Shown: piece after piece, positions 1 through 64,000 of the stretch | Position numbering within the stretch: the first letter of the stretch is position 1 | Layout: every line of letters starts with the position of its first letter | IMG/VR virus record: IMGVR_UViG_3300046003_007892 | Location: 62,001 to 126,000 of that record | Strand: one strand, 5' to 3' | Length of the DNA: 64,000 nt | Notes under the pieces: generated by a model | What the model saw: the letters and a program-made list of their open reading frames with translations, nothing else | Database searches by the model: none | What the model was told of the DNA's origin: nothing | Position numbers and translations under genes: made by a program

Positions 1-126
1 CTTGACGATCTGCGCGTCCAGTTGGGCGGCGAACCAGGGGCTGAGGGTGTGGAGGTTATTTTGGCGGCTGAGATCGAGGATGTCAGCGCGGAGGGCGGCG
101 TCAGCCACCGGTATTCTGAAGGTCAT
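1..126 (-). CDS. hypothetical protein, runs off window edge
   Basis: ATG at 126, MTFRIPVADAALRADILDL..., open to position 1. Confidence 0.55.
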   Translation of the reverse strand, partial: MTFRIPVADAALRADILDLSRQNNLHTLSPWFAAQLDAQIVK

Positions 127-196
127 AACAAATCCTGCCATGTATGGCGGCGGTCGGGTCTATCCCAGTTGCCGTGCAAGCACTCTACGCCCGCCG

Positions 197-454
197 TCAC
201 GGCTTGACAATATCTTTGTTCAGTTTCAGCCGAAGTTTTGCTTCCTCGACCTCGCTGTCCAGCGTGAGGATGAGGAGGTGCTCGCAATCCGATTGGTACT
301 CCTTTGCCCGCCTATAGGGTTTATTCATCCCCGAGGATGGTTTTGCTTCAATGGTGTAGTCGAACAGCACGCCGTCCAGCATGGTGAAGACCTCGGTGAC
401 CTCTTTTAGGTCGTCGCACCAGAACCGATGAATGAAACGCTGTGAGTGCTGCAT
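197..454 (-). CDS. hypothetical protein
   Basis: 85 aa ORF in minus-strand gene run. Confidence 0.65.
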   Translation of the reverse strand: MQHSQRFIHRFWCDDLKEVTEVFTMLDGVLFDYTIEAKPSSGMNKPYRRAKEYQSDCEHLLILTLDSEVEEAKLRLKLNKDIVKP

Positions 455-455
455 C

Positions 456-791
456 TCAGATACCCAGCAAGGCGTTGACCTCGACGAGAATGTCTTCGCG
501 AGGACGGCCCAGTATGGTGCGAGCCAGGGCGGCTACTTTGCCGCCCATGTAGATCGAGCCCAGCATCTGAGCCGAAATGTCATGACAGATGATAGGAGAC
601 CATTGCCCCGAGGTTCCAATCCAGAACACACTGGAGTTCTCTCCGGGGACGTTGTGCTCGACCCAGAGACCGTCTTCGCGCTCAACCCGGTGGAGGCTCG
701 TCCGCTTCCACAGGTTTGGAGTTTCGCGGAACGATTTCTCCAGAGCCGCACAGATTGGCAGGCTCTGTTGGTTGAGTTCTTGGTTGGTCAT
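456..791 (-). CDS. hypothetical protein
   Basis: 111 aa ORF abutting next gene. Confidence 0.65.
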   Translation of the reverse strand: MTNQELNQQSLPICAALEKSFRETPNLWKRTSLHRVEREDGLWVEHNVPGENSSVFWIGTSGQWSPIICHDISAQMLGSIYMGGKVAALARTILGRPREDILVEVNALLGI

Positions 792-888
792 TTGGTGCCC
801 CGAAAGAGAACCCCTTTTAGAGGAACCATCCGGGTACTGTCAAAATGCTTTTATAGCAGTCGCCAACCAAATCCTTTATAGTTTCCCC

Positions 889-1179
889 ATGTTTCAAACC
901 CAACGCATGGCCACACCGGCTGAACTTGAAATCGCCACCCTCCTGTTCGAGCGGGCCCTTGAGGAGCATCGCATCGAACATAAACTGGCGCAGAAACGGC
1001 GCACGCCGTTCTGGGAATATCGAATGATCGTGTCTGGTATCGACCTCACCATCTCGCAGATGGGGCGGCGTGGAAACATCACCTGCGAGGACTGGAGATT
1101 CGTTGGCAACATGGTCGAGTTCGACACCGAGAGCCAGTTCTCCAAAGACCTCACGAAGGTGATGTTCCTCCTCACCTAG
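889..1179 (+). CDS. hypothetical protein
   Basis: MFQTQRMATP...VEFDTESQFSKDLTKVMFLLT; start moved to ATG 889 in the track ORF frame. Confidence 0.55.
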   Translation: MFQTQRMATPAELEIATLLFERALEEHRIEHKLAQKRRTPFWEYRMIVSGIDLTISQMGRRGNITCEDWRFVGNMVEFDTESQFSKDLTKVMFLLT

Positions 1180-1604
1180 GCATTTTTCACCAGATATTCG
1201 ATGCGGTGCTGGACAGCGATCTGGGCCTTGCGGATGCCAAGCACGGCGGCCTGCTGATAGGCCTCGTCCTGTGCATACAGCCACGGGTCAAACAGGCAGC
1301 CCCGGACAAACGGAAGAGCGGTGAACCCATCGGTGCGCTTCAGCGGAGCGTTCGAAACGCCGCCGATGAGAGTGCCGAACCCAGTGATGCTCTGAAGGAA
1401 GTTGTGGATGTCGATCAGGGTGTTGATCATCTGGTCGTTGATGGCCACGAGGCGGCCGGTGCCGTCGAGACCCCGGAACATGACGCGCTGGGCCCGCTCG
1501 ATGATCTCGTAGTCATCCAGCAGGGCGACCAGCGTGGCCCCCATGCCGTTCACGGTGTAGAACTCGATGCGGCCATTGGCGGGGTCGATGTTGATCGGGG
1601 TCAT
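1176..1604 (-). CDS. hypothetical protein
   Basis: 142 aa; ATGA coupling with upstream gene. Confidence 0.7.
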   Translation of the reverse strand: MTPINIDPANGRIEFYTVNGMGATLVALLDDYEIIERAQRVMFRGLDGTGRLVAINDQMINTLIDIHNFLQSITGFGTLIGGVSNAPLKRTDGFTALPFVRGCLFDPWLYAQDEAYQQAAVLGIRKAQIAVQHRIEYLVKNA

Positions 1605-1795
1605 GCGGCTTCCTCCCGGATGTCGAGCCAGTGGTCTGCGTCGAGAGCACCGTCCGAATAGATGATGAGTTCACGCCCGTTCGACAGGGTGATGCGAATG
1701 CCGTGCGAGACCATCGGGTTTCCCTCGACCTCCACGGCGGTGATGGTCTGGCCGACGATGGACTGGCCAGCGGCGGTGTCTGCTGCGTTGGCCAT
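1601..1795 (-). CDS. hypothetical protein
   Basis: 64 aa, coupled operon. Confidence 0.65.
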   Translation of the reverse strand: MANAADTAAGQSIVGQTITAVEVEGNPMVSHGIRITLSNGRELIIYSDGALDADHWLDIREEAA

Positions 1796-1798
1796 TCC

Positions 1799-2017
1799 TT
1801 AGCCCTCCCAAATGGTGCGGCCGATCACGGCGCCTTCGGGGGCGACGCGGACGCCCTGTTCGTCCAGATAGACGCACTTCCCGTCGATCTTGACGACGAT
1901 GTCCTGAATCATTTCTCCAGGCTCGTCGGTGCGGAAGGCGAAGGGACCGGTGACGATCTCGGTCTGACCCTTGTCGTTGTAGCGTTCACCTTCGACGAGT
2001 TGGCCAACGGTATACAT
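1799..2017 (-). CDS. hypothetical protein
   Basis: 72 aa, downstream of early promoter. Confidence 0.7.
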   Translation of the reverse strand: MYTVGQLVEGERYNDKGQTEIVTGPFAFRTDEPGEMIQDIVVKIDGKCVYLDEQGVRVAPEGAVIGRTIWEG

Positions 2018-2044
2018 GAAAAATCTCCTGCCGGTGTTGAACCC

Positions 2045-2079
2045 AACATAGACGGCTCTGGAAACTTGTCAAGTAAATA
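2045..2079 (-). promoter_or_regulatory. early (host sigma70-type) promoter
   Basis: TATTTAC-TTGACA-N16-TATGTT; same design at 7372-7406 and 8117-8151. Confidence 0.75.
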
Positions 2080-2083
2080 AAAA

Positions 2084-2175
2084 TGGTAGCAGACCAGGGA
2101 ATCGAGCCCTGCACGAACCGAGTATCTCTCGGCTGCTAAAGGTGTATAAATCCTTCGTGGTGCCTCACGCCTGCT
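2084..2175 (-). tRNA. atypical tRNA-like RNA, anticodon UAU (Ile), reduced D-arm, long variable arm
   Basis: acceptor AGCAGGC/GUCUGCU, A73, CCA; T-arm CAGGG-CUCGAUU-CCCUG; AC arm AAGG-A-UUUAUAC-A-CCUU; V-arm AGCCGAG/CUCGGUU. Confidence 0.6.
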
Positions 2176-2184
2176 AAATATTGG

Positions 2185-2715
2185 GTGTTTTATACTGTAT
2201 ACCGGATAACAAATCTGACGAACGGTAAGTTTTATGTGGGTGCTCACCAGACTGAGAACCTACGAGACTCATATATGGGAAGTGGTAGAGCCATCAAAGA
2301 AGCTATTCGTAAGCACGGTATAGATAGTTTCTCCAAAGAAATACTCCATGTGTTTGAAACTTCTGAAGAAATGTTCGCCATGGAGCGGTCCATTATTCAA
2401 GAGTGTCTGGGAGATCGAAACAACTACAATATGGGCGTCGGAGGAGCGGGAGGTTTCACATCTGAGATCGCTCGGCGAGGTGCACTAGCGCAAGCTGAGA
2501 AATACGACCTCGCCTCTAAGTCCGAATGGGGGCGAAAAGGAATTGCCGCGTTCCACGCAAACCCAGAGAATATCTCCAAACTTTCCGAGAATGGAAGGAA
2601 GGGTGGCCGGATGAACAAGGGAAAGAAAAAATCCCCCGAGCACATCCGCGCAATCCAGGAAGCCAAGCTTCGGAAAAAGAATGGTGCGCCCGGCCAGACT
2701 CGAACTGACAACTGA
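2185..2715 (+). CDS. GIY-YIG homing endonuclease (Seg-like)
   Basis: VYRITN..NGKFYVG, YMGSG, E and YN..GG motifs; TAAATA-N4-GTG; antisense inside tRNA operon. Confidence 0.9.
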   Translation: MFYTVYRITNLTNGKFYVGAHQTENLRDSYMGSGRAIKEAIRKHGIDSFSKEILHVFETSEEMFAMERSIIQECLGDRNNYNMGVGGAGGFTSEIARRGALAQAEKYDLASKSEWGRKGIAAFHANPENISKLSENGRKGGRMNKGKKKSPEHIRAIQEAKLRKKNGAPGQTRTDN

Positions 2716-2756
2716 TCACTTATGAGGTGATGGTTCTACCATTGAACTACAGGCGC
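2682..2756 (-). tRNA. tRNA CAU, probably Ile2 (lysidine)
   Basis: cloverleaf, loop CUCAUAA, CCA; G1-C72 (not initiator); C4-G69 and C5-G68 as in TilS substrates. Confidence 0.85.
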
Positions 2757-2757
2757 A

Positions 2758-2833
2758 TGGCATATCCGGCAGGGCTCGAACCTGCAACCGACGACTTAGA
2801 AGGTCGTTGCTCTTCCAATTGAGCTACGGATAC
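2758..2833 (-). tRNA. tRNA-Arg(UCU)
   Basis: canonical cloverleaf, loop CUUCUAA, CCA. Confidence 0.92.
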
Positions 2834-2885
2834 ACGGGAGGGTTCGGGGAGCGGCAGACGCGCGCGGACGAACTCCGGGAAGGAG

Positions 2886-2921
2886 TTATATTCGTCTCAG
2901 CCTGTTGGAGCGCGTCTTCAT
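2886..2921 (-). CDS. candidate leader peptide MKTRSNRLRRI of tRNA operon 1
   Basis: ATG 5 nt after TATAAATA; ends AGG CTG AGA CGA ATA TAA. Confidence 0.55.
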   Translation of the reverse strand: MKTRSNRLRRI

Positions 2922-2926
2922 AGGAG

Positions 2927-2957
2927 TATTTATACGTCAGGTCACCAGATAGGTCAA
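2927..2957 (-). promoter_or_regulatory. tRNA operon 1 promoter (sigma70-type plus late TATAAATA)
   Basis: TTGACC-N17-TATAAATA. Confidence 0.75.
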
Positions 2958-3409
2958 TAACCGCTTTTGATCATATCTTCCGAATCCGCATCAAGCTGGA
3001 TGAGGACGACGAACTTTTCGAAGGCGGCATGGTTGCCCACCAGTGTGATTTCGAGGGGACGGCTGGGACCGGCTACGTCAACGCCGAAGCAGAACTCTTC
3101 GTGCACGATCATGTATCGGTAGTTGCCGCCGCTGACGACCTCGTTGAACCGACGCGGCAGAGGCATGTAGTTTTTATGGTCGGGGTCGGTGATGATCTGT
3201 TGATCGATTCGATAGTAGGTATGGTCGGCTACATGCCCGACGTTAACTATCACTGAGCTTCGAATGCTTGGGCACTGCCCTGGCTCGAAAACCACGGGGG
3301 TTACCGCGTAGAACATCTTCGCCCACGCTCGACTGTCCAAGAGGGCGTTGTGCCAGCAATCCTCGTAGGCCTTGTCGATCAAGGCGATGAAGGGCATGGG
3401 GTCGATCAT
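2954..3409 (-). CDS. hypothetical protein
   Basis: 151 aa; C-terminus resembles next gene. Confidence 0.7.
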   Translation of the reverse strand: MIDPMPFIALIDKAYEDCWHNALLDSRAWAKMFYAVTPVVFEPGQCPSIRSSVIVNVGHVADHTYYRIDQQIITDPDHKNYMPLPRRFNEVVSGGNYRYMIVHEEFCFGVDVAGPSRPLEITLVGNHAAFEKFVVLIQLDADSEDMIKSGY

Positions 3410-3735
3410 TGCACGAGTCGCAAGTAGGCGATGAACTTCAGGTAGGCGTCGTAGTCGCCCTTCACGACCAAGCCATAGGAGGGCTCGGGTTTTGGGGGAA
3501 CGCTCGGCATATCGTTCGGCTCAAACAGGACGCGGAACTCAGGATGGACGATGTTCCATTTCATCCGCCCAGCGCGTCCAGCCAGACCACGGTCGCGCTC
3601 AAAGCCGAGTTGCATCCGCACGCCGCTGAACTCGAACGCCCACGGAGAACTGTTGAACTGGGTTCCGCGATAGCCTGAGATGTCGAGGAGAGTCGAGAAA
3701 TCCTCCTCCAGCATGTAGTGAAAGGTCTGCTTCAT
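3406..3735 (-). CDS. hypothetical protein
   Basis: start at MKQTFHY via ATGA coupling. Confidence 0.7.
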   Translation of the reverse strand: MKQTFHYMLEEDFSTLLDISGYRGTQFNSSPWAFEFSGVRMQLGFERDRGLAGRAGRMKWNIVHPEFRVLFEPNDMPSVPPKPEPSYGLVVKGDYDAYLKFIAYLRLVQ

Positions 3736-4442
3736 GCCGCCTCGGAAACCGCCGAGACTTCCAGCATGCGGAGCATGATCTCCAGCGTGTAGCGGGCGTC
3801 GTTGCCTCCGCAGTGCGGGCGCGGGCACTCGACGCCGAAATGCTCGGCCAGGGTCGAGAGCTTGGACACCTTGCCGGTCAGGGTTCGACCCCACCACAGG
3901 GTATCGAAGACGGGCCGGACGGGCAACTCGACGCCATGGCTGCGCAGGTGATCGAAGTCGTTCTTCAACGCCTGACCGCCGTAGAACTCGACCTGTTCGC
4001 AGACGCGGACGAACCTCGCATAGGCTTCGTCGCGGGGAAGGAACTCGGTGCGGCCGAAATCGAACACGCCGTGGGCGCGCGGCGAGAGGCGCAAGTTGTA
4101 GGACTGCGTGACGCCGTTGCCGTAGAGGGTGTACCCGATCTCGTGCGTGACCTGAGTGTCGCGGTGCCATTCACAGTCGAAGACCAGGATGGATTTCCCC
4201 GCCGCCAACGCGTCGCGGAGTTCGCTCATCTCGGTGATGCTGCGCTGGTTCTGATTTCGGGCACCGCGTGCATTTCCCTTGCGGCTCTGGTGGCGGTTGA
4301 CCCGCCGCATCAGATTGTTGAGCCGCTCGACCCTTTCGTGGAAGTCATCGACATGCACCATGACGCCGGGCGCAGGGAAGCGTTCAGCGAACAGGTCCGC
4401 CGTTTTCTTCCGCAGGCTTTCTCTCAGAAGTCTCAGGTCCAT
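3732..4442 (-). CDS. DEDDh 3'-5' exonuclease
   Basis: ILVFDCEW (ExoI), NDFD (ExoII), HCGGNDA (ExoIII). Confidence 0.8.
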   Translation of the reverse strand: MDLRLLRESLRKKTADLFAERFPAPGVMVHVDDFHERVERLNNLMRRVNRHQSRKGNARGARNQNQRSITEMSELRDALAAGKSILVFDCEWHRDTQVTHEIGYTLYGNGVTQSYNLRLSPRAHGVFDFGRTEFLPRDEAYARFVRVCEQVEFYGGQALKNDFDHLRSHGVELPVRPVFDTLWWGRTLTGKVSKLSTLAEHFGVECPRPHCGGNDARYTLEIMLRMLEVSAVSEAA

Positions 4443-4478
4443 TGGCTACCCATAACCCCGAGGGGTTTTTTGGTCAAC

Positions 4479-5162
4479 CTAATGTTCCTCGAACGGCCCG
4501 ACGTGCGTTCGAACCGCTTGTGCATCGTAGACGTAGGCGAGATCGTCGTAGTGGGTCAGGTGCAGGACCATCATGTCAGCCGCCGAGGTGACGGCGATGA
4601 TGGCCTCGTCGCGCCGGGGTTCTCCCCCACCATGATACATGTGCGACAGGCGAATCTCGGACACCATCTTGGTCATCGTATGCGGTATGGCGGCCAGGAG
4701 GTCTTCGATGTTCTCGGGACGGAGCACCACCAAATGCGTGAAGGGAAAGCCGCGCAGGATGAGCTTCTTGGCCGTCTGGCAGACGTGGAAGGGCGCCGCC
4801 TCGGCTGCGAAGTTCAAGAAAGGCGAGGGGTCCACCGGGGTGACATCGACTTCCCCTTTGAGGGTCGTCGTGACCTCGAACTCCTCCATGACCAACGTGG
4901 GCACGGGGGTCGTGCTCTGGAGGAGATGGGCGAGGATGAATTCCGCCCAGACCTGTTCGGTAGCCGCCCTCGTGCTCCAGCGGCGGCCACTGGCGTTGAA
5001 CTCAGGCACGATGTCGCGAGTTTCGTTGCAACGACTCAGGTAAAGTCCGGTCGCGGTGTCGCGGAGACGGAACTCCGACCGCTTGCCCACGGGGTGGGAC
5101 TTGAGCGAGGGCCGCCTCTTGCGGGGTTTGTAGTCGCAATCATCGATGGAGATGGCCTTCAT
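4479..5162 (-). CDS. hypothetical protein
   Basis: 227 aa. Confidence 0.7.
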   Translation of the reverse strand: MKAISIDDCDYKPRKRRPSLKSHPVGKRSEFRLRDTATGLYLSRCNETRDIVPEFNASGRRWSTRAATEQVWAEFILAHLLQSTTPVPTLVMEEFEVTTTLKGEVDVTPVDPSPFLNFAAEAAPFHVCQTAKKLILRGFPFTHLVVLRPENIEDLLAAIPHTMTKMVSEIRLSHMYHGGGEPRRDEAIIAVTSAADMMVLHLTHYDDLAYVYDAQAVRTHVGPFEEH

Positions 5163-5470
5163 GCGGCTTTGGCGAAGCCCTCGGCTTCAATTTTCAGAAC
5201 GGCGGCGAGGACTCCACCTTCGCAGGCGGTCCAGTTCTTCCGGTCAGGACAGGCCGCGAGATTGGAGCGACGGACTTTTTGGAGAAGCCGGTTGGCGATC
5301 TCCTGGCGGACCCAGAGATCGTCGGGCTCGAACCCAGCCCGGCCGATGGCCGACGCGACCGTCATGTTATCGAAGGTGCCGTTCATGACGGCTAGACCGG
5401 CCCGTATCGCATCTTTCCCGCACGTCTTTCCATCGACGGTGATCGCGGTGATGAAGATGCGTTGCGACAT
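5159..5470 (-). CDS. hypothetical protein
   Basis: start MSQRIF with GGGAG SD. Confidence 0.6.
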   Translation of the reverse strand: MSQRIFITAITVDGKTCGKDAIRAGLAVMNGTFDNMTVASAIGRAGFEPDDLWVRQEIANRLLQKVRRSNLAACPDRKNWTACEGGVLAAVLKIEAEGFAKAA

Positions 5471-5520
5471 TGTTGGTGCTCCCAAAGAAAGGATTTGTTC
5501 TACTACGTTGGGTGGCGGTG

Positions 5521-5880
5521 TCAACCAGGATTGAGCATCATCCACAGCATCACGTCACGACAGAACGCGGTATCGGTGGTGCCCAAATCGAAATCAAAGA
5601 TGTGGGCTTCGGTGAAAGTCCGGCGCCCATTCACGAAGGTGGTCTCGAAGGTGATCTTCCAAATGCTGTCGTCGAACCTGTCGCGGCTGACTTCTTTCGG
5701 CATCCCCGTGAGTCTAAAGGACGATCTTCCGTCCGCATGCCAGAGACGCACTAGAGCTATCTTGCGGTCCACGAAGATGATGCTGTCTTGGGCGAAGAGA
5801 GCCCCTTTGGTCAGGAGACCTTTGGTGCCGAGCCACAAGGTCACCACGGACTTTTCGGTATCGGTCAACTCCCTGATCAT
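5521..5880 (-). CDS. hypothetical protein
   Basis: 119 aa. Confidence 0.65.
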   Translation of the reverse strand: MIRELTDTEKSVVTLWLGTKGLLTKGALFAQDSIIFVDRKIALVRLWHADGRSSFRLTGMPKEVSRDRFDDSIWKITFETTFVNGRRTFTEAHIFDFDLGTTDTAFCRDVMLWMMLNPG

Positions 5881-5889
5881 TGATCTATT

Positions 5890-6543
5890 CTAGTCAGTAT
5901 CGTCGTCGTTGTCAAAGGAACTGCTATTGTAGAAGTGCATGTCGAGTATGCGCGCGCCCCTGGTCGCGTCGATCATAATCTCGTCGTCGCTCGCGTAGCC
6001 ATCCCATTGATCATGAATGCTATGATGGAGGGCATCCTTGGCCGGAGAGTCCGGGATAGTCTTCATGAAGGCACTCAGGCCTTGCATGGACCACAGAACG
6101 GAATCGGCGGGGACCTCGACCTCATAGACGACCATCAGGGACTGGAGGCCCTCAATGGCGTCTCCGGGGAGATGGCGACGATGGACTTGATCGAGACTGA
6201 AGTTGTTTCGGTTGATGAAGCCATGGGCTTTTTTCAGCGAAGACGTGAACGCCTGCGGGCCCTTCTGTAGATCGAACCGGCAGTGGGTCGCCATTTCGGC
6301 CTTGAGACCACTGAACATGTCTCCGGCAACTTCGAACCGGTGAATGTCCTCTTCGGTGACGTCGTGATAGATGGCCCGGAAATATTTTCCACCGCCGAAC
6401 ACTTCCGTGTAGCCGTGGTCACGCAAGACCTGGGCGGCGTGACGCTGGTCGAACCACTGATTATGTTGGATGTAGCTAGCCAGCGCGCTCAGCGTCTCGT
6501 CGAGGACGTTCAGGCTTTCGGCGAGTGTGAGGAAGCGTCTCAT
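5890..6543 (-). CDS. late protein with capsid-targeting-like N-terminus, possibly ART-like
   Basis: TATAAATA-N5-ATG; MRRFLTLAES; AFTSSLKKAHGF. Confidence 0.7.
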   Translation of the reverse strand: MRRFLTLAESLNVLDETLSALASYIQHNQWFDQRHAAQVLRDHGYTEVFGGGKYFRAIYHDVTEEDIHRFEVAGDMFSGLKAEMATHCRFDLQKGPQAFTSSLKKAHGFINRNNFSLDQVHRRHLPGDAIEGLQSLMVVYEVEVPADSVLWSMQGLSAFMKTIPDSPAKDALHHSIHDQWDGYASDDEIMIDATRGARILDMHFYNSSSFDNDDDTD

Positions 6544-6558
6544 CCTCGTATTTATAGG

Positions 6559-7350
6559 TCAGCCGACCTTGGTGGGGTCGCTGTCGTGAAGCATCAGGTT
6601 GGCGGCGTCCTTCTGGCTCTCCAGATAGGCGTAGCCACCAGCGAACATGACACGACCTTCGCATTTGTCTTCGACCCACGCGGCGAACTCGGGCAGGATT
6701 TCGTTCCACTGCTTCATCGGCGACGCGGCGAGGCGAACGCGGTGCTCGGGAAGATCGGACCCCGTCAGATGCTTGCCCGTCTCCTTGGTCAGGTGGGTGA
6801 GTTTTTTCTCAAGGGGGCGCCGGTATTGGGGGCGAGTGCTGCCGTGCTGAATCCCGTAGCCGACGCTGATGTTGAGCGCGCCCCACCAGCCGTTCAGAGT
6901 GGGAACCGGGCCCTTCTGGCGTTCGCTCTTGAAGTCGGCCTTGGTGATGCGCTTCGCCTTCGTGAAGGTGAAGCCGGAAATCTGCGTGCCGCAGAACCAG
7001 ACGAACAGGTCGGCAGTCTGAGCTTCAGTCAGAACTCCACCCTCGGGGCCGATGTCACCGACGAAGTGTTTGTCGAAGCCCGCGTAGCGACGCAGCACTT
7101 CACATTGGAATGCAGTGAGGCGGTTGTCCTGGTAATCGTTCACGATGGCGGAGCCGTCATCGTGGCCACCCGACCTGTCGCTGTCGTCGAAGCAGAGACC
7201 GATTTCCTTGACGGCTTCCGCGTAGGCGGCCTGCACGTCGGCGATGGGGTGAGACATCTGAACTTCGAAGACGACCCAGTGGTTATGGCCATCTTCGGAC
7301 CAATCACCAACGGTGACGATAGCGCGGTGCGGGGTGTCGGTCGCAGTCAT
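6559..7350 (-). CDS. hypothetical protein
   Basis: MTATDTPH start with GGAGAG SD after early promoter. Confidence 0.75.
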   Translation of the reverse strand: MTATDTPHRAIVTVGDWSEDGHNHWVVFEVQMSHPIADVQAAYAEAVKEIGLCFDDSDRSGGHDDGSAIVNDYQDNRLTAFQCEVLRRYAGFDKHFVGDIGPEGGVLTEAQTADLFVWFCGTQISGFTFTKAKRITKADFKSERQKGPVPTLNGWWGALNISVGYGIQHGSTRPQYRRPLEKKLTHLTKETGKHLTGSDLPEHRVRLAASPMKQWNEILPEFAAWVEDKCEGRVMFAGGYAYLESQKDAANLMLHDSDPTKVG

Positions 7351-7371
7351 GTGTCTCTCCTCTGAGAGGAC

Positions 7372-7406
7372 AGAATAGACGACCGTGCACACTTGTCAAG
7401 TAAATA
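7372..7406 (-). promoter_or_regulatory. early promoter
   Basis: TATTTAC-TTGACA-N16-TATTCT. Confidence 0.75.
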
Positions 7407-7408
7407 AA

Positions 7409-8092
7409 TCAGTTCACGGCCAGGATGTCGCGGCACTCCTCGAACGCCTTGTCGGCGTCGGCGATTTCGAGGGCTTGCTTGAGGCGATTGCGCAGAACTT
7501 CCTTGGCCATCTTGATCGCCTCCGCGTCGCTGATCTCCGGCAGGGTGAGGTCGATGGGCTCACGCAGCGAGGGGTGACGGGTGTCCGGGTCCTGCGGGGT
7601 AGTGCGGTATCCCCGCGCCTCAATCATGTTGGTGTAGTTGGGCTGCATGGGGACGCGCGTGATGATCTTGCGGGCGTGGTAGGGGTAGTGGGTTTCCCCC
7701 GTGGGGTAGCGGCGGGGCAGATCGGACTTTGCCCATTTGCCCACGAGAGCGATGGGCATCATCTCGCGTCGGGTGTCGCCGACCGCGACGATCTCGCCGC
7801 GCACGAAGGCACCGAAACCGTTGTCGTAGTGGACGATGGAGCCGAGTTCCTGGCTGTTCCACCATGCGTCGCCTTCGTCGATGATGGCGGCGATATGGTT
7901 CTCCATCTGAATGTGGCTCTGGATGTCAGTCGTCTCGTAGGCGCGGCGACCGCCCTCATAGCCCTCGGTGATGACCTCGCACGACCAGACGTTGGGGCCG
8001 AGAGCCTCGATGACCTTGAACTCAACGCGGGTGTCCGCGTAGGAGTCGTGGAAGGTGGTTCCGATTTTTACGACAGGCTTGCGGCTCGACAT
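7409..8092 (-). CDS. hypothetical protein
   Basis: 227 aa. Confidence 0.75.
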   Translation of the reverse strand: MSSRKPVVKIGTTFHDSYADTRVEFKVIEALGPNVWSCEVITEGYEGGRRAYETTDIQSHIQMENHIAAIIDEGDAWWNSQELGSIVHYDNGFGAFVRGEIVAVGDTRREMMPIALVGKWAKSDLPRRYPTGETHYPYHARKIITRVPMQPNYTNMIEARGYRTTPQDPDTRHPSLREPIDLTLPEISDAEAIKMAKEVLRNRLKQALEIADADKAFEECRDILAVN

Positions 8093-8116
8093 CTCAAATC
8101 TCCGTTGCTGGATGCG

Positions 8117-8163
8117 AAGATAGACGAACTGTGTTCTTTGTCAAGTAAATATCTAGATAAATA
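8117..8163. promoter_or_regulatory. back-to-back early (minus) and late (plus) promoters
   Basis: minus TTGACA-N16-TATCTT; plus TAAATA at 8146 and 8158. Confidence 0.7.
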
Positions 8164-8167
8164 TCGG

Positions 8168-8965
8168 ATGGACGGGATACGAAAATTTCTTTGCATCGTC
8201 GAATCTGCTCAGGCCCAAGCTCAGGCCCAGCCCGAGTTCCGATGCAGTTGCTGCCAGCCTCTGACCGAGTGGGCCGAAACGCTTACCAATTTGGGTCAGA
8301 CGTTTAGCGTCGGCGGCACTCAAATATCAATCGTCGGTAACGGTACGATAACCATTAACGGTCAAACCTATGGCGGGACCTCGTCTCAAGTCGGTGCACA
8401 GGAGCCATACGTCGCCAAGCCAGAAGAACGACGCGATGTAGCCGAACCAGATAAACCAGAAGAACGGCGAGATGTCGGCAATACCGAACTCATCTACTAC
8501 GAACATGTAAGCCCCCAGGTCAGAGATCAACTTGAACTCGCCGTATCCTACGCTCGCCGATGGATGGCCGCCAAAAAACTCACGTGGATTATGGACACCC
8601 AAATCATAATCAAGACAGACCCAACTTGGGGCGGCTTCTACGACGCCGATAACGATTCTCTTCGGATAACCCCCGGCTACTCAGTCAATGATCTCGTTCC
8701 TCTGATCATCCATGAGTTCGGCCATCGTTTCCATAACCGAGGCTGTCCTCGCGGCGTCTTCACCGGCATCGACACCGAAATCGCAGACAAGTACGCATAC
8801 TGTATGTCGCACGATACCTCAGTGTTCGTCAGTAACTATTCCAGAACGAACAGGAATGAGTTCTGGGCCGAGCATTTTGCCGGATGGGTCATGGGCACCA
8901 TGCCCGGAAATCGTGTGGGACCATGGATTGGCGAAATGGTAGCCAAATACAATAGAACCAACTAG
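8168..8965 (+). CDS. zinc metallopeptidase (lethal-factor-like), late
   Basis: HEFGH and YSRTNRNEFWAE; TAAATA-N4-ATG; MDGIRKFLCIVES. Confidence 0.75.
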   Translation: MDGIRKFLCIVESAQAQAQAQPEFRCSCCQPLTEWAETLTNLGQTFSVGGTQISIVGNGTITINGQTYGGTSSQVGAQEPYVAKPEERRDVAEPDKPEERRDVGNTELIYYEHVSPQVRDQLELAVSYARRWMAAKKLTWIMDTQIIIKTDPTWGGFYDADNDSLRITPGYSVNDLVPLIIHEFGHRFHNRGCPRGVFTGIDTEIADKYAYCMSHDTSVFVSNYSRTNRNEFWAEHFAGWVMGTMPGNRVGPWIGEMVAKYNRTN

Positions 8966-8970
8966 ATCGC

Positions 8971-9270
8971 ATGGCACAAATCAGATACGGCATCCCCAAC
9001 AACATCTCGGCCGACTGTCGTGTTGCCCTGCCGGTCAAGCGTCATGGTTTCGATTGGGGCCCATTCAACCTGTTTTTCATCCAGCCGATTTCGTCAGACA
9101 GGATAGCCTCGAAGGAACTCCAATCTGAGATTTTCGAATGGGTGAGGAAGTCGGTCTCGAAGACGGTCTACCACGTCCAGTATGAGAATCGTCTACGCGA
9201 CGACGAGACCTGGGAGTTCTTTTTCGCTAGTCCAGGAGACGCGTTGGCTTTCAGGATGAGATTTTCCTAG
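8971..9270 (+). CDS. hypothetical protein
   Basis: ends FFFASPGDALAFRMRFS. Confidence 0.7.
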   Translation: MAQIRYGIPNNISADCRVALPVKRHGFDWGPFNLFFIQPISSDRIASKELQSEIFEWVRKSVSKTVYHVQYENRLRDDETWEFFFASPGDALAFRMRFS

Positions 9271-9539
9271 TCGGCCCGGCCGATATAATCGGCATTCCAG
9301 CGCAACAACACCTTGGTGACCTCGGCGTCAGTAGCGACGCGAATCATTCCATAGATCGGTTTCTGATTTAGGACGGTGGGGGAATACGCAAACGCATTTC
9401 GGAGTTTGACCACGTTGTCATGCCTTTGGCTCGGGTGTTCCCAGGCGGGGTTCGTGATTCGACCTCCGCCCGAGACATTATACTGCCAGTCCGGGCAGTT
9501 CTCGTCCAGCCAGTCGTGAATATCCCGCCATTCCCACAT
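9267..9539 (-). CDS. hypothetical protein (start uncertain)
   Basis: MWEWRDIHDWLDENCPDW... Confidence 0.55.
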   Translation of the reverse strand: MWEWRDIHDWLDENCPDWQYNVSGGGRITNPAWEHPSQRHDNVVKLRNAFAYSPTVLNQKPIYGMIRVATDAEVTKVLLRWNADYIGRAD

Positions 9540-9570
9540 GGGGTGGGGGCCTACCCGAACTACAAATGGT

Positions 9571-9771
9571 CTATCGGACGGTGGCTGCGACACGCAATGC
9601 CTCAAGAGCGGTCTGGAGTTTGGCGGTCTCCTGGTCGTGCACAAGAAGGGCCCGCTGATCTTTCCAGAAGCGCGACGCCGTCTTGGCCATCTGCGCGTGC
9701 TCGACTTTACGCAGGGCGATCTTGTCCATCAGGACCCGCATCGAATCCCCAAGTATGATCGCCTCTGGCAT
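9571..9771 (-). CDS. hypothetical protein
   Basis: 66 aa, coupled. Confidence 0.6.
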   Translation of the reverse strand: MPEAIILGDSMRVLMDKIALRKVEHAQMAKTASRFWKDQRALLVHDQETAKLQTALEALRVAATVR

Positions 9772-10493
9772 CAGATGCCCCGTAGCGCGTTGGCGATCAT
9801 TTGGGCGACCTCTCGGGCGCGGGCGTCGGACCTCGCTTTATCCTCCGGCGACAAGGCGTCGTAGCGGGCCTTGTATTCGGCCATTTTCTTCTGAGAGTGG
9901 CGGCGATGCTCGTCATGAAAGAGTTCGAGGGCGTCGTCGTAGCGACCCTGCGCGACCAGAGCGGTATACTGGACGCCGACCTCCGGGAGTTCGGTGAGGA
10001 AATCGTCAGTCAAATATTTTTCGACCTGGGGAGGGACGATCTTGATCAGTTCCTCCATGGAGGTGATGAGATCAGCAATGTGCTTGGCGGCGACATTGAT
10101 CTTCGTCGGGTAGTAGAAACCCTGCTCTCCGACCGCGATGGCTTCGTTGTTGTCGTCCAACGCGATGCCCAGACCACCCGTCTCGGCGGCGGCGAAATCA
10201 TAGCTGCCGTTGGGACGAGCGGTGACGATAAGGAAGCCTCGCGCCGGGATGTTGAGCTTGCGGGCGAACGCCGTCTGCTCTTCCTGGAAACGGCTTCCTC
10301 CCTTGGATTTCAGGGTCGCGATCAGCCGTTTGGCGGTCACCATCGAGAAACCAACTCGGGCATGGTTGGTGGCCGAGCGGACCAGGATGGTGAAGTCGCC
10401 CGCCGCATCGCCGACCGTACAGACCAGCCAGCGGTCTCGGCCGAGATCGATGGAGAAGGAGACGCGGCTGTCGAAGCGTTCGAACTCAGCCAT
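9771..10493 (-). CDS. hypothetical protein
   Basis: start MAEFERF. Confidence 0.7.
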   Translation of the reverse strand: MAEFERFDSRVSFSIDLGRDRWLVCTVGDAAGDFTILVRSATNHARVGFSMVTAKRLIATLKSKGGSRFQEEQTAFARKLNIPARGFLIVTARPNGSYDFAAAETGGLGIALDDNNEAIAVGEQGFYYPTKINVAAKHIADLITSMEELIKIVPPQVEKYLTDDFLTELPEVGVQYTALVAQGRYDDALELFHDEHRRHSQKKMAEYKARYDALSPEDKARSDARAREVAQMIANALRGI

Positions 10494-10665
10494 TTTGTCC
10501 CGCCAGATATGCGCCCATTCCACGGATGGCGGCCCGCGCCTTGCGGCGATACCCATCAGAGTCATTGCAGGACTTGAGGTCGGTCAGCGGGCCCGCGAGG
10601 GTGTTGTGGCGAATGTCCTCGTTCACGAGGGCCAATGCGACGGCATCGACTAGGTTCTTGTCCAT
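10486..10665 (-). CDS. hypothetical protein
   Basis: MDKNLVDAVA..., 59 aa. Confidence 0.6.
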   Translation of the reverse strand: MDKNLVDAVALALVNEDIRHNTLAGPLTDLKSCNDSDGYRRKARAAIRGMGAYLAGQNG

Positions 10666-10666
10666 G

Positions 10667-11899
10667 TCAGTAGTCCCCCGAGGCGCCGCCGCCACCACTG
10701 CTGCCACCACCACCGTCGTAGGAAGGCGGGGAAGGCGAATAGGAGGGACCGCTGTCATAGGTGGAGCGACGGTTGTCATCGTCGCGACGGCGACGGTCGT
10801 CATCTTCCTGCTGGCGAGCACGACGGCGACGGCTTTCATCTTCGTCTCGCGCGGCCTGCTCACGACGACGCACGGCGGCTTCGGCATCGGCGACCCGCTG
10901 GGCTGCGGCGCGCTCGCGTTCCCGCTCCTGCGCGGCCTGCCGGGCTTCAGCTTCACGGCGGGCTTGATCGCGGGCCTTCTGGCGTTCGTTGGCCTCATAC
11001 TGGGCACGGGCCAGGGGCGTCATCGCGGCCAGCATGGCGGCATGGGCGGCAGCGGCCTGACGGGCTTCCTCCGCCTGCCGCTTCTCTTCGTCCTTTCGCC
11101 GTTGTTCGGCCAGCCGGGCGGTTCGAACCCGTTCGGCGGCGATGCGGACCTCTTCCTGAGCCCGCAGATCGTCTTCCTTGGCTTTCTTGATCACCAGTCG
11201 GATGATGTCCCCCATGGCGTTCACGCCCCGCTTGATGGCAGCCTTGCGGGCAGCGCGTCGGCGCGGGATGTTGGCGACCCAGAGGAGACCTTTGCCGGAG
11301 AAGAAAGTCGCGATGGCGGCCAGGACCCAGACCAGCACCGTGCCGATGAAGTCCCAGAACGCGGCGAAGGCTTGCTCATCTGCGGCCTTCTTCCTCGCCT
11401 CCATGGCGGCCAGTTCCTCCATGGTCATGCTGGTTTCGGCGATGATATCGGTGACGCCGCCGTCGATGCCCTCGGCGAAGTTCCCAGCCTTGAAGGCCGG
11501 GGTGATGGTGTTCTGAATGATCAGGGCGGAGTCGGCGTCGGTCAGCACGCCTTCCAGTCCGTAGCCGACTTCGATGCGGACCTTGCGCTCGGTCGGGGCA
11601 TGGAGGAGGAGAACGCCATCGTCGAGGTCTTTGTCCCCGAGGCCGAGTTCGCGGAAATATTCGTTCGCGTAGGTTTCGATGTCGCGACCTTCGAGCGAAG
11701 GAACGGTGGCGACGACGAGTTGGTGCCCGGTGGTTCGCTCGTATTCGAACAGGCGGGCGTTGAGTTGGGCCTCCGCCTCCGCGTCCAGAACGTTGGCCGC
11801 GTCGATCACAGGACGACCCTGGAGCGGGGGATAGCTCTGCGCTGCGGCGGCAGTGGAGAGCGTGAGAACGGCGGATGCCAGAATGAGAGCGATTTTCAT
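10667..11899 (-). CDS. TPM-domain membrane protein
   Basis: signal peptide; VIDAANVL, QLVVATVPSLEG, IEVGYGLEG; TM; coiled coil; Gly-rich tail. Confidence 0.85.
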   Translation of the reverse strand: MKIALILASAVLTLSTAAAAQSYPPLQGRPVIDAANVLDAEAEAQLNARLFEYERTTGHQLVVATVPSLEGRDIETYANEYFRELGLGDKDLDDGVLLLHAPTERKVRIEVGYGLEGVLTDADSALIIQNTITPAFKAGNFAEGIDGGVTDIIAETSMTMEELAAMEARKKAADEQAFAAFWDFIGTVLVWVLAAIATFFSGKGLLWVANIPRRRAARKAAIKRGVNAMGDIIRLVIKKAKEDDLRAQEEVRIAAERVRTARLAEQRRKDEEKRQAEEARQAAAAHAAMLAAMTPLARAQYEANERQKARDQARREAEARQAAQERERERAAAQRVADAEAAVRRREQAARDEDESRRRRARQQEDDDRRRRDDDNRRSTYDSGPSYSPSPPSYDGGGGSSGGGGASGDY

Positions 11900-11960
11900 A
11901 TCCTGCCATCTACATTAATTTGACGATCTCGTCTACCAAAATATTCGGTCTAAATACGGC

Positions 11961-12326
11961 ATGCGCACATATATCGACATCCTCATGGAATCCGCAGGCG
12001 AGCGGGAATACTTCATCCGCTTCGGGGACGTCCCTGAGTCGGGCTTCTCAACCATCCACAGCATGGGAAAATCCACGGGCAAGCAAGAAGTCGGTGTGTC
12101 GGCGTATTCAGCCTTCGAGGAGAACGGTCGCTGGTTCGTCGATGACGAAGAACTCAATCACACCTTCACCCTCGGCCACCTGATGAAAGAGGGTCGGGAT
12201 ATCTATCTGCTGACTGGCCGCCGCCTCCCCGAGAAGGGAAGCGACGGCGAGCCCCTGATAGCAGACGTAGAAATCGTCAAGAAACTACCGAAGGTATTTC
12301 AGGGGACGATGATCGACTTCCTCTAG
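11961..12326 (+). CDS. late protein with capsid-targeting-like N-terminus
   Basis: TAAATA-N4-ATG; MRTYIDILMES. Confidence 0.75.
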   Translation: MRTYIDILMESAGEREYFIRFGDVPESGFSTIHSMGKSTGKQEVGVSAYSAFEENGRWFVDDEELNHTFTLGHLMKEGRDIYLLTGRRLPEKGSDGEPLIADVEIVKKLPKVFQGTMIDFL

Positions 12327-12478
12327 TTCCCGGTCAGGGGTAGGACCAGGGTCAGGGTGTAGATCAGAGCCGCGACGAATTCGAGAATGAAACCCGTGCG
12401 GGAGAAATTTGGGCGGCTCGAAAATGCAACGAGACCGGCACCGACAGTGAAGAGAATAGCGCAGAGAAGGAGAATCAT
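12323..12478 (-). CDS. 51 aa two-TM membrane protein (not in ORF track)
   Basis: GAAAGG SD; MILLLCAILFTVGAGLVAF...FILEFVAALIYTLTLVLPLTGN. Confidence 0.6.
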   Translation of the reverse strand: MILLLCAILFTVGAGLVAFSSRPNFSRTGFILEFVAALIYTLTLVLPLTGN

Positions 12479-12535
12479 AATTGGCCTTTCAAAATGAAAG
12501 ACCAGTATGGACTTCTAGTTCAGCAATAGCGAAAT

Positions 12536-12838
12536 CTAAAGGCCTTGACCGGCCTTGAGCTTTCGGATGAGCGTGCTGAACTTTGCACAACCTCCCTTCG
12601 GCCCCGCCCGATTGAAAGCCATGAGGGATTCCAGACTATCGTAGCCCAGCATGCAACTCGTGCCCGTGCGCTCGGCTCGTTCCATCCGCTCTGGAAGCTC
12701 GTGCATTCTGGACCGGCCGTATTCCTCGGCATAGTAGGTCTCGAACGCCTCGCGGTTCATCCCGTAGGTGACCGGGGCATCCACGACGGTGGACCATTCG
12801 AAGAACATGCCTTCGTGGTGGCAGATGTAGCGAGGCAT
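12536..12838 (-). CDS. hypothetical protein
   Basis: MPRYICHHEG... Confidence 0.65.
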   Translation of the reverse strand: MPRYICHHEGMFFEWSTVVDAPVTYGMNREAFETYYAEEYGRSRMHELPERMERAERTGTSCMLGYDSLESLMAFNRAGPKGGCAKFSTLIRKLKAGQGL

Positions 12839-12866
12839 TCTGGGCTCCATTTGGTAGCCCGGAATA

Positions 12867-13418
12867 TCAGTCCTCCGTTGGCTCTGCAATGGCCAACAGA
12901 TGGGGTGTCGGGTCCATGAGGCCCTCGGGGGTCTCGGGCTCGAATTGCCAGTCAGCGGGCTCCCTAACGCCATGGCGGTAGAGTTCCAAATGCAGCATGG
13001 ACATCGGTCGCCCGCGATCTTCGAGCAAGACGGGGGTGACGTGGCCGACCACCGCGCCCTGTTCGATGGGGGCACCGACCTGGAGGCCATCGGGGATGAT
13101 CTCCCCATAGCAGACCACGCCGCTCTGGCCCTCAACCATGACCGACCACGTATTGCCCCACCACGGCGTCGGTGGCTCGGCGTGCTCGCCCGTGAACTTG
13201 TGAATGGCGACGATCACCCCATCCTCAACGCAGGTGATCGCTGTCCCCTCGGGAACGTAGAGGTCCACGCCCTGGTGGGTGTGGAAGCGTCTCCGATGCG
13301 CGAAGCAGCCGGGGTGACCAGTCAGGGGCAAGCCGGTCGCATCGTCGGGCATCTCACGGAATGATTCGCTCACCACCGTGGGGATGAGACGGTGCGGGAC
13401 AGGCGATTTCCACATCAC
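12867..13418 (-). CDS. M23 family peptidase
   Basis: HQGVDL and HLEL zinc motifs. Confidence 0.85.
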   Translation of the reverse strand: MMWKSPVPHRLIPTVVSESFREMPDDATGLPLTGHPGCFAHRRRFHTHQGVDLYVPEGTAITCVEDGVIVAIHKFTGEHAEPPTPWWGNTWSVMVEGQSGVVCYGEIIPDGLQVGAPIEQGAVVGHVTPVLLEDRGRPMSMLHLELYRHGVREPADWQFEPETPEGLMDPTPHLLAIAEPTED

Positions 13419-13654
13419 AGACCCAAAAGTGCTCGTGTTTCGTCGCCCATGTCTTCGATTTCACAACCACCATTGAAGTGATTGCACAGACCTTGATAGA
13501 CCCCGGCCAAGAAATCCTTATCGCTCATTTCGGCGACGCTGGCATAGCGGCTCTTGGTGGCAATAAGTCCACGAAGACCTTTCGACGAAAGGTGCGCGGC
13601 TCCGGCGAGTTGGCTTTGGGCCCAACTTGCTGCCGCGTCTACGGGACTGCTCAT
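13415..13654 (-). CDS. hypothetical protein
   Basis: 79 aa, coupled. Confidence 0.6.
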   Translation of the reverse strand: MSSPVDAAASWAQSQLAGAAHLSSKGLRGLIATKSRYASVAEMSDKDFLAGVYQGLCNHFNGGCEIEDMGDETRALLGL

Positions 13655-14481
13655 CAGGCGGCTTTCCTCATCGAGACGGCGAGGTCGTATTTTTGCTTGT
13701 TGGCCCAGTAGTGACCAGCGAACACCTCGGCCTCCTGACGGAAGGGGATGTTGTCCACCGTGTCCTTGGCGGCTTCACCCTCAAGCCACTCGGCGTGATC
13801 GCGGATAGCGGCGGCGGCGTCGCGGGCGGCGGCGAAGCGGAAGTCCGACATCCGCTGTTCGATCTCGCAGTAGCGGTCGGCCCACGTGATCGCGAAGACG
13901 GCGTTCTGGTCGGCGAACCGGCGAATCCACGTCTCGGTCAGGTCCATCTGCTCGACCGGCTTCGAGACCATGACGTCGCGCCGGATGGTCCGAATGGTCT
14001 CGATGGCGGCGGTGGGGTTCTTGCGCCACAGGGCCTGCATCCTGGGGTCGGTCAGGAAACGGTCGGCGTAGATGGGATGCTGGAACGAGCGCACGCGCAG
14101 TTCGGGCATTTGGAAATAGACCTGAATCTCCGACAGGACGCTGGCTTCGAGTTCGTTGCGCTGCATCTTCTCGTCGAAGGCCGCCTTGCCGATGCCGGGG
14201 ACGTAGGGCATCCGGGTGGCGTGATACATCTCGTGCAGGAGATAGAGATCGTGCACGTAGGGGTTCTCGTAGGTGCGCCGCATGACGACGTTCCACCACG
14301 TGGAGAAATGAGCGTTCTCCAAGCGGTGGTTGGTCATGTCGGCGAAAATGCGGGGGAATTGCGAGAACTCATCCACCAGAGCCTCAACGAAGGGCGAGTT
14401 CCTGAAGAGGTCCGTCTTCCACTGCGAGGCAACGTACTGCCTGACGTGCACGGGGAGGACCAGGATGGTGAGATTTTTCAT
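13654..14481 (-). CDS. hypothetical protein with HExxH-like motif
   Basis: HDLYLLHEMYH. Confidence 0.7.
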   Translation of the reverse strand: MKNLTILVLPVHVRQYVASQWKTDLFRNSPFVEALVDEFSQFPRIFADMTNHRLENAHFSTWWNVVMRRTYENPYVHDLYLLHEMYHATRMPYVPGIGKAAFDEKMQRNELEASVLSEIQVYFQMPELRVRSFQHPIYADRFLTDPRMQALWRKNPTAAIETIRTIRRDVMVSKPVEQMDLTETWIRRFADQNAVFAITWADRYCEIEQRMSDFRFAAARDAAAAIRDHAEWLEGEAAKDTVDNIPFRQEAEVFAGHYWANKQKYDLAVSMRKAA

Positions 14482-14491
14482 GCCTGAACTC

Positions 14492-14959
14492 CTAACCGGG
14501 TTTCGCTATTTTGTCAAGAAAATGATTTTGTGGCGATATTTGAACCCCATATGTTTTGGCTAAAGCCAGACAGGCGGTTTCATTTTGGTTCGCATATTTG
14601 ACCCAAAGATCAAGCAACAGCCGCGCGAAATTGGGGCCGTGCCCGTCAAATCCTTCGTCGATGAAATGATAGCCGGTATCATCTATCGAAAGAGAATGAG
14701 CAAGCTCGTGAAGGAGTAGATATTTGAGCCGGGTGCCTTTGGGTAAATGAATAGTTCGACGGCTTGCGCGAGCCGATGAACTACCTCGGCCGTCTTTAAC
14801 TACAGGGGGGTTTCCTGGTCGCGAATTAGCCCAAACTCTATCTACCAGTTGTTGACTTTCGCCCAATGAAACCGCCACTGGATTCAAAAACAACTCGTTG
14901 CTCCAAGCGTATACGGCTTGCGATTGGCCGCGATACTGCAATCTAAGAAGAGAAGCCAT
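14492..14959 (-). CDS. SprT-like metallopeptidase
   Basis: LLHELAH and DGHGPNF; start MASLL. Confidence 0.65.
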   Translation of the reverse strand: MASLLRLQYRGQSQAVYAWSNELFLNPVAVSLGESQQLVDRVWANSRPGNPPVVKDGRGSSSARASRRTIHLPKGTRLKYLLLHELAHSLSIDDTGYHFIDEGFDGHGPNFARLLLDLWVKYANQNETACLALAKTYGVQISPQNHFLDKIAKPG

Positions 14960-14961
14960 GG

Positions 14962-16470
14962 TCAAGCAAATGCTGGTTGGCTCTCCACGATCTTCTCCAG
15001 CGTGTTGAAATCGTAGAGGGTGATGTCGAGGCTGTGGTAATCGACGGTCATCTTGGCCGCCATGGCGTCCGCCATCGAGCACGCGACGGCGACGCTCGAC
15101 TGGAGCTTCACGCGGTCGAACTTGCTCCCCATGGCGTCGGTGGCTTCCTTGATGGCCGCCAAGGCTGCCTTGCCGCCGTCCGGGCTGTCTTCGAAAGTCT
15201 CGGCCTCCTCGTAGGGCTTGCCCCGGTAATCCAGACCCCGGTCGCGATTCTGGAAGAGAACGATGGCCCCATGGCCCTTGCCCTCGCCCTTCTTGTAGGC
15301 GGCGCGCACTGCCGGGCCGCAACCCTGCGTCAGCGTGCGGAGGCGCAGAAGGTCTCGATACCAGTTCTGGACGTCGAGGATTTCCTTCTCGATACCGGTG
15401 ACCTTGTCCACGACGACCATCTCCCAGGTCGCCGGAAGGTCCATTTTCTTCTTCCCGTCTGCGAAGATGTAGTTGATCTCCTCGCCCTCGTCGTTGATGC
15501 CGGAGTTGTAGCCGGTGAAGTCCCGGATGCTCGCCTTCACGGCGGAGGCATTCTTATATTTTTTCGCCGACGAGAACTTCGTCACCATCTTGGGCACGTC
15601 ACTCGTGTAGAGTTCGCCGTTGTTGGCCCACCGGGGGTCACGATGCGGCAGCATTTTCCAGCCGCCGAAATACTCGCCGGTCGCTGTATCGCGGAGAACG
15701 TAGACGAGCGTTTCCGGGATGGCCTCGGCAGTGATCGCGTCGGCGATTTGCTTGAAGGGAAGTTCGTGACCGTTGACCTTGTAGACCAACTGAGAGCCTG
15801 AGAAATCGGCACCCGACCGGTGCTCGGTGAGACCCACGGCGCACCGGTCGTAACGCTGGAACGGCACGGTGGATTTGATGGTGCTCTCGTCGTCGAACTT
15901 GACGCGCGCCACCAGCCCATCGGACAGATCGTCCGCGACCGAATAGCTGGTCCCGAACTTGTCCAGCACCGTGAACTTGGTCCCGGCCAGAAGGGTCTGG
16001 ACGACGACTTGGTGGTAATCCTTGGCGTGGTGCGACCGGCTTCCGGGGGCTTTCGGCATCCACAGCTTGATGTCCACGGTGCGATGGAAGACCCAGCGCG
16101 AGCCCGGAACCATCGTGTTGCGCTCGGCCTTGACGGTCGGCGCAGGGGCCAAGATTGAATCGGTGTCGCCGATCTCGACGACCTCCTCAACGGCCTCGAC
16201 CAGCTTCGAGAGTTCGGCCTGCCCGGTGGCCGTCACGGCGGCGGCCAGAGCGGGGTCATAGAGCCGTATGGCGGGGTTCTTGCCCCCGATTGTGATCTGC
16301 CCATCCTTGGCTTCCAGCGTGCAGACGATTTGCTTCGTCTTGGTGTTCTCGAACTCGCGCTCGATGTGCCCTGACGGTAGTGGTTTCTTGCCGCGACGCT
16401 TCCACTGCGCAGCAGTCGTGCCAGGGAAGGCGGCGATCAGGGCGTCTTTGATATTGTCGCTGCTGCTCAC
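14962..16470 (-). CDS. hypothetical protein (about 500 aa)
   Basis: GTG start by GTGA coupling. Confidence 0.75.
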   Translation of the reverse strand: MSSSDNIKDALIAAFPGTTAAQWKRRGKKPLPSGHIEREFENTKTKQIVCTLEAKDGQITIGGKNPAIRLYDPALAAAVTATGQAELSKLVEAVEEVVEIGDTDSILAPAPTVKAERNTMVPGSRWVFHRTVDIKLWMPKAPGSRSHHAKDYHQVVVQTLLAGTKFTVLDKFGTSYSVADDLSDGLVARVKFDDESTIKSTVPFQRYDRCAVGLTEHRSGADFSGSQLVYKVNGHELPFKQIADAITAEAIPETLVYVLRDTATGEYFGGWKMLPHRDPRWANNGELYTSDVPKMVTKFSSAKKYKNASAVKASIRDFTGYNSGINDEGEEINYIFADGKKKMDLPATWEMVVVDKVTGIEKEILDVQNWYRDLLRLRTLTQGCGPAVRAAYKKGEGKGHGAIVLFQNRDRGLDYRGKPYEEAETFEDSPDGGKAALAAIKEATDAMGSKFDRVKLQSSVAVACSMADAMAAKMTVDYHSLDITLYDFNTLEKIVESQPAFA

Positions 16471-16886
16471 AACGGGTCTCCGATGATCTGGGTTGGGAAT
16501 GAATCGGGTTCGTAATAGGTCCGCAGGCCGTCCTCGACGGTTTGGTATCCGGCCGCCTTGAGTTTCTCGACGGCCTCTTCGGTCGATTTGGCCACGACGA
16601 TGCCCTCGCGCTGCCGAGTCCAGTGCCCGCCGTCTTCTTCGTTGTCGTCCCACGCCCAGCAGGTTACCTCGAAGGCGAAATCGGGCTTCACCGGCTTGGA
16701 GGCGGCCTTGAGAGCCGCGAGGCGGTCTGTCATCCCGAAAGGAAACGGACCCTTGGGGAACAGGCGCCTATACACGACAGCGATGGTGGACGCGAACGCA
16801 TCTCCCTCTCTGTCGAGATAGAACCCGAACAGTGTGCAGAGGTCTATGCGGATTTGTTTTTCGGAAAGAGGCTGGCGGTCGGTCAC
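16467..16886 (-). CDS. hypothetical protein
   Basis: 139 aa, coupled. Confidence 0.65.
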   Translation of the reverse strand: MTDRQPLSEKQIRIDLCTLFGFYLDREGDAFASTIAVVYRRLFPKGPFPFGMTDRLAALKAASKPVKPDFAFEVTCWAWDDNEEDGGHWTRQREGIVVAKSTEEAVEKLKAAGYQTVEDGLRTYYEPDSFPTQIIGDPL

Positions 16887-17110
16887 ACGAACCTCACTTT
16901 GTCGGCGTCGGATTCCCGCATCGAACTCAGCACAGCGGTGCGGAATCGGAAGCGGGCAAGGTTGCAGATCAGGAACTCGGCGTTGGCGGTCATGAAGAGA
17001 ACGGCGTAGATGAGATCACGCGTCGCATACGCGGCGGCGAAAGCATAGATGAGCACACACAGAGCGGCGGTGTGGCAGAACCGGAGCCACAACGGGTACT
17101 TGACGATCAT
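16883..17110 (-). CDS. small membrane protein
   Basis: hydrophobic 75 aa. Confidence 0.6.
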   Translation of the reverse strand: MIVKYPLWLRFCHTAALCVLIYAFAAAYATRDLIYAVLFMTANAEFLICNLARFRFRTAVLSSMRESDADKVRFV

Positions 17111-17313
17111 CGGCGCCGAACCGGGCGGCTGAATGTACCGTCGTCTTCGGCGGGCGAGAAATCCCCCTCACGAGCCCGACGCCATGTCGTATCGTCGCCA
17201 TCCTGAATTTCGATCTGAAGCACCTCACGCCCGAGGCCAAACCACGTCACTCTATACCGCAGCCGCCCGGTGGCGCCCGGTGCATAGATGGTCGTTTCGT
17301 GGGTGATTTTCAT
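17107..17313 (-). CDS. hypothetical protein
   Basis: MKITHETT, ATGA coupling. Confidence 0.6.
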   Translation of the reverse strand: MKITHETTIYAPGATGRLRYRVTWFGLGREVLQIEIQDGDDTTWRRAREGDFSPAEDDGTFSRPVRRR

Positions 17314-18383
17314 TTTGTCATGCCGATCATTTTGGCCATTCCGGGCGTCAGGCAAATGCGAACCTTCCCGGCACGCGTCAGATACTCGCTCATGTAAGGC
17401 CCCCCGGTGATCTCGGCGTCCGTCTGGACCCCGGTGGCCAGGATGAAGACGTCGGCGGGCTTCAGGTCGAGGCCGAGTGCGGTAGAGGCGTCTTCAGCCA
17501 TCTTCGCCTGATGTTCCGCATAGACGGTCGGGAAGTGGAAGACTTTGTGCGCCTTCATCATCGCGGAGCCGATGGCGATACCGGACAGGCCCTTGAACCA
17601 TTTGTTGCCGAACAGGCCCATGTCTTCGTCGCGACAGAACACGCCGCCGACCCGATCATAATAGAGACCGAAGGGCTTCGACAGGCTGAAGACGATGTTC
17701 CGCACGGATGGGGCGTTGAGGTTGAAGCGTTCCTTGATCGACGCCTCCGGCACGGCGCCCACATAGGTGACATCGACCACCACGCTGTTCTCGGGCATCG
17801 CGGCCAGGAAGGCATTGAAGTCCGACCAGACCATGCCGTCGATGGCGGACGGTGCCGAGATGAAGAACAGGTCGAGACCGCCATCACGAACCCCGCGCCA
17901 CTCACTAGGGAAACCGCTGGCGGGCATATCGTAGTCACACAGCGTGTCCCAGTTCGCTCTCGGATGTTCGACCCAACCGATGCCAGCAGCCTCGGCCATG
18001 GCTTTGTAGCCCTCGTATTCACCCTCAAAGAAATGAATGCGGGGGGCTCCGGTTTTCCGCTTGGCGGCGAGATCGAAGATGATCTGTCGCAGGGGTTCGC
18101 TCGCGCCCGCCGTGGGATAGTAGAAGGGGAACAGGCTGCGGTCGAGATCGACAACCGGCTTCGACCACTCGGCCCAGGTGTCGAAGAACTCGACGTGGGT
18201 CTGGTCCTGTTTGCCCGTCCACGCCTCGCGAAACCCGTCGTAGTAGTCGGGCGCGTCGAACACACCCCGCTTGGCTGCTTCGGTCTCCGGCGTGACCAGC
18301 GCGTAGACGGTCTTGGACAAGCCAGCGCATTGCAGGGCAATGTTGAGGACCGGGACGGGGTTGTATTGAGTCGAGGTGGCCAC
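17310..18383 (-). CDS. PLP-dependent fold-type I (aminotransferase-like) enzyme
   Basis: VVVDVTY; SLSKPFGL..DRVG Schiff-base Lys motif. Confidence 0.75.
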   Translation of the reverse strand: MATSTQYNPVPVLNIALQCAGLSKTVYALVTPETEAAKRGVFDAPDYYDGFREAWTGKQDQTHVEFFDTWAEWSKPVVDLDRSLFPFYYPTAGASEPLRQIIFDLAAKRKTGAPRIHFFEGEYEGYKAMAEAAGIGWVEHPRANWDTLCDYDMPASGFPSEWRGVRDGGLDLFFISAPSAIDGMVWSDFNAFLAAMPENSVVVDVTYVGAVPEASIKERFNLNAPSVRNIVFSLSKPFGLYYDRVGGVFCRDEDMGLFGNKWFKGLSGIAIGSAMMKAHKVFHFPTVYAEHQAKMAEDASTALGLDLKPADVFILATGVQTDAEITGGPYMSEYLTRAGKVRICLTPGMAKMIGMTK

Positions 18384-18386
18384 GGG

Positions 18387-18767
18387 TCAGCCTTTCGGGT
18401 GTTTGGTTTTGCCCTCGGGCATGAAGACGCCGAACTCGCGGTCGAACAGCCGCGCTGTCCGAGCATCCGGGAACTCCACCATCGCGATGCTGGTCCCATC
18501 TTCGAACCCGAAGTCGGCGTCCGTGTCGTGCTCGCTCAACCACGCATCCATCTTGGGAGTGGGGCGCAGTTCGATGCTGCATTCGAGCGAGAACGGTTCA
18601 CCCGCTTCGACTACATCCTCCGGGATGGACGGTACGATGACGTCATGATCGAAGAGATCGGCGTGGGGCTTTCCGAGATAGCGGCAGACCGACGTGTTCC
18701 GCTTGCCCATCACGACCATGACGGCCAGGATGGCGAGGACTGCGGCACCCCCGAAGAAACGTCTCAT
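18387..18767 (-). CDS. hypothetical protein
   Basis: ATGA-coupled start MRRFFGG. Confidence 0.6.
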   Translation of the reverse strand: MRRFFGGAAVLAILAVMVVMGKRNTSVCRYLGKPHADLFDHDVIVPSIPEDVVEAGEPFSLECSIELRPTPKMDAWLSEHDTDADFGFEDGTSIAMVEFPDARTARLFDREFGVFMPEGKTKHPKG

Positions 18768-19255
18768 GCCGTCATCCCGCGAAGTTGCAGCATGGCGGCC
18801 CGGTAGGACGGCATCTTGCTGGTATTGAAGTCGAGTTCGGACAGACCCGCCAACTGGAGGGCCGTGTAGACCATCTCGGGGTGGAGTTCCTTCGCGAGCA
18901 CGGCGACGAAATGATCGGCGATCTTGTAGTAGTCGTTGTGCTGGCCGAGGGGTGTGCGCAGCCTCTTCAGGCGCGCGATCACCACGCTGATGAGCGAGTA
19001 TTGGAGCGGCAGCGACATGCCCTTCAGGCTCACGGCGCGCTGTTCCAGGATGTCTTCGACGGCGTCGCCGAGTTCGATGTAGCCGAACTTGCGGGGCAGG
19101 GCGGTGATCTTCGTGACGATCATGCGCCCCTCGGCGAGGCGGCATTCCACGGTGTCGCCTTCATTGAGTTCCAGCGCGGCGGCGATCTGGTGCGGAACCG
19201 CGACGAGCGTGTCGCCCGTGCATTCGTCGTCGTAAATCTTGACTTGTTCGCGCAT
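18764..19255 (-). CDS. AbrB/MazE-like DNA-binding domain protein
   Basis: VAVPHQIAAALELNEGDTVECRLAEGRMIV. Confidence 0.65.
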   Translation of the reverse strand: MREQVKIYDDECTGDTLVAVPHQIAAALELNEGDTVECRLAEGRMIVTKITALPRKFGYIELGDAVEDILEQRAVSLKGMSLPLQYSLISVVIARLKRLRTPLGQHNDYYKIADHFVAVLAKELHPEMVYTALQLAGLSELDFNTSKMPSYRAAMLQLRGMTA

Positions 19256-19335
19256 CAGTTCCTCCGGTGTAGAGATCGAACTAAGCCCGATGCGAAATCT
19301 TGTCAAGCAAAAAGGGTTGACTGCGATAGCGATAA

Positions 19336-19617
19336 ATGGAAAATGATGAGATGAAAATCAGCCCCCGCACCTGCACCCACGTCTTCAGCGTCGCGAAGAA
19401 AACCCGGTTCTATGTTGACACGCTCGACCCCGTTTGGCCGGACGTTGAGAAGATGCTGAAGAAATGGCGCATCGGCAATGTGAACGGGCATTTCAACCTC
19501 GAACGCACTGCCGACATCATAGAGATGAACCTCGTGTTGGGAATCACCGGTAGCTATGAGCCCCTAGACGAGGAAGACCAGGAACTCGTCCGTGAAGCGT
19601 TCGCGCGTCTTACCTGA
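19336..19617 (+). CDS. hypothetical protein
   Basis: 93 aa. Confidence 0.55.
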   Translation: MENDEMKISPRTCTHVFSVAKKTRFYVDTLDPVWPDVEKMLKKWRIGNVNGHFNLERTADIIEMNLVLGITGSYEPLDEEDQELVREAFARLT

Positions 19618-19741
19618 CCAGCCTCACATGACAGTTGAGCCACATCCCGGCTTCCATGAGGCGTTTGGCCTCAATGGCGTTGCGGGCATCGACACGACCG
19701 CACTCGCGGCCATCAGCGGCCAGGATTTGATAGGTCTTCAT
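19610..19741 (-). CDS. 43 aa hypothetical protein (not in ORF track)
   Basis: GGAGA SD; MKTYQILAADGRECGRVDARNA... Confidence 0.5.
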   Translation of the reverse strand: MKTYQILAADGRECGRVDARNAIEAKRLMEAGMWLNCHVRLVR

Positions 19742-19790
19742 GACATTTCTCCGATTCTGGTTTAACCAGTAAAGGGTATGGGAGAAAGTG

Positions 19791-20324
19791 TCAATGGGAG
19801 GACAGTATCGGCCAGACGATTGGCCACAATGCGATAAGAGACGGGATGGCCACAGCGAAAACAGAAATATACACGGCTCGTTTGGCTGTTCGGTGTGCCC
19901 GCCTCGCTTCCAGATTTGCTGATCGAGCCTCTCTGTTAGCCTCTTCGGCTATGCGGTTCGCTTCATCCGCAAGGTGGATATTTTTTTCTTCCCGCGCCAC
20001 ACGCTCTTTTTCGGCAACCACCTCTGGTGCGTTCGCTGCCATGTTCTCAGCGGTTTGGATTCCGAGATCAGTGAGATAAAATCGGTTGCAAGACCCGTAT
20101 GTCCCGTGGGTCCAAAACCTAGGCTCGTCATTCAACAGACGAGCCTCGTCTCTCAGGCGCACCAGTCCAGCATTTTTGTGTTTGTCGAGAATGAAATCGT
20201 TTGTCTCGTTGTCGGTCGCCCCGCTCTCTAACGAGACCGCGTTCTTTCCGTGCAAGTAAACGATTATCGATTCATCAATTTTGTCCATAAACCCTTCGTA
20301 TCGCAGGAGGAGCATGATAGTCAA
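19791..20324 (-). CDS. membrane-anchored coiled-coil protein
   Basis: EANR repeats then C-terminal TM. Confidence 0.6.
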   Translation of the reverse strand: MTIMLLLRYEGFMDKIDESIIVYLHGKNAVSLESGATDNETNDFILDKHKNAGLVRLRDEARLLNDEPRFWTHGTYGSCNRFYLTDLGIQTAENMAANAPEVVAEKERVAREEKNIHLADEANRIAEEANREARSANLEARRAHRTAKRAVYISVFAVAIPSLIALWPIVWPILSSH

Positions 20325-20331
20325 AATAAAA

Positions 20332-20419
20332 TGGAGACTGCCGGAGGGCTCGAACCTCTGGACTTCCTGCCCGCTCTTTAGTGTCGCCAGTTTAGGAAAC
20401 TGGTGCGGGGACGGCAGTC
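20332..20419 (-). tRNA. atypical D-armless tRNA-like RNA, anticodon CCU (Arg)
   Basis: acceptor GACUGCC/GGCAGUC, U73, CCA; T-loop UUCGAGC; AC arm CCAGU-UUCCUAA-ACUGG; 9 nt in place of D-arm; 27 nt variable region. Confidence 0.55.
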
Positions 20420-20443
20420 GTAGCTCAACGATAAATAGGGAGT

Positions 20444-20977
20444 ATGAATATTGAACTACTCCAAGAATATATCGAGCAGGGTCTGTCCAGCTATCAGATC
20501 GCGGCCAAGACCAATAAGGCGGCGACGACCGTCCGATACTGGATAAAGAAGCACGGCCTCAGCATTTCAAAGCCTGATAAGCCGGATAACCATTGCGCCC
20601 GGTGCGACACCGTCAAGACCAGAGACGACTTCTACCAATACGACACCAAGCGGAGGACGACCTACTGTAAGCCCTGCATGGCGTCGTGGATGAAAGATCG
20701 CTGTCGGAAGCTCAAGGCCCTGGCGGTGGAATATGCGGGAGGCTGCTGCAAGGGCTGCGGCTACGACAAATATCAGGGTGCTCTAGACTTCCATCACCGG
20801 GACCCGGCGCAGAAGGATTTCTCCATTGCTGCCAACATGCGGCGCGGAGACCTCAGCGAGACCATGAAGGCCGAGATCGATAAGTGTGTTCTCCTTTGTG
20901 CTAACTGCCACCGCGAGGCTCACGGCGGACTACGGGATTGGAAGATGGAGGGCCCTGAGAGAATCGAACTCTCGTGA
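20444..20977 (+). CDS. HNH homing endonuclease with HTH and Zn-finger
   Basis: ALDFHHRDP, LLCANCHREAH; TAAATA-N6-ATG; antisense inside tRNA operon. Confidence 0.9.
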   Translation: MNIELLQEYIEQGLSSYQIAAKTNKAATTVRYWIKKHGLSISKPDKPDNHCARCDTVKTRDDFYQYDTKRRTTYCKPCMASWMKDRCRKLKALAVEYAGGCCKGCGYDKYQGALDFHHRDPAQKDFSIAANMRRGDLSETMKAEIDKCVLLCANCHREAHGGLRDWKMEGPERIELS

Positions 20978-21019
20978 AGTGATTAAAAGTCACCTATTCT
21001 GCCATTGAATTAAGGGCCC
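20946..21019 (-). tRNA. tRNA-Lys(UUU), canonical length
   Basis: loop CUUUUAA, U73, CCA. Confidence 0.9.
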
Positions 21020-21022
21020 ATC

Positions 21023-21116
21023 TGGAGAACGCGGTGGGACTCGAACCCACGGGGTCAGGCTTGCACCTGTTACGGGCTTAAAAGGCCCGGCCTCTCGCCA
21101 CTGAGGTGACGCGTCC
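21023..21116 (-). tRNA. tRNA-Lys(UUU) with long variable arm
   Basis: 94 nt; CGGGC-CUUUUAA-GCCCG; V-arm CAGGU-GCAA-GCCUG; U73, CCA. Confidence 0.8.
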
Positions 21117-21130
21117 GTTCAGAAGAAACT

Positions 21131-21217
21131 TGGAGGATTGGATGGGACTCGAACCCATGATGAGCTTACGCTAGCGGGGTAAGAACCCGCGCCTCTCGCC
21201 GCTGAGGTGACCAATCC
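21131..21217 (-). tRNA. tRNA-Lys(CUU) with long variable arm
   Basis: 87 nt; GCGGG-UUCUUAC-CCCGC; V-arm AGC-GUAA-GCU; U73, CCA. Confidence 0.8.
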
Positions 21218-21235
21218 GAGAAGTGGTGTGGGTGG

Positions 21236-21311
21236 TGGTGAACGCGCTCGGGTTCGAACCGAGGACCAACAGATTAAGAGTCTGTCGCTCTACCAACTGA
21301 GCTACGCGTCC
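21236..21311 (-). tRNA. tRNA-Lys(CUU), canonical
   Basis: loop CUCUUAA, A73, CCA. Confidence 0.93.
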
Positions 21312-21386
21312 GTTACCACGGAAGGATTTGTTGGGAGCGTCATGGCTTCAAGCACACGAACGAAACCCGGCCACAGCTTTTGGCTG

Positions 21387-21428
21387 TTACCTGGATTTCC
21401 GTTTCGAGAAGGTGCGAAGCGAGGTCAT
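21387..21428 (-). CDS. candidate leader peptide MTSLRTFSKRKSR of tRNA operon 2
   Basis: ATG 8 nt after TAAATA; ends AAA CGG AAA TCC AGG TAA. Confidence 0.55.
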   Translation of the reverse strand: MTSLRTFSKRKSR

Positions 21429-21436
21429 GATGTTTG

Positions 21437-21466
21437 TATTTAGCCTGAGGGCTGCGTTTCTGTCAA
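21437..21466 (-). promoter_or_regulatory. tRNA operon 2 promoter
   Basis: TTGACA-N16-GCTAAATA. Confidence 0.75.
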
Positions 21467-21483
21467 TAAGTTTTTTCGACTGG

Positions 21484-21981
21484 TTAGACGATTGCGGTTC
21501 CGCCGTTCGTCAGTCTGATCTCAGACCCGGCGATGAGGCAGAGTTCGTCCTCCCGGTGGAAGTCCCAGAAGATGCCCCGCACCACGCTGCCCAGCCAGTC
21601 GATGGTGGAGTGGTCAATGTAAGCTTCCAAGATGGGACCGCCGTTGGCGAACTGCTCGGCCATGTCTGGGTTGACGGTCCAGTGCACGCCCAAGGGTTCT
21701 CGGGGTTTTTCAGTCTCGCGGAAGCCCCGATACATAATCTCCTGGCGGGCGTATGCAGCCACGTGGGCCTTGGCGTCACCGGTCATACTCACGAGCCACT
21801 GGTCTAGGGCATCTCGATTTCCGCCGAACATGTGCTCGATGCCGCCTTCGGTCCACCCGATCTGTTCTTTGTAACAGTCATGGACGTCGCCGTTCGCGGG
21901 GTCCCGCGAGTAGGCGATCACTTTCTCGGCGGTGACGTTAGCCAGTCCGGCCGTTTCCATGAGATCGATGTAGGCGCGCAT
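21484..21981 (-). CDS. late protein with capsid-targeting-like N-terminus, possibly ART-like
   Basis: TAAATA-N5-ATG; MRAYIDLMET; MYRGF..LGVHWT..A..FA. Confidence 0.7.
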   Translation of the reverse strand: MRAYIDLMETAGLANVTAEKVIAYSRDPANGDVHDCYKEQIGWTEGGIEHMFGGNRDALDQWLVSMTGDAKAHVAAYARQEIMYRGFRETEKPREPLGVHWTVNPDMAEQFANGGPILEAYIDHSTIDWLGSVVRGIFWDFHREDELCLIAGSEIRLTNGGTAIV

Positions 21982-21994
21982 GCACCTATTTAGA

Positions 21995-22399
21995 TCAGGC
22001 GGAGACGATTTCTTTTTCGAGATAACGCTTGGCCATCTCGGCGTAGATGCGCTTCATGACGCCGACCATCTCGATAGCGTTCTGCATCTCGCGGTGAGCG
22101 ATCAGGATGTCGGCGTACAGGAGGGCTTCCTCGCGGGTCTCGAAGGCGCGGTCGCGCTGCATGTAGACGTCGTGGCCGTAGCCGTCGTGGAAGACGTAGA
22201 CGCTCGCCTCACCGTAGCCGTTGCACATGCTCTCGCTGCCGTCCGGGATGATCTCGCCTTCGAACGTGGTGTGCTCGGCCACATAGCCGGTCTCGGGCTC
22301 CTTGACTTCCCAGAAACGAATCGGGACGAAGAAGAGGCGCGTGCCCACGGCCCAGCCAGTGGTGTTGATGGGCGAGACAGTGGTGCGCGGCGTTTCCAT
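21995..22399 (-). CDS. hypothetical protein
   Basis: ATG 5 nt after TTGACA-N16-TAAACA. Confidence 0.7.
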   Translation of the reverse strand: METPRTTVSPINTTGWAVGTRLFFVPIRFWEVKEPETGYVAEHTTFEGEIIPDGSESMCNGYGEASVYVFHDGYGHDVYMQRDRAFETREEALLYADILIAHREMQNAIEMVGVMKRIYAEMAKRYLEKEIVSA

Positions 22400-22442
22400 A
22401 AGGGTGTTTTAGACCATTGGGGAAACTTGTCAAGTAAATAAA

Positions 22443-22751
22443 TCAGCACATTTGGACTGGGCGGTCCTTGCCGAACGAACCGCCGATTGGTTCGAGGACG
22501 TCGCGGATATCGCGCAGATTGACCCCGACTTTGAGGCGAACCATCATGAAGGGGTCGAAGCCCGTGGTTGTCATCTGACGAGCAATATAGGGGCGGAGCT
22601 TCATCATCGCCTCGTGATTGGCCCCGGTGATAATCCAGTTCCACTCCGCGTCTTCTTCGGTCACGAAGTAAGACATGAAATCGTTGGGCCTCGGGCTGGG
22701 GCCGCGAGGATTGTCGGTGAAATCGGCATCATGGCCTTCGTAAGGTCTCAT
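22443..22751 (-). CDS. hypothetical protein
   Basis: 102 aa, coupled. Confidence 0.6.
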   Translation of the reverse strand: MRPYEGHDADFTDNPRGPSPRPNDFMSYFVTEEDAEWNWIITGANHEAMMKLRPYIARQMTTTGFDPFMMVRLKVGVNLRDIRDVLEPIGGSFGKDRPVQMC

Positions 22752-23014
22752 GCATTATCCTCGAACTTGACTACAATCCCGGTGTCGAACGTGAGGCGAT
22801 GTTCGACCATGTCACTGTCTGACAACTGGGCAAACAGGACGACGACGTCCAGCGTCACATCGCCATTGAGAACTTCTATCTGACCGGTGCCGATAACATA
22901 CTTCAACCCTCGTTCGACCACGAAGGCTTTGTGCTCAGTCTCGGCGACCGAGACCAACATGTTGGCGGGCAGGTTGGGACTATTGACGTCTTCACCCTTC
23001 GCACGAAGACCCAT
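22748..23014 (-). CDS. hypothetical protein (start uncertain)
   Basis: MGLRAKGED... Confidence 0.55.
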   Translation of the reverse strand: MGLRAKGEDVNSPNLPANMLVSVAETEHKAFVVERGLKYVIGTGQIEVLNGDVTLDVVVLFAQLSDSDMVEHRLTFDTGIVVKFEDNA

Positions 23015-23075
23015 GACCGTAGTATAGGTCACAGGGACCCAGTGGGTCCCGTCGCCTTGCGAAAAACTCTCGGTC

Positions 23076-23321
23076 TCAGTCTCCGCCGCCACCACCGCCG
23101 TCACCTCCACCGTCGCCTCCACCACCGAAGTCACCGAAATCCCATCCGCCGTCGCCGCCAGCACCGTGGCCGCGCCCAGCCGAACCGGCCTTGATCACGA
23201 CGGCCAGGATGAAGAGGATGGCGCAGATGATGCAGGCGATGCCCCACGGGTTGAAGTCGCCCGTGATCAAGGCCGTGACGAAGGTCGCCACCGTTGCAGC
23301 GAAAAGAAGAATCCGAATCAT
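23076..23321 (-). CDS. two-TM membrane protein with Gly/Asp-rich tail
   Basis: MIRILLFAA...GGGGDGGGDGGGGGGD. Confidence 0.65.
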   Translation of the reverse strand: MIRILLFAATVATFVTALITGDFNPWGIACIICAILFILAVVIKAGSAGRGHGAGGDGGWDFGDFGGGGDGGGDGGGGGGD

Positions 23322-23370
23322 TCGTGTCCCCAAAAAACTCGGGAGCATTTAACCAGCCGAAATCGACCTG

Positions 23371-24195
23371 TCAAATCTCTTCTTCGCTCAGGTCGGCAGA
23401 GTCGGCGCGGAATTCTTTTGCGAAGATGGACTTGATGTTCTTGGGGTCGAACACGAGCCACCAGTGACTGCTCTCGTAATCCCGAGAGCCATGATCGGCC
23501 AGCGTGTCGGAGATGTAGATACCGTCATAACCCTCGGCCATGATGGCGGCTTTGAACTCGTCTACTTCCTGGTCGTTCGACTTCACGCCACGGGGCAGAT
23601 GGGCCAGCAGGCGATGCCAGCCGTCCGTGCGCTGATAGCTGGCTTCCAACGCTCTGACTTCCCTGCCCAGCAATTCGTAGCGGGCCCGGTCAAAGGGCTG
23701 CCCGTCAGATTTGGCCATGAAGGTCGAACCGCCGTCTTCAGTTTTGAGGCCACGTTCGTTTTCCCGACCGCTGGCGTTGTATCGTTTGTGGAGGGCGTAA
23801 TACTCACGCATCTTGTCGGCGTCATCGCCCCACAGTCCCTCGGAATCCATATAGAGGGGCTTGGTGACCCGGAGGAAGCAGGGCATCACGTTTCCTCCGC
23901 CACCCGCACCAGCGGGCAGAGAATCGGTTCGATCACTGGCGACGCCCGCGAAATAGCTGGGAGTTCTCGGGTCCACGTCGAACCAGAACCCGAGACGGTT
24001 GAAGCCGTAGGACTTTCGGTTCTCCGATGCGTGCTTGAACTCCGTCACGTCTTCGAAGGTGCCGTGATAGCAGACGACTGGATGGCCATCGCCGTCTACG
24101 ACCTTGCTGCCCTGAAACCACCGCTGGAATCCTGGATGCTGGAGAACCCGCTCAACGGGGTTGGCAGCTTCGACGAGGTCGATCAGATCACGCAT
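23371..24195 (-). CDS. ART-PolyVal-like ADP-ribosyltransferase, late
   Basis: WFQGSKVVD..P..YHGT, GFWF, GYDGIYI, VFDPKNIKS; TAAATA-N4-ATG; MRDLIDLVEA. Confidence 0.75.
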   Translation of the reverse strand: MRDLIDLVEAANPVERVLQHPGFQRWFQGSKVVDGDGHPVVCYHGTFEDVTEFKHASENRKSYGFNRLGFWFDVDPRTPSYFAGVASDRTDSLPAGAGGGGNVMPCFLRVTKPLYMDSEGLWGDDADKMREYYALHKRYNASGRENERGLKTEDGGSTFMAKSDGQPFDRARYELLGREVRALEASYQRTDGWHRLLAHLPRGVKSNDQEVDEFKAAIMAEGYDGIYISDTLADHGSRDYESSHWWLVFDPKNIKSIFAKEFRADSADLSEEEI

Positions 24196-24202
24196 GGCGT
24201 AT

Positions 24203-24706
24203 TTATTCGGAGCGGAAGACGATGTCGGACGCATTCACACGCAAGACCGGTGGCATCTTGACGATCACCTCATCTTGGGCTCGCATCTTCGTGAACGGTT
24301 GGGCCTCTTCGTCAAAACGGACGAGGTCGCAGAACTCGTCCAGACCTTCCTTCTTGATCACGACATAGGCGGAGTCGAAGCCGAACATGAAATCGGTTGC
24401 GCTGTCTTGTTCACTCGACCAACTAGCAAGCGGTCTCCCCGCCGAGATAATGTCGAAGAAACCATTTTGGCGCAGGCTTTCTTTCTGGGCCCGGTCGGGC
24501 ATGTAGCCTCGATAGAGGGCGGCATGACCAGAGGTGAAGTGGTTGGCAGTCGCTTCCAGAGCCAGGAGATCGTTCTGGACCTCGTCCATGTCACCGCAGA
24601 CCCAGGTCGAAAGCGCACGACATAGGAGCTTCACCTGCGGGTCAGGATGCTGGCAGGATTGCCAGTGCGGTTTGGCAGTCTCCATGAGGACGTCGATGTA
24701 TCGCAT
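24203..24706 (-). CDS. late protein with capsid-targeting-like N-terminus, possibly ART-like
   Basis: TAAATA-N4-ATG; MRYIDVLMET; LYRG..ASWS..A.DF..QDEV. Confidence 0.7.
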   Translation of the reverse strand: MRYIDVLMETAKPHWQSCQHPDPQVKLLCRALSTWVCGDMDEVQNDLLALEATANHFTSGHAALYRGYMPDRAQKESLRQNGFFDIISAGRPLASWSSEQDSATDFMFGFDSAYVVIKKEGLDEFCDLVRFDEEAQPFTKMRAQDEVIVKMPPVLRVNASDIVFRSE

Positions 24707-24710
24707 CCGA

Positions 24711-24724
24711 TATTTACCTAAATA
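24711..24724. promoter_or_regulatory. divergent late promoters
   Basis: TATTTA-CC-TAAATA with ATG 4 nt away on each side. Confidence 0.8.
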
Positions 24725-24728
24725 CGCC

Positions 24729-25898
24729 ATGCGCGATCTCATCAATCTCATCACCGAAAGCCAGCAGACCGTCACGCTGTATCGGGGAGATGCATCAGAG
24801 ATCGAACGCCTCACGATGGACAAGGCGGACTCGGAGGCCTTGTTCGGGCGAGGCATCTACCTCACCGACAGTCCCGAGGTTGCCGCCGACTACACCCTGA
24901 AGGGGAACGGCGGGGACATCGTTTTTCAATCGGGCGCGTACAACAGTTCGTTCCAATCCAAGGAACAGCTAATCCAGGCCTATCTGGAAAAAATCTGCAT
25001 GGAGCTTGGCTACGAAGAAGAGGCCAAGAGGCTCAAAGAGCAATGGCATCAGATTGCTCTGGAACGCCAAAACAAGGCGGTGATTCCAGATGGTCTCTAC
25101 TGGGATGGGATGTCCTCTGAGGAACAGAACAAAGCCCACGTCGTCTACCGGGAAATCAGAAACAAGCCCGCGCTAGAGGCCAGGGCCGAGTATGAAGTCG
25201 AACGTCGCGCCCTGTCCCAGAAATTCGTGGCCAAGGCCAAAAAGGTCTATCGGGAGCGCATCAAGGATATGCGGATTATCCGCCAGAGCACGGGCGCATG
25301 GGTGTTCGTCAAATCGGAGCGCGGGGGCACGATCTCAACGTTTGAGGTGCCGCGCGCCTACTGCGAGATGACCCTCGACACCGAGGCGCCATTGGCAGAC
25401 GATGTCTTGCCGATTCTTCGGGATGCTTTCTATGCGGCATATGACAAAATCCCATACGGGACTGGCCGGATGGACCTCCGGGTCTGGGACGCCAAAGGTG
25501 ATGAGAAATTCCCGCTGTCGTTCGACGATTACGTCGAGGGCTATAAGACGATGGGGTCCAGGTATGCTTGGGCCGACCACAACATTGGCGGCAAGGGGAA
25601 GAACCCCACAGTGGACGAACTCCTAAATGGAACCCACGCTGGCTACCACGTCTTGAAAAATGCGCAGGACAAACTCATCGCTGATCTGAAGGGCAAGGGC
25701 TACGTGGGCTTCCGCTACCAGGGCGGCGTTCGCGTGGGAGGAACCGGCAATCGAGGTGGTGGTGGCGTCCTACACAACGCCTATTCGTTCTGGGACGAGA
25801 AGGTCATCAACGGCTTCCGTGGCGATCACCACGCCTACGAGGACCCCAAGGTTGACCCGTCCTCGGCCAAGGGCATGCGCTCGACGAGCGTTCTCTAG
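24729..25898 (+). CDS. ART-PolyVal-like protein with helical insert, late
   Basis: LYRG..FGRGIYLTDSPEVAADY..GYVGF; MRDLINLITES. Confidence 0.7.
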   Translation: MRDLINLITESQQTVTLYRGDASEIERLTMDKADSEALFGRGIYLTDSPEVAADYTLKGNGGDIVFQSGAYNSSFQSKEQLIQAYLEKICMELGYEEEAKRLKEQWHQIALERQNKAVIPDGLYWDGMSSEEQNKAHVVYREIRNKPALEARAEYEVERRALSQKFVAKAKKVYRERIKDMRIIRQSTGAWVFVKSERGGTISTFEVPRAYCEMTLDTEAPLADDVLPILRDAFYAAYDKIPYGTGRMDLRVWDAKGDEKFPLSFDDYVEGYKTMGSRYAWADHNIGGKGKNPTVDELLNGTHAGYHVLKNAQDKLIADLKGKGYVGFRYQGGVRVGGTGNRGGGGVLHNAYSFWDEKVINGFRGDHHAYEDPKVDPSSAKGMRSTSVL

Positions 25899-26221
25899 AA
25901 ATCGCGGTGACTGAGGCCGTTCGTCCTGAACGGTTCGAACTGCGACAGGTAGAGCTTCATCTTCACAAAGTCCCGATCTTCATCGAAATGAATCGTCATG
26001 ATCGTGAGTTGATTGTTGACCGGTGACGCCGTGTAGGCGACGAGGTTCTCATCAATCCACTCTATGAACGTCGCGCGTTCCTCCTTGTCGGCGAAGATCA
26101 CACAGACGATGTATTTGTTGATCAGGAACAGCTTATCCACTCCGGCGTTGCTGCCTTCCGGGTCGATGGTCGCACAGGCTTCGAGCCATTTCCTGCCCTC
26201 GTGTTCGAGAACTACTTGCAC
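25895..26221 (-). CDS. hypothetical protein
   Basis: 108 aa. Confidence 0.6.
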   Translation of the reverse strand: MQVVLEHEGRKWLEACATIDPEGSNAGVDKLFLINKYIVCVIFADKEERATFIEWIDENLVAYTASPVNNQLTIMTIHFDEDRDFVKMKLYLSQFEPFRTNGLSHRDF

Positions 26222-26757
26222 GCCGCCACCATCACCGCGATGTCACCCGAGATGGTGTGGACATCCCGCATCGCGTCGATATCGACAACCCTGGCGGTCT
26301 TGTAGAGATGCTCCAGCACGGGGTCAGTCATGGCGTAATACTCGGCCAACCGCACTGCGAACGCAGCGGCGTTGTCGTCGCTTCGGCCCTGCTCGGAGAA
26401 ACGGATGGCGACACGGTCGATCAGAGTTTCGGGCACGGCCACGAAGTTGAGGACCAGATCGATTGAGGTGAGTTCTTCGAGGCGGCGCGCTTGTTCGAGC
26501 GTGCGCGGAAAGCCGTCGAGGAGGTAATCTCCCGGCACGACCATGCGCTGCCGGATGAGTGAGACCGCGATGTCGTCGGTGACCAGATGCCCCTCGGCGA
26601 TGATGTCGGCGATCTGAAGGCCCAGGTCAGTCTTGGCGGCCACTTCGCTGCGAAGCATGTCGCCAGTCGAGAGATGGGTGAAGCCACAGGAGTCCACGAG
26701 GAACCGCGCTTGCGTTCCCTTGCCAGCGGCGGGGGGTCCGAAGAGGATGATGTTCAT
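26212..26757 (-). CDS. adk: adenylate kinase (short LID type)
   Basis: GPPAAGKGTQ, HLSTGDMLR, LLDGFPRT, RSDD. Confidence 0.92.
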   Translation of the reverse strand: MNIILFGPPAAGKGTQARFLVDSCGFTHLSTGDMLRSEVAAKTDLGLQIADIIAEGHLVTDDIAVSLIRQRMVVPGDYLLDGFPRTLEQARRLEELTSIDLVLNFVAVPETLIDRVAIRFSEQGRSDDNAAAFAVRLAEYYAMTDPVLEHLYKTARVVDIDAMRDVHTISGDIAVMVAACK

Positions 26758-26788
26758 GGGTGCTCCTTAAGCTGGACCATTAAACGGC

Positions 26789-26824
26789 AAACGGGCCGGG
26801 GAAGCAAATTATCCCGGCCCGTTT
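26789..26824. terminator. intrinsic terminator hairpin
   Basis: AAACGGGCCGGG...CCCGGCCCGTTT. Confidence 0.75.
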
Positions 26825-26890
26825 AGGTCGCGCACCCGGCGCAGACCGAATTTTGAGTGTTCTCTTGAATCATTGCGGTGATGATCATGG

Positions 26891-27006
26891 CTACTTCATT
26901 ATATTCTCCTTTCCTCGCCGTCAGCGAAACCTTCCGAGGGCCGTCGCCAAACCCGCAACCTAAGTCGCGGCGTCCTGCGCATCAGGGCCTTCCCAGAAGC
27001 TGAGAC
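26891..27006 (-). ncRNA. unassigned structured leader RNA ending in SD-AUG-AAG-UAG
   Basis: after TTGACA-N16-TAGGTT; several hairpins; no family recognised. Confidence 0.4.
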
Positions 27007-27079
27007 CAACCTACTCGTTATTTGACAAGTGTCAAGCCATTTTTATCGCATCACGCATGCGTGAATAGTATTATGGATC

Positions 27080-27280
27080 ATGACTGTATTTTGGGACGAC
27101 GTGCCGGGTAGCATCCTGGTTGAGAACTGCTACGTGGCGAACTGCCAAACTCGGACGTCTGGGGGCGGGAGTCGCGACGGCTCGGCGGTATCGCTGTGCG
27201 CCCAGCACCGCACCGAGGCTGATCTGGAGGCTGCCCTGACTCGTCTCAAGGGCTGGCGTGAAGACGGGGGCGGGGACTAA
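27080..27280 (+). CDS. hypothetical protein
   Basis: 66 aa followed by G/C hairpin. Confidence 0.55.
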   Translation: MTVFWDDVPGSILVENCYVANCQTRTSGGGSRDGSAVSLCAQHRTEADLEAALTRLKGWREDGGGD

Positions 27281-27418
27281 ACCCCACCCCCTTACTTCTC
27301 ATTTTCCACATTTGTAATCCGGGCGCCAAGCGGAATGCCTCCGAGTATCGAGGCACGAGCGCGAAAAAAGGACAGTGGGGTTTATCTACGGAGACATCGT
27401 TCCCTCCTGCCTTGGGGG

Positions 27419-27826
27419 TTACTCGGCGGTAAGCTTGCCGACCGAGAGTGCGAGGACGGCCCATACGACTTTGCAGCCGATGTGCAACCATTGATCGATG
27501 TGGAACGAGTTCTTTCCAAAACGACCAGCGGACTTGTTGTAATCGATCACGGCGTGAGCGATTGCTTCAAGCATCCCAATCCAGACGTATCCGGTCGCAT
27601 AAGCGACGAAGCCGCCATGAATCATGGAGTGGTAGAAGAGGCCCCACGGCCAAACCTTTTCACCCAGCCCAAGAGACGCGGACTTCAGGTGATTTTTGAG
27701 GGTGGCCAGGAATGCGCTCTGGGCTGGAAAATCGGCGACAGCGTGCCCGACGATCAGCCAGAAGAAGAGATCGATGAACGAGGTAGCGAACATGTGGGAA
27801 GCCAGGGAACTAGAGGGCGAATTCAA
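27419..27826 (-). CDS. DUF3307-like membrane protein
   Basis: GHAVADF, HSMIH, HAVID..K, DQWLH. Confidence 0.75.
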   Translation of the reverse strand: MNSPSSSLASHMFATSFIDLFFWLIVGHAVADFPAQSAFLATLKNHLKSASLGLGEKVWPWGLFYHSMIHGGFVAYATGYVWIGMLEAIAHAVIDYNKSAGRFGKNSFHIDQWLHIGCKVVWAVLALSVGKLTAE

Positions 27827-27866
27827 CCTAGCATCAGTCCTGCACTCTGGCTATATAAAAGTTGAC

Positions 27867-27895
27867 AAAAAAAGAGCCCCATGAAGGGGCTCTTT
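27867..27895. terminator. intrinsic terminator hairpin
   Basis: AAAGAGCCCC-ATGAA-GGGGCTCTTT. Confidence 0.75.
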
Positions 27896-27916
27896 CCTGT
27901 ATATCGCGGAACAGTA

Positions 27917-28159
27917 TTAGCTGTTCTTGCCCGCACCCATCTCCGTTGCAGCCGGAGCAGCTTTTTTCTTGTCGGAAGTAAAGACCAGGACGAGACCGGC
28001 AATGCCGGACCCGGTGGCTGCGATCATCTCAACAGCGTCGGGAGAGATGGTCAAACCGGCTGCTGAAAGAATGGCGATAAAGCCGAGCCAAGTCGAACGT
28101 TCTTTTAAGCGGGCGAGGGCGAACTCTTGAAATTTCGCCAGATCGAAGGTCAGGGTCAT
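27917..28159 (-). CDS. holin-like small membrane protein
   Basis: ERSTWLG, two TM segments, basic tail. Confidence 0.5.
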   Translation of the reverse strand: MTLTFDLAKFQEFALARLKERSTWLGFIAILSAAGLTISPDAVEMIAATGSGIAGLVLVFTSDKKKAAPAATEMGAGKNS

Positions 28160-28161
28160 GA

Positions 28162-28524
28162 TTAGTCCTCAGAATCTGTGATTTTGCGCTTCGGGGCAGC
28201 AGGTTTCGGGGGCGCGAAAGATGCGGCGGCGGCTTCGGCCGGGCTCAGGAAAGTCTGTTCGTCCGATGCCGGGGCTGCCTTGCGGGGGGCAGGGGCGAAA
28301 ACGTCTTCTGCGAGATCGCGCAGAGGAACTTGTTTGACCGGGCCAGCCGACGTGCGGTGATATTCAGCCGCAACTTCCTCACGGGATTTCACGATCTGAC
28401 CACGAGGTCCGATGACGTCGCCGCGCGCATTCATCGACGCGCCGCCGATAGCGATCACGTTTTCATTCTTAGCGATCAGACGGGCCATATCCACGGTGTG
28501 GCCCTTCATGGTCTTGATACTCAT
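28162..28524 (-). CDS. late hypothetical protein
   Basis: TAAATA 27 nt upstream. Confidence 0.7.
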   Translation of the reverse strand: MSIKTMKGHTVDMARLIAKNENVIAIGGASMNARGDVIGPRGQIVKSREEVAAEYHRTSAGPVKQVPLRDLAEDVFAPAPRKAAPASDEQTFLSPAEAAAASFAPPKPAAPKRKITDSED

Positions 28525-28600
28525 TTCGACTCCAATTGTTGTCCGTGAACCTATTTATGCAAGTAAAATCCACCCATAAGTGAGTACCCATAAATAGCCA

Positions 28601-29014
28601 ATGCGATATAGTGAGATCAACGAAGGTCAGGTTAGGAAGGTGGAAGTTCACTTCCGGCAGCCCGAAGTTATCGTTTACATCAACCCATCTGCTGCTCAAA
28701 TCGATACTGCTCTGTCGCGGACACAGTATGCTTGCCTGCGAGCCCACCTGGGAGATAAACTATTGGTTTGGGATGCCGAGTTTGCCACGCACGATCACGT
28801 CGATGACTGCGGAGAGTTCGGCAAGCTCAAGTATATCCGCCTCCTGATCGAGGACCACAAAATCCGCTGCATGCGCTACGGCTATGACGGCGCCGATTTC
28901 CCCACGGACCCAAACACCCTGGAAGACCTCATCTCGCACGAGCAACTCGTCGAGGCCGTGCAGTCCCATCCGCTGATCATGCAGGCGTTCCCCGGCTACC
29001 CGGTCTGGGCCTAA
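28601..29014 (+). CDS. late protein with capsid-targeting-like N-terminus
   Basis: TAAATA-N4-ATG; MRYSEINEG. Confidence 0.75.
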   Translation: MRYSEINEGQVRKVEVHFRQPEVIVYINPSAAQIDTALSRTQYACLRAHLGDKLLVWDAEFATHDHVDDCGEFGKLKYIRLLIEDHKIRCMRYGYDGADFPTDPNTLEDLISHEQLVEAVQSHPLIMQAFPGYPVWA

Positions 29015-29021
29015 ATACAGC

Positions 29022-29777
29022 ATGCGCCTTCTTGCCCTCTGCGAATCCGAGCAAAGCGATAGAGATGATCGCTTGAGGGCCAAACTGGCTTTCAAGCAGA
29101 TCAAGTATTGGCTCGACGCCAACGCGGATGATGGCTTCCGGCGTTTGAAGAAACTCCCCGAGGGAACCCGCTACGCGGGCTCGTTCGCACTCTTGTCTGA
29201 AATGTGCGATCTTGATGCCGACTATCCAGATTTGGCATTCATCTTTATCGACCGGCTCGATATCACTGGCGGGAGAGTCACGGCCAGCTTTGGGCAGTCT
29301 GCGGACAAGTCCAAATCTTTCATCTTCATTGGATGCCTGAAGGGACCTGGGGATTCCACGTATCTGAACACGCGTTTCTCCGGGACGGAGAAATATTTCG
29401 TCCACGAGTTCATGCACTACCTGATGCGCAAACGGGCACCGGATACGAAGCCGTCAACGTCCAAGCTGAATGGCAACGATTGGACGGACTACCACAACGA
29501 CGCTGACGAGACGAACGCCTACTATCAGGAGGCCGCTCACGGTGCTGTGGATTTCTTCCGCGTGGTTGCCTCGCACGCGCCAGTGCGCGTCGATGAGTTT
29601 GCCGACATGACGGTTCAGGAACTCGTCGCCTTCATCGTTCCACGGTTCGTCAACCAGGATTTCCTCGGCGACCTCACGGCGGACAATCGCAGGGCTCTCT
29701 TCAAGAGACTGGCTCGATGCGTGAACGAGACCATCAAGCCCATGCTAGAGCGCGCACGAGTAGCAGCCGTCGTCTAG
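29022..29777 (+). CDS. late HExxH metallopeptidase-like protein with capsid-targeting-like N-terminus
   Basis: TAAATA-N4-ATG; MRLLALCES; FVHEFMHY..DETNAYYQE. Confidence 0.7.
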   Translation: MRLLALCESEQSDRDDRLRAKLAFKQIKYWLDANADDGFRRLKKLPEGTRYAGSFALLSEMCDLDADYPDLAFIFIDRLDITGGRVTASFGQSADKSKSFIFIGCLKGPGDSTYLNTRFSGTEKYFVHEFMHYLMRKRAPDTKPSTSKLNGNDWTDYHNDADETNAYYQEAAHGAVDFFRVVASHAPVRVDEFADMTVQELVAFIVPRFVNQDFLGDLTADNRRALFKRLARCVNETIKPMLERARVAAVV

Positions 29778-30206
29778 CGGCGGCACCAGGGCCAAGGGTT
29801 TGACCATCGGGGTCACTTTCGCGAACAGGCGGCGCAGAACAAGTTCCGAAACATTTTTCCTCAGCACGAAGACGCCCTGCGGCCGATCAGCCTCCGGGGG
29901 CTTCGGCCGTTTCTTCATCTTGGGACGGGTTGATTTCTTGACGCTGACGATCTCGCAGACGGGCTCAACCGAATGACACTTGGTCGCCTTGACCGTGTAG
30001 GAATAGATGTCTTCGTATTCGCCGGACCAGATTTCGTAGTCACTATCGTCGATGATGTCATTGATCTCATCTTCGAACAGTGAATTGTAAGTGCTGGGTT
30101 CTGGCTTCGACGACGATTTATGATAGTCTTCCACCAAGTCGTATTCCCAGTGGTCTTCGTCGTCCTCGTCGTCCATCGTGATGATTTTGAGATTCATCGC
30201 CATCAT
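29745..30206 (-). CDS. hypothetical protein, paralog 3
   Basis: PEADRPQGVFVLRK motif. Confidence 0.7.
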   Translation of the reverse strand: MMAMNLKIITMDDEDDEDHWEYDLVEDYHKSSSKPEPSTYNSLFEDEINDIIDDSDYEIWSGEYEDIYSYTVKATKCHSVEPVCEIVSVKKSTRPKMKKRPKPPEADRPQGVFVLRKNVSELVLRRLFAKVTPMVKPLALVPPLDDGCYSCAL

Positions 30207-30637
30207 TTCACCGCCGCGAGCGCGTGGTTGAGTTGGAAATCCGAGACCCCCTTGGCCAGGATGAAGACGCCAGGGAGCTTGGGTGGGTGGATGTCCCGCT
30301 CTGGGTGGCCCATGCGGTCGAGTTCGTAGATGACCTCGTCGATGGCGAGTGATCGGGCCTCTTCTTCAATCCGAATCATTTCCAACAGACGGTACGAGCT
30401 AGGGCTCGGTATATAGCTGTGCCCTAGCTTATCCTTGAGACGGTACGCTTTCACGAAGCGGAGGTTATTTTCGCCACGAATGTCGAGCCATTGAATGAGA
30501 CCGTTGTGTGGGTTTCTCCCCATGATCTGAATGGTCTGGCTCCGGGGGTTGAAGCGCAGTTCTCCGATGGGTCCCTGGCCGCCCCGTTGTCCAATGCCCA
30601 TGTTGGTGATTTGGTGACCTACCGTTGAGACACTCAT
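30203..30637 (-). CDS. hypothetical protein, paralog 2
   Basis: PGVFILAKGV motif. Confidence 0.7.
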   Translation of the reverse strand: MSVSTVGHQITNMGIGQRGGQGPIGELRFNPRSQTIQIMGRNPHNGLIQWLDIRGENNLRFVKAYRLKDKLGHSYIPSPSSYRLLEMIRIEEEARSLAIDEVIYELDRMGHPERDIHPPKLPGVFILAKGVSDFQLNHALAAVK

Positions 30638-31083
30638 GCGGCCAGAGCCCCATAGAGACGCCGCAGGGTGATCTCCGGCACGCCCTTGCGAAGCACGAAC
30701 ACCCCGTCTGGGCGGTCTGCTTCAGGCAGCGCGTCCTGCTTCAGGATACGCTGCTTGAAGTAGTTGTTCTTGATCGTGGTCGCATTGGAATACGTGTTCA
30801 GGTAATAGTTCGAGACGTTGTAGGTATAGGGGTTCTTGGGAGGAGGCGGTTTCGCCTCTCCTGTGTGGAAATCGTACTCGGCACCGTTTGAGAACGTCAT
30901 CTTACGGTTCCGTTTTTCCGACTTCTTGATCTTTTTCTTGCTCGGTTTGTCGGGCTCGACATAGGGGGCACGCGGGTCATCCGCACCATAGAAGGTGTCA
31001 GTGGTGCCGTCGTATATGTTGCCGTTTGAGAACCTGACAGCCACAGTGGCTCCGAAGGTAAGGGATGCCCGCATTCGTAGCAT
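30634..31083 (-). CDS. hypothetical protein, paralog 1
   Basis: PEADRPDGVFVLRK motif. Confidence 0.7.
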   Translation of the reverse strand: MLRMRASLTFGATVAVRFSNGNIYDGTTDTFYGADDPRAPYVEPDKPSKKKIKKSEKRNRKMTFSNGAEYDFHTGEAKPPPPKNPYTYNVSNYYLNTYSNATTIKNNYFKQRILKQDALPEADRPDGVFVLRKGVPEITLRRLYGALAA

Positions 31084-31103
31084 CGAACGCGGGCCCCTGT
31101 CGA

Positions 31104-31784
31104 TTAGATTTTCGCTGGCCAGAGTTTGTCGATTGCCCCGCGCATGAACTCCTTGCAGGTGCAGGATTTGCCCGTGACGTGGTCTTCAATCGAGTTGTCG
31201 CGGAAACGGTAGGTGCGGATTTTGTCACCCCGCATCCCGCTGCCGACCTGGGCCGCACGAATCACATTGGTGGCCTCTCGCCCCGCCGTGCTCCGACCGG
31301 CGTCCAGTTTCGCCACAAGGCCTTCCATGGCCTCGCGCTCGTTGGAGGCACGGCTCCGTCCTTGAGACTTCACCGACAGCCCGGTGGGGACATGGGTGAG
31401 GTCTAGGGAGTTGTGGTGCTTGTTGGCGTGCTGGCCGCCCGCGCCGGTTGCCCCGAACCACCGGTAGGAAAAATCACTATTGTCCCTGCGGTCGTAGGCG
31501 GCATCTACAGCGTCTGCGTCCGACAGCACACTGACCGTGACCGTGCTGGTGTGCACGCGGCCCTTGCGTTCGGTTGGTGGTACTCTCTGGATTCGGTGGC
31601 CACCGGCTTCGTGCTTCAGGCCTTTCGCGGCATCACTCGCGACAATGGTCACCATCGAGTCGGTGACGTCGATGCTGGTCAGTCAACCCTTTTGGGTCAG
31701 GTATTTTGCGTAGGTTTCGCCCAAGTCTGCCATAAACAGCTTGGCGTCAGAACCGCCCTCGCCGGGGCGAATCTCGATAATCAT
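31104..31784 (-). CDS. RF1-like peptide chain release factor lacking domain 1, in-frame TGA at codon 34
   Basis: GAGGAG SD; MIIEIRPGEGGSDAKLF; QRVPPTE (PxT); GGQ; TGA at 31683-31685. Confidence 0.85.
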
Positions 31785-31850
31785 GAGACACTCCTCTGGG
31801 GCGCCAATCGCCCCAAGGTATTTACCTTACAGGAATGGTCTACCAGATGT

Positions 31851-32159
31851 CTAGTTCTTCGGGAACTTCGGCCCGGCGATCAGGTAGACGGACTTGTCTT
31901 CCACGGAGCCACGGCCGATCACGACGATCTGTTTGGCGATCAGGCGTTTGACAGCGGACCATTCGCGCGGCGTGGTGATGATGCCGACGTGGGTCTCCGG
32001 GCCGCCAGTGGGATTGACGAGTTTCTGGCTCGCATAGCCGGTTTCCCACTCGCCATTGCGCTTGAGGCGATTGATGAGGTCTTCACCCGCCCGCATGTCG
32101 GAGATGATGCTGGCTTCGCAGTCAGCGATGGTGCGGGGCGGCTTGGGGGAAAAGGTCAT
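31851..32159 (-). CDS. hypothetical protein
   Basis: ATG 6 nt after TTGACA-N16-TAAGTT. Confidence 0.65.
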   Translation of the reverse strand: MTFSPKPPRTIADCEASIISDMRAGEDLINRLKRNGEWETGYASQKLVNPTGGPETHVGIITTPREWSAVKRLIAKQIVVIGRGSVEDKSVYLIAGPKFPKN

Positions 32160-32197
32160 GAGGGCAACTTACACCATGGTGGATGCTTGTCAAGTAA

Positions 32198-32413
32198 TTA
32201 GTCTTCGACGAACATGCTCCACGGCCACGCTCGCTTCATCGTGTGATCGACGCCAAGATCGTCGCTGCTGTTGGGCGGGAGGCAGGCTTGTTCGAGCCTG
32301 CGATAGCGGATGTAGCCGGGTTGGTTCTGGTCCACTCGGGCTACGCCGATGCCGCCGAAACCATTGACGACCAGATCGCCAGGATGGACGTCGAAATGAG
32401 GGGAGTGAGGCAT
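32198..32413 (-). CDS. hypothetical protein
   Basis: TGATG-coupled start. Confidence 0.55.
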   Translation of the reverse strand: MPHSPHFDVHPGDLVVNGFGGIGVARVDQNQPGYIRYRRLEQACLPPNSSDDLGVDHTMKRAWPWSMFVED

Positions 32414-32616
32414 CAGATTGCCGCTGCCCACCAGTCGAACGCCCGGCTGCCCGGATAATCGCCATGCTTGTGGACGCCTTCGGCTTTCGCTGCCTTGATT
32501 GCGGCTTTCTCCGACAGGGCCATGACGGACACCGTTACGCCCCCGTCGAAGCGGGCATCGTAGCGGGGGTTCTGGGTCTTGGGCTTGAAGTTGACGAGGA
32601 ACTTACGAAGCATCAC
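32413..32616 (-). CDS. hypothetical protein
   Basis: 67 aa, coupled. Confidence 0.6.
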   Translation of the reverse strand: MMLRKFLVNFKPKTQNPRYDARFDGGVTVSVMALSEKAAIKAAKAEGVHKHGDYPGSRAFDWWAAAI

Positions 32617-32845
32617 CGTTCTCCGAATAGACCAGGATGATGTCCCGCGCCGTCTTCAGTGCGCCCGCCTTGGCGACGTGGGTATTGTGTCGCCCGGATT
32701 TCTGATCGACGGGGTTCTCCCATTGCTCACGCGTCCACGTTCTGCTCTGATTGGCGACGAGGAAGCCTGCCCGGTTCAACCCTTCGAGGTCTAGCCCCTT
32801 GGGGTCCACCGAGAAAATTTCTGCGAGGGTGAGTTGCTCAGGCAT
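32603..32845 (-). CDS. hypothetical protein
   Basis: MPEQLTLAEIF. Confidence 0.6.
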   Translation of the reverse strand: MPEQLTLAEIFSVDPKGLDLEGLNRAGFLVANQSRTWTREQWENPVDQKSGRHNTHVAKAGALKTARDIILVYSENGDAS

Positions 32846-33101
32846 AGGGCTTTCCGGTGACATAGACGGAGTTCTCGGCCGCGATGGGGAAGTCGGGGAA
32901 GTCCTGGAACCCCAGCGGGTTGATGACGTCGCCGCCGTCCGCCCACACCCAACGGGAGTGACGGCCATCGGGATTTCCCCACATAGCTTCGCCGACCTTC
33001 GGTTGAAGACCGTTCTCGCGGTAATAGCCCGCGATGATGACGCGGCGCAAGAAATCCGTTTCGGTCTGGGCTTCCCAGAGGGGTTTCCATTCAGGTTGCA
33101 T
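32838..33101 (-). CDS. hypothetical protein
   Basis: MQPEWKPLW. Confidence 0.6.
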   Translation of the reverse strand: MQPEWKPLWEAQTETDFLRRVIIAGYYRENGLQPKVGEAMWGNPDGRHSRWVWADGGDVINPLGFQDFPDFPIAAENSVYVTGKPYA

Positions 33102-33447
33102 TTCCGGCCTCTTCAATGGTCTTGCGAATATCGCGCAGGAGTTTGGCAAAAGTTTTTTCGTGGATGACCGTGCCGCCCGTTTGATCGGGTAGGCTGTAGA
33201 TCGCGCACCACGCGGGACCCAGCGTTGTCCGCTTTGACTTATAGTCGTATTCGATGGTCCCGATTTGGGTTCCATCCAGTTTTATCACATACCGCTGGAG
33301 TTTCGAGGACAGATGCTCGTTGCCGGGTACGCGACTATAGGTGAGGTTGAGGCCGTGCTGCCGCTCAACAGGGAAGCGACCGCAAGAGCGGCATTGCCCG
33401 TGGCGGTTCTTCTTGAAAACTCCACACCATTGGCAGCGAGGGTCCAT
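33091..33447 (-). CDS. hypothetical protein with N-terminal Zn ribbon
   Basis: CQWC..CRSC. Confidence 0.65.
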   Translation of the reverse strand: MDPRCQWCGVFKKNRHGQCRSCGRFPVERQHGLNLTYSRVPGNEHLSSKLQRYVIKLDGTQIGTIEYDYKSKRTTLGPAWCAIYSLPDQTGGTVIHEKTFAKLLRDIRKTIEEAGNAT

Positions 33448-33449
33448 GG

Positions 33450-33731
33450 CTAGATCGGTGCCGAATAGGCGAGCAGAAGGGCGGTTTCTCGCTCGTTGAG
33501 TTCGACGGCCTGAACGCCCCAGCCCTGCGAGAGCATCGACAGGTTGCAGAGAAGATCATGTTTCTCCTTGAGGATTGCTTCCGCTTCTTTCCGAGTCGGC
33601 ATCCCGCCGCGCCCCAGAATATCGACCGGCCAGTTCGTCCTTTCGATTTGGCGACGAGATGTCTCCACGTCGTCGCGAAGCCCCTTCATGATGGGCCCTC
33701 TGGTAAAATCTCCGGTGACGATCAGTTTCAC
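33450..33731 (-). CDS. hypothetical protein
   Basis: 93 aa. Confidence 0.6.
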   Translation of the reverse strand: MKLIVTGDFTRGPIMKGLRDDVETSRRQIERTNWPVDILGRGGMPTRKEAEAILKEKHDLLCNLSMLSQGWGVQAVELNERETALLLAYSAPI

Positions 33732-33797
33732 GGCCTGCCCTCTATGTGATCAGAACCCCTATCCCGTTGATCTATTCTTGTCAACTAAATAAGTACG

Positions 33798-34364
33798 ATG
33801 AGAACTCTCCGAACCTGCCTTGAATACGAGGCCACATGCAAACCTGAGATCGCCGACCTGATGGCACGGGCTGAATACCTCACCGATCATGAACTCCAGA
33901 CCGTCCAGGTTCCGCTACCGTGGTTTCGTGATGCCCTGCGGGAACTCCGCGACGAACTGAAGGGCCAGACGATCATGAAGATCACCGGGGCGGTCCTGAA
34001 TGACTACGTCACGATCTCGACCAACCCCGACCCCGAAGGCGTCACCTATCAATGGATGGGGATGGACACCTACGTCAAGGTCGGCAACACGCAACTGCTC
34101 CTCAAATATGGGGAGTATTTCTGGTTCGACCCCGAGGGCGGCGTCTGGCTCGACACCATCTACTGTCGGGTGCCCGACCCGATCTTGCGCGCCAGCCAGC
34201 CCGGTCGAATCGCGGTCATGACCCGCAGCCGCTATCAAGAAACCCTGCGGGCGGCCAGGAACAAGAACTGCCCCGCAAACGCACAGGTGATGGAGATCAG
34301 CGACGGTCGTCCCTCTGCTCTCGGTGGAGTCCTTGGACAGTTCGGCGTCCGTATCCAGCGATAA
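33798..34364 (+). CDS. late protein with capsid-targeting-like N-terminus
   Basis: TAAATA-N6-ATG; MRTLRTCLE. Confidence 0.7.
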   Translation: MRTLRTCLEYEATCKPEIADLMARAEYLTDHELQTVQVPLPWFRDALRELRDELKGQTIMKITGAVLNDYVTISTNPDPEGVTYQWMGMDTYVKVGNTQLLLKYGEYFWFDPEGGVWLDTIYCRVPDPILRASQPGRIAVMTRSRYQETLRAARNKNCPANAQVMEISDGRPSALGGVLGQFGVRIQR

Positions 34365-34371
34365 ATACGCC

Positions 34372-34974
34372 ATGCGCTGGATAGAGATCAACGAGGCCCG
34401 AGAGGCACCCCTCTACCATTTCATGGACGTCAAGAAGGCCATCGACGTCTTGTTGCACGACGCCATGCCCGCGAACTGGACCCACTACATCAATGATCAG
34501 CCGGTCAAGGGGAACAGTTTCACACGAAATCCCAGGTTTGAGATCGGCGGTCGCCCTGTCCGATTGATCATGAACCAGCACGCCCTGGCGGCGCGGCACA
34601 AGATCATCCCTCTCGACGGTGAGATCACCTTCCGGCATCCCAAGAACGACGAGGTCGGCTATGTCTCTGCCGACCCTTGGCCGCCCAAGAAACTGCACGG
34701 TTTCAAAGACCGCGTCATCAACTCCCGAAAACCTGGAGAAGATCGGGCCCTTCAGGAGGAGTTCGTCGTCGGCGACATCGCGCCTCTGGCCCGGATGATT
34801 GTCGAGATCGAGATTCTGAAGCCCAACTTCTATCACATGTCCGGCCAGCAGGCTTCCGACCTTCTCGACCTCGTTCGCAACTACGGTACAGAGCACAACG
34901 TCGCGACTAAAATCCATCCCGATTTCATTGAGCAAGTCAACGACATCAGGGAAATGTGGAGAGAAGAGGACTAG
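34372..34974 (+). CDS. late protein with capsid-targeting-like N-terminus, possibly ART-like
   Basis: TAAATA-N4-ATG; MRWIEINEA; LYHF..NSFTRN..QEE. Confidence 0.7.
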   Translation: MRWIEINEAREAPLYHFMDVKKAIDVLLHDAMPANWTHYINDQPVKGNSFTRNPRFEIGGRPVRLIMNQHALAARHKIIPLDGEITFRHPKNDEVGYVSADPWPPKKLHGFKDRVINSRKPGEDRALQEEFVVGDIAPLARMIVEIEILKPNFYHMSGQQASDLLDLVRNYGTEHNVATKIHPDFIEQVNDIREMWREED

Positions 34975-35561
34975 GCGAATGCCTTCCCGAGCAACATCCG
35001 CTTGGCGATGTATTTCTCGATGACGGGCTCAATCTCTGCATAGAAAGAGCCGAGGAGGTTTTTCTCCTCTTCATCCTCAATCGCCAGACTGGCGAACACA
35101 GACAGGACGGTGAAGAACTCCATGTAGTCGCCCGCGCTATCGGTCCCGACGATGGTGGGTGCCAACTCAACGGGCTTCGCCGCCGTCATGTTGGTCATGA
35201 CCGCGCGATGCATCATCTCGGTGCGATACATGAGATTGTAGTAGTTGGCCGCATGGTCGGCCTCAGCGAACGTGCTGTAGATTTCGACGTGATATTCGGC
35301 ATGGACCCTGATCGAAGTTCTCTCGACGGTTTTTGTCCAGCTTTGGTCCACCATGCCGCGCACGCGGTTCGCGTCGAAGATCACCGTCAGGTTGGCGTCG
35401 TGCTCGACCCGCTCGCCGATCTCATAGAAGGTCCAGACGGTGGGTTGCTTGCCGCCAAACTTTTTCTGCCGGACCATGATGTATCGACCGGGAACGAAAA
35501 GCTTCACCCGCTCGGCAAGCTCATCTTTGGTCAACGCTGGCTTACGTTCGTTCTCGAACAT
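34971..35561 (-). CDS. hypothetical protein
   Basis: 196 aa, coupled. Confidence 0.65.
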   Translation of the reverse strand: MFENERKPALTKDELAERVKLFVPGRYIMVRQKKFGGKQPTVWTFYEIGERVEHDANLTVIFDANRVRGMVDQSWTKTVERTSIRVHAEYHVEIYSTFAEADHAANYYNLMYRTEMMHRAVMTNMTAAKPVELAPTIVGTDSAGDYMEFFTVLSVFASLAIEDEEEKNLLGSFYAEIEPVIEKYIAKRMLLGKAFA

Positions 35562-36157
35562 CAGACTTCAATCTTACCTTCGAGGGCCATCCGCATGTGA
35601 AGCTGCGGGAAATCAATCGGCCGCAGGGCGACCGTGGTGGTGAAGAAATAGTCACGCCCCTCCTGTCTGAGGAAGGTGAACTCAATGACGTGCAGGCCGA
35701 GCAGAGTCAGGGCTTCCACGTAGGCGACGATGCGCGGAGTGTGGATGACGATGTTGGCCCGCACCTTCCAGCCGTTGCCTTCCATGTAGGGGAGACCGTT
35801 AAGAACCAGGGGTGCGCAATTCAAAGCCTTGCACCACTGGGGTTTTTTGGTCCCGTCTATGGATAGCTCAGCGGGCGGGTGACCAACCTTGGTGTACCGC
35901 TCCAGATATGGGGCATCAACGGCGGCAGTCAGGGCGGCGGAGGCAGCCTCGAAAATTTCGACGAAGTCGTGGCCCCGTTGTACTCGCTCGCGGGCCTCCA
36001 CGTAGGCCTTACGGCGCCGTCTTCCCTCGGCAGCGGTCAGAAGACCACCCTCGCGGCGAAGTTCCCAATTCCGAACCGCCACCTCCTTGAGGTGGTCACG
36101 ATAGCCGGGGAGCGTGTCGAACACGTAATGGTTCGCGGGGCTGCGCAAGAGGGTCAT
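35561..36157 (-). CDS. hypothetical protein
   Basis: 198 aa. Confidence 0.65.
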   Translation of the reverse strand: MTLLRSPANHYVFDTLPGYRDHLKEVAVRNWELRREGGLLTAAEGRRRRKAYVEARERVQRGHDFVEIFEAASAALTAAVDAPYLERYTKVGHPPAELSIDGTKKPQWCKALNCAPLVLNGLPYMEGNGWKVRANIVIHTPRIVAYVEALTLLGLHVIEFTFLRQEGRDYFFTTTVALRPIDFPQLHMRMALEGKIEV

Positions 36158-36188
36158 CGGTCTCTAATATTCGGTAAACCGAAAATGG

Positions 36189-36722
36189 TCAATCTTTTAG
36201 GAAGTCGTGAACCGACAGACCATACGCGAGAGAATTGATGCGGTGGACACCGATCAAGTAGAGGCAATAGGACGCCACAGACGAGCCGCGCCCCACACCC
36301 CACACGATTTTGTTCTGACGAAAATGATCTACCAGATACATCATCAGTTGAAGGAGAGACGTGAGGTCTCTGGCCTCGAACAGGTCCATCTCTTCATTGA
36401 CGCGGTCTCGTTCATCGTCCGTTTTGCACAGGCTGATGAGAAAGGGGCGAACTTCAATGTTGCGAATATCATCGCTGATCATCCACGTGTGTGAACGGCG
36501 ACTGTGCTCTTCTTCTGGAGAATGATCTGGCGTATCCGGCAGCGCGATGACGACCTCTCGCTTGTCGAACTCAGCGCACACGGCGTTGAACTGTTCGATC
36601 AGCGGGCTGTCGTCCATCGGCAGACTGAACACATCATAGCCCGAGTAGGCGATCTCGAAAGCCGCCTCCGGGTTCAGAATGACGCGCCCCCAATCGTCGG
36701 TGCGCTTGATCTTCGCCGTCAT
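36189..36722 (-). CDS. stand-alone DnaE (Pol III alpha) palm-entry fragment
   Basis: VWGVGRGSSVASYCLYLIGVH.I. Confidence 0.75.
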   Translation of the reverse strand: MTAKIKRTDDWGRVILNPEAAFEIAYSGYDVFSLPMDDSPLIEQFNAVCAEFDKREVVIALPDTPDHSPEEEHSRRSHTWMISDDIRNIEVRPFLISLCKTDDERDRVNEEMDLFEARDLTSLLQLMMYLVDHFRQNKIVWGVGRGSSVASYCLYLIGVHRINSLAYGLSVHDFLKD

Positions 36723-36865
36723 GTCTTCCCTCGTTGCTTGGACCTTTCGAGCACGTCTTCGAGATTTTCAAAGGCGGCCCGAACATCTGGGTCCCGGCTC
36801 ATGAGAGCCGCGAGGACACTATACAGGCGACGGGTGTCTCTTTCCGAAATTATTGTTTCATTCAT
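36719..36865 (-). CDS. 48 aa hypothetical protein (not in ORF track)
   Basis: fills gap, ATGA coupling. Confidence 0.5.
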   Translation of the reverse strand: MNETIISERDTRRLYSVLAALMSRDPDVRAAFENLEDVLERSKQRGKT

Positions 36866-37571
36866 CCGGTTTCGGCGGCTTCTTCCCGCCTTCAATGACC
36901 GTGGGCTTGAACTCGCGGACGGTTGAATCGCGGGCCCCGGTTACCTTGGTGCGTGAGGGACGGTCGATGAAGTCCAGCGAATATGCCCAGCCGGGCTTCT
37001 CGCTTAGGTCGGCTCCTTCTGGCGCGGTGACGTCAAGGGTCGAGGCGTCGGAGCGGGTCCACCACGGCGAGTTGAAGTGCGTCGGGCCATTGACCCAGTT
37101 CTCCATCTCTTTCGGAAGCGTTGACGAGTGGTCACCAGCGAGGGTGAATGACAGGCCGATCAGGTTGTCGGACTTGACCTCAATAGAGCCGACATTGATC
37201 GCGCCCTGGCCGAGCGAGTTCATCTTGGCCTGGAACAGGGTCCCCATGAGTTCGTCGCTGGGGTCGCCGGGCGTCAGCAGGAAGAGGTTGTTGGTCCGGT
37301 TGACGCCATTTTGATCAATGAGCATCGTGAACGCGTTTTCGTTGTCGCGGTCGAACGCGATGCATTTCGAAACCACGTTGTCGAACCAGTATTTGCATCG
37401 ATTCAGGGCGGCCTCGATCAGGCCTTCGTCGATGTCTTCTGCGCCCCGCTCAATAGCGGTCGCGATGGAGAAAGTCGTGGGGAGGAATACGTTTCCAATC
37501 AGCCTGACGATGCTTACATCGAAGGAGTAGGTGACGTAAATTTCGAGTTCGTCTTCGTCATCGTCAATCAT
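36858..37571 (-). CDS. hypothetical protein
   Basis: MIDDDEDEL. Confidence 0.7.
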   Translation of the reverse strand: MIDDDEDELEIYVTYSFDVSIVRLIGNVFLPTTFSIATAIERGAEDIDEGLIEAALNRCKYWFDNVVSKCIAFDRDNENAFTMLIDQNGVNRTNNLFLLTPGDPSDELMGTLFQAKMNSLGQGAINVGSIEVKSDNLIGLSFTLAGDHSSTLPKEMENWVNGPTHFNSPWWTRSDASTLDVTAPEGADLSEKPGWAYSLDFIDRPSRTKVTGARDSTVREFKPTVIEGGKKPPKPDE

Positions 37572-37581
37572 AATGTTCCAG

Positions 37582-37950
37582 TCAATCGTTTTGGGGTTTG
37601 GCGGATGGCCGCAGCCGTTCTTTGGCGGTCGGCACAATAGGGACTCGCCGAGATGTGGTCTTGGGTTGCGCGGCGACCTGGGCTGCCTCGACTTTCTGTT
37701 TTTCGATGAGGGCGAGATCGGGGTCGGTCTCGATGACGACATTTCGCGTCGCCATGGCGCGCTGACGACTGCCAATCATGCGGTCTCGCTGTTCGAACTC
37801 AATGGCGACCTTCATGCGTTGCAGGCCGGTCAGCATGTCTGCACTCCCAAATCGGGCGGCCCACACCATCTTGCCTGTGACTTGGTTCCATTTTTCAAGT
37901 AGTTCATCGTCCGAAAAATCGGTTGGCGTGAACCCAAATAGGTCAAACAT
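37582..37950 (-). CDS. late hypothetical protein
   Basis: MFDLFGF; TAAATA upstream. Confidence 0.65.
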   Translation of the reverse strand: MFDLFGFTPTDFSDDELLEKWNQVTGKMVWAARFGSADMLTGLQRMKVAIEFEQRDRMIGSRQRAMATRNVVIETDPDLALIEKQKVEAAQVAAQPKTTSRRVPIVPTAKERLRPSAKPQND

Positions 37951-38008
37951 CAAATACTCCAGAGACCAAAATACGAGTTTACTCGATGGTCTGCAATATT
38001 TAGTCCGC

Positions 38009-38254
38009 CTATTTCTTCTTAGGTTTCGAAGGTTGGGCCGGAGGAGCGAATGCGGGATTGACGATCTTGTATGGGTTGCCACATTCCTCGCAATAAAACT
38101 CGATCACTCTGAAGATCATTTTTGAGAAAGTGAGTTCCGAAGAGGTGGAGCAGCAAGGACACGTGAACCGGACGGGTCCAAGATGCATCTTCCGTAGATG
38201 CTCGGGAGCGGATGCCTTAACAGACCCTGTTATCGGAAAAGGGATGATATCCAT
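38009..38254 (-). CDS. Zn-ribbon protein
   Basis: CPCC..CEEC; TAAATA upstream. Confidence 0.65.
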   Translation of the reverse strand: MDIIPFPITGSVKASAPEHLRKMHLGPVRFTCPCCSTSSELTFSKMIFRVIEFYCEECGNPYKIVNPAFAPPAQPSKPKKK

Positions 38255-38319
38255 CTCAAAACACTACTCTCACTCCGTGTGTGAAAGTATTTAGATGGAG
38301 GTCATGAACAGTTTTATCC

Positions 38320-40269
38320 CTACTGATCAGCATCGAAGGAGATTATTCCGAAGCCTCCGGCATCGAACGTTGTTTCTCCGCCATCGAACATGGTCTCGTT
38401 GATTATCTCCTGCTCGAAAATGACGTAGCGAACGAACTTAAGAACATAGCCGACAGGGTAAAGACCCTGCGCTGCATTGAGACTCTCAGCCAGCGCGGCT
38501 CCCTTACCCGGCGCAACGAAACAGACCACCATGGCTGGCGTGTATCCCATGACGCTGTTTGGGTCGTTGGCTATCTGACGCGAGCGCATCCATTCCGGTA
38601 GGCCCTCTACGCCGTTCGGGCCGGTCACGTATCGGAGAGACGACGACGCGGTCGAGAACCCGATGTCCTTGACCATGTCATAACGGATATTCCTCAGGCT
38701 GCGGGGGAAGATGAACTTGGTCTGTCCTGGCTTACTCTGAGGCCAAGCCACGCGGTCCTCCACGACGGTATCTCCTGGACGGAAGCCGCCAGCGTTCTTC
38801 AAGGGGTCCAGGATTTCCCGATATACGACCTCATATTTGACCCGTTGGTTGGCATCGCGACATACCGCTACCACGTGACGACCCAGCGTGAGCTTAACCT
38901 CGCCATGGTAGTCGTTGTCCACGACGCCATTGACGCCGTTGCCTGACGTGGCGACATCAAGGCTCGATACGCTTAGCCCTTTGATCAGGTATATGGTTGG
39001 CGTTCTCTGGATGCCGAAGTTGATGTCTCCAATACGATAGACGTCGTTCTCGGGAATAAGGCCATTGTATTGGCTCGTCCAGGCGGTTGCTTGCGCATTG
39101 GACGCCCGGAAACGGATATCCATGACGTCATCACCAGAATAGATGTTCTTCACCCGGATTTCGAATTCTCGTTCCTGATAGACGTCGCCAGAGAACGCCC
39201 TAACGCGGAACGGATAGGCGGTGTCTCGTGGAACATGCTTGGTCGTGCCCCTGATCTGACCATTGGCCGACAGAGACAGGCCCGCTGGAAGCGGGAGACT
39301 GGATGGCGACAGGCTGTATTGGACGGGCAACGTATTGGTGGCTTCGACCCGAAGATCGGACGCCATGCCTTCGCGAAGCTCACCAAGAAATCCCTCCGGG
39401 GTCACCCAATCAATCGAGGACGGTTGCGTAACTAGGCTTGAGAGCACGGGGGAGACTCTGATTTCGCAATACTCGCGGTCGGCCGTTTGGCCAACGAACC
39501 CGAGGCGGAAGACGTATCTGCCGGGCGCGTTGTCGGGATGGATTACGCCTTGCAGGGTGGTGCCCTTCAGTACGATGCCCCTCGGGAGGCCATCATTGAC
39601 AATGGACGTGCCAAGACCATTGGAGAGCACTTCAATGGCCAGGGGTTCCCCGTCAGGGTCGGTGCCGCTGAAGGAGGATGAGAAACCTACGGCGCGGTCG
39701 AGGGTCCCTAGAGGCCTGTAGGAGACGCCCAAAAGAGGGTCGAAGACCGAGTCGGGGAAGGTGCCGGGAACCCAGGTGGACGGGCTGTCCAGCGGCGTAG
39801 CGTTGATGAAGAATGCTCGGTCGCGGATTTCGGCGGCAACCTTGGCCCTTAGGGTGAAGCGGAACGTGATCTGTTCGGTGCCCGACATGTTTCCAGTCAT
39901 GCCCTGGAGACGACCCCCAGACGAGATCGTCAATCCCGGTGGTAGTGTACCCCGCAGAAGCACGACATCTGGGCGGTTGCCGCTCGCCTCAATTGTGATG
40001 CGGTCGGGCAATCCAAGACCGGCTAGATTCAACGAGAGCTTTTTGCCGTTCCGAGTGATTCTCCCCCCATCTAGGGCGACCGAATTGACGGTGACGGATT
40101 GAACCTCCGTAGCCTGCACGTTCAAAATGATGTCGATGGTATCGGCATAATTGAGAACGGTGTGGCCGACCGAGATGGTTTCGACCAAACGATTCACGTT
40201 TTCACCCTCCGAGATGGTGGGTCCAACGGGGACGTCAGAGGAAGCTATCCATCGGGGTTCAAGTTTCAT
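38320..40269 (-). CDS. virion structural protein with Ig-like repeats (baseplate-like)
   Basis: LPPGLTISSGG and LPAGLSLSANG repeats; late promoter at 40418. Confidence 0.7.
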   Translation of the reverse strand: MKLEPRWIASSDVPVGPTISEGENVNRLVETISVGHTVLNYADTIDIILNVQATEVQSVTVNSVALDGGRITRNGKKLSLNLAGLGLPDRITIEASGNRPDVVLLRGTLPPGLTISSGGRLQGMTGNMSGTEQITFRFTLRAKVAAEIRDRAFFINATPLDSPSTWVPGTFPDSVFDPLLGVSYRPLGTLDRAVGFSSSFSGTDPDGEPLAIEVLSNGLGTSIVNDGLPRGIVLKGTTLQGVIHPDNAPGRYVFRLGFVGQTADREYCEIRVSPVLSSLVTQPSSIDWVTPEGFLGELREGMASDLRVEATNTLPVQYSLSPSSLPLPAGLSLSANGQIRGTTKHVPRDTAYPFRVRAFSGDVYQEREFEIRVKNIYSGDDVMDIRFRASNAQATAWTSQYNGLIPENDVYRIGDINFGIQRTPTIYLIKGLSVSSLDVATSGNGVNGVVDNDYHGEVKLTLGRHVVAVCRDANQRVKYEVVYREILDPLKNAGGFRPGDTVVEDRVAWPQSKPGQTKFIFPRSLRNIRYDMVKDIGFSTASSSLRYVTGPNGVEGLPEWMRSRQIANDPNSVMGYTPAMVVCFVAPGKGAALAESLNAAQGLYPVGYVLKFVRYVIFEQEIINETMFDGGETTFDAGGFGIISFDADQ

Positions 40270-40707
40270 CGGGTCTTTCTGCCTTTAGGCGCGTGACTTA
40301 GGGGAAACATTCTCCCCCGAACTGGGTAATTTTCGATCAGAACTCGCGTTTCCGGCGTCCTATACGCTCACTGGCTAACGATTATTGAAAGAAAGTTAAC
40401 GCTCTCCGGTCTCAGAATATTTATGCCGAATCAAAGAGTTAGGTTTTGGTTTACCAAGCTGTGGTTGTAGCTAACCCGAAATGGTAGAACAAAAAAATGC
40501 CGAGGCTGGTTGTCAGGCCACTGAAATCCCAGTAAGTTCGTCTCAATCAGCAGCGTCGATCACGGCTTGTTTCGGGGATTAAAACCTCCGAGGTGAACCA
40601 AATCGACAACGCTGGGGGAACTTTCGGCCATGGTGGCTGTTAGACGATGACGTGGTGGTCTTGGTGGTGGCCGCCCCACACATCGAGAAGTCAGGTCTAG
40701 AATACCA

Positions 40708-41427
40708 ATGAGCCAGATGAGCCCATTCAAGCTAACCTTCAACAAGCCCGCCGTTCAATCCTTCTTCGAAGGCGAAGACGCAGATGGCCTGAAGGTTGGA
40801 ATCGAGCAGAACGCCGTGGTCTTCACTCCGGTAAACGGGTCCAAGGACTCGGACGTCATTCCTCTACTTGAGCGAACGCGAGGCGGCGTCGAAGCCGTTG
40901 TCGAGGGCAGGATGGCCGCTCAACTCGCCATGGCTCTGGAGAACCCTCACGGGTCATTCTTCACCCTCAAACGCATGAAGGGCGGCGCCGTTCAGGCAGT
41001 TCCTTACGCCTCCGCTGACGCCCCGTCGAAGTTCACCCCGCATATGCGGGCTTGGCTTCCGAAAACGATGGACACCGAAGGTGCCCCGGCTGTGATGCCA
41101 AACATCGACGAGTTCCCCCGATTCCTCGAAGGTGTGCGGGCCGCCAAGCGGTTGGTCGATGAACACTCCACGGTCAAGCGCGCCGGTCGCCCCTCTCGGG
41201 AAGTCAGCGAGGCCCGTCGTCTCCTGGCCCAGTTCAGCGAACTCTCGCAGGAGATCATCCCCACCGTCTCGAACGACGAAGGTTTGCTCCGGCAGGCTCA
41301 CGAGCTTCTCGGCTCGATAGTTGCGGGGACCGTGACTCCGAAGGCCCACGTGGGTCGCCGACACAAGGCTCCGATCAGGAAGCCGAGCGCGCGGCGTACC
41401 ACGACGGAAGCGCACGCAACGGCGTAG
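40708..41427 (+). CDS. hypothetical protein
   Basis: 239 aa. Confidence 0.7.
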   Translation: MSQMSPFKLTFNKPAVQSFFEGEDADGLKVGIEQNAVVFTPVNGSKDSDVIPLLERTRGGVEAVVEGRMAAQLAMALENPHGSFFTLKRMKGGAVQAVPYASADAPSKFTPHMRAWLPKTMDTEGAPAVMPNIDEFPRFLEGVRAAKRLVDEHSTVKRAGRPSREVSEARRLLAQFSELSQEIIPTVSNDEGLLRQAHELLGSIVAGTVTPKAHVGRRHKAPIRKPSARRTTTEAHATA

Positions 41428-41499
41428 GCGAATCAAACCTTGACGAGTATTCGTGTCGGGAGTAAAGCTCTCGGCACGAATATTTGTTTGGGGGACCCG

Positions 41500-41877
41500 A
41501 TGCGCATTCAGTTGAACGAAGACGGCACTCTGGCGTCGCCGACTGATTGCGAAGAAGCGTCCAATGACGAGCGCGTCTTCTACGGAGCGCAGAGCTTTCG
41601 CAACGGCATCATCTACCCGACCTCGTTCGATGACGGCGAGATATGCGTCATTTTCGATTGCGATGTCGCTCCTACCAGCCACTCGGCCACGTTCCTCCGC
41701 AAGCTCCTCGACCTCAAGGTCGTCTGGCGCGGAGAAGAGTTCAACTACATCGACCTCGAACAAAAAACCTGGAAGGCTCCGAACGGAGACGTCCCATACC
41801 TGAGCAGCATCGATGTCTTCAGGGAACACACCTATACGACCGTTTGTCTGTGGTTCGCGAGACCTCGTGTAGATTAA
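41500..41877 (+). CDS. hypothetical protein
   Basis: MRIQLNED with GGGGA SD. Confidence 0.65.
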   Translation: MRIQLNEDGTLASPTDCEEASNDERVFYGAQSFRNGIIYPTSFDDGEICVIFDCDVAPTSHSATFLRKLLDLKVVWRGEEFNYIDLEQKTWKAPNGDVPYLSSIDVFREHTYTTVCLWFARPRVD

Positions 41878-41930
41878 ACTCGGACTACGAAAATATTGAC
41901 CCAGAAGGGCACCATGACCGATAGTAAGTC

Positions 41931-42737
41931 ATGGCAATACCTCCTCGCGGACGCGGTTCTCACGTAACGAAACTCGGGACCGGGTCCTCTCTCGGCACGA
42001 CCACTCCCTCGGCTCCGTTGAAGGTGGTCAACAAACGCGTCATGCCGACCAAGATTGCGTCGAACATCGTCGGCGTGTCTCCGATGATGCCGCCGTCTAA
42101 GGGCATCCAAAAACTCAGACAAGCCTTCAAGAAACGCCCGCACGTTCGCAAGCGCGCTCCGATCAACAGCGACGCCGCCGACAATCCTACGCTCCGGCCA
42201 ATAAGAGCGGTCGGGCAGATCAGCAAACCGGCCGCGAACAAAGCGATCTCGATCAAGGATTCGGCCAAGGCCAATCAGGAATATTATGCCTTCATCGTCC
42301 AGAACGCCTACGGGTCCTGGCGATTTGCTCGGGTCAACAACGGCAGCATGGACTGCTACAACTGCCCCTACCTTTTCCCGAAATCATCCCTTCCTGAGAT
42401 GATCGAAATCTGGAAGAGGGTCGTAATCGACAATGCGGTGCCGTGGGACGAGACAGTGGTCTCCACGACCCTCCGCATCATCAGCTACAGCATTGGCTGT
42501 CAGGACTCGACTGACGAGCTTCTGGAGGGCAGCGAGGACGCACAGGCTCTGAAGAAGAGATCAGCAATGGCTCGTCTCACCGATGCCGAGGCCAAAATGC
42601 TCGGTTTGGAGACCGAGAAAGCCACCCAGGTTCTTTTCTCGGAGCCCGATCTGTCCCAGCACGATATGCAAATCCTGCGCAGCCTCGCAGACGACCAGCT
42701 TGAGTTCAACCTCGAAGAGGTCATCAAGGTAGGTTAG
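41931..42737 (+). CDS. hypothetical protein
   Basis: 268 aa. Confidence 0.65.
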   Translation: MAIPPRGRGSHVTKLGTGSSLGTTTPSAPLKVVNKRVMPTKIASNIVGVSPMMPPSKGIQKLRQAFKKRPHVRKRAPINSDAADNPTLRPIRAVGQISKPAANKAISIKDSAKANQEYYAFIVQNAYGSWRFARVNNGSMDCYNCPYLFPKSSLPEMIEIWKRVVIDNAVPWDETVVSTTLRIISYSIGCQDSTDELLEGSEDAQALKKRSAMARLTDAEAKMLGLETEKATQVLFSEPDLSQHDMQILRSLADDQLEFNLEEVIKVG

Positions 42738-42756
42738 TCGCGGTCATAAATAGGTC

Positions 42757-43299
42757 ATGGCCGATCTCGATCTCGAACAGATTCACGACTCTCCGCACCT
42801 CTTGGACATCCTTCTCCAGATGGAAGACGTCCTCGACAGCATGGACCTTTATGTTTTCCGCAACTGGCTGAAGGGCGAAGTTGCCGAAGGACCGAATGTC
42901 CGTCGCTACTGGCTCGATTTTACCCTTCGATATGCCCACAAGGATATGCCTGACCCCCGTGGTGCCTTGCGGTTGCTCAAGCACGGTATCCGGGTCGATT
43001 ACCAAAAGGGACGCCAGGAAAACACCGAGAGTGACGAAGAGTTCGAGGGCGACGAGCCCCGCGAAGAAGACCTGATGTGGCTGGTAAAAATCAGCATCCC
43101 GCGTCGTCTGGTGGTCCAGATGGATGCGGCCGAGCACGATTTCTACGACGACGAGATCGACATCGATCAGGTCGAAGACGCCAAGGACGACGGCATGGAC
43201 GACGAGTCCGGCTTCGATGGCGAGGAGCAAACCGAAGAAGGCGGGGCGCCGCCGCCTCCTGGACCGGATGGCGAACCCGCAGAGGAGCCCGCACGATGA
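42757..43299 (+). CDS. late acidic hypothetical protein
   Basis: TAAATA-N4-ATG; MPDPRGALRL. Confidence 0.75.
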   Translation: MADLDLEQIHDSPHLLDILLQMEDVLDSMDLYVFRNWLKGEVAEGPNVRRYWLDFTLRYAHKDMPDPRGALRLLKHGIRVDYQKGRQENTESDEEFEGDEPREEDLMWLVKISIPRRLVVQMDAAEHDFYDDEIDIDQVEDAKDDGMDDESGFDGEEQTEEGGAPPPPGPDGEPAEEPAR

Positions 43300-44033
43300 C
43301 CCGCCAAATCAATGAAGGAATGCGCACCGGAGACCTGGAAGACCTCGTCCTCCCGATGGTTTCTGCCGATGAATTCGTCAGCAAGCTGGACGATAACGCA
43401 ATCGTGTTCGGCCTCTATGTGAACGACCAGCAGGCCGCGTCCGATCTGAATCGTTTTATCCAGAAATCGCCTGCGCCGCTCCTCGATACCGAGGTGTCTC
43501 CGGCCCCGGACCAGCGTGGCTACTTCATTGTTTTCTTTGAGGTTATGAACGACGACAAGATCGCCGAAACGCTGGGCAGCATTCTCGATGAGGTTTCGCC
43601 CCTGTGCAAGATCGAGAAATGGGACATGAAAATCCGTCTGGTAAAAGACCTAGAGCCGTTTGACAAAGACAAAATCTCTAAGCATTTCAAGACTATCCGG
43701 GATGAAGTTAAGAGGAAGGAAACGAATGAAAGCCTCCTGAACTTCCTTCAACCATCGACGCTGTCCAATGCCGAAATTCGTGGAAATCAACTCATGATTG
43801 AGGGCATGGGTCAAAATGGTGTCTATGATGTGGTTGCCTTCGGGCCCCGCTCTGAGGTAGTCTCCAATCAGTCCTGGGGAGTCGGCCCGCTCGATCTAGA
43901 GATAGCCGACGTCCTTCAGGAACTTCGCATGGACAGGATGCTCGGAGAGGGCTGGACCGCGACCCGTATGGGTGGCGTCACCGTCGTTCAGCGTCATGAT
44001 AGCGATCAAGCTATCGTGCTAAAAAAACGCTAA
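43296..44033 (+). CDS. late hypothetical protein
   Basis: MTRQINEG, ATGA coupling. Confidence 0.7.
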   Translation: MTRQINEGMRTGDLEDLVLPMVSADEFVSKLDDNAIVFGLYVNDQQAASDLNRFIQKSPAPLLDTEVSPAPDQRGYFIVFFEVMNDDKIAETLGSILDEVSPLCKIEKWDMKIRLVKDLEPFDKDKISKHFKTIRDEVKRKETNESLLNFLQPSTLSNAEIRGNQLMIEGMGQNGVYDVVAFGPRSEVVSNQSWGVGPLDLEIADVLQELRMDRMLGEGWTATRMGGVTVVQRHDSDQAIVLKKR

Positions 44034-44154
44034 AAACCCCTGATATTATTTCTTTTTCTGCTTTCCAAACCGCGAAGCTTGTTGCAAGCTCGACGTCTGG
44101 GGTGATGGGAGGAGTCGCTTAGTCGTGCGTCTATCGGTTGAGGTGGGTTTGCGG

Positions 44155-44496
44155 GTGAGCCGTAAAAAAATCATTGTGCCGCCCTCTATCGACGTGCTCG
44201 AACAGAGGGGCCGTAAGATCGGCTCACGGGGTGGTCTGGTCACGATTGTGCCGTGCTGCATCGAGACGGCCTGCCACCTGAAAGTGTGGGCGAACGAATC
44301 GCTCATCAAATCTCCCGCGATCTTCGGGTGCTGGTCATACGAGCTTCATGATTTCCGATGCGACCGGGAGTTCCTCGGCGTGACCGTCTACCTCAAATCT
44401 CTGGCCGACGTGGTGCACTTCAGGCTGGCCGTCAGCACCGAGCACACCAAGAGTGAAGACGATTTCCTGAAAGAGGCTACCGTTATCCTGGGCTAA
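44155..44496 (+). CDS. hypothetical protein
   Basis: GTG start MSRKKII. Confidence 0.55.
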   Translation: MSRKKIIVPPSIDVLEQRGRKIGSRGGLVTIVPCCIETACHLKVWANESLIKSPAIFGCWSYELHDFRCDREFLGVTVYLKSLADVVHFRLAVSTEHTKSEDDFLKEATVILG

Positions 44497-44560
44497 GGTG
44501 GGTTCTAAAACTTTGGGGTATGAGCCTAAATAAGGGTGTTCCTTTGTTTAGTGAGACCCC

Positions 44561-44827
44561 GTGGAAGAATTGTTCGTCAGCCTTGTGACAAACCTGGTAT
44601 CAGGTGGTCCGCAATCCATCATTGCTGGCTTGGTCCTGTTCATCGTTCTGCTCCTCTTCGAGCGGAAGCGATTGATGGCGACTATCACAAAGAAAGATGA
44701 AGACCTTCTCAAGAAAGACGATAAAATCGACAAGATCATCGAAGACTACTACAAGGGGAACATGACCCTAGCCGATGCTCTCAACGGTCTGAAGGTCGTC
44801 CTCTTCGATATCAAATCTCGTCTCTAA
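44561..44827 (+). CDS. small membrane plus coiled-coil protein (holin-like?)
   Basis: one TM, charged helical tail; TAAATA upstream. Confidence 0.6.
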   Translation: MEELFVSLVTNLVSGGPQSIIAGLVLFIVLLLFERKRLMATITKKDEDLLKKDDKIDKIIEDYYKGNMTLADALNGLKVVLFDIKSRL

Positions 44828-44907
44828 CCTGTTAACTCCTCGCACTACTTTCGCGCGTGGGGATAAATACGCCTGTCTATATCCATGCTGGATATCTTGG
44901 GTCTTCG

Positions 44908-46167
44908 ATGTTTTTTGGAAAAAAGAAGCGAGCGGCAGCCGCGAAGGCTGCTCACGATAGCATGGTCCGCGACCTGGACCGTGACCGCAAGCTTGCCGAA
45001 AGCCAACGGGCTCTCCTAAACGCTGCCCTCACGACCGCCGATACCGCCCAGGAAGTCACCGCCAAACTTCGTAGTCGCCTCGACGATATCGTCAACCAGT
45101 TCGATGCCACCTCTCGCCTTCTCAAGGACGCCCTCGTCATCTGCAACATCCTCGGAGAGATCACGGCTTTCAACCCTGCCGCAGAACTCCTGTTCGGTAT
45201 TCCACATGATGACGCAATTGGATTGCCGGTCATGGACCTCTTCCGCAAAGCGCAGGGCAACGAGGAGATCGCCGATCTTGCCAGCCTGTGGATTCTGCTC
45301 AAAAACGAAGACCAGACCGACGTCATTGGCGCCAACGGTGACAAGCGTTTCCCGGTTCAGACAAGCCTATCCATGCTGGACCGCCACGATGGCTCCTCGG
45401 TCATCCTCCTGCTCGTTCAGGACCAGAGCACTGCCGTCATGGCCAGTCGCAGCGAGCGCAAATACGATTCCCTGTTCGCTTCCAGCTTCGACGGCGTCCT
45501 GGTCGTCTACAAGGGTCGTATCGTGGCCGCCAACCCGGCAACGACGCGCCTGTTCGGATATCCCACGGAGCAGCTTTTGAACGAGCCACTGTTCATGCTC
45601 GTCCACGCCAGACACGCTAACCGGCTTCTCACCTCCAGGCTCCTCCCAGACGGTATGAAATCACCTTCGCAGAACTTCATCATCGAAGGGGTGCACAGCA
45701 GCACCCGGACCTTGAGTCTGATGTTCGCCACCACCCCCATTGAATGGGACAACGCGACGGCACTCCTCATCACAATCAAGGACGTGACGGAACTCCAGCG
45801 TCTGGAAACAGTGTTGGGCGTGAAGAGTTCCAACGGCGAAATGATCGTTTGTTTCGGAACCGATTATATCGTCACCTTTGCAAACAAGATGTTCATGGAT
45901 GTCCACGGGCCCGTGGCAATAGGCTGCGATATTCGCGTCATCCTGGCGCCGGACCAAATGGAGGTCTTTGAAGCCAACACGAAAAAACTCTCATCCGAGA
46001 ACTCGTCAGTGCGATCTCATACCCGCCATGTCCGGGATGATGGGACGGTATACTTCCAGGACTGGATTGATAATGCCGTGTTTGACCAATGCGGTAGTCC
46101 AATCGAATATCAACGAATTGGACGAACGATCAGCGATGCCCTTTCGAGCGCGATCAGAGACGATTGA
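44908..46167 (+). CDS. multi-PAS domain protein without output domain
   Basis: PAS-type FNPAAELLFG, ANPATTRLFGY, ANKMFMDVHG. Confidence 0.8.
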   Translation: MFFGKKKRAAAAKAAHDSMVRDLDRDRKLAESQRALLNAALTTADTAQEVTAKLRSRLDDIVNQFDATSRLLKDALVICNILGEITAFNPAAELLFGIPHDDAIGLPVMDLFRKAQGNEEIADLASLWILLKNEDQTDVIGANGDKRFPVQTSLSMLDRHDGSSVILLLVQDQSTAVMASRSERKYDSLFASSFDGVLVVYKGRIVAANPATTRLFGYPTEQLLNEPLFMLVHARHANRLLTSRLLPDGMKSPSQNFIIEGVHSSTRTLSLMFATTPIEWDNATALLITIKDVTELQRLETVLGVKSSNGEMIVCFGTDYIVTFANKMFMDVHGPVAIGCDIRVILAPDQMEVFEANTKKLSSENSSVRSHTRHVRDDGTVYFQDWIDNAVFDQCGSPIEYQRIGRTISDALSSAIRDD

Positions 46168-46501
46168 TTCGTGGCCCGTCGTCTCCGAGGACCCTAAGGC
46201 GAGCATATTCTGGCTCGGCGAAACAGAGCTTGTATTCGATCAGGTCTGCCTCTTCTAGGAGGATTTCCATGACGACGTCCCCGCTCGGAAACGCCCAAAC
46301 CTTGTGATCGAAATGGCGTTCGAACAAGAAAGAGATCGCCTCCTGGTCACCAATGTAGTGTTCAACGGTGCGGTTGAAGCTATATTCGAGAACGTGGAAA
46401 GCACTTCTGACTGTTGCCCCGCGCGCCGATTGCACCACCCTCATCGGGTCTGTGCCCGAGACCCGGTAGCTCGAAATCGGCACCCAGTAGCAGGGTTTCA
46501 C
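46154..46501 (-). CDS. hypothetical protein
   Basis: 115 aa, coupled. Confidence 0.6.
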   Translation of the reverse strand: MKPCYWVPISSYRVSGTDPMRVVQSARGATVRSAFHVLEYSFNRTVEHYIGDQEAISFLFERHFDHKVWAFPSGDVVMEILLEEADLIEYKLCFAEPEYARLRVLGDDGPRINRL

Positions 46502-46785
46502 GACTGTTTCTTCTGGATGGTGATCTCCAGCGTCTTGACGTCGAACCCGTGCCGCTCCAGTTCCTCCAAGAGGCTCTCGCGCGGGCTCTTGTCGTCACTG
46601 AGGATGAAGGGCTCTCGCTTGCGGCCCAGGACGTCCAAGACCTCCACCATCACCCACGCGTCGCCGCGATTACAGCCGTCGCCATGAGCGATCACGTGGC
46701 CGCGTTCGCCGTCATAGTCGAGACCGTATTTCATCCGAATACTGTTCGGCTTGGCTCGCACCCGGCTGAGACGTTTGCGCTTCAT
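46498..46785 (-). CDS. hypothetical protein
   Basis: MKRKRLS, ATGA coupling. Confidence 0.6.
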   Translation of the reverse strand: MKRKRLSRVRAKPNSIRMKYGLDYDGERGHVIAHGDGCNRGDAWVMVEVLDVLGRKREPFILSDDKSPRESLLEELERHGFDVKTLEITIQKKQS

Positions 46786-47138
46786 TCCAATATCCCTTCG
46801 AGCTTGAGGGCGGTGATGTCCCGGCGCATCGCAATCGCGTCGCCACTGAATTTCAGTTCGGTCATAAACACTTCGGTGAAACTGGTGTTGATTTCCATTT
46901 CCACCTTCCACTCCTGGGCTTCAAGAGAAAGGCGACGACCGTCGAGATTCCCGTCTATGAGGAACCTTTCGTCTGTCATCTCCATGGATGGGACCGAAAC
47001 AAACGATGCCCGGTAGACGACTAACCAAGTCGTGGAACTAAGCGGCGGTATATTGCGGCTCGCCCAAACCAAGAGGTCCACGAAACACTGAAGCGAAACG
47101 CCTCGAACAGAATGGAAGAGGGTCGAGTATTCGCTCAC
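46782..47138 (-). CDS. hypothetical protein
   Basis: GTGA coupling. Confidence 0.55.
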   Translation of the reverse strand: MSEYSTLFHSVRGVSLQCFVDLLVWASRNIPPLSSTTWLVVYRASFVSVPSMEMTDERFLIDGNLDGRRLSLEAQEWKVEMEINTSFTEVFMTELKFSGDAIAMRRDITALKLEGILE

Positions 47139-47308
47139 GTCGCCCTCTCGGTTTGCTGGACCTCCCACGGCCCATAGCGGGAATGTTCCGGTGAAGCGTT
47201 GACCTCGCGCTCAGCCCGATCATAGGGCTGCTCGTTCGTGTCGTTGCCGACGTGCACAGTCAGGCGCCATCCCTGCGGGTTGGTAAGCGTGCACCGATAG
47301 GTCTTCAC
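47135..47308 (-). CDS. hypothetical protein
   Basis: GTG start MKTYRC. Confidence 0.55.
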   Translation of the reverse strand: MKTYRCTLTNPQGWRLTVHVGNDTNEQPYDRAEREVNASPEHSRYGPWEVQQTERAT

Positions 47309-47526
47309 TTCCGACGTTTGCCGAAGCTGGTGTTGAACATGAAGCCGGAGAAAAACATCCAGCCAAAGGCCGCGATCACCACCACATAGAAGAGGGCGAT
47401 GATGCCGCCGATGAGCAGGATGACGCGCATGATGCCGGGGGCGATCTCGAACAGTTCGGTGACGAGCCAGCCGATACCGAACACGCACGCGCCGATGATG
47501 GCGAGGACAACCAGGAGGGCTCTCAT
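47305..47526 (-). CDS. two-TM membrane protein
   Basis: MRALLVVL... Confidence 0.65.
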   Translation of the reverse strand: MRALLVVLAIIGACVFGIGWLVTELFEIAPGIMRVILLIGGIIALFYVVVIAAFGWMFFSGFMFNTSFGKRRK

Positions 47527-47756
47527 CGGGCGGCCCGGTGTTCTTTCCACAGGTCCGTCTGGAGGAGCCAGTGGAGGAAACGGAGCCCGCGCGAAGACAT
47601 GATGCGCTCGCGATCAGCAATCCGCTCGGCTGCCCGTTCCGCCCGAAAGGCCGCAATGTCTTCTTCCGAAGGCACGTAGCGGGTCCAGGTTCCCCGAGAG
47701 AGAGCTTGTTCGAGTTCGACGGCGTTCAGGCCGCCTCCGATGGTTTCAGTGCTCAC
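47523..47756 (-). CDS. hypothetical protein
   Basis: 77 aa. Confidence 0.6.
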   Translation of the reverse strand: MSTETIGGGLNAVELEQALSRGTWTRYVPSEEDIAAFRAERAAERIADRERIMSSRGLRFLHWLLQTDLWKEHRAAR

Positions 47757-47964
47757 TGGGTCCTCCGATGCGAAGGCGACCGGCAGGGCCGCCCTGGCGT
47801 GCGACGGCGTACTCGACCGCCTGTTTCACGAACGACTTCAGGCTCACGCCGTGCTCGGCCGCCATGGTCTGATACCGCTCGTAGTCCTCGGGCGAAAGCT
47901 CGATCTTGACGTTGCGGAGAAGCTTGCGCGGGGGCCGCTTCTGGGGGACGAACTCGTCGCTCAT
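47746..47964 (-). CDS. ribbon-helix-helix-like DNA-binding protein
   Basis: VKIELSPEDYERY..AAEHGVSLKSFVKQAV. Confidence 0.6.
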   Translation of the reverse strand: MSDEFVPQKRPPRKLLRNVKIELSPEDYERYQTMAAEHGVSLKSFVKQAVEYAVARQGGPAGRLRIGGPSEH

Positions 47965-48308
47965 CGTGTCACCCGGTAGTCGTTGACCTCGTAGCCGCCG
48001 TGCAGCCATGTTGCGCAGACAACGCCGCGAACCGAACGCCCGTCGATGTTCTTCGCCGTGTAGCCCCGGAAAACGTCCTTGCCCTTGCTGCACCGCGCGT
48101 TGTCGCCTGTGCGGAACAGTTGCGCGCCGACGTCCTCCATGAGGACGACTTCCGTGTAGCCGCGATTGGCGAGTTCGGTCTTGGCCTGATCATCGGATAT
48201 TCGGGCGGTAAGCTGAAGATAGCAGATGACGCAGACGGCAACGAACACGGCGACTGTGAGGACGCCCATGGCATAGGCTGCGGCGATGGGGACTGGTCTG
48301 CTGGCCAT
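47961..48308 (-). CDS. membrane-anchored protein
   Basis: N-terminal TM. Confidence 0.6.
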   Translation of the reverse strand: MASRPVPIAAAYAMGVLTVAVFVAVCVICYLQLTARISDDQAKTELANRGYTEVVLMEDVGAQLFRTGDNARCSKGKDVFRGYTAKNIDGRSVRGVVCATWLHGGYEVNDYRVTR

Positions 48309-48817
48309 CAGTCGTTGCTCACCAGCGGAAAGCGGCCGATCAGGACGTCGAGTTCGGGCTTGAGGCCGAACACGTAGGCGGTCGTGGTCTCCTCGGTGAA
48401 ACATACGTGCTGCTCACGACCGGCCGGACGCGGTGGCATGGTGTGCAGGCTGGCATCCAGACGGGGGACCAGTTCATTGGGAACCAGATAGGGATAGGTG
48501 GGGTCCACGACCGGGTCGGCGATGTAGCCCAGACCCTGAGCGGCTTCGACGACCGCCTTCATGGTGTCGAGACCGGGAACGGCCAGCGTCAAGGTGGTGC
48601 CGAAGCGTCCCGCCTGCGCGCGCCATTCCATGACGGCCTTGTTGGGCTTGTCGCCGCGCAGCAGCGGCGCGATGATCATGTCGTCGGTCAGGGCGTTGCA
48701 GGCATGGCCGATTTGGGCACCGCCCTTGCCATACTTCATGCTCGCCATGTCGGTGCGGACCAGGACGTACAGAATCCAGTCCTTCGGGGCGGCGACGATC
48801 TTGGGCTTCTTGGCCAT
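48308..48817 (-). CDS. PTH2-family peptidyl-tRNA hydrolase-like protein
   Basis: YVLVRTDM..GKGGAQIGHA..TTTAYVFG. Confidence 0.7.
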   Translation of the reverse strand: MAKKPKIVAAPKDWILYVLVRTDMASMKYGKGGAQIGHACNALTDDMIIAPLLRGDKPNKAVMEWRAQAGRFGTTLTLAVPGLDTMKAVVEAAQGLGYIADPVVDPTYPYLVPNELVPRLDASLHTMPPRPAGREQHVCFTEETTTAYVFGLKPELDVLIGRFPLVSND

Positions 48818-49009
48818 TTATGCTTCCTGCGGCACCAAGTAGGAATCGACAGCGACCCCGCCCCGGACCAGTTCGATCAGGACGGCATCGGTGGCGACGC
48901 CTACCGAGTAGTTGAACAACTGACGAATCTTCTTCGCCGGGGCGTTCAGAACCTGAACCCGGTTAGACACCTGATGGGTGAAGCGGATGAAGGGCAGAGA
49001 AACGTCCAT
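48818..49009 (-). CDS. hypothetical protein
   Basis: ATG 6 nt after TTGACA-N16-TAGAAA. Confidence 0.55.
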   Translation of the reverse strand: MDVSLPFIRFTHQVSNRVQVLNAPAKKIRQLFNYSVGVATDAVLIELVRGGVAVDSYLVPQEA

Positions 49010-49044
49010 ACGGCATTTCTACACCGCCCATCATTTTTGTCAAA

Positions 49045-49875
49045 CTATTCGTCGTCCAAATATTCCGAACTGCTGTCCTCGAACTCGTCTTCCGATGAAT
49101 CCACAACTGGTTGCTCGGTACGGACGAGCGGCTCGACTTTCGAAAGGTCGTAGAGGGGGCCGGGTTGGACGGGTGAGTAGAGGTGCACCGCCTGAGCGAT
49201 GGCGTCGGTCATGCCGGAGTCATCATCCCAGGACAGGCTGGAGAAATCTGGCGTCGTGTTGAACTCGGCAATGACCTTGTATTCCGAGCAGACGCCCTTG
49301 GGGGCCTCGGGCTCATAGGCGACGATGTCCATGGGGTCGATCTCGACCATGACATACGGGCGATCATCGGACGAGCAGTGATCATAGGTGCCGAAGAAAA
49401 CCCGACCTTCGCCCGGTGTCGAGTGAGAGTAGGCGGTGAGGGCGCCATCAGGAGTGATCGTGAACAGTCCGGTGGCGATAGCATGCGAGATGGACGCGAT
49501 GACATCTTGATCGGCGGCGAAGAACGAACGTTTGATGAAGTTCAGACTGGGCTCGAACGGCAGCTTGACCAAATTCGAGATTGAGATTGTGCTTCGCAGG
49601 GGCGTCGCATACGGGGCGCCATTGACCATCACGGTGCTGTTGACCTCGTCATACAGGACGTCGATTGAGTTGCTTCTGGCCAGTTCGGTAATGGAATTCC
49701 ACAGGCTCATCGCCAATCTGTCATCGTGCGGCGTGTTGAGGAGTTCTCTCAGCCCGTCGTAGATGGCGTCGTGGTGGCGATGGGTCGGCAGAATAACATG
49801 CTGGTGACCGTCCACATCCGTGAAGGTGAGACGCTTGTAGGATATCGTGTAGGAGAAATTCTTTGGACTGATCAT
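49045..49875 (-). CDS. RIIB-like protein
   Basis: ITPDGALTAY..VEIDPMDIV..K..CSEYKV. Confidence 0.65.
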   Translation of the reverse strand: MISPKNFSYTISYKRLTFTDVDGHQHVILPTHRHHDAIYDGLRELLNTPHDDRLAMSLWNSITELARSNSIDVLYDEVNSTVMVNGAPYATPLRSTISISNLVKLPFEPSLNFIKRSFFAADQDVIASISHAIATGLFTITPDGALTAYSHSTPGEGRVFFGTYDHCSSDDRPYVMVEIDPMDIVAYEPEAPKGVCSEYKVIAEFNTTPDFSSLSWDDDSGMTDAIAQAVHLYSPVQPGPLYDLSKVEPLVRTEQPVVDSSEDEFEDSSSEYLDDE

Positions 49876-49914
49876 GGGTGGAGATTACCAGATCGGGTCG
49901 GTGAGAAACAAAAT

Positions 49915-50223
49915 CTATCTGCACACCGTCATGTCGTCTGAGTACCGAATGACGGCGTGCTTGACCTCCAGGATGGCGTCGGCGGTGGAGAGATTGAACC
50001 ACTCGCCGGAAACCTTGAGATGACGAACCAATCCGTGCAGGGCTTTCTCCAAAGCCTTAACCTTCTCGGCCGGAACAGGCTCCTTGTGGAACAGGCGCAA
50101 CTTGGTGGCCGCGCCAGTCTGGAGTTGACGAACGCGTTTCTCCGGGGTGGCGGAAAAACCGAGCTTACACGGACCCTGGTCGGTCTCAGAGATCACATAT
50201 AGGTAGACGGTCTTTTCTTCCAT
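49915..50223 (-). CDS. GIY-YIG T5orf172-family protein
   Basis: LYVI..CKLGFS..KRVRQLQTG..E..LH..GEWF; TAAATA-N4-ATG. Confidence 0.8.
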   Translation of the reverse strand: MEEKTVYLYVISETDQGPCKLGFSATPEKRVRQLQTGAATKLRLFHKEPVPAEKVKALEKALHGLVRHLKVSGEWFNLSTADAILEVKHAVIRYSDDMTVCR

Positions 50224-50241
50224 CTCCTATTTAGTCTAGAG

Positions 50242-50643
50242 TTAATAGACCGGATGGCCGAGCAGTTGCTTGATCTGGCTGTAGAGACGGACGGCTCGAT
50301 AGAAGGCGTTGCGTTCTATGAGGCTGAAGCCCAGCACGCCGAGAGCTTCACGGAAGATTCGATCTGCTTTCTTGGGCGGCATGCCATGCGAGAGCATGAA
50401 GTCGTGCACGATGGCAGCCTTGGCTCCGCGACCAGTATCGATGAAGGCCCGCAGCGGCGCCGGGATGGACATGAAATCCGTTCGGAAGCCTACCGGAATT
50501 GAGATGATCTCGGTTGGGTTTTCAAAATCACCAACGCGGTATTCAAAGCCAGCCCAGAGGACGAATACGGTGCGGTTATGCACCATATCGTTGGTTACAC
50601 GCACGATCAAGTCTTCGGTGAAAGATGACATATGGTCCCCCAT
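50242..50643 (-). CDS. DUF1353-family protein
   Basis: IPVGFRTDFMSIP..AAIVHD..ADRIF. Confidence 0.8.
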   Translation of the reverse strand: MGDHMSSFTEDLIVRVTNDMVHNRTVFVLWAGFEYRVGDFENPTEIISIPVGFRTDFMSIPAPLRAFIDTGRGAKAAIVHDFMLSHGMPPKKADRIFREALGVLGFSLIERNAFYRAVRLYSQIKQLLGHPVY

Positions 50644-50665
50644 AAGATACTGGGAGTATTTATCG

Positions 50666-51040
50666 TCAGCTAGAAATTTTGATTTCTACTTCTTTCGGAA
50701 AGTTGATCTCGTCTTCGTCGAAAGCCAGTCTGATTTTCGCAGCTTGTTTGTCTGAGAACGTTGCCACCGAGCCGTCAGCGTTGTAGCCGAAGTTGATCGG
50801 GAAGCACTGAATAGCCCGCAAGCGGGCTTTGACCTCTTTGAACTCAGAAGCGTTGAAAACGCCGGGGAACTCAACGATGGTGATGCCAGGACGAACGCGA
50901 GGGGAGAACTCATTCCACCCCGTCAGAACCTGGAAGGAACTCCGTGTGCGACGACGAACAGGCGCGTTCGACCGAGCGATCACGCGCTCGTGCATGCGCC
51001 GGTCAAAGCTGGCCTGCTTGCTGCTCCACGTCGATTTCAT
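50666..51040 (-). CDS. hypothetical protein
   Basis: MKSTWSS, ATGA coupling. Confidence 0.6.
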   Translation of the reverse strand: MKSTWSSKQASFDRRMHERVIARSNAPVRRRTRSSFQVLTGWNEFSPRVRPGITIVEFPGVFNASEFKEVKARLRAIQCFPINFGYNADGSVATFSDKQAAKIRLAFDEDEINFPKEVEIKISS

Positions 51041-52233
51041 TCCGTGACCTCGTTCCAACCCCAGCGGACGCCGCCCCAAAGGTGGCGCACGAGATCAACG
51101 CGAGTAGCCGAACCCAGATGCTTGGCCACGACCCGGTGTCCAACCTCGACCGGGTCTTGCCCGTCGAAGATCGAGAACATCATCGTCCTGTCGAGTCCGT
51201 CCACGTCCTTGATCGCCAGCGCGAGGTCCCGCTTGGAATATCCGGCATACTGCTCGGCGACGCGTTTGGCCAGAGCCTCCATGTAGGTCGAGATGCCTTT
51301 CTGGACCGCGTCCGCGTAATCGACCACGCGCTGACGGTCGTCTGCCGCCAGCAGGGGCAGGGTGTCGTCGATCTTGTCCTCAAGGATGAGGGCCAAGACG
51401 TTCTTCTCGCTTGAGAGGTTGTCCTTGGCGGCATGCATGATGCAATATTCGTCGGCCTTGACCTTCAGCTTGTGGCCGTTCTGGAACGCGATCACCCAGC
51501 CCTCGGTCTCGACGAGGTCGCGGGTTTCGGTGACGAAATCGTTTACGTCGTGCAGGCTCCCAGGACGTCGCTGGACAAGCTCAACGCGGTGGAAGTCGCA
51601 CAGGTCGCCAAGATACCCGAAGTCGCTGTAGACCCCCGTATCGTTGTCGCGGATGGCCAGCAAGACCAGACGGTCTACCGGGTGGTCGATGACGATGCGC
51701 TGTTGGCGCGAACACCATTCGAAGATCGGGGTTTTGTTTTCGCTCACGCATTCTCGCGCAAGCCCCTCGTAGCGGAGATTGCGTTCAACGAACCGATCAA
51801 CCTGGAGGGCAATATCGGTGAGACCCATTTTGGTCGCCCACCGCATTCCACCAGACGTCGGCAATGGAGTGATCATGCTACCGTCCATCTTTTCTAGGAT
51901 GTCACAGTTTTCGCTCCAGTCAACATTTTGTGTAAGGACTTCCGGGCGTTCGTTGAGGTTGAAGAACTTGTGGAACTTCCGGTTCACTACTTTGCCAGTC
52001 GCCTTTGAGAAAGTCAGGCCACGGCACTCGCGCAGAATCGCATACTCGCGATCTTCCTCGCGGTCGCCAGAGAACGCCGGGAAAGTTCCAGAGAAACTGA
52101 TCAGGTAGTTGAAGAGGACAAAGTCGCCACGGTCGGCTTCAATGAAGACCTGGGTGCCCAGCCGGGCGTTGTGGCGCGCAACTACTCCGCTGACCTCAGC
52201 CAGGGACATGTCATGGGGAAATTCGTAAAACAT
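51037..52233 (-). CDS. T4 Rnl1-type RNA ligase
   Basis: ECRGL, HKFFN, EKMDGS, EGWV, KVK. Confidence 0.9.
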   Translation of the reverse strand: MFYEFPHDMSLAEVSGVVARHNARLGTQVFIEADRGDFVLFNYLISFSGTFPAFSGDREEDREYAILRECRGLTFSKATGKVVNRKFHKFFNLNERPEVLTQNVDWSENCDILEKMDGSMITPLPTSGGMRWATKMGLTDIALQVDRFVERNLRYEGLARECVSENKTPIFEWCSRQQRIVIDHPVDRLVLLAIRDNDTGVYSDFGYLGDLCDFHRVELVQRRPGSLHDVNDFVTETRDLVETEGWVIAFQNGHKLKVKADEYCIMHAAKDNLSSEKNVLALILEDKIDDTLPLLAADDRQRVVDYADAVQKGISTYMEALAKRVAEQYAGYSKRDLALAIKDVDGLDRTMMFSIFDGQDPVEVGHRVVAKHLGSATRVDLVRHLWGGVRWGWNEVTE

Positions 52234-52277
52234 TATACGTCTCAGATGATTGAGACGTATTTAGTCCTCAGATAACC

Positions 52278-52574
52278 CTAGTTGGGCAGAAGGGTGTCTG
52301 CGTGACGGTTGAAGAAATCGTATTCCTCGGTGAGTTGGAATATCAGGGCGTCACCTGGGTCATCGAACCGCATTGAGATGACGCGATCTTCGAGGTTCTC
52401 CACCTCCCACCCGTGGCGGCAGTTTCGGCCGCACCAGTTCTGGAGCAAGGCTTGGAAGAGGAGGGCGGTTACGATGTCGATTTTGGAGCGACGGATATCC
52501 AGCCCGAACTCGTAGCCGGGGCCCGACTCTCTTGCAGGGATGCCCGCCGTAGACGGGAAGCACGCCATGTCCAT
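52278..52574 (-). CDS. late hypothetical protein
   Basis: TAAATA-N4-ATG; ends MRFDDPGDALIFQLT. Confidence 0.65.
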   Translation of the reverse strand: MDMACFPSTAGIPARESGPGYEFGLDIRRSKIDIVTALLFQALLQNWCGRNCRHGWEVENLEDRVISMRFDDPGDALIFQLTEEYDFFNRHADTLLPN

Positions 52575-52589
52575 GCGGTATTTAGGCGC

Positions 52590-52628
52590 AAAACAACAGG
52601 TTGGTTCCCGATGTGGGAGCCAACCTGT
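52590..52628 (-). terminator. intrinsic terminator
   Basis: CAGGTTGGCTCCC/GGGAACCAACCTG then TTGTTTT. Confidence 0.75.
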
Positions 52629-52681
52629 GCTTTATCTCGCCATGGTCGTCGGAAAGACAGAAAACGCCCGCGTTGGTTGGA

Positions 52682-53203
52682 TTAAGCCGGGCGGACCCAG
52701 ACCTCGGTTCCGAGACGGTGCGGGATTTCGTTGATGACCCGGCAGTTCGGCAGGGTGATCTTGTTGTTGAACGAGGGCGAGGCGTCGAGGGCGGCGATCA
52801 GGTCGCCCAGATAGACGACTTCCTTGGAGTCGAGATACCTGCGCTCGGCCGGAGTGATGATCGGGAAGGCATCCTCGATCTTGCGCGACATCGAAACCTG
52901 GAACTCGCTCGGGCTGTCATCAACCGGCAGGGGAGGCAGACCGCAGGCGGCGCGGACGGCATCCTCATAGGCCTCGGCGGCACGATTGTAGTCCTCCTGA
53001 GCCCCGGCGTAGTAGTCGATGTCTTCCCACTGGCCGGTGTAGCTGGGAATGCTGTCCTTGGCTTTTTCGAGACGACGTTCGGCGTCGTTGAGGACCGAGA
53101 CGGCGTTGGCGATCAGCATAGCGGTGGCGCGAGCCGGGCGCGGGCGACGTTCCTTCAGAATCGATTGGTACGAATCCTCGGCGACGTAAAGTCTACCAGT
53201 CAT
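52682..53203 (-). CDS. hypothetical protein with possible RNAP alpha-CTD-like C-terminus
   Basis: RYLDSKEVVYLGDL...RLGTEVWVRPA. Confidence 0.6.
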   Translation of the reverse strand: MTGRLYVAEDSYQSILKERRPRPARATAMLIANAVSVLNDAERRLEKAKDSIPSYTGQWEDIDYYAGAQEDYNRAAEAYEDAVRAACGLPPLPVDDSPSEFQVSMSRKIEDAFPIITPAERRYLDSKEVVYLGDLIAALDASPSFNNKITLPNCRVINEIPHRLGTEVWVRPA

Positions 53204-53268
53204 GACGGCTCTCCCTTGAAGCAATAACGGCTTATCGCCCCAAGGAAGAGATTTGTCAAGTAATCGAT

Positions 53269-53877
53269 TTACAGGCTCTTGAGGGCAGCCCGGTCGGTGA
53301 TGACGTGATCGACGATGCCCCAGGCCTGCGCCTCGGTGGCGGACATGAAGTTGTCGCGGTCCATGGCGGGCTCGACGACTTCCAAGGGTTGGCCGGTGTC
53401 TTCGACGACCATCTGGTTGAGCATCGCCTTCAGCTTCTGGATTTCCTTGAACTGGATTTCGATATCCGAAGCCATGCCGCGCGCGCCGCCGCTGGGCTGG
53501 TGAATCATGACGCGAGCGTTCGGCAGGCAGTAACGCTTGCCCTTGGTTCCCGACATGAGAAGCATGGCACCCATGCTGCACGCCTGCCCGGTGCAGATCG
53601 TCTGCACGTCGTTGGAGATGAAGCGGAGGGTATCGCGGATAGCGAGGCCCGCAGTGACGACACCACCCGGCGAGTTGATGTAGAGGGCGATATCCTTCTT
53701 GGAATCTTCGCTTTCCAGGAAGAGGAGTTGGGCGACGATCAGGTTGGCCATGTGGTCTTCGACTGGGCCATTCAGGAAGATGATGCGCTCGCGCAGGAGG
53801 CGAGAGAAGATATCGAAGGACCGTTCGCCACGGCTCGATTGCTCGACGACCATGGGGACGAGGGTGTTGGATGTCAT
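53269..53877 (-). CDS. clpP: ClpP protease subunit
   Basis: [25 protein letters not shown]. Confidence 0.95.
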
Positions 53878-53894
53878 GTGGGAGGGTTCCGAAC

Positions 53895-54185
53895 TCAAAA
53901 ACTAAGGTTATCTTTCCACTGGATTTCCCCGTCGAGCATGCGAAACAGCATGAGATCGGCGACGTCTTCGAAGTAGACTACGGCTTTTCTGGAGAGTTGA
54001 ATGATTCCGAACCGTCCTGGAATATTTTTTGCCACCCATGCAACTAGCGGCCGGACATTATGATTCGAGTAATCGATTTCGAGTCGCTCCCATGAAGGCG
54101 GGAAAGGCCCGGACACCCACCGTTCCGCCAACATTTCGCGGGGGTAGACATCGAGTTCAGTAAAGTAGACCGGTTCAGGGGTCAT
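53895..54185 (-). CDS. hypothetical protein
   Basis: ends [15 protein letters not shown]. Confidence 0.65.
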
Positions 54186-54349
54186 TCGTGCTCCGTCCAT
54201 TCAACATGCCCCAACCCATTTCGGAATGCAATTTCGTTAACCCAGATTGGGTGAAAAAAATCATATTGACCCCGATCTGCCGTGAAGCTATATATGGTGC
54301 ATAGGTCTGAATTCACAGCCCTATTTGAATACACGGGTGTAAAGCACAT

Positions 54350-55909
54350 GTGGGACGTAATCCGCTAACGAAGACCTTCGACCACCAAACCGAAGAGACT
54401 TCCATCTATCAGGCCTGGGAAACCAGTGGCGCCTTCAAGCCATCAGGCAAAGGGGAACCCTATTTCCTCCCCATGCCCCCGCCGAACATCACCGGCATTC
54501 TGCATATGGGCCACGCCCTGTTTGCAACCCTTCAGGACATCAGCACGCGATTCAACCGGATGCGGGGGCGCAATACCCTCTGGCTGCCGGGGACCGATCA
54601 CGCCGGGTTGGCCACGCAAGCCAAGCTGGACGAACTCATGATCGCTCAGGGGCTCGACCCGCAGGGACCGGAGTTCGACGCGTTCGCTGCCGACTACAAG
54701 GCCAACCTGAAGAGCACCATCACGGGTCAGCTTCGCCGTTGTGGCGCGTCTGCTGACTGGTCCAGAGAGACCTTCACGCTCGACGACGATTACAGCGCAG
54801 CCGTCATCGCCGCCATGGAGAAATGCCATGAGGCCGGGATGCTCTACCAGCGGGACGGCCAGTGGTGGCTCGACATGGAACCATTGGCGGCTGAACTCCT
54901 GTCCGAGATGGACGCGGGGAGCCTGGAGATCATTCCCTCGGGCGGTGAAGGCACGCTGCGCAACTTCCTGACCAAGATCGAGCCGTGGTGCATCAGCCGT
55001 CAAATCCGCTGGGGTCATCGTTTGCCGATCTGGAAACGGAACGGCATTCGCTCCGGCATCCAGCGCATCAACGAGTTCACGATCAGCGCGACCTGTCCGG
55101 GAGACCCCCAGGATTGGACGCAGGAAGAAGGATGTCTGGATACGTGGTTCTCTTCGGCCCTCTGGCCGTTCGCCACGCTGGGTTGGCCCAAAGACACTCC
55201 CGACATGCGGACCTTCTACCCGGCCGCCATGATCGAGACCGCCGACGACATCCTGTTCTTCTGGTGCGCCCGCATGCTCATGATGGGGCTCCTCCTGACT
55301 GACCAGATGGCCTTCAAGACAATCTTCCTGCACGGTCTCATCCGGGACAAGGACGGGCGCAAGATGGCCAAGTCCATCGGCAACGGCATCGACCCCCTAG
55401 ATATCATCGAGAAGTTCGGCTGCGACGCCATGCGGTTCGCTCTGGCCGAAGATGCCACGCCGGGCCAGGACATGCGGATGTGGGATGAAAAGTTCCAAGC
55501 CGCGAAGGGACTGCGGACCAAAATCTGGAACGCATCCCGGTATGCGATCTCGCACTGGGACCGCATCGGCCACGGTCGTCTCGCATTCCCGTCCCAGCAT
55601 CCCGATGACATCGCCATCCGGGCCCGGCTAGACGAAACCATCCAGGAAATGACTGCCATGCTAGAGGGGCTTCGCTACCACGAGGCCGCCTTCACCATTC
55701 GGCAGTTCATCTTCAATGACCTGTGCGGGACCTACATCGAGCAGACCAAGTCTCGGCTCTACGATGAGAATGACATGGCGGCCAACGCGACCCTCATGGA
55801 AACCCTCCATCAGACCCTACGTCTCCTCCACCCGTTCATGCCTTACGTCACGGAGAGGATTCGGGCAGCCTACTCGCCAGACCCCTTGATCACGACCGAC
55901 TGGGTGTAG
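54350..55909 (+). CDS. valS: valyl-tRNA synthetase, minimal (no CP1 editing domain)
   Basis: PPPNITGILHMGH, WCISRQ, LDTWFSS, KMAKS; 519 aa. Confidence 0.85.
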   Translation: MGRNPLTKTFDHQTEETSIYQAWETSGAFKPSGKGEPYFLPMPPPNITGILHMGHALFATLQDISTRFNRMRGRNTLWLPGTDHAGLATQAKLDELMIAQGLDPQGPEFDAFAADYKANLKSTITGQLRRCGASADWSRETFTLDDDYSAAVIAAMEKCHEAGMLYQRDGQWWLDMEPLAAELLSEMDAGSLEIIPSGGEGTLRNFLTKIEPWCISRQIRWGHRLPIWKRNGIRSGIQRINEFTISATCPGDPQDWTQEEGCLDTWFSSALWPFATLGWPKDTPDMRTFYPAAMIETADDILFFWCARMLMMGLLLTDQMAFKTIFLHGLIRDKDGRKMAKSIGNGIDPLDIIEKFGCDAMRFALAEDATPGQDMRMWDEKFQAAKGLRTKIWNASRYAISHWDRIGHGRLAFPSQHPDDIAIRARLDETIQEMTAMLEGLRYHEAAFTIRQFIFNDLCGTYIEQTKSRLYDENDMAANATLMETLHQTLRLLHPFMPYVTERIRAAYSPDPLITTDWV

Positions 55910-56172
55910 GGCGTTTTCCGATAGGCGGCGTTCGCGGCCCGCATGGCGTCGCGGATGCCGTTCATGCGATTTTTCGCGTAGCTGATTATGGTTCCGGTGC
56001 GGGGGCTCCACACCGCGATCTTGCCGTTGGCGAATTCGAGCACGTCGAAGCGGAAATCGTCTGAGGTTCGACGCATGATGTCGGCATCCGTTTCGACCTC
56101 GCCACTAATCCTGGCGGGGCCGAAATGGTCGTGCCAGATCGGGTTGCCGTTGCCGTCGTATCTGTCTGTCAT
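55870..56172 (-). CDS. hypothetical protein
   Basis: 100 aa, coupled. Confidence 0.6.
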   Translation of the reverse strand: MTDRYDGNGNPIWHDHFGPARISGEVETDADIMRRTSDDFRFDVLEFANGKIAVWSPRTGTIISYAKNRMNGIRDAMRAANAAYRKTPYTQSVVIKGSGE

Positions 56173-56432
56173 GCAGGAATCTCGACTTCGATGAAGTGAT
56201 CTTCGGCCTGATAGGTCCCGATTTCTACATTGCCGATCACCTTGGAGCCGCAGAAATCACCGATGGTGTAGTCGGCGCCCGATACATCGTAGATCGAGAA
56301 ACACGGATACTGCCCGCCGCTGACATCGATCTTGGCAGACTTCCACGGCCCGGTGGGCTCTCGGCCGATGGCAGATCGGGCCCGGACAGTGCTGCCGTCA
56401 ACGAGTTTGGCGAAAAACACCTTATGTTTCAT
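56169..56432 (-). CDS. hypothetical protein
   Basis: 87 aa, coupled. Confidence 0.6.
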   Translation of the reverse strand: MKHKVFFAKLVDGSTVRARSAIGREPTGPWKSAKIDVSGGQYPCFSIYDVSGADYTIGDFCGSKVIGNVEIGTYQAEDHFIEVEIPA

Positions 56433-56719
56433 CGGAGATGCTCCATCACGGTCGCGAGTTCAGGGAGGATGCGGGCCTCGGCGGCATCGTTTTCGGCCCA
56501 GGTCGTCGGATAGGAAACGTATTCAGATAGGCGAATCCGCCATCCGTTTCCTGAAACATTTTTCGGTTCCACGGTGAGGCGCGGTGCGAACAGGTTTGTG
56601 AGACGAGCGGGCGGGCCGTAGCCGGACCATATGTCGTGTGCGCCCTCAAAGCGGGGGGCGTAGTGGGAACAGATGGCCTCTACAGCGGCCACCTCCTCGG
56701 GTGTGGACGGGCGTATCAT
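56429..56719 (-). CDS. hypothetical protein
   Basis: 96 aa, coupled. Confidence 0.6.
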   Translation of the reverse strand: MIRPSTPEEVAAVEAICSHYAPRFEGAHDIWSGYGPPARLTNLFAPRLTVEPKNVSGNGWRIRLSEYVSYPTTWAENDAAEARILPELATVMEHLR

Positions 56720-58068
56720 GCGCTCCTCCAGACCGTTCCCTCGGGCTTGTCTTCTAGTACGACACCCATGCTTTCGATCTTGGCCCTCAAGCGGTCAGCC
56801 TCGGCCCAGTCCTTATTGGCCCGCGCCGAGTTGCGTTCTTGAATGAGTTCCCAAATGTCGAACATCGGCCGGGTGTCGGTCTTGCGTTGACGCCAGCGGG
56901 TCGGGTCGGACTCCAACAAGCCCATCATGTTGGCCGACCGGAGAAGCTTATCGACGCTCTCTTCGCCGCGCGAAACCCGACTGGCCAGATCGTGCAGGGC
57001 CGCCAGTGCACCGGGGGTGTTGAGATCGTCCTGAAGGGCCCCCAGAACGGATTCATCGACGTCCGGGGGTCCGGCGACCTTTCCGTTCAGAACAGCCGTG
57101 TAGAGGCCGTTCAGAGCCTTCTCCGCCTCTTCCATGCGGGCTTCGGTATAGTCGATGGCCGCTCTATAGTGGGTGGAGAGCAGGAAGTAGCGCACGACCT
57201 CGCCGTCGAGATCGCTTTTCATGAGTTCAGCCAAGGTGACGAAGTTGCCCTGGCTCTTCGACATCTTCTTGCCGTCTACGGTCAGCATGCCGTTGTGGAG
57301 CCAGTAGTTGGCCAGCGGCTCACCGTGCGCGCATTCCGACTGCGCGATCTCGTTCTCGTGGTGGGGGAATATGAGATCGGAGCCGCCGCCGTGAATGTCG
57401 ATGGTCGGGCCGAATATGCGGGCGATCATGGCCGAGCATTCGATATGCCAGCCCGGACGTCCCATTCCCCACGGCGAGGTCCAGACAGGCTCACCCGGTT
57501 CCTTGCCGGGTTTCCACAAGACGAAGTCGGCGGGGTCGCGCTTGTATGAGCCGGGCTCGACGCGGGCCCCGGCTTGGAGGCCGAGAAGGTTTTGTTTGGA
57601 GAGCTTGCCGTGTTGGGCGTGGCTCTTCACCGAGAAGAGAACGTGCCCATCCGCCACGTAGGCGTGACCCTTGTCGATCAGCGTGGTGATCATCTCGATC
57701 ATGACGCCGATATGCGTGGTCGCTCGGGGGTTCAAAGTTGGGTCGAGGTTCCCCAGCATCCGCATCACCGAATGGTAGACCTGGATGGTCTCATTGGTGA
57801 GTTCACTGATGCTGATGTTGCGCTCTTTTGCGCGCTCGATGATCTTGTCGTCGATGTCCGTGTAGTTGCGCGCGAAGAAGACGCTGTCCTCCCCATAGGT
57901 GTGGCGAAGGAGACGGAACAGGATATCGAACGCGGCGGCGGGGCGACCATTTCCCAGGTGGGGGTGGTCATAAACCGTGGGGCCGCACTGGTACACGGTC
58001 ACCCGGTTGGGGTGCAGGGGAGTGAACTCGCGTTTCTCTCCCGTCATCGTGTCGTGCAGCTTGATCAT
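56716..58068 (-). CDS. cysS: cysteinyl-tRNA synthetase
   Basis: YQCGPTVY, HLGN, GRPGWHIECS, FPHHENE, KMSKS, anticodon-binding helix. Confidence 0.95.
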   Translation of the reverse strand: MIKLHDTMTGEKREFTPLHPNRVTVYQCGPTVYDHPHLGNGRPAAAFDILFRLLRHTYGEDSVFFARNYTDIDDKIIERAKERNISISELTNETIQVYHSVMRMLGNLDPTLNPRATTHIGVMIEMITTLIDKGHAYVADGHVLFSVKSHAQHGKLSKQNLLGLQAGARVEPGSYKRDPADFVLWKPGKEPGEPVWTSPWGMGRPGWHIECSAMIARIFGPTIDIHGGGSDLIFPHHENEIAQSECAHGEPLANYWLHNGMLTVDGKKMSKSQGNFVTLAELMKSDLDGEVVRYFLLSTHYRAAIDYTEARMEEAEKALNGLYTAVLNGKVAGPPDVDESVLGALQDDLNTPGALAALHDLASRVSRGEESVDKLLRSANMMGLLESDPTRWRQRKTDTRPMFDIWELIQERNSARANKDWAEADRLRAKIESMGVVLEDKPEGTVWRSA

Positions 58069-58248
58069 CTGATCTCCAAAATACGGGTGGCCCCGGACAA
58101 CTCGACCACCCGCCGCATACTTTAATACACCCGTTGCCGCGTTGCCGCGCAGCATCCCGACCCAGCATTGAGCCGAAGACCCGGCGACGGGGCTCATTTT
58201 CACGTCCCCGTACCTTCCCACTATCATGGGAACTATTTTTTGCAAAGC

Positions 58249-58283
58249 AAAAGGGCCGGACTGGTTTCCCAATCCGACCCTTT
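58249..58283 (-). terminator. intrinsic terminator
   Basis: GGGTCGGATTGG-GAAA-CCAGTCCGGCCC-TTTT. Confidence 0.8.
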
Positions 58284-58305
58284 CTTTACGAAGAGATCGC
58301 CCCTC

Positions 58306-59589
58306 TTACTTGGTTTTCTCTTCGTAATAGCAGGTGAGGCCGAACGGAGCCTCGATGCCTTGCGTTGCCGCGTGTCCGTGGATGACGAACAGGGTATCGA
58401 CGTAGTTCTCGTCGCCGGGCGGGCACCAGTGACCGCAGGGATAGCCGTCCGTGAAGAAGACCATCCGTTCGGGCTCGATGCCCTCCTTCTTCATGAACTC
58501 CCAGTTGCACTCGAACATGGTGCCGCCGCGACCCTGCATGGGGTACTCGTCGATCTCGTCCAGGTTGGCGCCCGTGAACTCCTTCAGACCGTAGGTCTGG
58601 GTGTCGAAGGTCCAGACGAGCAGCTTGAAGTCCCGGAAGGTCTCCATGATGCCCTTGATCTCCGACAGGATGTCACGGAGCATTTCCTCGCTCATCGACC
58701 CCGAGGTGTCGATCACGCAGGCGATGTCGATGGTGTCCATGTAGTTCTGGCCGGGCAGCATGAACTGCGGGCGGCCAACCTTGCCGGTCTTCTCGTCGAG
58801 AATGCCGGTGGCCCACGTCCGACGCGACGGACGTTCGAAGGTGTAGTCGTCCTTCATGGTCGAGCGGAAGTGCGCGTCCAGAAGGGTGCGCCAGTCCAGC
58901 TTGGGCTCGACCAGTTCGTCGATCATCTGACGAACGGCGGCCGGAACGTTGCCCGCACCGGCACCCTGCGCGGCCTGAATGGTCGCCGCACGGACTTCGT
59001 TGCGGATGTTCTGGAGGTCGCGCTCGGTCAGAGACGGCGGGCCGTTCTTGCCGATCACGTTGACGTCGGTGCCGCCTTGGCCGCCACCTTCGCCGTCGCC
59101 GTCCTCGTCGGCCTCGCCGTCGAAGTCGAGGTGCTCGTCCATCGACATCTTCATCGGCGTGTTGTTCTGCTGGAGCATGTCGTAGATTTCGTAGGCGGAC
59201 AGTTCGTCCGTATACGTTTGCTCGTGCAGAATGTTCTCGGACGGCGGAACGCCAACCTTCTCCTGGATGAGGATGTAGTTGACGCTGTAGTCGATGGCCA
59301 TGCCCCACAGTTGCTTGTCGCGGTGACCGCGACGTCCCAGGTGGTCGAGGACGCAGTGCAGGACTTCGTGACCCAGAACGAACAGGAGTTCGGGCAGGCT
59401 CAGGCTCTTGATGAAATCGCGGTTGTAGTAGAGACGGCGACCATCGGTAGTGATCGAGCGGCACCAGTCGGTGGCGTCAACCAGCGTCAGGCGCGTAGCC
59501 AGATTCCCGAAGAACGGCTTCGAGAACAGGAGCTTCACGCGAGCAGCGGTGATCGCTTGAACTACCGGGTCTGAAAGATCGTATGACAT
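58306..59589 (-). CDS. metallopeptidase plus vWA domain protein (MoxR partner)
   Basis: HEVLH; IDTSGSMS; FTDG. Confidence 0.85.
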   Translation of the reverse strand: MSYDLSDPVVQAITAARVKLLFSKPFFGNLATRLTLVDATDWCRSITTDGRRLYYNRDFIKSLSLPELLFVLGHEVLHCVLDHLGRRGHRDKQLWGMAIDYSVNYILIQEKVGVPPSENILHEQTYTDELSAYEIYDMLQQNNTPMKMSMDEHLDFDGEADEDGDGEGGGQGGTDVNVIGKNGPPSLTERDLQNIRNEVRAATIQAAQGAGAGNVPAAVRQMIDELVEPKLDWRTLLDAHFRSTMKDDYTFERPSRRTWATGILDEKTGKVGRPQFMLPGQNYMDTIDIACVIDTSGSMSEEMLRDILSEIKGIMETFRDFKLLVWTFDTQTYGLKEFTGANLDEIDEYPMQGRGGTMFECNWEFMKKEGIEPERMVFFTDGYPCGHWCPPGDENYVDTLFVIHGHAATQGIEAPFGLTCYYEEKTK

Positions 59590-59648
59590 TGGACCTCGGG
59601 AAAGGGAGAAAATAGTGGGGGCGGATTCTTAGGCCCGCCCCCTGCGGA

Positions 59649-61049
59649 TTACGAGACGATCAGTCCCTTGAACTTGTCGGCGAAGGCGTCGAACGTCTTC
59701 ATCCGGCTCGTGTCGAAGGGCAGGCGGTGGACCGACAGCGCGGCCTTGGCGCCCATGATGGCGATCTCGGCCTGGAAGTTGTCCATGATGAAGGCCAGGA
59801 AGTTGTCGGCCGAGGCCAGCCACTTCGTGTACTCCTCCTTGGCCGACTCCGCCTTCTTGAAGTTCTCGCCGTGGTGACGCTTGATGTCCTCGATCTGGTC
59901 CTTCAGGCGGTAGCAGAGCGTGGTGGTCAGGGCGTAGGCCAGTTGGACCTCGACCTTTTCCATCTTCTTCAGCTTGCCGGAGAGGATTTGATCGGCGTCC
60001 GGCAGCTTGGACGCGATCTTGCGGAACTCGTTGAACTGGACGCCCGAGCCGTCGCCGACGCAGCCGATGACCAGAGCGGTCAGGATGAACTCGCCCGCCG
60101 TGGGGTTGTTCTCCAGGATTTCGGACACGAAGGTCCACGAGCGCGGGGTCTGGAAGCCACGGGCCGCCGAACCGGGGTCGAACTTGTGGAGTTGGTCCTT
60201 GAAGGCCGAGATGTAGCCGACGACTTCCGGGTGCACCATGGCGCCCAGAGCCCAGGTAATCCACTCGTCGGCGTCGGACTGGAGTTCGACGTGAACGAAG
60301 CGGTTGGCGATGGGGGTCGGCATCTTGAAGGTGACGCCCTTGTCGGTGTCCCGGTTGCCCATGGCGAGCATCAGGACGTCCTTCGGCACCTCGTATTCGC
60401 CCTGACGGCGGTCGAGGATAAGCTGGTAGGCGGCGGCCTGCACGGACGGCGGAGCGGAGTTGAACTCCTCGAAGCCCAGAACGGCCTTGGTCAGACCGGT
60501 GACGCGGTAGCGGACCTGACCGGCGACCGGGGCGCCGCTGGCGTCCTTCAGGATGACCGTGAAGCGGTCCTGAGCGACGGCGACCGACGAATCCGAGGCC
60601 TCGCCGCGAACGACGGTGACGATCTCGGCGGTGTGTTCGGGGTTGATCGCATCGACCGTGATCTTCGGGTCGGTGCAGTAGGCGATGCCGTTGATGCCGG
60701 TCGGGTTGTAGAACCGGACGTTGCGCTCACAGGCGTCGATTTCGATGACGTTGTCTTCGTCGAGGTTGCGCGGCAGGACCAGCGGGGCTGACCAGCGGAC
60801 GCCGTTGACTGAGCCTTCGACGACCGGATACGGGATGCCGCGCAGATCGGTCGGGTCCATCTGGGACAGGCGGACGTCGATGAAGGCGCGGCCCATTGAG
60901 GTGGCGACTTGCTGCGAAATCTGGGACTTCGCGATACCGGGGGGACCCCAGATGAAGGTGGAGAGTTGCGTGTTGGACATCGCAGCCAGAGCCAGAACAA
61001 GCTCTGACGGCTTCAGGACCATCACGGTGGGGTTGTCTTTCTTCGCCAT
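59649..61049 (-). CDS. MoxR-family AAA+ ATPase with internal insert
   Basis: GPPGIAKS, DVRLSQ..DLRG, EEFN, GNR, NRF. Confidence 0.85.
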   Translation of the reverse strand: MAKKDNPTVMVLKPSELVLALAAMSNTQLSTFIWGPPGIAKSQISQQVATSMGRAFIDVRLSQMDPTDLRGIPYPVVEGSVNGVRWSAPLVLPRNLDEDNVIEIDACERNVRFYNPTGINGIAYCTDPKITVDAINPEHTAEIVTVVRGEASDSSVAVAQDRFTVILKDASGAPVAGQVRYRVTGLTKAVLGFEEFNSAPPSVQAAAYQLILDRRQGEYEVPKDVLMLAMGNRDTDKGVTFKMPTPIANRFVHVELQSDADEWITWALGAMVHPEVVGYISAFKDQLHKFDPGSAARGFQTPRSWTFVSEILENNPTAGEFILTALVIGCVGDGSGVQFNEFRKIASKLPDADQILSGKLKKMEKVEVQLAYALTTTLCYRLKDQIEDIKRHHGENFKKAESAKEEYTKWLASADNFLAFIMDNFQAEIAIMGAKAALSVHRLPFDTSRMKTFDAFADKFKGLIVS

Positions 61050-61187
61050 TACTCGGTTATCCTCTAGAGGGGCAAAATGCAGGATTAAGACTGCACCTGT
61101 TGGAGGATTTCGTCAAGGCTTTTCGTTCACCTAAATCGAACTATTTTCTCCGCCTTCGCGAAAAATCTGGTTCGGGGGTGTGGCGAA

Positions 61188-61595
61188 CTATCGACCCTCC
61201 GCCTCAATAAGGGCGGAGATGTCTCCATCGACCAGCTTCAACTTCAATCCCAGCTTGGAGTCGAAACAAACGATCTCTCCGCACATGTCCACATGGTAGG
61301 GGAGAGTCGCTTTTTTGTCCAGATAAAGAAGAGCGTCGGCTGTCATTTTTCGGCCCTCTTCCGGGGCCTCGACCGTGATCGATTTGAAAAATGTTTGCAT
61401 GATTCCAAGCCCCTGGCCAGACAGGCGCAGGCCTTTGGCGGTTTTACCCCGGCCTCGAAAGTTGGTGAACATGAGGCGGGTGAGTTCCTCGTCGGTCATC
61501 CCACATAGAAATCGAGCTACCTTCGACGGCATGGAATCAGTATCGTTAACCATTTTACGAATGTGGTTCACGAGATATTGATGAACCTCGTTCAT
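61188..61595 (-). CDS. hypothetical protein
   Basis: 135 aa. Confidence 0.7.
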   Translation of the reverse strand: MNEVHQYLVNHIRKMVNDTDSMPSKVARFLCGMTDEELTRLMFTNFRGRGKTAKGLRLSGQGLGIMQTFFKSITVEAPEEGRKMTADALLYLDKKATLPYHVDMCGEIVCFDSKLGLKLKLVDGDISALIEAEGR

Positions 61596-61599
61596 CGAA

Positions 61600-61890
61600 T
61601 CAGTTCTCTTCTATCCTCTCACCGACCGTGAGGGCGAACACCGCGAACTTGTCTGTCTTGAAGAGCTTGTTGAGCTTCTCAGCCAGATTGAAGGCGTGAC
61701 CCTTGTTCGAGAACGAACTCTTCTTGTATTTCGCACTCGGGTAGTTGATCAGTGAGTTGAGGGAGCGGAGGTTTACCGGCTTTCCTTCGTAGAAAACCGC
61801 ATAGATCGCATCAGCCTTTAGAACCTGCTCAGACTTGTACGTCTTGGGGTCGGTGTAGTCTAGAAGGATACTCGGCTTGGGACGGGACAC
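61600..61890 (-). CDS. late hypothetical protein
   Basis: MSRPKP; TAAATA upstream. Confidence 0.7.
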   Translation of the reverse strand: MSRPKPSILLDYTDPKTYKSEQVLKADAIYAVFYEGKPVNLRSLNSLINYPSAKYKKSSFSNKGHAFNLAEKLNKLFKTDKFAVFALTVGERIEEN

Positions 61891-61919
61891 TGGAAAACCT
61901 CACTGTATTATACTCCTAT

Positions 61920-62252
61920 TTATCTAAGGAGCAGCGAGGCGAGGTGATCGGTCTTCTCTATCGGGACAGATGCCGATTCGACCCGATCAATTTTCAGGAG
62001 GGTCTGGTGGCTGAGATAAAACGAGATGCAGTCCGTGTGGGTCTCGAAGTTGACGGTGAAAATCAGGAAAGCGTCATCGGCCACGGAGATGACGTCAATG
62101 TCCTTGAACTGATACCACAAGGTCTGCCCGCGATACCTAGAGCGTACTTCGCAGAAATCTTTCACGCTGCCGGTCATATAGAACCGGTAGGCAAACGGTT
62201 CTCCGGTCTCGAACTTCACTGGCCGACCATCTTGATGTGGCTGATTCGACAT
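61920..62252 (-). CDS. hypothetical protein
   Basis: 110 aa. Confidence 0.6.
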   Translation of the reverse strand: MSNQPHQDGRPVKFETGEPFAYRFYMTGSVKDFCEVRSRYRGQTLWYQFKDIDVISVADDAFLIFTVNFETHTDCISFYLSHQTLLKIDRVESASVPIEKTDHLASLLLR

Positions 62253-62446
62253 TCGGCGGCGTGACGGAGGAAGAACTCGACGGCGGCAGCCTCGCTCTCG
62301 AACTCTTTGTTCACGACGAAATAAATCGTGCTGTCTTCCTCTACAATGGTTCCCTTGGTGAGACCAGTGGTGACGAGGACATCGACATCCCCGGTGAGAA
62401 ACATGTCCTTCAACGGTCGCAAAAAGAACCGATACCGGTAGGCCAT
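62216..62446 (-). CDS. hypothetical protein
   Basis: MAYRYRFF, TGATG coupling. Confidence 0.6.
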   Translation of the reverse strand: MAYRYRFFLRPLKDMFLTGDVDVLVTTGLTKGTIVEEDSTIYFVVNKEFESEAAAVEFFLRHAAECRISHIKMVGQ

Positions 62447-62931
62447 CAGTCTTCGGTGTTCTCGGTCAGCCCCATGAGCATGACGAGTCGCTCCCATTGG
62501 CCCCGGTAGTCGTCGTTAGCCAGGATGGCGTCGAGCATGATCTGGAAGTCGCAACCCTTCTCGGCCGCGTTCAGGATGTTGGTCACCATGTCGATGTCGG
62601 ACTGGTTGTTCTCCGTCGAGGCAAGCTCGCTGTCGAGTTCCTCTGACCGGGTAAACTGCCAACGCAGAGGGATTCGCCGCTCTAGCCCGCCCATGGAGAG
62701 CATATTGAAGAAATTGCTGACCCGCTCGTTATTGCTACGCAGAAGAGCCACGTGTTCGGCGTGCTGGGACTTCAGTCTCGTGATCTCCGACATCCACCGT
62801 TGCTCGGCGGCCTGCTCGATGGCGAAAGTGTCGGGAGTCTGCGAGGCCATCTGGATGAGGGCGGCGCGGAGATCATCAGAGCCGCCCTGCGAGTTGAGGG
62901 CGTCGTTCATGTCGTCGTTGGTTTGGGTCAT
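62446..62931 (-). CDS. hypothetical protein
   Basis: 161 aa. Confidence 0.65.
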   Translation of the reverse strand: MTQTNDDMNDALNSQGGSDDLRAALIQMASQTPDTFAIEQAAEQRWMSEITRLKSQHAEHVALLRSNNERVSNFFNMLSMGGLERRIPLRWQFTRSEELDSELASTENNQSDIDMVTNILNAAEKGCDFQIMLDAILANDDYRGQWERLVMLMGLTENTED

Positions 62932-62951
62932 TCGTCCTTTCGGCCGACGAC

Positions 62952-63263
62952 TTAAGCGGTCGGCTCGGTGGTGATCTTCACGCTATGCTGGCCGTGTTGG
63001 GCGCAGAAAGCGGTAGCGCGATCAACGCGCTGGTTTGCGACTTCACGGGGGTAGGTCCCCACGGTGGCGCGCTTCTTGTCCTGAATGGTCGCCGCCAGGG
63101 ACTTGGCCTCGGAGGCTTCCTTGTAGAAGATGGCCGCCAGCAGGGCGATCAGGAACTGCGGCGGCGCCGGGGTTCCATCCTCATTGTGAACGATGACGCG
63201 CCACAGCTTCGGCATCGAGAGCCGTTGCTTGGTACGGGATTCGGTCATCGTATCGTCGGACAA
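62952..63263 (-). CDS. clpS: ClpS-like N-degron adaptor
   Basis: PKLWRVIVHNED.TP..F..LL..IF..A..VGTYPREVA. Confidence 0.75.
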   Translation of the reverse strand: MSDDTMTESRTKQRLSMPKLWRVIVHNEDGTPAPPQFLIALLAAIFYKEASEAKSLAATIQDKKRATVGTYPREVANQRVDRATAFCAQHGQHSVKITTEPTA

Positions 63264-63351
63264 GGGACACCTCTGAAAAACTTGAAATCAGAGCATGACC
63301 CCAAAACGCGATTTGGTCAACTAAAAAAGACGGCCCCGAGAGGCCGCCTCC

Positions 63352-63579
63352 TTATGCGTTCTCGGCAGCGAGACGCTTGGCTTTGGCGACCCGGCGCGTG
63401 CCTTCGGCTGCCTTGCGACGACGAACCGTGGACGGTTTCTCGAAGAATTGGCGAGCACGAATTTCCTTGAGAATGCCCTCTTGCTTGACCTTGCGGTTCA
63501 GCAAACGGATGGCCTTCTCAATGTTGTTGTTGCGGACTTCGACCAGAAGGCCCCGCTTTTCAAAAGACTTTACAGCCAC
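63352..63579 (-). CDS. rpsU: ribosomal protein bS21
   Basis: VEVRNNNIEKAIRLL.RK..EGILKEIRARQFFEKPS. Confidence 0.9.
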   Translation of the reverse strand: MAVKSFEKRGLLVEVRNNNIEKAIRLLNRKVKQEGILKEIRARQFFEKPSTVRRRKAAEGTRRVAKAKRLAAENA

Positions 63580-63653
63580 GAAAATAACTCCAAGTATTAC
63601 CCCTGCGGCAATACTATGAAATTATAGGTCTTTACTGTATTGGTTGTCAAATA

Positions 63654-64000
63654 TTATTGATGGCGTTCTTTGTAGATGTCAGCCTTCGACTTGACCGGAG
63701 CCAGGACGGCTTGCATGTCGCGACCACCATCGGCGAGGGGTTTGTCGAGCTTGTGCTCTCCGACCATCCCAAGGAAGGAATCGACTGTCGCTCGACCGAT
63801 ATCCTTGTGGGCCCGTTCGCGGCCACGGAAGCGGACCACGATCTTGACCTTGTTGCCTTCAGCGAGGAACCCTGCGGCCCGCTTCGCCTTGACGAGAAGA
63901 TCGTTGTCGTCGGTGCCCGGCCGTAGCTGAACTTCCTTGACCTCAATCGTTAGCTCCCGCTGGCGGCGGGCAAGCTCTCGCTCCTGTTTCTTTTTCTCGA
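63654..64000 (-). CDS. infC: translation initiation factor IF3, C-terminal part (5' end beyond window)
   Basis: VKEVQLRPGTDDNDL..K..FLAEGNKVKIVVRFRGRE. Confidence 0.9.
   Translation of the reverse strand, partial: EKKKQERELARRQRELTIEVKEVQLRPGTDDNDLLVKAKRAAGFLAEGNKVKIVVRFRGRERAHKDIGRATVDSFLGMVGEHKLDKPLADGGRDMQAVLAPVKSKADIYKERHQ

Follow-up and report, generated by a model that had tools for sequence, protein, structure and literature searches.

Why would a phage tRNA operon begin with a tiny gene whose codons call for the very tRNAs that it precedes? This question arose from a sequence-only reading of a 64,000-nt stretch of phage DNA (hereafter the window; bases 62,001-126,000 of the parent contig JGI Ga0485178_000005, IMG/VR record IMGVR_UViG_3300046003_007892). 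That reading described a probably leaderless 11-codon ORF ahead of the first tRNA operon and inferred that ribosome stalling on its final codons allows the phage to sense the shortage or cleavage of specific host tRNAs and to switch on matching replacements. The observation itself is confirmed, as every sequence feature listed in that reading is present. The interpretation is only partly supported: the idea of a leaderless leader peptide whose codons match the operon's own tRNAs and which works by ribosome stalling receives strong support at the level of the phage lineage, whereas the case is weaker for the first operon itself.

Anatomy of the first tRNA operon

The features of operon 1 are encoded on the minus strand. 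A -35 hexamer, TTGACC (2957..2952), overlaps the TGA stop of an upstream 151-aa orphan ORF and is followed by a 17-nt spacer, the -10 element TATAAATA (2934..2927), CTCCT, and an ATG (2921..2919), which sits at the predicted transcription start. A consensus sigma-70 scan does not list this promoter, because the sixth base of its -10 hexamer, TATAAA, is A rather than the final T. The ORF (2921..2886) reads ATG AAG ACG CGC TCC AAC AGG CTG AGA CGA ATA TAA and encodes MKTRSNRLRRI. Its candidate sensing codons are AGG, AGA and AUA, and AGA (0.45%), AGG (0.54%) and AUA (0.31%) are among the rarest codons in the genes of the phage. The proposed 5-bp hairpin, ACTCC (2886..2882) with GGAGT (2876..2872), starts at the last A of the stop codon, while AGACGCGC (2917..2910) pairs with GCGCGTCT (2863..2856) and GACGAA (2896..2891) pairs with TTCGTC (2872..2867). 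However, the 5-bp hairpin (2886..2872) is only the tip of a longer helix, since together these pairings make one long imperfect hairpin (2917..2856; -25.8 kcal/mol, z -1.7), in which the ORF forms the 5' arm and which still forms when tRNA-Arg is attached. A C-rich tail (2855..2834), single-stranded in this fold, runs up to the first tRNA. Similar tails precede operon 2 and the tRNA(CUA) gene.

Two tRNAs, tRNA-Arg(UCU) (2833..2758), with its CCA encoded, and, one base later, tRNA(CAU) (2756..2682), are called by both ARAGORN and Rfam. The latter was read as probably Ile2. It is not an initiator (G1-C72), but it may be an elongator Met rather than Ile2, and a comparison with E. coli genomes returned no match with which to separate the two. 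A PP-loop gene to the left of the window was considered as a lysidine synthase, but it is an NAD synthase by Pfam. A TTCTTTTTCC run (2681..2672) directly follows the CCA of tRNA(CAU) and, by inference, may mark the end of the two-tRNA transcription unit. On the plus strand, a GIY-YIG (SegE-like) homing endonuclease gene (2185..2715) has its last 34 nt antisense to tRNA(CAU) and separates the two tRNAs from the third element, the UAU tRNA-like RNA (2175..2084, minus strand) that was proposed to read the last codon of the leader. This 92-nt element is not called by ARAGORN, nor by the Rfam tRNA model even at E<=10. It folds as a cloverleaf-like RNA with a 7-bp acceptor stem including one G-U, a 5-bp T arm, a long variable arm and a CCA end, although its D arm is only 3 bp and UAU lies in a 9-nt anticodon loop, or a 7-nt loop with an A-A mismatch. 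Long-arm tRNA(UAU) genes do occur in other phages.

The codon match of this ORF is modest when taken alone. Only 2 of 10 codons, AGG and AGA, are surely cognate (p 0.047), rising to 3 of 10 if AUA counts, either because the CAU tRNA is Ile2 or because the UAU element works. CGC and CGA are not read by a UCU anticodon. It is therefore conceivable that the ORF is incidental, in which case the region would simply be a promoter and a structured 5' leader of a pre-tRNA transcript, such as a stabilizing hairpin or a processing site, to be removed by RNase P. The hairpin starts 4 nt from the predicted 5' end, as in 5' stabilizer hairpins, and the purine-rich base composition of the ORF by itself predicts about 16% AGR/AAR/AUA codons by our own estimate. 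We consider this explanation doubtful, as the geometry described below is shared with eight clear leaders and with real leaderless genes, short ORFs at such sites within the window occur only before tRNAs, and two independent operons in the window exhibit it.

Leaderless genes and a second tRNA operon in the window

Leaderless expression is normal in this phage. Five other promoters in the window (5915, 22433, 36192, 41896 and 49043) place an ATG 5-6 nt after the -10 of genes of 119-268 aa, and many leaderless mRNAs are translated in Caulobacter and other alphaproteobacteria. The ATG of operon 1 lies 5 nt after TATAAATA, and its TTGAC-to-ATG distance (36 nt) is the same as in real leaderless genes and clear leaders. 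If the 17-nt-spaced -10 hexamer is used as the reference, however, the ATG lies 7 nt (operon 1) and 9 nt (operon 2) downstream, against 5-6 nt in the real genes. Among all TTGAC-N30-33-ATG sites in the window with a credible -10, the only short ORFs are the two in front of tRNA operons.

The second of these, operon 2, has the same layout. Its control region (21466..21387, minus strand) comprises TTGACA, 16 nt, GCTAAATA, 8 nt (in hexamer terms a 17-nt spacer, CTAAAT, then 9 nt) and an ATG at 21428, which opens the 13-codon ORF MTSLRTFSKRKSR, ending TCG AAA CGG AAA TCC AGG TAA. A hairpin starts right after the stop codon and the ORF is again the 5' arm of a long hairpin (-34.4 kcal/mol, z -1.75), followed by a C-rich tail down to 21312. 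The four genes downstream (21311..20946) are all tRNA-Lys (CUU, CUU, UUU, UUU), the middle two having long variable arms and U73, and the ORF contains two AAA codons (p 0.1). The two leaders are only marginally similar to each other in sequence (p 0.03-0.07).

Neither hairpin can be read as an intrinsic terminator, as both lack a U-run, and no hairpin with a U-run lies between the operon 1 ORF and tRNA-Arg (2885..2834). A plus-strand reading of the operon 1 hairpin as a terminator for the endonuclease gene was rejected for the same reason. This raises the possibility that operons 1 and 2 are decayed attenuators, in which the terminator was lost, perhaps when the tRNA and homing-endonuclease cassette moved, such that the ORF, hairpin and C-rich tail would be relics and the operon would be transcribed constitutively. 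In support of this, the ORFs (11 and 13 codons) are far shorter than working leaders (20-45), homing endonuclease genes abut both operons, the region has lower G+C than its surroundings, and, by eye, the C-rich tail resembles the 5' strand and loop of the terminator in the largest tRNA operon of the phage, with the 3' strand not matching. Conversely, both operons retain an ATG at the start site, an open frame that ends exactly at the foot of the apical hairpin, and cognate rare codons, which relics under no selection would be expected to lose. A leader that lacks a clear terminator, yet has four tandem Leu codons, is also found in a relative (see below). Decay is thus possible but unlikely.

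Comparative data were not forthcoming from the operon 1 locus. The 151-aa ORF has no relative among 5.8 billion proteins, the neighboring genes have no PHROG or Pfam families, and every public contig found with the locus is identical, including at least ten loci from other public assemblies that are 100% identical over the region. Apparent variant-strain contigs from Logan proved identical in DNA and differed only in their gene calls. A search of IMG/VR with the tRNA-Arg anticodon arm returned 60 loci, none of them a close homolog, and hits to the C-rich tail motif in IMG/VR outside this phage lay inside a protein gene or far from tRNAs and were chance matches. We therefore walked along the parent contig and looked for relatives through its unusual long-arm tRNA-Lys.

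Leaders elsewhere in the phage and in its relatives

The largest tRNA operon of the same phage is located about 18 kb to the left of the window (L032, minus strand), as found in a scan that left out about 105 kb of the 240-kb contig (1-37,752 and 172,767-240,363). Here, TTGACT, GCTAAATA and 6 nt precede an ATG (5916) that opens a 31-codon leaderless ORF, MSKNYIMFVNNNVVWNIPGAAFVHGRDGVSI, made almost wholly of Tyr, Ile, Met, Phe, Val, Asn and Trp codons. A canonical hairpin-plus-U-run terminator follows (fold z -5.4), and then tRNAs for exactly those amino acids (Trp, Tyr, Phe, Val, Ile, Ile, Val, Met and Asn). Of its 30 codons, 18 are read by the downstream tRNAs, against 8.2 expected (p 2e-4). 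A second promoter (P0), just upstream of tRNA-Trp, has no ORF but does have a similar GACGAA-type purine-rich leader, so composition alone could produce AGA and CGA in operon 1, which favors the incidental reading.

The D-arm of the long-arm tRNA-Lys hit one other IMG/VR contig, of 279 kb (L111), which holds 24 called tRNAs and four leaders, each with TTGACA 36-38 nt before its ATG. The first, MITKTTTPMTMKPTKP..., is rich in Thr, Lys, Pro and Met, has a canonical terminator and stands before three Pro, Met, three Thr and Lys tRNAs. The second has four different Leu codons in tandem (TTA TTG CTA CTT) before five tRNA-Leu genes, and it is this leader that lacks a clear terminator. In the third, 25 of 33 codons are for His, Ala or Ser before His, three Ala and four Ser tRNAs (p 3e-13), with a terminator that begins at the stop codon (fold z -7.8). 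The fourth, MTYMIIFREREALSGRDTFAA, with E, E and D, stands before tRNA-Glu and tRNA-Asp. The tRNAs of L111 resemble those of Caulobacter phage phiCbK, and the long-arm tRNA-Lys(CUU) of the window is 84-86% identical to those of phiCbK and L111. phiCbK itself, under accession NC_019405, has three such leaders, each followed by a terminator that was already annotated by its authors. The largest tRNA operon of the present phage and eight leaders in relatives show ORFs built from codons cognate to the downstream tRNAs. TTGAC lies 36 +/- 2 nt before the ATG at all related leaders, and a scan for TTGAC 34-38 nt before an ATG, a short ORF (11-45 codons) and tRNA genes within about 330 nt recovers operons 1 and 2 together with the clear cases, although the enrichment of codons for the operon's anticodons is modest for these two.

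One leader family, found in phiCbK before Phe, Val, Ile and Gln tRNAs (plus uncalled Tyr-, Asn- and Arg-like genes), is conserved in nine cultured phages of Caulobacter and Brevundimonas from several genera. In an alignment of seven members, the terminator (3:4) pairs in 91/91 cells, the antiterminator between the 3' half of the ORF and the 5' strand of the terminator (2:3) in 75/77, and the hairpin over the regulatory codons (1:2) in 57/63, each supported by three compensatory pairs. This is the classical trp-type arrangement, in which a ribosome stalled on the regulatory codons frees segment 2, which blocks the terminator. Covariation of leader codons with tRNA content among related phages had been named in advance as a check, and it was observed: the phiCbK leader MSKTYRQFVRQIQVVRNI corresponds to MSKNYIMFVNNNVVWNI in the present phage, where Arg and Gln residues are replaced by Ile, Met, Asn and Trp in an operon that lacks Gln and Arg tRNAs and has Trp and Met tRNAs. 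Residues matching the downstream tRNAs total 75, against a mean of 22 and a maximum of 55 in 1854 derangements of leaders and operons, while at the codon level, with wobble rules, Fisher p is about 1e-18 over eight leaders, to which operon 1 contributes p 0.047 and operon 2 contributes p 0.1. The ORFs were picked by their position relative to promoters rather than by composition, although the choice of test was still post hoc. As a whole, the pattern is more than chance.

The same data bear upon a switch of the opposite sign, in which a ribosome reaching the stop codon would mask the hairpin that begins there, as in pyrBI-type control, so that efficient translation permits read-through, stalling reduces it, and the operon is expressed only when decoding works. 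A hairpin does begin at or within the stop codon in operon 1, operon 2 and the His/Ala/Ser leader of L111, and in L111 that hairpin is the terminator itself. However, the covarying antiterminator of the conserved family fits the classical sign and positive feedback would be an odd design for supplying scarce tRNAs, making this the least likely of the alternatives.

A proposed model for tRNA supply on demand

Based upon these features, the most likely explanation for 2957..2834 (probability about 0.6) is a host-type promoter plus a leaderless 11-codon leader ORF, belonging to a previously undescribed class of ribosome-sensing control regions that this phage lineage places in front of its tRNA operons. 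In this view, the leader of clear members is made of codons read by the operon's own tRNAs. When those charged tRNAs are scarce, the first ribosome would stall on the 5' arm of a leader hairpin, leaving the 3' arm free to pair with the upstream strand of a terminator, and RNA polymerase would read on into the tRNA genes. When the tRNAs are plentiful, the ribosome would run through, the terminator would form and transcription would stop, thus giving each tRNA operon negative feedback. For operon 1, what the sequence demonstrates is the promoter geometry, the ORF and the hairpin with the ORF as its 5' arm, whereas its translation, the increase of read-through upon stalling and the output step on which stalling acts are inferred, as is any sensing of host tRNA cleavage. 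Translation and regulation are likewise inferred from sequence for the remaining leaders. The output step could be Rho loading on the C-rich tail, which the freed 3' arm could hide, or it may have been lost. When the 5' arm is masked, GGAGTTCG of the 3' arm can pair with the tail (-14 kcal/mol), but this alternative is weak in operon 1 (z -1.6) and operon 2 has no such pairing.

Several comparisons with characterized systems can be made. Like the ribosome-mediated attenuators of amino acid biosynthesis operons (trpL, hisL, leuL, pheL, thrL and ilvL), the phiCbK-type family, with covariation, and the large operon of this phage, by fold, combine a short ORF rich in regulatory codons with a 1:2 hairpin overlapping the ORF and a 2:3 antiterminator that alternates with a 3:4 intrinsic terminator. 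They differ in that the controlled genes are tRNAs rather than enzymes, such that the sensed molecule is the product itself, one leader samples up to seven or eight amino acids at once to match a mixed operon, the ORFs are leaderless, the elements are phage-borne, and operon 1 lacks the terminator. Rho-dependent leader-peptide control (tnaC; mgtL and mgtP of Salmonella) is similar to operon 1 in having a short ORF followed by a C-rich, G-poor stretch without an intrinsic terminator, which alternative folding could expose or hide. The 52 nt after the stop are about 50% C and 23% G, yet roughly half is paired in the minimum-energy fold, the C-rich stretch is only about 22 nt when the hairpin is closed and about 43-52 nt when it is open, and operon 2 is not C-rich overall. 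Rho dependence is a conjecture. T-box riboswitches also read the state of a specific tRNA to control read-through of translation-related genes, but they bind uncharged tRNA directly and need no ribosome or ORF, and no T-box or other Rfam family matches these leaders. Lastly, phage tRNAs can act as counter-defense against anticodon nucleases (T4 with PrrC; T5 tRNA-Lys with PARIS; PMC10264068, PMC11464382, PMC11555353). The Lys and Arg tRNAs supplied here are classic nuclease targets and the phage also encodes a T4 Rnl1-type RNA ligase, but those studies concern the tRNAs themselves and, while they give a rationale for demand-driven expression, none describes a sensing leader that controls tRNA transcription. 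Full-text searches for leader peptides or attenuators before phage tRNA genes yielded no description, in agreement with the sequence-only reading, which knew of none, and the phiCbK genome paper (PMC3556154) has no occurrence of "attenuat" or "leader". The arrangement appears to be new.

A broader reading, which we regard as slightly more likely than not, is that phages of the phiCbK lineage and their uncultured jumbo relatives, including this one, run their tRNA operons under multi-amino-acid leader-peptide attenuators, each leader being a miniature test message written in the codons its operon serves. The phage would thereby measure the decoding capacity of the cell codon family by codon family, including the loss of host tRNAs to defense nucleases or host shut-off, and transcribe just the replacement tRNAs that are needed, with operons 1 and 2 being terminator-less, possibly Rho-dependent, versions for Arg/Ile and Lys. 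Why phages carry tRNAs has been argued for fifty years, whereas the regulation of those genes has hardly been studied. A leader written in the operon's own codons would mean that the tRNAs are made in response to a measured shortage, which favors supply on demand and counter-defense over constant codon supplementation, and it would extend classical attenuation to a case in which the sensed molecule and the regulated product are the same RNA and one leader reads many amino acids at once. Since the design is present in phiCbK, a cultured phage of the model bacterium Caulobacter crescentus, it is open to direct testing. The leaders also offer a new annotation aid, as their composition predicts which odd, uncalled tRNA-like genes follow them, one example being the Thr, Tyr, Asn and Arg tRNA-like genes missed in phiCbK.

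Each tRNA operon of the window is abutted by a homing-endonuclease-type gene on the opposite strand. The first of these genes (window 2185-2715, plus strand) is GIY-YIG/SegE-like, whereas the other (20444-20977, plus strand) encodes an HNH-like CANCHREAH motif, but yields no Pfam hit. The 3' end of each overlaps, in antisense, the last tRNA gene of its operon, an arrangement that recalls T4 segB in the T4 tRNA cluster.

Among the tRNA-Lys genes of the window, two (CUU, 87 nt, 21131-21217; UUU, 94 nt, 21023-21116; both minus strand) have long variable arms and discriminator U73, a shape that is normally reserved for Leu, Ser and Tyr tRNAs. Close homologues (69-89% identical) are annotated as tRNA-Lys in phiCbK and are present in the related metagenomic phage contig L111. 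The phage itself encodes a class II Asp/Lys/Asn-type synthetase and a CysRS. A further long-arm element, at window 2084-2175 (minus strand), is a cloverleaf-like RNA with a CCA end, a long variable arm, a 3-bp D stem and UAU in an enlarged anticodon loop. It is not called by tRNA finders, but long-arm tRNA(UAU) genes of 92-95 nt are called in two unrelated phage contigs (L062 and L085).

These two synthetases belong to a large translation and RNA-repair toolkit, encoded at window 51037-52233 (minus strand), 54350-55909 (plus strand) and 56716-58272 (minus strand) as well as in L021, L022 and L023, segments outside of the window. It also includes a T4 Rnl1-type RNA ligase, a class I synthetase (Ile/Leu/Val/Met type), IF3, ribosomal protein S21, peptidyl-tRNA hydrolase PTH2, and ClpS, ClpX and ClpP. 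The presence of a phage IF3 is notable because IF3 disfavours leaderless initiation. Many ordinary genes of this phage are leaderless, with the ATG 5-6 nt after the -10 element and no Shine-Dalgarno sequence (window 5915, 22433, 36192, 41896 and 49043).

Additional tRNA loci lie elsewhere in the same phage. In L022, there is a tRNA with anticodon CUA (amber-suppressor type; 5162-5237, minus strand) and a 91-nt tRNA-Cys(GCA) (3746-3836, minus strand). Upstream of the CUA tRNA lie a C-rich tail like that of operon 1 and a structured RNA of about 350 nt, which ends in a tRNA-like GGGCGCACCA plus a terminator and has no Rfam match. In L032, which carries a large tRNA cluster outside of the window, a group I intron (3154-3403, minus strand; Rfam RF00028, 50.1 bits) interrupts a tRNA gene just after a GTT (Asn) anticodon, and several further uncalled tRNA-like T-arm/acceptor elements lie between the nine called tRNAs of this cluster. 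Similarly, phiCbK (NC_019405) holds unannotated non-canonical tRNA-like genes with anticodons GGU and CGU (Thr), GUA (Tyr), GUU (Asn) and ACG (Arg) at 3312-3500, 4900-4990 and 5580-5780 of its segment L112. The genome paper states that no Thr or Tyr tRNAs are present. The leader peptides upstream contain exactly the amino acids of these tRNA-like genes.

Lastly, a second promoter-like site (TTGACT, 17 nt, TAGGTT; L032 5596-5511, minus strand) lies between the large operon's attenuator and tRNA-Trp. Its leader is purine-rich and has no ATG at the start. The operon may therefore have one attenuated and one unattenuated promoter.

What the first reader, a model, noticed from the sequence alone, without database searches (positions are those of the whole stretch)
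2084..2175. tRNA-like RNA with UAU anticodon, shrunken D-arm, long V-arm and altered T-loop
Seen: full acceptor stem and CCA; only 12 nt between acceptor and anticodon stems (GUG-AGGCAC-CAC); A-A mismatch above the UUUAUAC loop; 7-bp V-arm; T-loop CUCGAUU. CACG can also pair with CGUG to form a three-way junction. Established: bacteria usually read AUA via TilS-modified CAU, and UAU tRNAs are rare. Inference: a TilS-independent AUA reader or a decoy that standard scanners may miss.
Basis: partly seen in the sequence, partly recalled or inferred. Interest (0 to 1): 0.72.

Follow-up and report, generated by a model that had tools for sequence, protein, structure and literature searches.

The report
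Hidden phage tRNA for AUA codons
The flagged sequence is a real but oddly built phage transfer RNA with anticodon UAU: a compact variant of a widespread, barely described phage family annotated tRNA-Ile(UAU), whose extra hairpin carries a second, isoleucine-like "GAU" loop.

Summary
Window 2084-2175 (minus strand) folds into a five-helix, tRNA-like RNA with every stem pair intact, A73 and an encoded CCA. ARAGORN at default settings and Rfam both miss it.

It is not a one-off. Pattern scans found about 18 relatives sharing its 9-nt anticodon loop, and more than 117 viral contigs once positions 31:39 were freed. Nearly all lie in phage tRNA arrays. All five helices covary. A model built only from three other members scores the window copy at 46.7 bits (E about 1e-9).

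Cultured phages carry the family annotated as tRNA-Ile(tat), for example Vibrio phage Thalassa and an Acinetobacter phage. The family hallmark is an extra hairpin in the variable region. Its 7-nt loop, CAGAU(A/U)A, resembles the tRNA-Ile(GAU) anticodon loop CUGAUAA. The window copy belongs to a compact D-arm subgroup of about 11 sequences and uniquely has C54.

Most likely it is a TilS-independent reader of the rare AUA codon (2.6 per 1000 codons here), probably charged with Ile. In Thalassa-like phages AUA exchanges with Ile codons, not Leu codons. Whether the GAU hairpin is an IleRS identity handle is inference. No expression data were found.

The parts
2084..2175 (-). Whole tRNA(UAU) gene, 92 nt, with CCA encoded
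   Evidence: An identical copy lies in a second IMG/VR contig (L006) and in contigs from three of the four lake-metagenome DNA runs laid.
2169..2175 (-). Acceptor stem, 5' strand AGCAGGC. It pairs with 2088-2094 (GUCUGCU): 7 bp with A1-U72 and one G.U.
   Evidence: The acceptor helix covaries at all 7 pairs in the family.
2157..2168 (-). Compact D region GUGAGGCACCAC: 3 Watson-Crick pairs GUG/CAC and a small loop that keeps GG
   Evidence: About 11 other family members have 12-17-nt D regions with a 3-4-bp stem and a 3-4-nt GG loop.
2138..2156 (-). Anticodon arm: stem GAAGG/CCUUU and a 9-nt loop AUUUAUACA (an A31.A39 mismatch around UUUAUAC). The anticodon UAU is at 2148-2146.
   Evidence: The stem covaries. 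31:39 is non-Watson-Crick in about 40% of the family.
2116..2134 (-). Extra (variable-region) hairpin AGCCGAG-AGAUA-CUCGGUU. The loop holds the family motif (N)AGAU(N).
   Evidence: The helix covaries. Loops are CAGAUAA or CAGAUUA in 68 of 89 unique sequences. GAU occurs in only 19% of the variable regions of ordinary Leu/Ser/Tyr tRNAs.
2112..2115 (-). 4-nt spacer CGUG between the extra hairpin and the T stem
   Evidence: this spacer is 5-7 nt in most members and is often AGGUC, a typical class-I variable loop.
2095..2111 (-). T arm CAGGG-CUCGAUU-CCCUG. C54 replaces the usual U54.
   Evidence: All 17 other sequences found with this position left free have U54.
2084..2087 (-). Discriminator A73 and encoded CCA, followed by a U-rich trailer
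   Evidence: A73 is present in 83 of 89 family members and CCA is encoded in 72 of 89.
2045..2072 (-). Sigma-70-like promoter TTGACA-16-TATGTT for the next gene (ORF 2017-1799), starting 12 nt after the tRNA 3' end
   Evidence: a consensus match only.
2185..2715 (+). SegE-like GIY-YIG homing-endonuclease ORF on the opposite strand. It fills the gap between the UAU tRNA and tRNA(CAU).
   Evidence: PF19835 8e-09, PF01541 1e-06.
2682..2756 (-). Upstream neighbour tRNA(CAU), on the same strand. It has C4-G69 and C5-G68, so it may be a tRNA-Ile2-type rather than a tRNA-Met (this rests on my memory of TilS determinants and was not tested).
2758..2833 (-). Upstream neighbour tRNA-Arg(UCU), which reads the rare codon AGA

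Best explanation
This is a genuine tRNA gene of a huge lake-water phage. It is a compact-D-arm variant of a widespread phage family that databases annotate as tRNA-Ile(UAU).

It lies at the end of a small tRNA cluster, in the order Arg-UCU, CAU, then a homing-endonuclease gene on the other strand, then this gene. It has an encoded CCA and a U-rich trailer.

Inferred steps: the RNA is cut out by the host tRNA-processing enzymes, charged (most probably with isoleucine by the host IleRS), and reads the rare codon AUA by U34-A pairing. That would make the phage independent of the host's scarce lysidine-modified tRNA-Ile2 and of TilS.

The family-specific extra hairpin has an invariant GAU in a 7-nt loop (CAGAU(A/U)A, compared with CUGAUAA in tRNA-Ile(GAU)). 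It looks like a retained or duplicated tRNA-Ile(GAU) anticodon arm. I infer that it supplies Ile identity or another recognition handle, because E. coli-type IleRS accepts a UAU anticodon poorly. The frequent 31:39 mismatch and the C38 may tune decoding against AUG.

Shown here: the structure, family membership, covariation, genomic context, codon rarity, and the Ile-like behaviour of AUA in cultured relatives. Inferred: expression, charging identity and the role of the hairpin.
For: - All 27 stem pairs are intact and CCA is encoded.
- Model R1, built from three other members, scores the window copy 46.7 bits (E about 1e-9), against at most 32 bits for ordinary tRNAs.
- On 19 distinct sequences, 95.6% of cells are paired against 61% in shuffles, and 23 of 26 pairs show double changes, in all five helices.
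- RNAalifold predicts the same five helices independently on 44 canonical-D members.
- About 18 relatives share the same 9-nt loop. They lie in phage or metagenome contigs, mostly inside arrays of 8-26 tRNAs.
- More than 117 viral contigs match when positions 31:39 are left free.
- None of the 7 pattern matches in one representative genome for each of 185,579 prokaryote species was a family member by eye.
- Cultured phages annotate the gene as tRNA-Ile(tat): Thalassa 78904-78996, henriette 12B8, Acinetobacter phage qsb1.
- The scaffold searched with a free anticodon returned only UAU members.
- AUA makes up 176 of 66,712 codons, or 4.8% of Ile codons, in this phage. No TilS gene is in the fragment.
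- In Thalassa versus Ceto orthologs, AUA exchanges with AUU/AUC 19 times and with Leu codons 9 times, whereas UUA exchanges with CUA 39 times.
- E. coli IleRS charges UAU tRNA poorly, and UAU misreads AUG on E. coli ribosomes (PMC3575796). That gives a rationale for family-specific additions.
- Canonical members have a class-I body: a 4-bp D stem UAGCUCAGUGGUAGAGCA, U12-A23, and an AGGUC spacer.
Against: - There are no expression data. No RNA run was listed.
- The window copy is the most deviant member. It has the shortest D region (12 nt), C54 instead of the otherwise invariant U54, A1-U72, and a 5-nt rather than 7-nt hairpin loop if the closing G-C pair forms.
- A homing endonuclease sits directly upstream.
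- The anticodon loop was fixed by my search patterns, so its conservation is not independent evidence.
- Charging identity is untested. In canonical tRNA geometry a hairpin in the variable region is far from the anticodon-binding domain of IleRS, so the identity-handle idea needs a non-canonical binding mode.
- The codon-exchange test used distant family members. It cannot exclude minor mis-incorporation, because the host tRNA-Ile2 also reads AUA.
Confidence: 0.68

Rival explanations
1. It is a decaying pseudogene of that tRNA family, damaged around the time the GIY-YIG endonuclease gene was inserted, and no longer functional.
For: It has C54 where all 17 other sequences have U54. It has the shortest D region in the family. 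ARAGORN and Rfam miss it. A homing-endonuclease ORF starts 10 nt upstream of it.
Against: No stem pair is broken in any of the five helices, and A73, CCA, GG, U33, A37 and the AGAU motif are all kept. Compact D arms are shared by about 11 other members, with compensatory changes. The sequence is identical in contigs from three lake-metagenome runs and in a second IMG/VR contig.
Confidence: 0.13
2. It is a class-II-like tRNA charged by LeuRS (or SerRS/TyrRS) because of its long arm and A73. It would then insert a non-Ile residue at AUA, as the nematode nev-tRNA-Ile(UAU) does.
For: It has A73 plus a long extra arm. The nematode nev-tRNA(UAU) is leucylated (PMC3333845). One weak outlier, L058, has a tRNA-Leu-like D arm and sits among Leu tRNAs.
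Against: Canonical family members have a class-I body with a 4-bp D stem and an AGGUC spacer, not a Leu/Ser/Tyr body. G73, which SerRS needs, is absent. AUA exchanges with Ile codons, not Leu codons, in phages that carry the family. Phages as small as 54 kb carry the gene, so host enzymes must serve it.
Confidence: 0.06
3. It is a non-translational tRNA mimic: a decoy or regulator for host tRNA-targeting nucleases, toxins or synthetases. This was suggested for the allo-tRNA(UAU) species of Acidobacteria.
For: Allo-tRNA(UAU) variants were inactive in translation and lie near toxin-antitoxin or transposon loci (PMC5389517). Phage tRNAs are known to counter anticodon nucleases (titles and abstracts listed). 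This copy has an atypical core.
Against: The family keeps all translation-relevant features: a 7/5 acceptor-T branch, U33, A37, GG, the T loop, A73 and CCA. It sits in ordinary tRNA arrays. Its anticodon matches a rare codon that the phages actually use. No nuclease that targets tRNA-Ile is known to me, and no defence-related gene was identified next to it.
Confidence: 0.1
4. It is a chance fold in an intergenic spacer.
For: The single-sequence fold gives only z = -1.95.
Against: The family model gives E about 1e-9, the extra-hairpin motif is shared, and the sequence sits in a tRNA cluster.
Confidence: 0.01

Closest known systems
Phage tRNA-Ile(tat) genes as annotated in GenBank, e.g. Vibrio phage Thalassa THALASSA_120 (93 nt), Vibrio phage henriette 12B8, Acinetobacter phage vB_AbaS_qsb1
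   Same: UUUAUAC anticodon loop, an extra hairpin with a CAGAU(A/U)A-type loop in the variable region, A73, encoded CCA, and a position inside phage tRNA clusters.
   Different: Those genes have a canonical 4-bp D arm with a normal loop and U54, and scanners find them. The window copy has a 12-nt D region, C54, an A.A 31:39 pair and a longer (7-bp) extra stem, and scanners miss it.
Bacterial class-I tRNA-Ile(UAU) (Mycoplasma mobile, Lactobacillus plantarum, the B. subtilis tilS-deletion suppressor)
   Same: An unmodified-type UAU anticodon used to read AUA without lysidine (PMC3575796, PMC3919564).
   Different: Those are ordinary 76-77-nt tRNAs. They rely on an adapted IleRS (an Arg in place of Trp905) and, in M. 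mobile, on an adapted ribosome. The phage family adds a hairpin and must work with whatever host enzymes it meets.
Nematode nev-tRNA-Ile(UAU)
   Same: A long extra arm combined with a UAU anticodon and A73, matching a rare codon (PMC3333845).
   Different: The nev-tRNAs derive from tRNA-Leu, are charged with Leu and are eukaryotic. The phage family has a class-I body, and AUA behaves as Ile in its carriers.
allo-tRNA(UAU) of Acidobacteria (Mukai et al. 2017)
   Same: A long extra arm, a UAU anticodon, a compact D stem with a small loop, and possible five-stem junctions (PMC5389517).
   Different: Allo-tRNAs have an 8/4 or 9/3 acceptor/T branch and mostly G73 or U73, are found in bacterial genomes near toxin-antitoxin loci, and were inactive in translation tests. 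This RNA is 7/5 with A73 and lies in a phage tRNA array.
T4 SegB-type arrangement (a GIY-YIG homing endonuclease inside a phage tRNA cluster)
   Same: A Seg-like GIY-YIG gene is embedded between tRNA genes (the T4 SegB context is from my own knowledge and from the abstract of PMC13096335).
   Different: This concerns only the neighbouring gene. It says nothing about the function of the tRNA.

Membership tests
Canonical tRNA (Rfam RF00005 / ARAGORN) | A hit to the curated covariance model at or above the gathering score, or an ARAGORN call at default settings | tested here: not met
   No RF00005 hit even at E <= 10. ARAGORN at default settings is silent. It appears only at -ps80, among 323 calls (24 at default settings).
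Canonical tRNA (Rfam RF00005 / ARAGORN) | A 7-bp acceptor stem plus a 5-bp T stem, a discriminator base, CCA, U33, a purine at 37, G53-C61, C56 and A58 | tested here: met
   All are read directly from the sequence. A general model built from 44 long-arm tRNAs scores it 40.9 bits, within the range of the true tRNAs in the window.
Canonical tRNA (Rfam RF00005 / ARAGORN) | A standard D arm (U8, a 3-4-bp stem, a 7-11-nt loop with G18G19) and U54 | tested here: not met
   The D region is only 12 nt and there is no U8 (position 8 is G). GG is kept. The T loop starts with C54.
Phage tRNA-Ile(UAU) family with an extra hairpin | A UAU anticodon in a UUUAUAC loop | tested here: met
   Window 2149-2143. 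This feature was imposed by the search patterns, so it defines the family as searched rather than testing it.
Phage tRNA-Ile(UAU) family with an extra hairpin | A hairpin in the variable region whose loop carries (A/U)GAU | tested here: met
   The loop is AGAUA, at 2127-2123. The first scans did not impose this motif, yet 17 of 18 sequences have it. Only 10-19% of ordinary class-II tRNA variable regions have it.
Phage tRNA-Ile(UAU) family with an extra hairpin | A significant score against a family covariance model built without the query | tested here: met
   R1 gives 46.7 bits, E 1e-9 to 3.5e-12. Part of the score comes from the shared 13-nt anticodon-loop string that was used to find the model's sequences.
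Phage tRNA-Ile(UAU) family with an extra hairpin | A73 and a location in a phage tRNA cluster | tested here: met
   A73 is at 2087. tRNA(CAU) and tRNA-Arg(UCU) lie upstream on the same strand. The record is an IMG/VR virus.
Phage tRNA-Ile(UAU) family with an extra hairpin | Accepts isoleucine and decodes AUA | not testable with these tools
   Support is indirect only: the annotation in GenBank records and the Ile-like codon exchanges of AUA in Thalassa versus Ceto.
allo-tRNA (Mukai 2017) | An 8/4 or 9/3 acceptor/T branch | tested here: not met
   An 8th acceptor pair would be G.G and the T stem is a full 5 bp, so the branch is 7/5. The definition is from PMC5389517.
allo-tRNA (Mukai 2017) | A G73 or U73 discriminator (Ser identity) and a Sec-like long D stem with a tetraloop | tested here: not met
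   The discriminator is A73. The D stem has 3 (at most 4) pairs.
nev-tRNA / tRNA-Leu-derived class II | A tRNA-Leu-type body and V-arm tip, with leucylation | tested here: inconclusive
   Family members with normal D arms have class-I bodies, and AUA is not Leu-like in carriers. The window copy's own reduced core cannot be classified, and charging was not tested.

The most novel reading that the evidence does not exclude
The extra hairpin is a duplicated tRNA-Ile(GAU) anticodon arm kept as a surrogate identity element, or as the second head of a two-conformation tRNA. The host IleRS normally rejects U34. In this reading it is recruited through the GAU(A/U)A loop while the UAU arm does the decoding. 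That would give phages a portable, TilS-independent AUA decoder that works in any host. The compact-D-arm subgroup, including this copy, would show that the tRNA core has been remodelled around this five-helix design.
Probability: 0.25. Interest if true: 0.85.

Novelty: new variant of a known kind. Interest (0 to 1): 0.6.

Why it matters
Decoding AUA is a classic weak point of the bacterial genetic code. It normally needs lysidine made by the essential enzyme TilS, and E. coli-type IleRS and ribosomes handle a plain UAU anticodon badly.

This finding shows that many phages, from 54-kb Acinetobacter phages to a huge lake phage, carry a dedicated UAU tRNA of unusual five-helix design, with a conserved GAU loop in the extra arm. 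I found no paper describing this architecture.

It matters in three ways. It gives a concrete, testable hypothesis for how a virus installs a host-independent AUA reader. It flags a compact subgroup that current tRNA finders miss, so tRNA counts for phages are underestimates. It also offers a natural scaffold for engineering sense-codon reassignment at AUA.

Tried and rejected
- **Standard scanners.** ARAGORN at default settings and Rfam at gathering score and at E <= 10 gave no hit.
- **Protein-anchored search for related phages.** Two flanking ORFs found only a 100%-identical second contig of the same phage, so no orthologous locus was available for direct comparison.
- **BLAST of the candidate against cultured phages.** Nothing useful. 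A canonical family member had to be used as the query instead.
- **Bacterial genomes.** The pattern scan returned 7 hits and none was a family member by eye.
- **Expression.** No RNA run was listed.
- **DNA runs.** They showed the identical sequence, with no variants and no endonuclease-free form.
- **8/4 (allo-tRNA) and 8/5 readings.** Rejected, because the extra pair would be G.G or is not conserved.
Not conserved in the relatives.
- **Link to the phage's own synthetases.** The only class-Ia enzyme is a ValRS-like protein without an editing domain. None of the four aaRS genes has a homologue in the flanks of other family loci. I therefore propose no link.
- **AUA identity from CysRS alignments.** The two AUA positions fall in variable columns and are uninformative.
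- **IleRS-RNA complex prediction.** The tool did not fold the job, so it provides no evidence.
- **Model R2 from canonical members.** It behaves as a general tRNA model and does not separate the family from other tRNAs.

Full report
**Source and observation.** The window is bases 62001-126000 of a 240,363-bp IMG/VR virus record. CheckV rates it 45% complete, so the phage is huge; its GC content is about 58%. DNA runs place it in lake water. On the minus strand, 2175-2084 reads AGCAGGC / GUGAGGCACCAC / GAAGG-AUUUAUACA-CCUUU / AGC / AGCCGAG-AGAUA-CUCGGUU / CGUG / CAGGG-CUCGAUU-CCCUG / GUCUGCU / A / CCA. RNAfold returns the same cloverleaf with an extra arm (-31.4 kcal/mol, z = -1.95). ARAGORN at default settings, Rfam at gathering score and Rfam at E <= 10 do not report it. 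ARAGORN at -ps80 reports exactly these ends, but among 323 calls against 24 at default settings.

**It is not a one-off.**
- A degenerate pattern (its anticodon stem-loop, a gap, then a T loop) found two unrelated viral contigs besides a 100%-identical copy of the same phage.
- A similar pattern (its anticodon loop with its closing base pair, a gap, then a T loop) run on metagenome contigs raised the set to about 18 distinct sequences. Each has a 7-bp acceptor stem, a 5-bp anticodon stem, a long extra arm and a 5-bp T stem.
- Most of them lie inside arrays of 8-26 tRNA genes. ARAGORN calls about half of them tRNA-Ile(tat).
- The same scan over one genome for each of 185,579 prokaryote species gave only 7 matches, none of which looked like a family member.

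**Covariation.** A covariance model built from three members only (L072, L004, L091) scores the window copy at 46.7 bits, E 1e-9 to 3.5e-12, while ordinary tRNAs reach at most 32 bits. On the model-fitted alignment of 19 distinct sequences:
- 95.6% of cells are standard pairs, against 61% in shuffles and 43-49% when partners are slid;
- 23 of 26 pairs have changes on both sides;
- all five helices covary, including the D helix and the extra arm.

**The family is large and already annotated.**
- The 89 unique cloverleaves mostly have an ordinary class-I D arm (UAGCUCAGUGGUAGAGCA).
- A73 is present in 83 of 89 and CCA is encoded in 72 of 89.
- The 1:72 pair is G.U in 35, G-C in 26 and A-U in 14.
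- The 31:39 pair is often not Watson-Crick (A.C 16, A.A 12, C.U 7).
- The extra hairpin has a 3-7-bp stem and a 7-nt loop that reads CAGAUAA (34) or CAGAUUA (34). It is followed by 5-7 nt, often AGGUC, before the T stem.
- RNAalifold on 44 of these sequences predicts the five helices on its own, with 20 of 23 pairs showing compensatory changes.
- BLAST with canonical members finds cultured phages in which the gene is annotated tRNA-Ile (Thalassa's note gives the anticodon tat): about 40 Thalassa-like T5-family Vibrio phages, Vibrio phage henriette 12B8 and Acinetobacter phage vB_AbaS_qsb1.
- Seven literature searches found no paper that describes this architecture.

**What is special about the window copy.** It belongs to a subgroup of about 11 distinct sequences whose D region is only 12-17 nt: a 3-4-bp stem and a 3-4-nt loop that keeps GG. 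Its own D region is the shortest, shared with L070, and its register is ambiguous. It is the only one of 18 sequences, found with that position left free, that has C54 instead of U54. All 27 stem pairs are nevertheless intact. A second IMG/VR contig and contigs from three of the four lake-metagenome runs laid carry the identical sequence.

**Context.** Upstream on the same strand lie tRNA-Arg(UCU) and a tRNA(CAU). The 530-nt gap before the UAU tRNA is filled by a SegE-like GIY-YIG homing-endonuclease ORF on the other strand. A sigma-70-like promoter for the next gene follows the U-rich trailer.

AUA is among the rarest sense codons of the phage: 176 of 66,712 codons, 2.6 per 1000, or 4.8% of Ile codons. 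AGA, read by the neighbouring tRNA-Arg(UCU), is similarly rare. No TilS domain is found in the 240-kb fragment.

**Which amino acid?**
- The canonical members have a class-I body with U12-A23 and an AGGUC spacer, not a Leu/Ser/Tyr body.
- I compared 34 orthologs (85% amino-acid identity, 6,152 codons) between Vibrio phages Thalassa and Ceto. AUA exchanges with AUU (10), AUC (9) and GUA (9), but with UUA, CUA and UUG only 4, 3 and 2 times. The truly synonymous pair UUA/CUA exchanges 39 times.
- AUA therefore behaves as an Ile codon in carriers of the family. That argues against a nev-tRNA-like Leu reading (PMC3333845), although the host tRNA-Ile2 also reads AUA.
- Two AUA positions in the phage CysRS fall in variable columns and say nothing.

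**How it may work.** It is established that E. coli-type IleRS (with Trp905) charges a UAU tRNA poorly, and that a UAU anticodon misreads AUG on E. coli ribosomes (PMC3575796). A phage UAU tRNA used in TilS-bearing hosts such as Vibrio and Acinetobacter must overcome both problems.

The family-specific features are the hairpin loop CAGAU(A/U)A and the weakened 31:39 pair with C38. The loop matches the tRNA-Ile(GAU) anticodon loop CUGAUAA at 5 or 6 of 7 positions. It keeps G34-A35-U36(-A37-A38), the main IleRS identity nucleotides by my knowledge of Nureki et al. 1994. It lacks U33 and often lacks a purine at 37, so it is not itself a decoding loop.

The order of elements is D arm, UAU arm, GAU hairpin, AGGUC, T arm. 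That looks like a tandem duplication of the anticodon arm of a tRNA-Ile(GAU). I therefore infer that the hairpin provides Ile identity or another recognition handle. This is inference only: the canonical geometry places the variable region far from the anticodon-binding domain of IleRS, and the complex prediction I requested was not folded by the tool.

GAU occurs in only 19% of the variable regions of 192 ordinary Leu/Ser/Tyr tRNAs from the same loci. A scaffold search with a free anticodon returned only UAU members.

**Comparison with known systems.**
- The RNA works like the class-I tRNA-Ile(UAU) of Mycoplasma mobile and lactobacilli, but it is built differently.
- It fails the defining 8/4 or 9/3 branch and the G73/U73 discriminator of allo-tRNAs.
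- It fails the tRNA-Leu ancestry of nev-tRNAs.
- It is best filed as a compact-D-arm variant of the phage tRNA-Ile(UAU) extra-hairpin family.

**Verdict.**
A decoy role is not excluded.
- It is neither chance nor, most likely, a decayed gene.
- Novelty: a new variant of a known, annotated but undescribed kind.
- Interest: 0.6.

Noticed in passing
window 21023-21116 (-) and 21131-21217 (-): tRNA-Lys(UUU) of 94 nt and tRNA-Lys(CUU) of 87 nt have long extra arms and U73. They sit beside normal-length Lys(UUU) (20946-21019) and Lys(CUU) (21236-21311). The phage therefore keeps paired normal and long versions of the same anticodons.
   Followed up: partly
genome (G000:C1) 40741-40829, 141056-141146, 139655-139730, 139419-139487 (outside the window): The genome has a long-arm tRNA-Asn(GUU) of 89 nt and a long-arm tRNA-Cys(GCA) of 91 nt. 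It also has a CUA (amber-suppressor type) tRNA and a second, weaker 69-nt CUA tRNA-like sequence. TAG still ends 74 of 320 predicted genes.
   Followed up: partly
window 54350-55909 (+): A 519-aa ValRS-like synthetase lacks the CP1 editing domain (about residues 170-333 of T. thermophilus ValRS) and the C-terminal coiled coil. It scores below the ValRS equivalog cut-offs.
   Followed up: partly
window 56716-58272 (-); genome 141497-143596 (+) and 173799-175151 (+): The phage encodes a CysRS with an N-terminal extension of about 68 aa, a class-IIb synthetase (Asp/Asn/Lys type) next to the long tRNA-Cys, and a class-IIa synthetase.
   Followed up: partly
window 2185-2715 (+): A SegE-like GIY-YIG homing-endonuclease ORF is wedged between two tRNA genes. 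Its last 34 nt run antisense through the 3' part of tRNA(CAU). It contains 3 AUA codons, one of them at the conserved Ile of the GIY-YIG motif.
   Followed up: partly
L151 6630-12584 (IMGVR_UViG_3300032254_000001): Another huge-phage contig carries Glu, Thr, Lys, Met, Ile(GAU) and Gln tRNAs of 86-88 nt. Most have a short extra hairpin in the variable region, often with a GAAA loop. Adding an arm to class-I tRNAs thus seems to be a wider phage habit.
   Followed up: no
L208 3042-3133, L211 518-609, L183 8751-8840, L192 7682-7773: These are 90-92-nt tRNA(CAU) genes whose extra hairpin contains GAUAA. They occur in phages that also carry the long UAU tRNA, so they may be a lysidine-type sibling of the same design.
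   Followed up: no
window 58306-61049 (-) and 44857-46167 (+): A DUF2201 metallopeptidase/VWA-like protein lies next to a weak AAA_5 (MoxR-like) ATPase, and a separate protein carries multiple PAS domains. Both are unusual cargo for a phage.
   Followed up: no

What the first reader, a model, noticed from the sequence alone, without database searches (positions are those of the whole stretch)
2175..52584. At least 16 genes start 4-6 nt after TAAATA: a leaderless late programme
Seen at starts 2185, 6543, 8168, 11961, 20444, 21981, 24195, 24706, 24729, 28601, 29022, 33798, 34372, 42757, 50223 and 52574, mostly with no room for an SD. TAAATACGCCATGCG recurs at three sites. Established: TATAAATA is the T4 late -10 element, and transcription starts a few nt downstream, so at or near the AUG. 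Inference: late translation relies on leaderless initiation, which may be why the phage carries IF3 and bS21.
Basis: partly seen in the sequence, partly recalled or inferred. Interest (0 to 1): 0.62.

Follow-up and report, generated by a model that had tools for sequence, protein, structure and literature searches.

The report
Late promoter fused to capsid-targeting start
In this giant T4-related phage the short late-promoter box TAAATA sits 4-6 bases before the start codon of dozens of genes, so their mRNAs probably have no leader. Most of these genes open with a T4-like capsid-targeting peptide, which marks them as proteins packed into the head and injected.

Summary
TAAATA occurs 32 times in the window against about 4 expected. 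TAAATA-N4-ATG occurs 11 times against 0.06 expected, and 34 times in the 240-kb record against 0 for the reversed control. All 16 listed starts exist; 14 agree with independent gene calls.

TAAATA behaves as a promoter -10-like box, not a ribosome signal. It lies 17-18 nt after TTGAC in front of two tRNA clusters. It also lies 24-46 nt upstream of genes that have a GGAG ribosome-binding site, and directly after a terminator hairpin.

A complete 608-kb relative (about 60% identity, syntenic) encodes a gp55-family late sigma, a gp21 prohead protease and a gp23 capsid protein.

Most of these genes begin M-[RK]-x-[YFL]-I-[DE]-L-x-E, like the T4 capsid-targeting sequence MKTYQEFIAE with its (L/I)-x-E cleavage site. 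Their bodies are unrelated and include ADP-ribosyltransferases.

The best reading is a compact module of late promoter, leaderless AUG and packaging tag. It is not a general late programme, because other TAAATA promoters and the relative's capsid gene keep leaders with ribosome-binding sites.

The proposed link to IF3 and bS21 is not supported. No transcript data were available.

The parts
6541..6556 (-). TATAAATA-N5-ATG. Start 6543 of a 217-aa protein beginning MRRFLTLAE (CTS-like).
8158..8170 (+). TAAATA-N4-ATG at 8168. Doubtful start: the caller uses 8564. A second TAAATA lies 12 nt upstream.
11951..11963 (+). TAAATA-N4-ATG. 121-aa protein beginning MRTYIDILME (CTS-like).
20432..20446 (+). 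TAAATA-N6-ATG. HNH homing endonuclease 20444-20977.
21979..21992 (-). TAAATA-N5-ATG. 165-aa protein beginning MRAYIDLME (CTS-like).
24193..24205 (-). TAAATA-N4-ATG. ART-PolyVal ADP-ribosyltransferase 23371-24195 beginning MRDLIDLVE. The TAA of the box is the stop codon of the upstream gene.
24704..24731 (.). Two back-to-back TAAATA-N4-ATG boxes of divergent genes (24706 on the - strand, 24729 on the + strand). Only 22 nt separate the two ATGs.
28591..28603 (+). TAAATA-N4-ATG. 137-aa protein beginning MRYSEINE.
29012..29024 (+). TAAATA-N4-ATG. 251-aa protein beginning MRLLALCE. The TAA of the box is the stop codon of 28601-29014.
33786..33800 (+). TAAATA-N6-ATG. 188-aa protein beginning MRTLRTCLE. 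The box is also the flank of an early-type promoter on the - strand.
34362..34374 (+). TAAATA-N4-ATG. 200-aa protein beginning MRWIEINE. The TAA of the box is the stop codon of 33798-34364.
42747..42759 (+). TAAATA-N4-ATG. 180-aa virion structural protein (phrog_12928, 1.9e-35).
50221..50233 (-). TAAATA-N4-ATG. T5orf172/MUG113 nuclease-like gene, 102 aa.
52572..52628 (-). A 15-bp-stem hairpin with a T tract (52596-52628), then 5 nt, TAAATA, N4 and the ATG at 52574 of a 98-aa gene.
2175..2187 (+). TAAATA-N4-GTG. GIY-YIG (SegE-like) homing endonuclease 2185-2715.
2922..2962 (-). TTGACC-N17-TATAAATA promoter in front of tRNA-Arg and tRNA-Met (2682-2833). The ATG 5 nt downstream opens only 11 codons.
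21437..21470 (-). TTGACA-N18-TAAATA promoter in front of four tRNA-Lys genes (20946-21311).
28552..28557 (-). TAAATA with a 27-nt leader and GGAG before the gene starting at 28524.
31819..31824 (-). TAAATA with a 34-nt hairpin leader and GGAG before the release-factor-like gene (start 31784).
37997..38002 (-). TAAATA with a 46-nt leader and GGAG before the gene starting at 37950.
44864..44869 (+). TAAATA with a 38-nt leader before the PAS-domain gene (start 44908).
52258..52263 (-). TAAATA with a 24-nt hairpin leader before the T4-type RNA ligase gene (start 52233).
61917..61922 (-). TAAATA with a 26-nt leader before the gene with a GTG start at 61890.
63352..63579 (-). bS21 gene, with its own TTGACA-N17-TATAAT promoter, GGAG site and GTG start.
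63654..64000 (-). 3' part of the IF3 gene (it runs on to 64190, outside the window). It lies in the ClpX operon behind a hairpin, a TAAATA box and a 30-nt leader.

Best explanation
The window comes from a fragment (about 45% complete) of a giant T4-related phage.

TAAATA, usually preceded by C or A, is the -10-like core of its late promoters. It is read by host RNA polymerase carrying a gp55-family sigma, with no -35 element.

In about half of its copies the box sits 4 nt (sometimes 5-6 nt) before an ATG, so the mRNA should begin at or within 1-2 nt of the AUG. It would then be translated without a Shine-Dalgarno site.

Most genes built this way open with M-[RK]-x-[YFL]-I-[DE]-L-x-E. This is the counterpart of the T4 capsid-targeting sequence MKTYQEFIAE. 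In T4 that peptide loads internal proteins onto the prohead core and is cut off after (L/I)-x-E by the gp21 protease.

The unit is therefore a roughly 40-nt module of late promoter, leaderless start and packaging tag. It is placed in front of many unrelated cargo genes (ADP-ribosyltransferases and unknowns) that would be packed in the head and injected. The same promoter-start fusion, without the tag, also drives homing endonucleases and at least one virion protein.

Shown: the motif statistics, its contexts, the shared N-terminal peptide, and the T4-type genes in the relative. Inferred: the transcription start site, leaderless translation, late timing, and packaging with cleavage.
For: Statistics.

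Promoter rather than ribosome signal.
- TAAATA sits at the -10 position of TTGAC-N17/18 promoters before tRNA clusters.
- It lies 24-46 nt upstream of genes with GGAG sites.
- A strong terminator-like hairpin (z = -4.2) ends 6-10 nt before the box of gene 52574, leaving no room for another promoter.
- Divergent genes 24706/24729 are 22 nt apart and share nothing conserved except two back-to-back boxes.
- The ortholog of gene 42757 in the 608-kb relative keeps TAAATA after a terminator, but with a 24-nt leader.
- A third relative has 6 TAAATA copies against 1.1 expected, all in 5' intergenic regions.

Sigma factor.
- The relative G001 is 59-60% identical and syntenic.
- It encodes a 276-aa protein that matches late-sigma families phrog_12791 (9e-79) and phrog_234 (4.5e-19). 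Its only PDB match is T4 gp55.
- The box variants match published gp55 promoters (PMC1524935).

Capsid-targeting sequence.
- Ten proteins with 19% mean identity share only M1, R2 and E10.
- Arg2 is encoded by both CGN and AGA, so the conservation is at protein level.
- The T4 internal proteins IPII and IPIII read MKTYQEFIAE.
- The record has proteins starting MKTYADIL (an ART-PolyVal protein) and MKTYFEIV.
- G001 has a gp21 protease (1.3e-27) next to gp23, whose propeptide carries L-N-E|A.
- G001 sites give N-termini such as MRHFINLVETA.
- The roles of the CTS and of cleavage at I/L-x-E come from PMC3012670 and PMC5694885.

Late timing. Gene 42757 is a virion structural protein.

Lineage-specific. 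T4 has 0 sites against 7 for the control, and PA5oct has 5 against 18.
Against: - No transcript 5' ends are available; no RNA run was listed.
- T4 geometry (TATAAATA at -13..-6) puts +1 on the T of ATG for N4 spacing, so the start site must be 1 nt closer than in T4.
- The base before the ATG is G more often than a pyrimidine, which is not the usual -1/+1 preference.
- The 240-kb record itself shows no gp55, sigma-70 region 2, gp21 or clear gp23. These are inferred from a relative.
- A gp45 clamp C-domain was found in neither genome, and gp33 was not sought.
- Three boxes overlap the stop codon of the upstream gene, which would also fit stop-start coupling.
- The host is unknown, so its ability to translate leaderless mRNA is unknown.
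- Packaging and cleavage of the tagged proteins are untested.
Confidence: 0.6

Rival explanations
1. TAAATA-N4-ATG acts in the RNA, not the DNA. It would be an A/U-rich, unstructured element just before the AUG in a GC-rich message. It would allow Shine-Dalgarno-independent internal initiation, or reinitiation after the TAA stop, on polycistronic transcripts, possibly helped by the phage's bS21 or IF3.
For: Three boxes use their TAA as the stop codon of the upstream gene in tandem arrays (29012, 34362, 24205-). The spacing to the ATG is very tight, with N4 at 34 sites, N5 at 10 and N6 at 3. The phage encodes IF3 and bS21.
Against: The same hexamer precedes tRNA genes and 24-46-nt leaders that have GGAG sites. 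It follows a terminator directly at 52574. It stands back to back in 22-nt divergent intergenic regions, where each gene needs a promoter of its own. The G001 ortholog keeps the box 24 nt from the ATG.
Confidence: 0.17
2. TAAATA is simply a -10 box for the host's primary sigma factor. The genes would be transcribed by unmodified host polymerase at any time, so there is neither a late class nor a phage sigma involved.
For: It works together with TTGAC -35 boxes before the tRNA clusters. No gp55 gene lies in the 240-kb record. PA5oct, the nearest isolate, is reported to use TTGAC/TATAATA promoters (PMC7318152).
Against: The start-abutting boxes have no -35 element and no TGn extension. The phage's own sigma-70-type promoters form a separate, strongly conserved family, TATTTACTTGACAAG. 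The relative has a gp55-family sigma. C/A-TAAATA matches published gp55 boxes. The cargo includes a virion protein and capsid-tagged proteins.
Confidence: 0.12
3. The recurrence reflects history, not function. One gene's 5' end (box, ATG, first codons) would have been copied by duplication or recombination, so the fixed spacing carries no meaning.
For: TAAATACGCCATGCG occurs three times. Many of the genes lie in tandem or divergent arrays and share their first 10 codons.
Against: The N4 bases differ among sites. The protein bodies are unrelated (19% identity). Genes without the tag have the same spacing: HNH, GIY-YIG, T5orf172 and a virion protein. The arrangement persists in a relative at about 60% protein identity (27 sites against 2 for the control). 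TAAATA is absent from the interior of called genes in the window.
Confidence: 0.08

Closest known systems
T4 late transcription (gp55 sigma, TATAAATA box; variants CTAAATA in Aeh1 and A/TATAAATA in RB49, KVP40 and S-PM2)
   Same: A short AT-rich -10-like box with no -35 element. The base before TAAATA is C or A. A gp55-family sigma is present in a syntenic relative. The box precedes virion genes and homing endonucleases.
   Different: The T at -13 and A at -12 are not conserved. In T4 the box lies well upstream of a leader with a ribosome-binding site, and T4 has no TAAATA-N4-ATG at all. Here half the boxes abut the ATG, which needs a start site 1 nt closer than in T4. gp33 and gp45 partners were not found.
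T4 internal proteins IPI, IPII, IPIII and Alt with their capsid-targeting sequence, cleaved by gp21
   Same: An N-terminal peptide of about 10 residues resembling MKTYQEFIAE and ending in (L/I)-x-E. It sits on otherwise unrelated proteins, including ADP-ribosyltransferases (compare Alt). A gp21 protease and a gp23 capsid protein with an L-x-E propeptide site are present in the relative.
   Different: There are dozens of tagged genes (at least 30 by my reading in 240 kb) against four in T4. The second residue is mostly R, not K. The T4 ip genes have normal leaders with ribosome-binding sites. Packaging here is untested.
Leaderless transcripts of Thermus phages phiYS40 and Lalka27a, and -10 boxes adjacent to ORFs in Deinococcus-Thermus and Actinobacteria
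   Same: A -10-type box a few nt before the start codon, with the mRNA 5' end at the A or G of the initiator codon. In the Thermus phages most phage transcripts are of this kind (bioRxiv 10.64898/2026.04.20.719267; PMC12340547).
   Different: Those hosts use leaderless mRNAs widely themselves. Here the phage's other genes use GGAG sites, the host is unknown, and the box is of the gp55 type.
Pseudomonas jumbo phage PA5oct and Rak2-like phages (nearest isolates by the sigma factor, 45% identity)
   Same: A distant T4-type late sigma, dependence on host RNA polymerase, and large genomes.
   Different: PA5oct shows no excess of TAAATA-N4-ATG (5 against 18 for the control). No leaderless genes are reported for it.

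Membership tests
gp55-type (T4-like) late promoter system | AT-rich -10-like box related to TATAAATA, with no conserved -35 | tested here: met
   C/A-TAAATA, with no -35 and no TGn at the start-abutting sites. It matches CTAAATA and TATAAATA (PMC1524935). Only 2 full TATAAATA boxes are present.
gp55-type (T4-like) late promoter system | Phage-encoded gp55-family sigma factor | tested here: inconclusive
   Absent from the 240-kb record, which is about 45% complete. Present in the syntenic 608-kb relative: phrog_12791 9e-79, phrog_234 4.5e-19, and its only PDB match is T4 gp55. I could not find this phage's own copy on other contigs.
gp55-type (T4-like) late promoter system | Co-activator gp33 and sliding clamp gp45 | tested here: inconclusive
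   The gp45 C-domain (PF09116) was found in neither genome. gp33 was not searched.
gp55-type (T4-like) late promoter system | Transcription start about 6 nt after the box; late timing | not testable with these tools
   No RNA run was listed.
T4-type capsid-targeted internal proteins | Conserved N-terminal targeting peptide on otherwise unrelated proteins | tested here: met
   Alignment A1 has only M1, R2 and E10 invariant and 19% mean identity. Compare T4 MKTYQEFIAE.
T4-type capsid-targeted internal proteins | Prohead protease site (L/I)-x-E at the end of the tag | tested here: met
   L/I/C-x-E at residues 8-10 in the ten aligned proteins. The motif is described in PMC5694885.
T4-type capsid-targeted internal proteins | gp21-family prohead protease and T4-type head genes in the genome | tested here: inconclusive
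   Present in the relative: PF03420 1.3e-27 and PF07068 2.5e-93. Not present in this fragment.
T4-type capsid-targeted internal proteins | Presence in virions with a processed N-terminus | not testable with these tools
   Needs virion mass spectrometry.
Leaderless mRNA | 5' end of the primary transcript at or within a few nt of the start codon | not testable with these tools
   Only geometry is available: 4-6 nt between box and ATG, and a terminator directly upstream at 52574.
Leaderless mRNA | AUG strongly preferred as start codon; no Shine-Dalgarno site | tested here: met
   At N4 spacing the record has 34 ATG, 2 GTG and 0 TTG. There is no room for a ribosome-binding site. Other genes of the phage use GGAG 5-9 nt before the ATG.

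The most novel reading that the evidence does not exclude
A lineage of 0.5-0.6-Mb T4-related phages has evolved a portable module of about 40 nt: a gp55-type promoter, a leaderless AUG and a capsid-targeting peptide. Any gene placed behind it is expressed late, translated without a Shine-Dalgarno site, and loaded into the head for injection. This would give the phage an arsenal of dozens of injected effectors. Leaderless initiation would also insulate them from controls that act on Shine-Dalgarno sites.
Probability: 0.4. Interest if true: 0.78.

Novelty: new variant of a known kind. Interest (0 to 1): 0.62.

Why it matters
The parts are known: gp55 promoters, the T4 capsid-targeting sequence, and leaderless phage mRNAs. 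Their fusion is not. T4 has no such site, and no paper in the searched library links TATAAATA with leaderless transcripts.

If confirmed, this would be the first T4-type phage lineage with systematic leaderless late genes. It would show that gp55-type holoenzymes can start 5 nt after the box.

It would also give a simple sequence rule (box-N4-ATG plus M-R-x-x-I-D-L-x-E) for predicting the injected proteins of uncultured megaphages. Those proteins are likely anti-defence and host-takeover factors. Finally, it corrects the appealing but unsupported idea that phage IF3 and bS21 serve leaderless translation.

Tried and rejected
- The Python box was lost. My own gene finder and motif logos could not be run, so contexts were read and from stored gene calls.
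- No RNA sequencing run was listed.
- Megablast of the window against isolated phages found nothing.
- The search for related loci found no relatives for three of the four proteins tried: two of the three window proteins and the G001 sigma, which found only itself.
- gp55, sigma-70 region 2, gp21 and sheath searches were negative in the 240-kb fragment. The gp45 C-domain was negative in both genomes.
- Contigs carrying the two sigma homologs I looked up came from other samples. The window phage's own sigma therefore remains unseen.
- No ortholog of the doubtful 8168 gene was found in G001.
- One literature search (CTAAATA with 'late', matched anywhere) returned only primers. The phiYS40 paper is not held.
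- Rejected: TAAATA as an RNA-processing site. There is no evidence for it, and the tRNA-promoter and terminator contexts speak for transcription initiation.
- Rejected: an extended -10 (TGn) reading, because no TGn is conserved.
- No structure or complex prediction was needed.

Full report
**Source.** The window is bases 62,001-126,000 of a 240,363-bp IMG/VR virus record (JGI 3300046003 Ga0485178_000005). The record has 58% G+C and CheckV rates it about 45% complete. It carries gyrase/topoisomerase genes, ClpX/ClpP/ClpS, two aminoacyl-tRNA synthetases, a T4-type RNA ligase, tRNAs, IF3 and bS21. The Python box was lost, so everything after that rests on the other tools and on reading the outputs.

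**Observation.**
- TAAATA occurs 32 times in the window against 4.2 +/- 2.1 expected.
- It is the most over-represented hexamer of the record: 90 copies, obs/exp 2.72.
- TAAATA-N4-ATG occurs 11 times against 0.06 expected, and the N5 form 3 times against 0.05.
- The whole record has 34 N4 sites against none for the reversed control.
- By my count there are also 10 N5 and 3 N6 sites, so about half of all boxes abut an ATG.
Stored gene calls, made independently, put 14 of them exactly there.
- Start 2185 is not called. Its product is a SegE-like GIY-YIG homing endonuclease whose domain begins at residues 1-5, so that start is credible.
- Start 8168 is doubtful: the caller uses 8564, and no ortholog was found.
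- TAAATACGCCATG recurs three times. The full T4 octamer occurs only twice.

**The boxes are not one class.** By my reading, the 32 copies divide as follows.
- 16 abut a start codon.
- 2 are the -10 element of complete TTGAC-N17/18 promoters, about 90-120 nt before tRNA clusters (2932-, 21442-).
- 10 lie upstream of leaders. Seven clear cases have 24-46-nt leaders, most with GGAG: 28557-, 31824-, 38002-, 44527+, 44864+, 52263- and 61922-.
- 4 are only the reverse strand of an early-type promoter family, TATTTACTTGACAAG. That family has 10 copies against 0.43 expected and drives leftward genes with normal leaders.
- None lies inside a called gene, apart from the three that overlap a stop codon.

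**Promoter or ribosome signal?** Five observations favour a promoter.
- A translation signal has no business in front of tRNA genes.
- The same hexamer precedes leaders that carry ordinary ribosome-binding sites. Such sites (GGAG 5-9 nt before the ATG) are common among the phage's other genes.
- At gene 52574 a 15-bp-stem hairpin with a T tract (z = -4.2) ends a few bases before the box. Only 15 nt lie between the terminator and the ATG.
- Divergent genes 24706 and 24729 are 22 nt apart, and the two boxes stand back to back between them.
- In a relative the ortholog of gene 42757 keeps TAAATA right after a terminator, but with a 24-nt leader.

**Which polymerase?** The relative, IMGVR_UViG_3300046665_000548, is 607,744 bp and rated complete.
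- It shares a 59%-identical ortholog of gene 42757 and a 60%-identical ortholog of the 466-aa protein, at matching distance from each other.
- It has 27 TAAATA-N4-ATG sites against 2 for the control.
- It encodes a 276-aa protein matching the late-sigma families phrog_12791 (9e-79) and phrog_234, which is the family of T4 gp55 (4.5e-19). The only PDB match of this protein is T4 gp55.
- It also has a gp23-type capsid protein (2.5e-93) and a gp21-type prohead protease (1.3e-27) side by side.
- In a third relative the sigma gene lies beside genes with gp46/gp47-like domains (SMC/AAA and metallophosphatase), close to where gene 55 lies relative to gene 47 in T4. There TAAATA (6 copies against 1.1 expected) is confined to 5' intergenic regions.
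- The base before TAAATA at the start-abutting sites is C (about half), A (about a third), G, and never T. Published gp55 boxes include CTAAATA in Aeh1 and TATAAATA in T4 (PMC1524935).
- The window's own record shows no gp55, sigma region 2, gp21 or clear gp23. This fits a half genome, but it means the sigma is inferred.
- This sigma family has more than 7,800 members, many on contigs of 200-600 kb. The nearest isolates are the PA5oct group at 45% identity.

The shared ATGCG... is not part of the promoter.
- Ten of the proteins, aligned, have unrelated bodies (19% mean identity). They share only M1, R2 and E10, within M-[RK]-x-[YFL]-I-[DE]-L-x-E.
- Arg2 is encoded by both CGN and AGA, so the conservation is at the protein level.
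- T4 internal proteins IPII and IPIII begin MKTYQEFIAE, and IPI begins MKTFKEF. Elsewhere in this record proteins begin MKTYADIL and MKTYFEIV.
- In T4 this peptide is the capsid-targeting sequence. It binds otherwise diverse internal proteins to the prohead core. The gp21 protease then removes the propeptides, cutting after Glu in I/L-x-E, for example ITE-6 and LTE-619 in Alt (PMC3012670; PMC5694885).
- All ten aligned proteins have L/I/C-x-E at residues 8-10. The relative's capsid propeptide has L-N-E|A at the expected place. The relative's box-abutting genes give N-termini such as MRHFINLVETA and MKMRGLIDLIEN.
- Three tagged proteins in the record hit the ART-PolyVal ADP-ribosyltransferase family, one of them only weakly. 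This recalls T4 Alt, a packaged ADP-ribosyltransferase.
- Proteins that must enter proheads have to be made late, which agrees with a gp55-type promoter. Gene 42757, also behind a box, is a virion structural protein (phrog_12928, 1.9e-35).
- The untagged genes with the same geometry are homing endonucleases (HNH, GIY-YIG, T5orf172) and small unknowns.

**Is the mRNA leaderless?** This is an inference.
- For it: there is no room for a ribosome-binding site. The N4 bases are G+C-rich and variable. ATG is used at 34 N4 sites against GTG at 2 and TTG at none. The peptide conservation starts exactly at that ATG. The terminator and divergent-pair geometry leave no other place for a promoter.
- Difficulty: T4's box spans -13 to -6, with bases at -12, -9 and -8 flipped into gp55 pockets (PMC7892883). 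That places +1 on the sixth base after the box, which for N4 is the T of ATG. The start must therefore be one base closer than in T4, or 1-2 bases closer still, giving a 1-2-nt leader. The N5 and N6 sites fit T4 geometry directly.
- Precedent: leaderless phage transcripts next to -10 boxes are known for Thermus phages and for Deinococcus-Thermus hosts.
- Contrast: T4 has no TAAATA-N4-ATG (0 against 7 for the control) and PA5oct shows no excess (5 against 18). T4's own ip genes have leaders with ribosome-binding sites.
- Literature: no paper in the searched library joins TATAAATA with leaderless transcripts.

**Scope.** The arrangement is not the whole late programme. The relative's major capsid gene starts behind AGGAG, with no box found in the 1.3 kb upstream that I hold. 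Many boxes in the window drive ordinary leaders.

**IF3 and bS21.** Both genes are real. bS21 has its own consensus TTGACA-N17-TATAAT promoter, a GGAG site and a GTG start. IF3 starts with GTG inside the ClpX operon, behind a hairpin, a TAAATA box and a 30-nt leader with AGGA. In E. coli the IF2:IF3 ratio decides leaderless initiation, with more IF2 favouring it. bS21 is linked to Shine-Dalgarno initiation and is missing from leaderless-rich mycobacteria (PMC6101614). From my own knowledge, not checked here: IF3 was reported to antagonise leaderless starts (Tedin et al. 1999), and phiYS40 infection was reported to shift the host IF2/IF3 balance.

**Verdict.** It needs recasting as a module of late promoter, leaderless start and capsid-targeting tag, placed on many cargo genes of a giant T4-related phage. 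This is a new variant of known kinds. Confidence is about 0.85 that TAAATA is a gp55-type promoter core, about 0.75 that the N-terminal peptide is a capsid-targeting or cleavage tag, and about 0.6 for truly leaderless transcripts.

Noticed in passing
window 31104-31784 (-): The release-factor-like gene (PCRF and RF-1 domains, lacking RF domain 1) is a single reading frame broken by one in-frame TGA at 31683-31685. Gene callers split it into 33 aa and 183 aa. It lies behind TAAATA, a hairpin leader and GGAG. Readthrough, self-regulation or recoding are all possible, and none was tested.
   Followed up: partly
window 2083-2833: A GIY-YIG (SegE-like) homing endonuclease (2185-2715, +) lies antisense between tRNA-Arg/tRNA-Met (2682-2833, -) and a tRNA-like 3' piece of about 57 nt ending in CCA (about 2083-2140, -). 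Neither ARAGORN nor Rfam calls that piece. T4 also has a GIY-YIG gene (segB) inside its tRNA cluster.
   Followed up: partly
window 20444-21311: Four tRNA-Lys genes lie in a row on the - strand, and two of them are unusually long (94 and 87 nt). An HNH homing endonuclease (20444-20977, +) overlaps the last tRNA antisense by about 30 nt.
   Followed up: no
window 2065-2079, 7392-7406, 8137-8151, 22426-22440, 32186-32200, 33777-33791 (-) and others: An early-type promoter family, TATTTACTTGACAAG, followed about 17 nt later by a TAtnnT box. It has 10 copies against 0.43 expected. Its upstream flank read backwards accounts for several TAAATA hits.
   Followed up: partly
window 63352-63650 (-); L002 7397-7470: bS21 has a textbook TTGACA-N17-TATAAT promoter of its own, so it is probably made by unmodified host polymerase from early on. 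IF3 begins with GTG and has no visible ribosome-binding site.
   Followed up: partly
window 41931-42737 (+): A 268-aa protein with a weak match (E 0.005) to the N-terminal, propeptide-containing part of the T4 capsid protein gp23. It lies just upstream of the virion protein gene 42757.
   Followed up: no
G000:C1:18906-18933 and 19291-19653: Outside the window, a divergent pair of TAAATA-N5-ATG boxes. One of the genes starts MKTYADIL, almost the T4 capsid-targeting sequence, and carries an ART-PolyVal domain.
   Followed up: partly
L006, L037 (relatives): The 276-aa gp55-family sigma has more than 7,800 relatives at E <= 1e-10, many on contigs of 200-600 kb. This indicates a very large, mostly uncultured clade of T4-related jumbo and mega phages.
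   Followed up: partly
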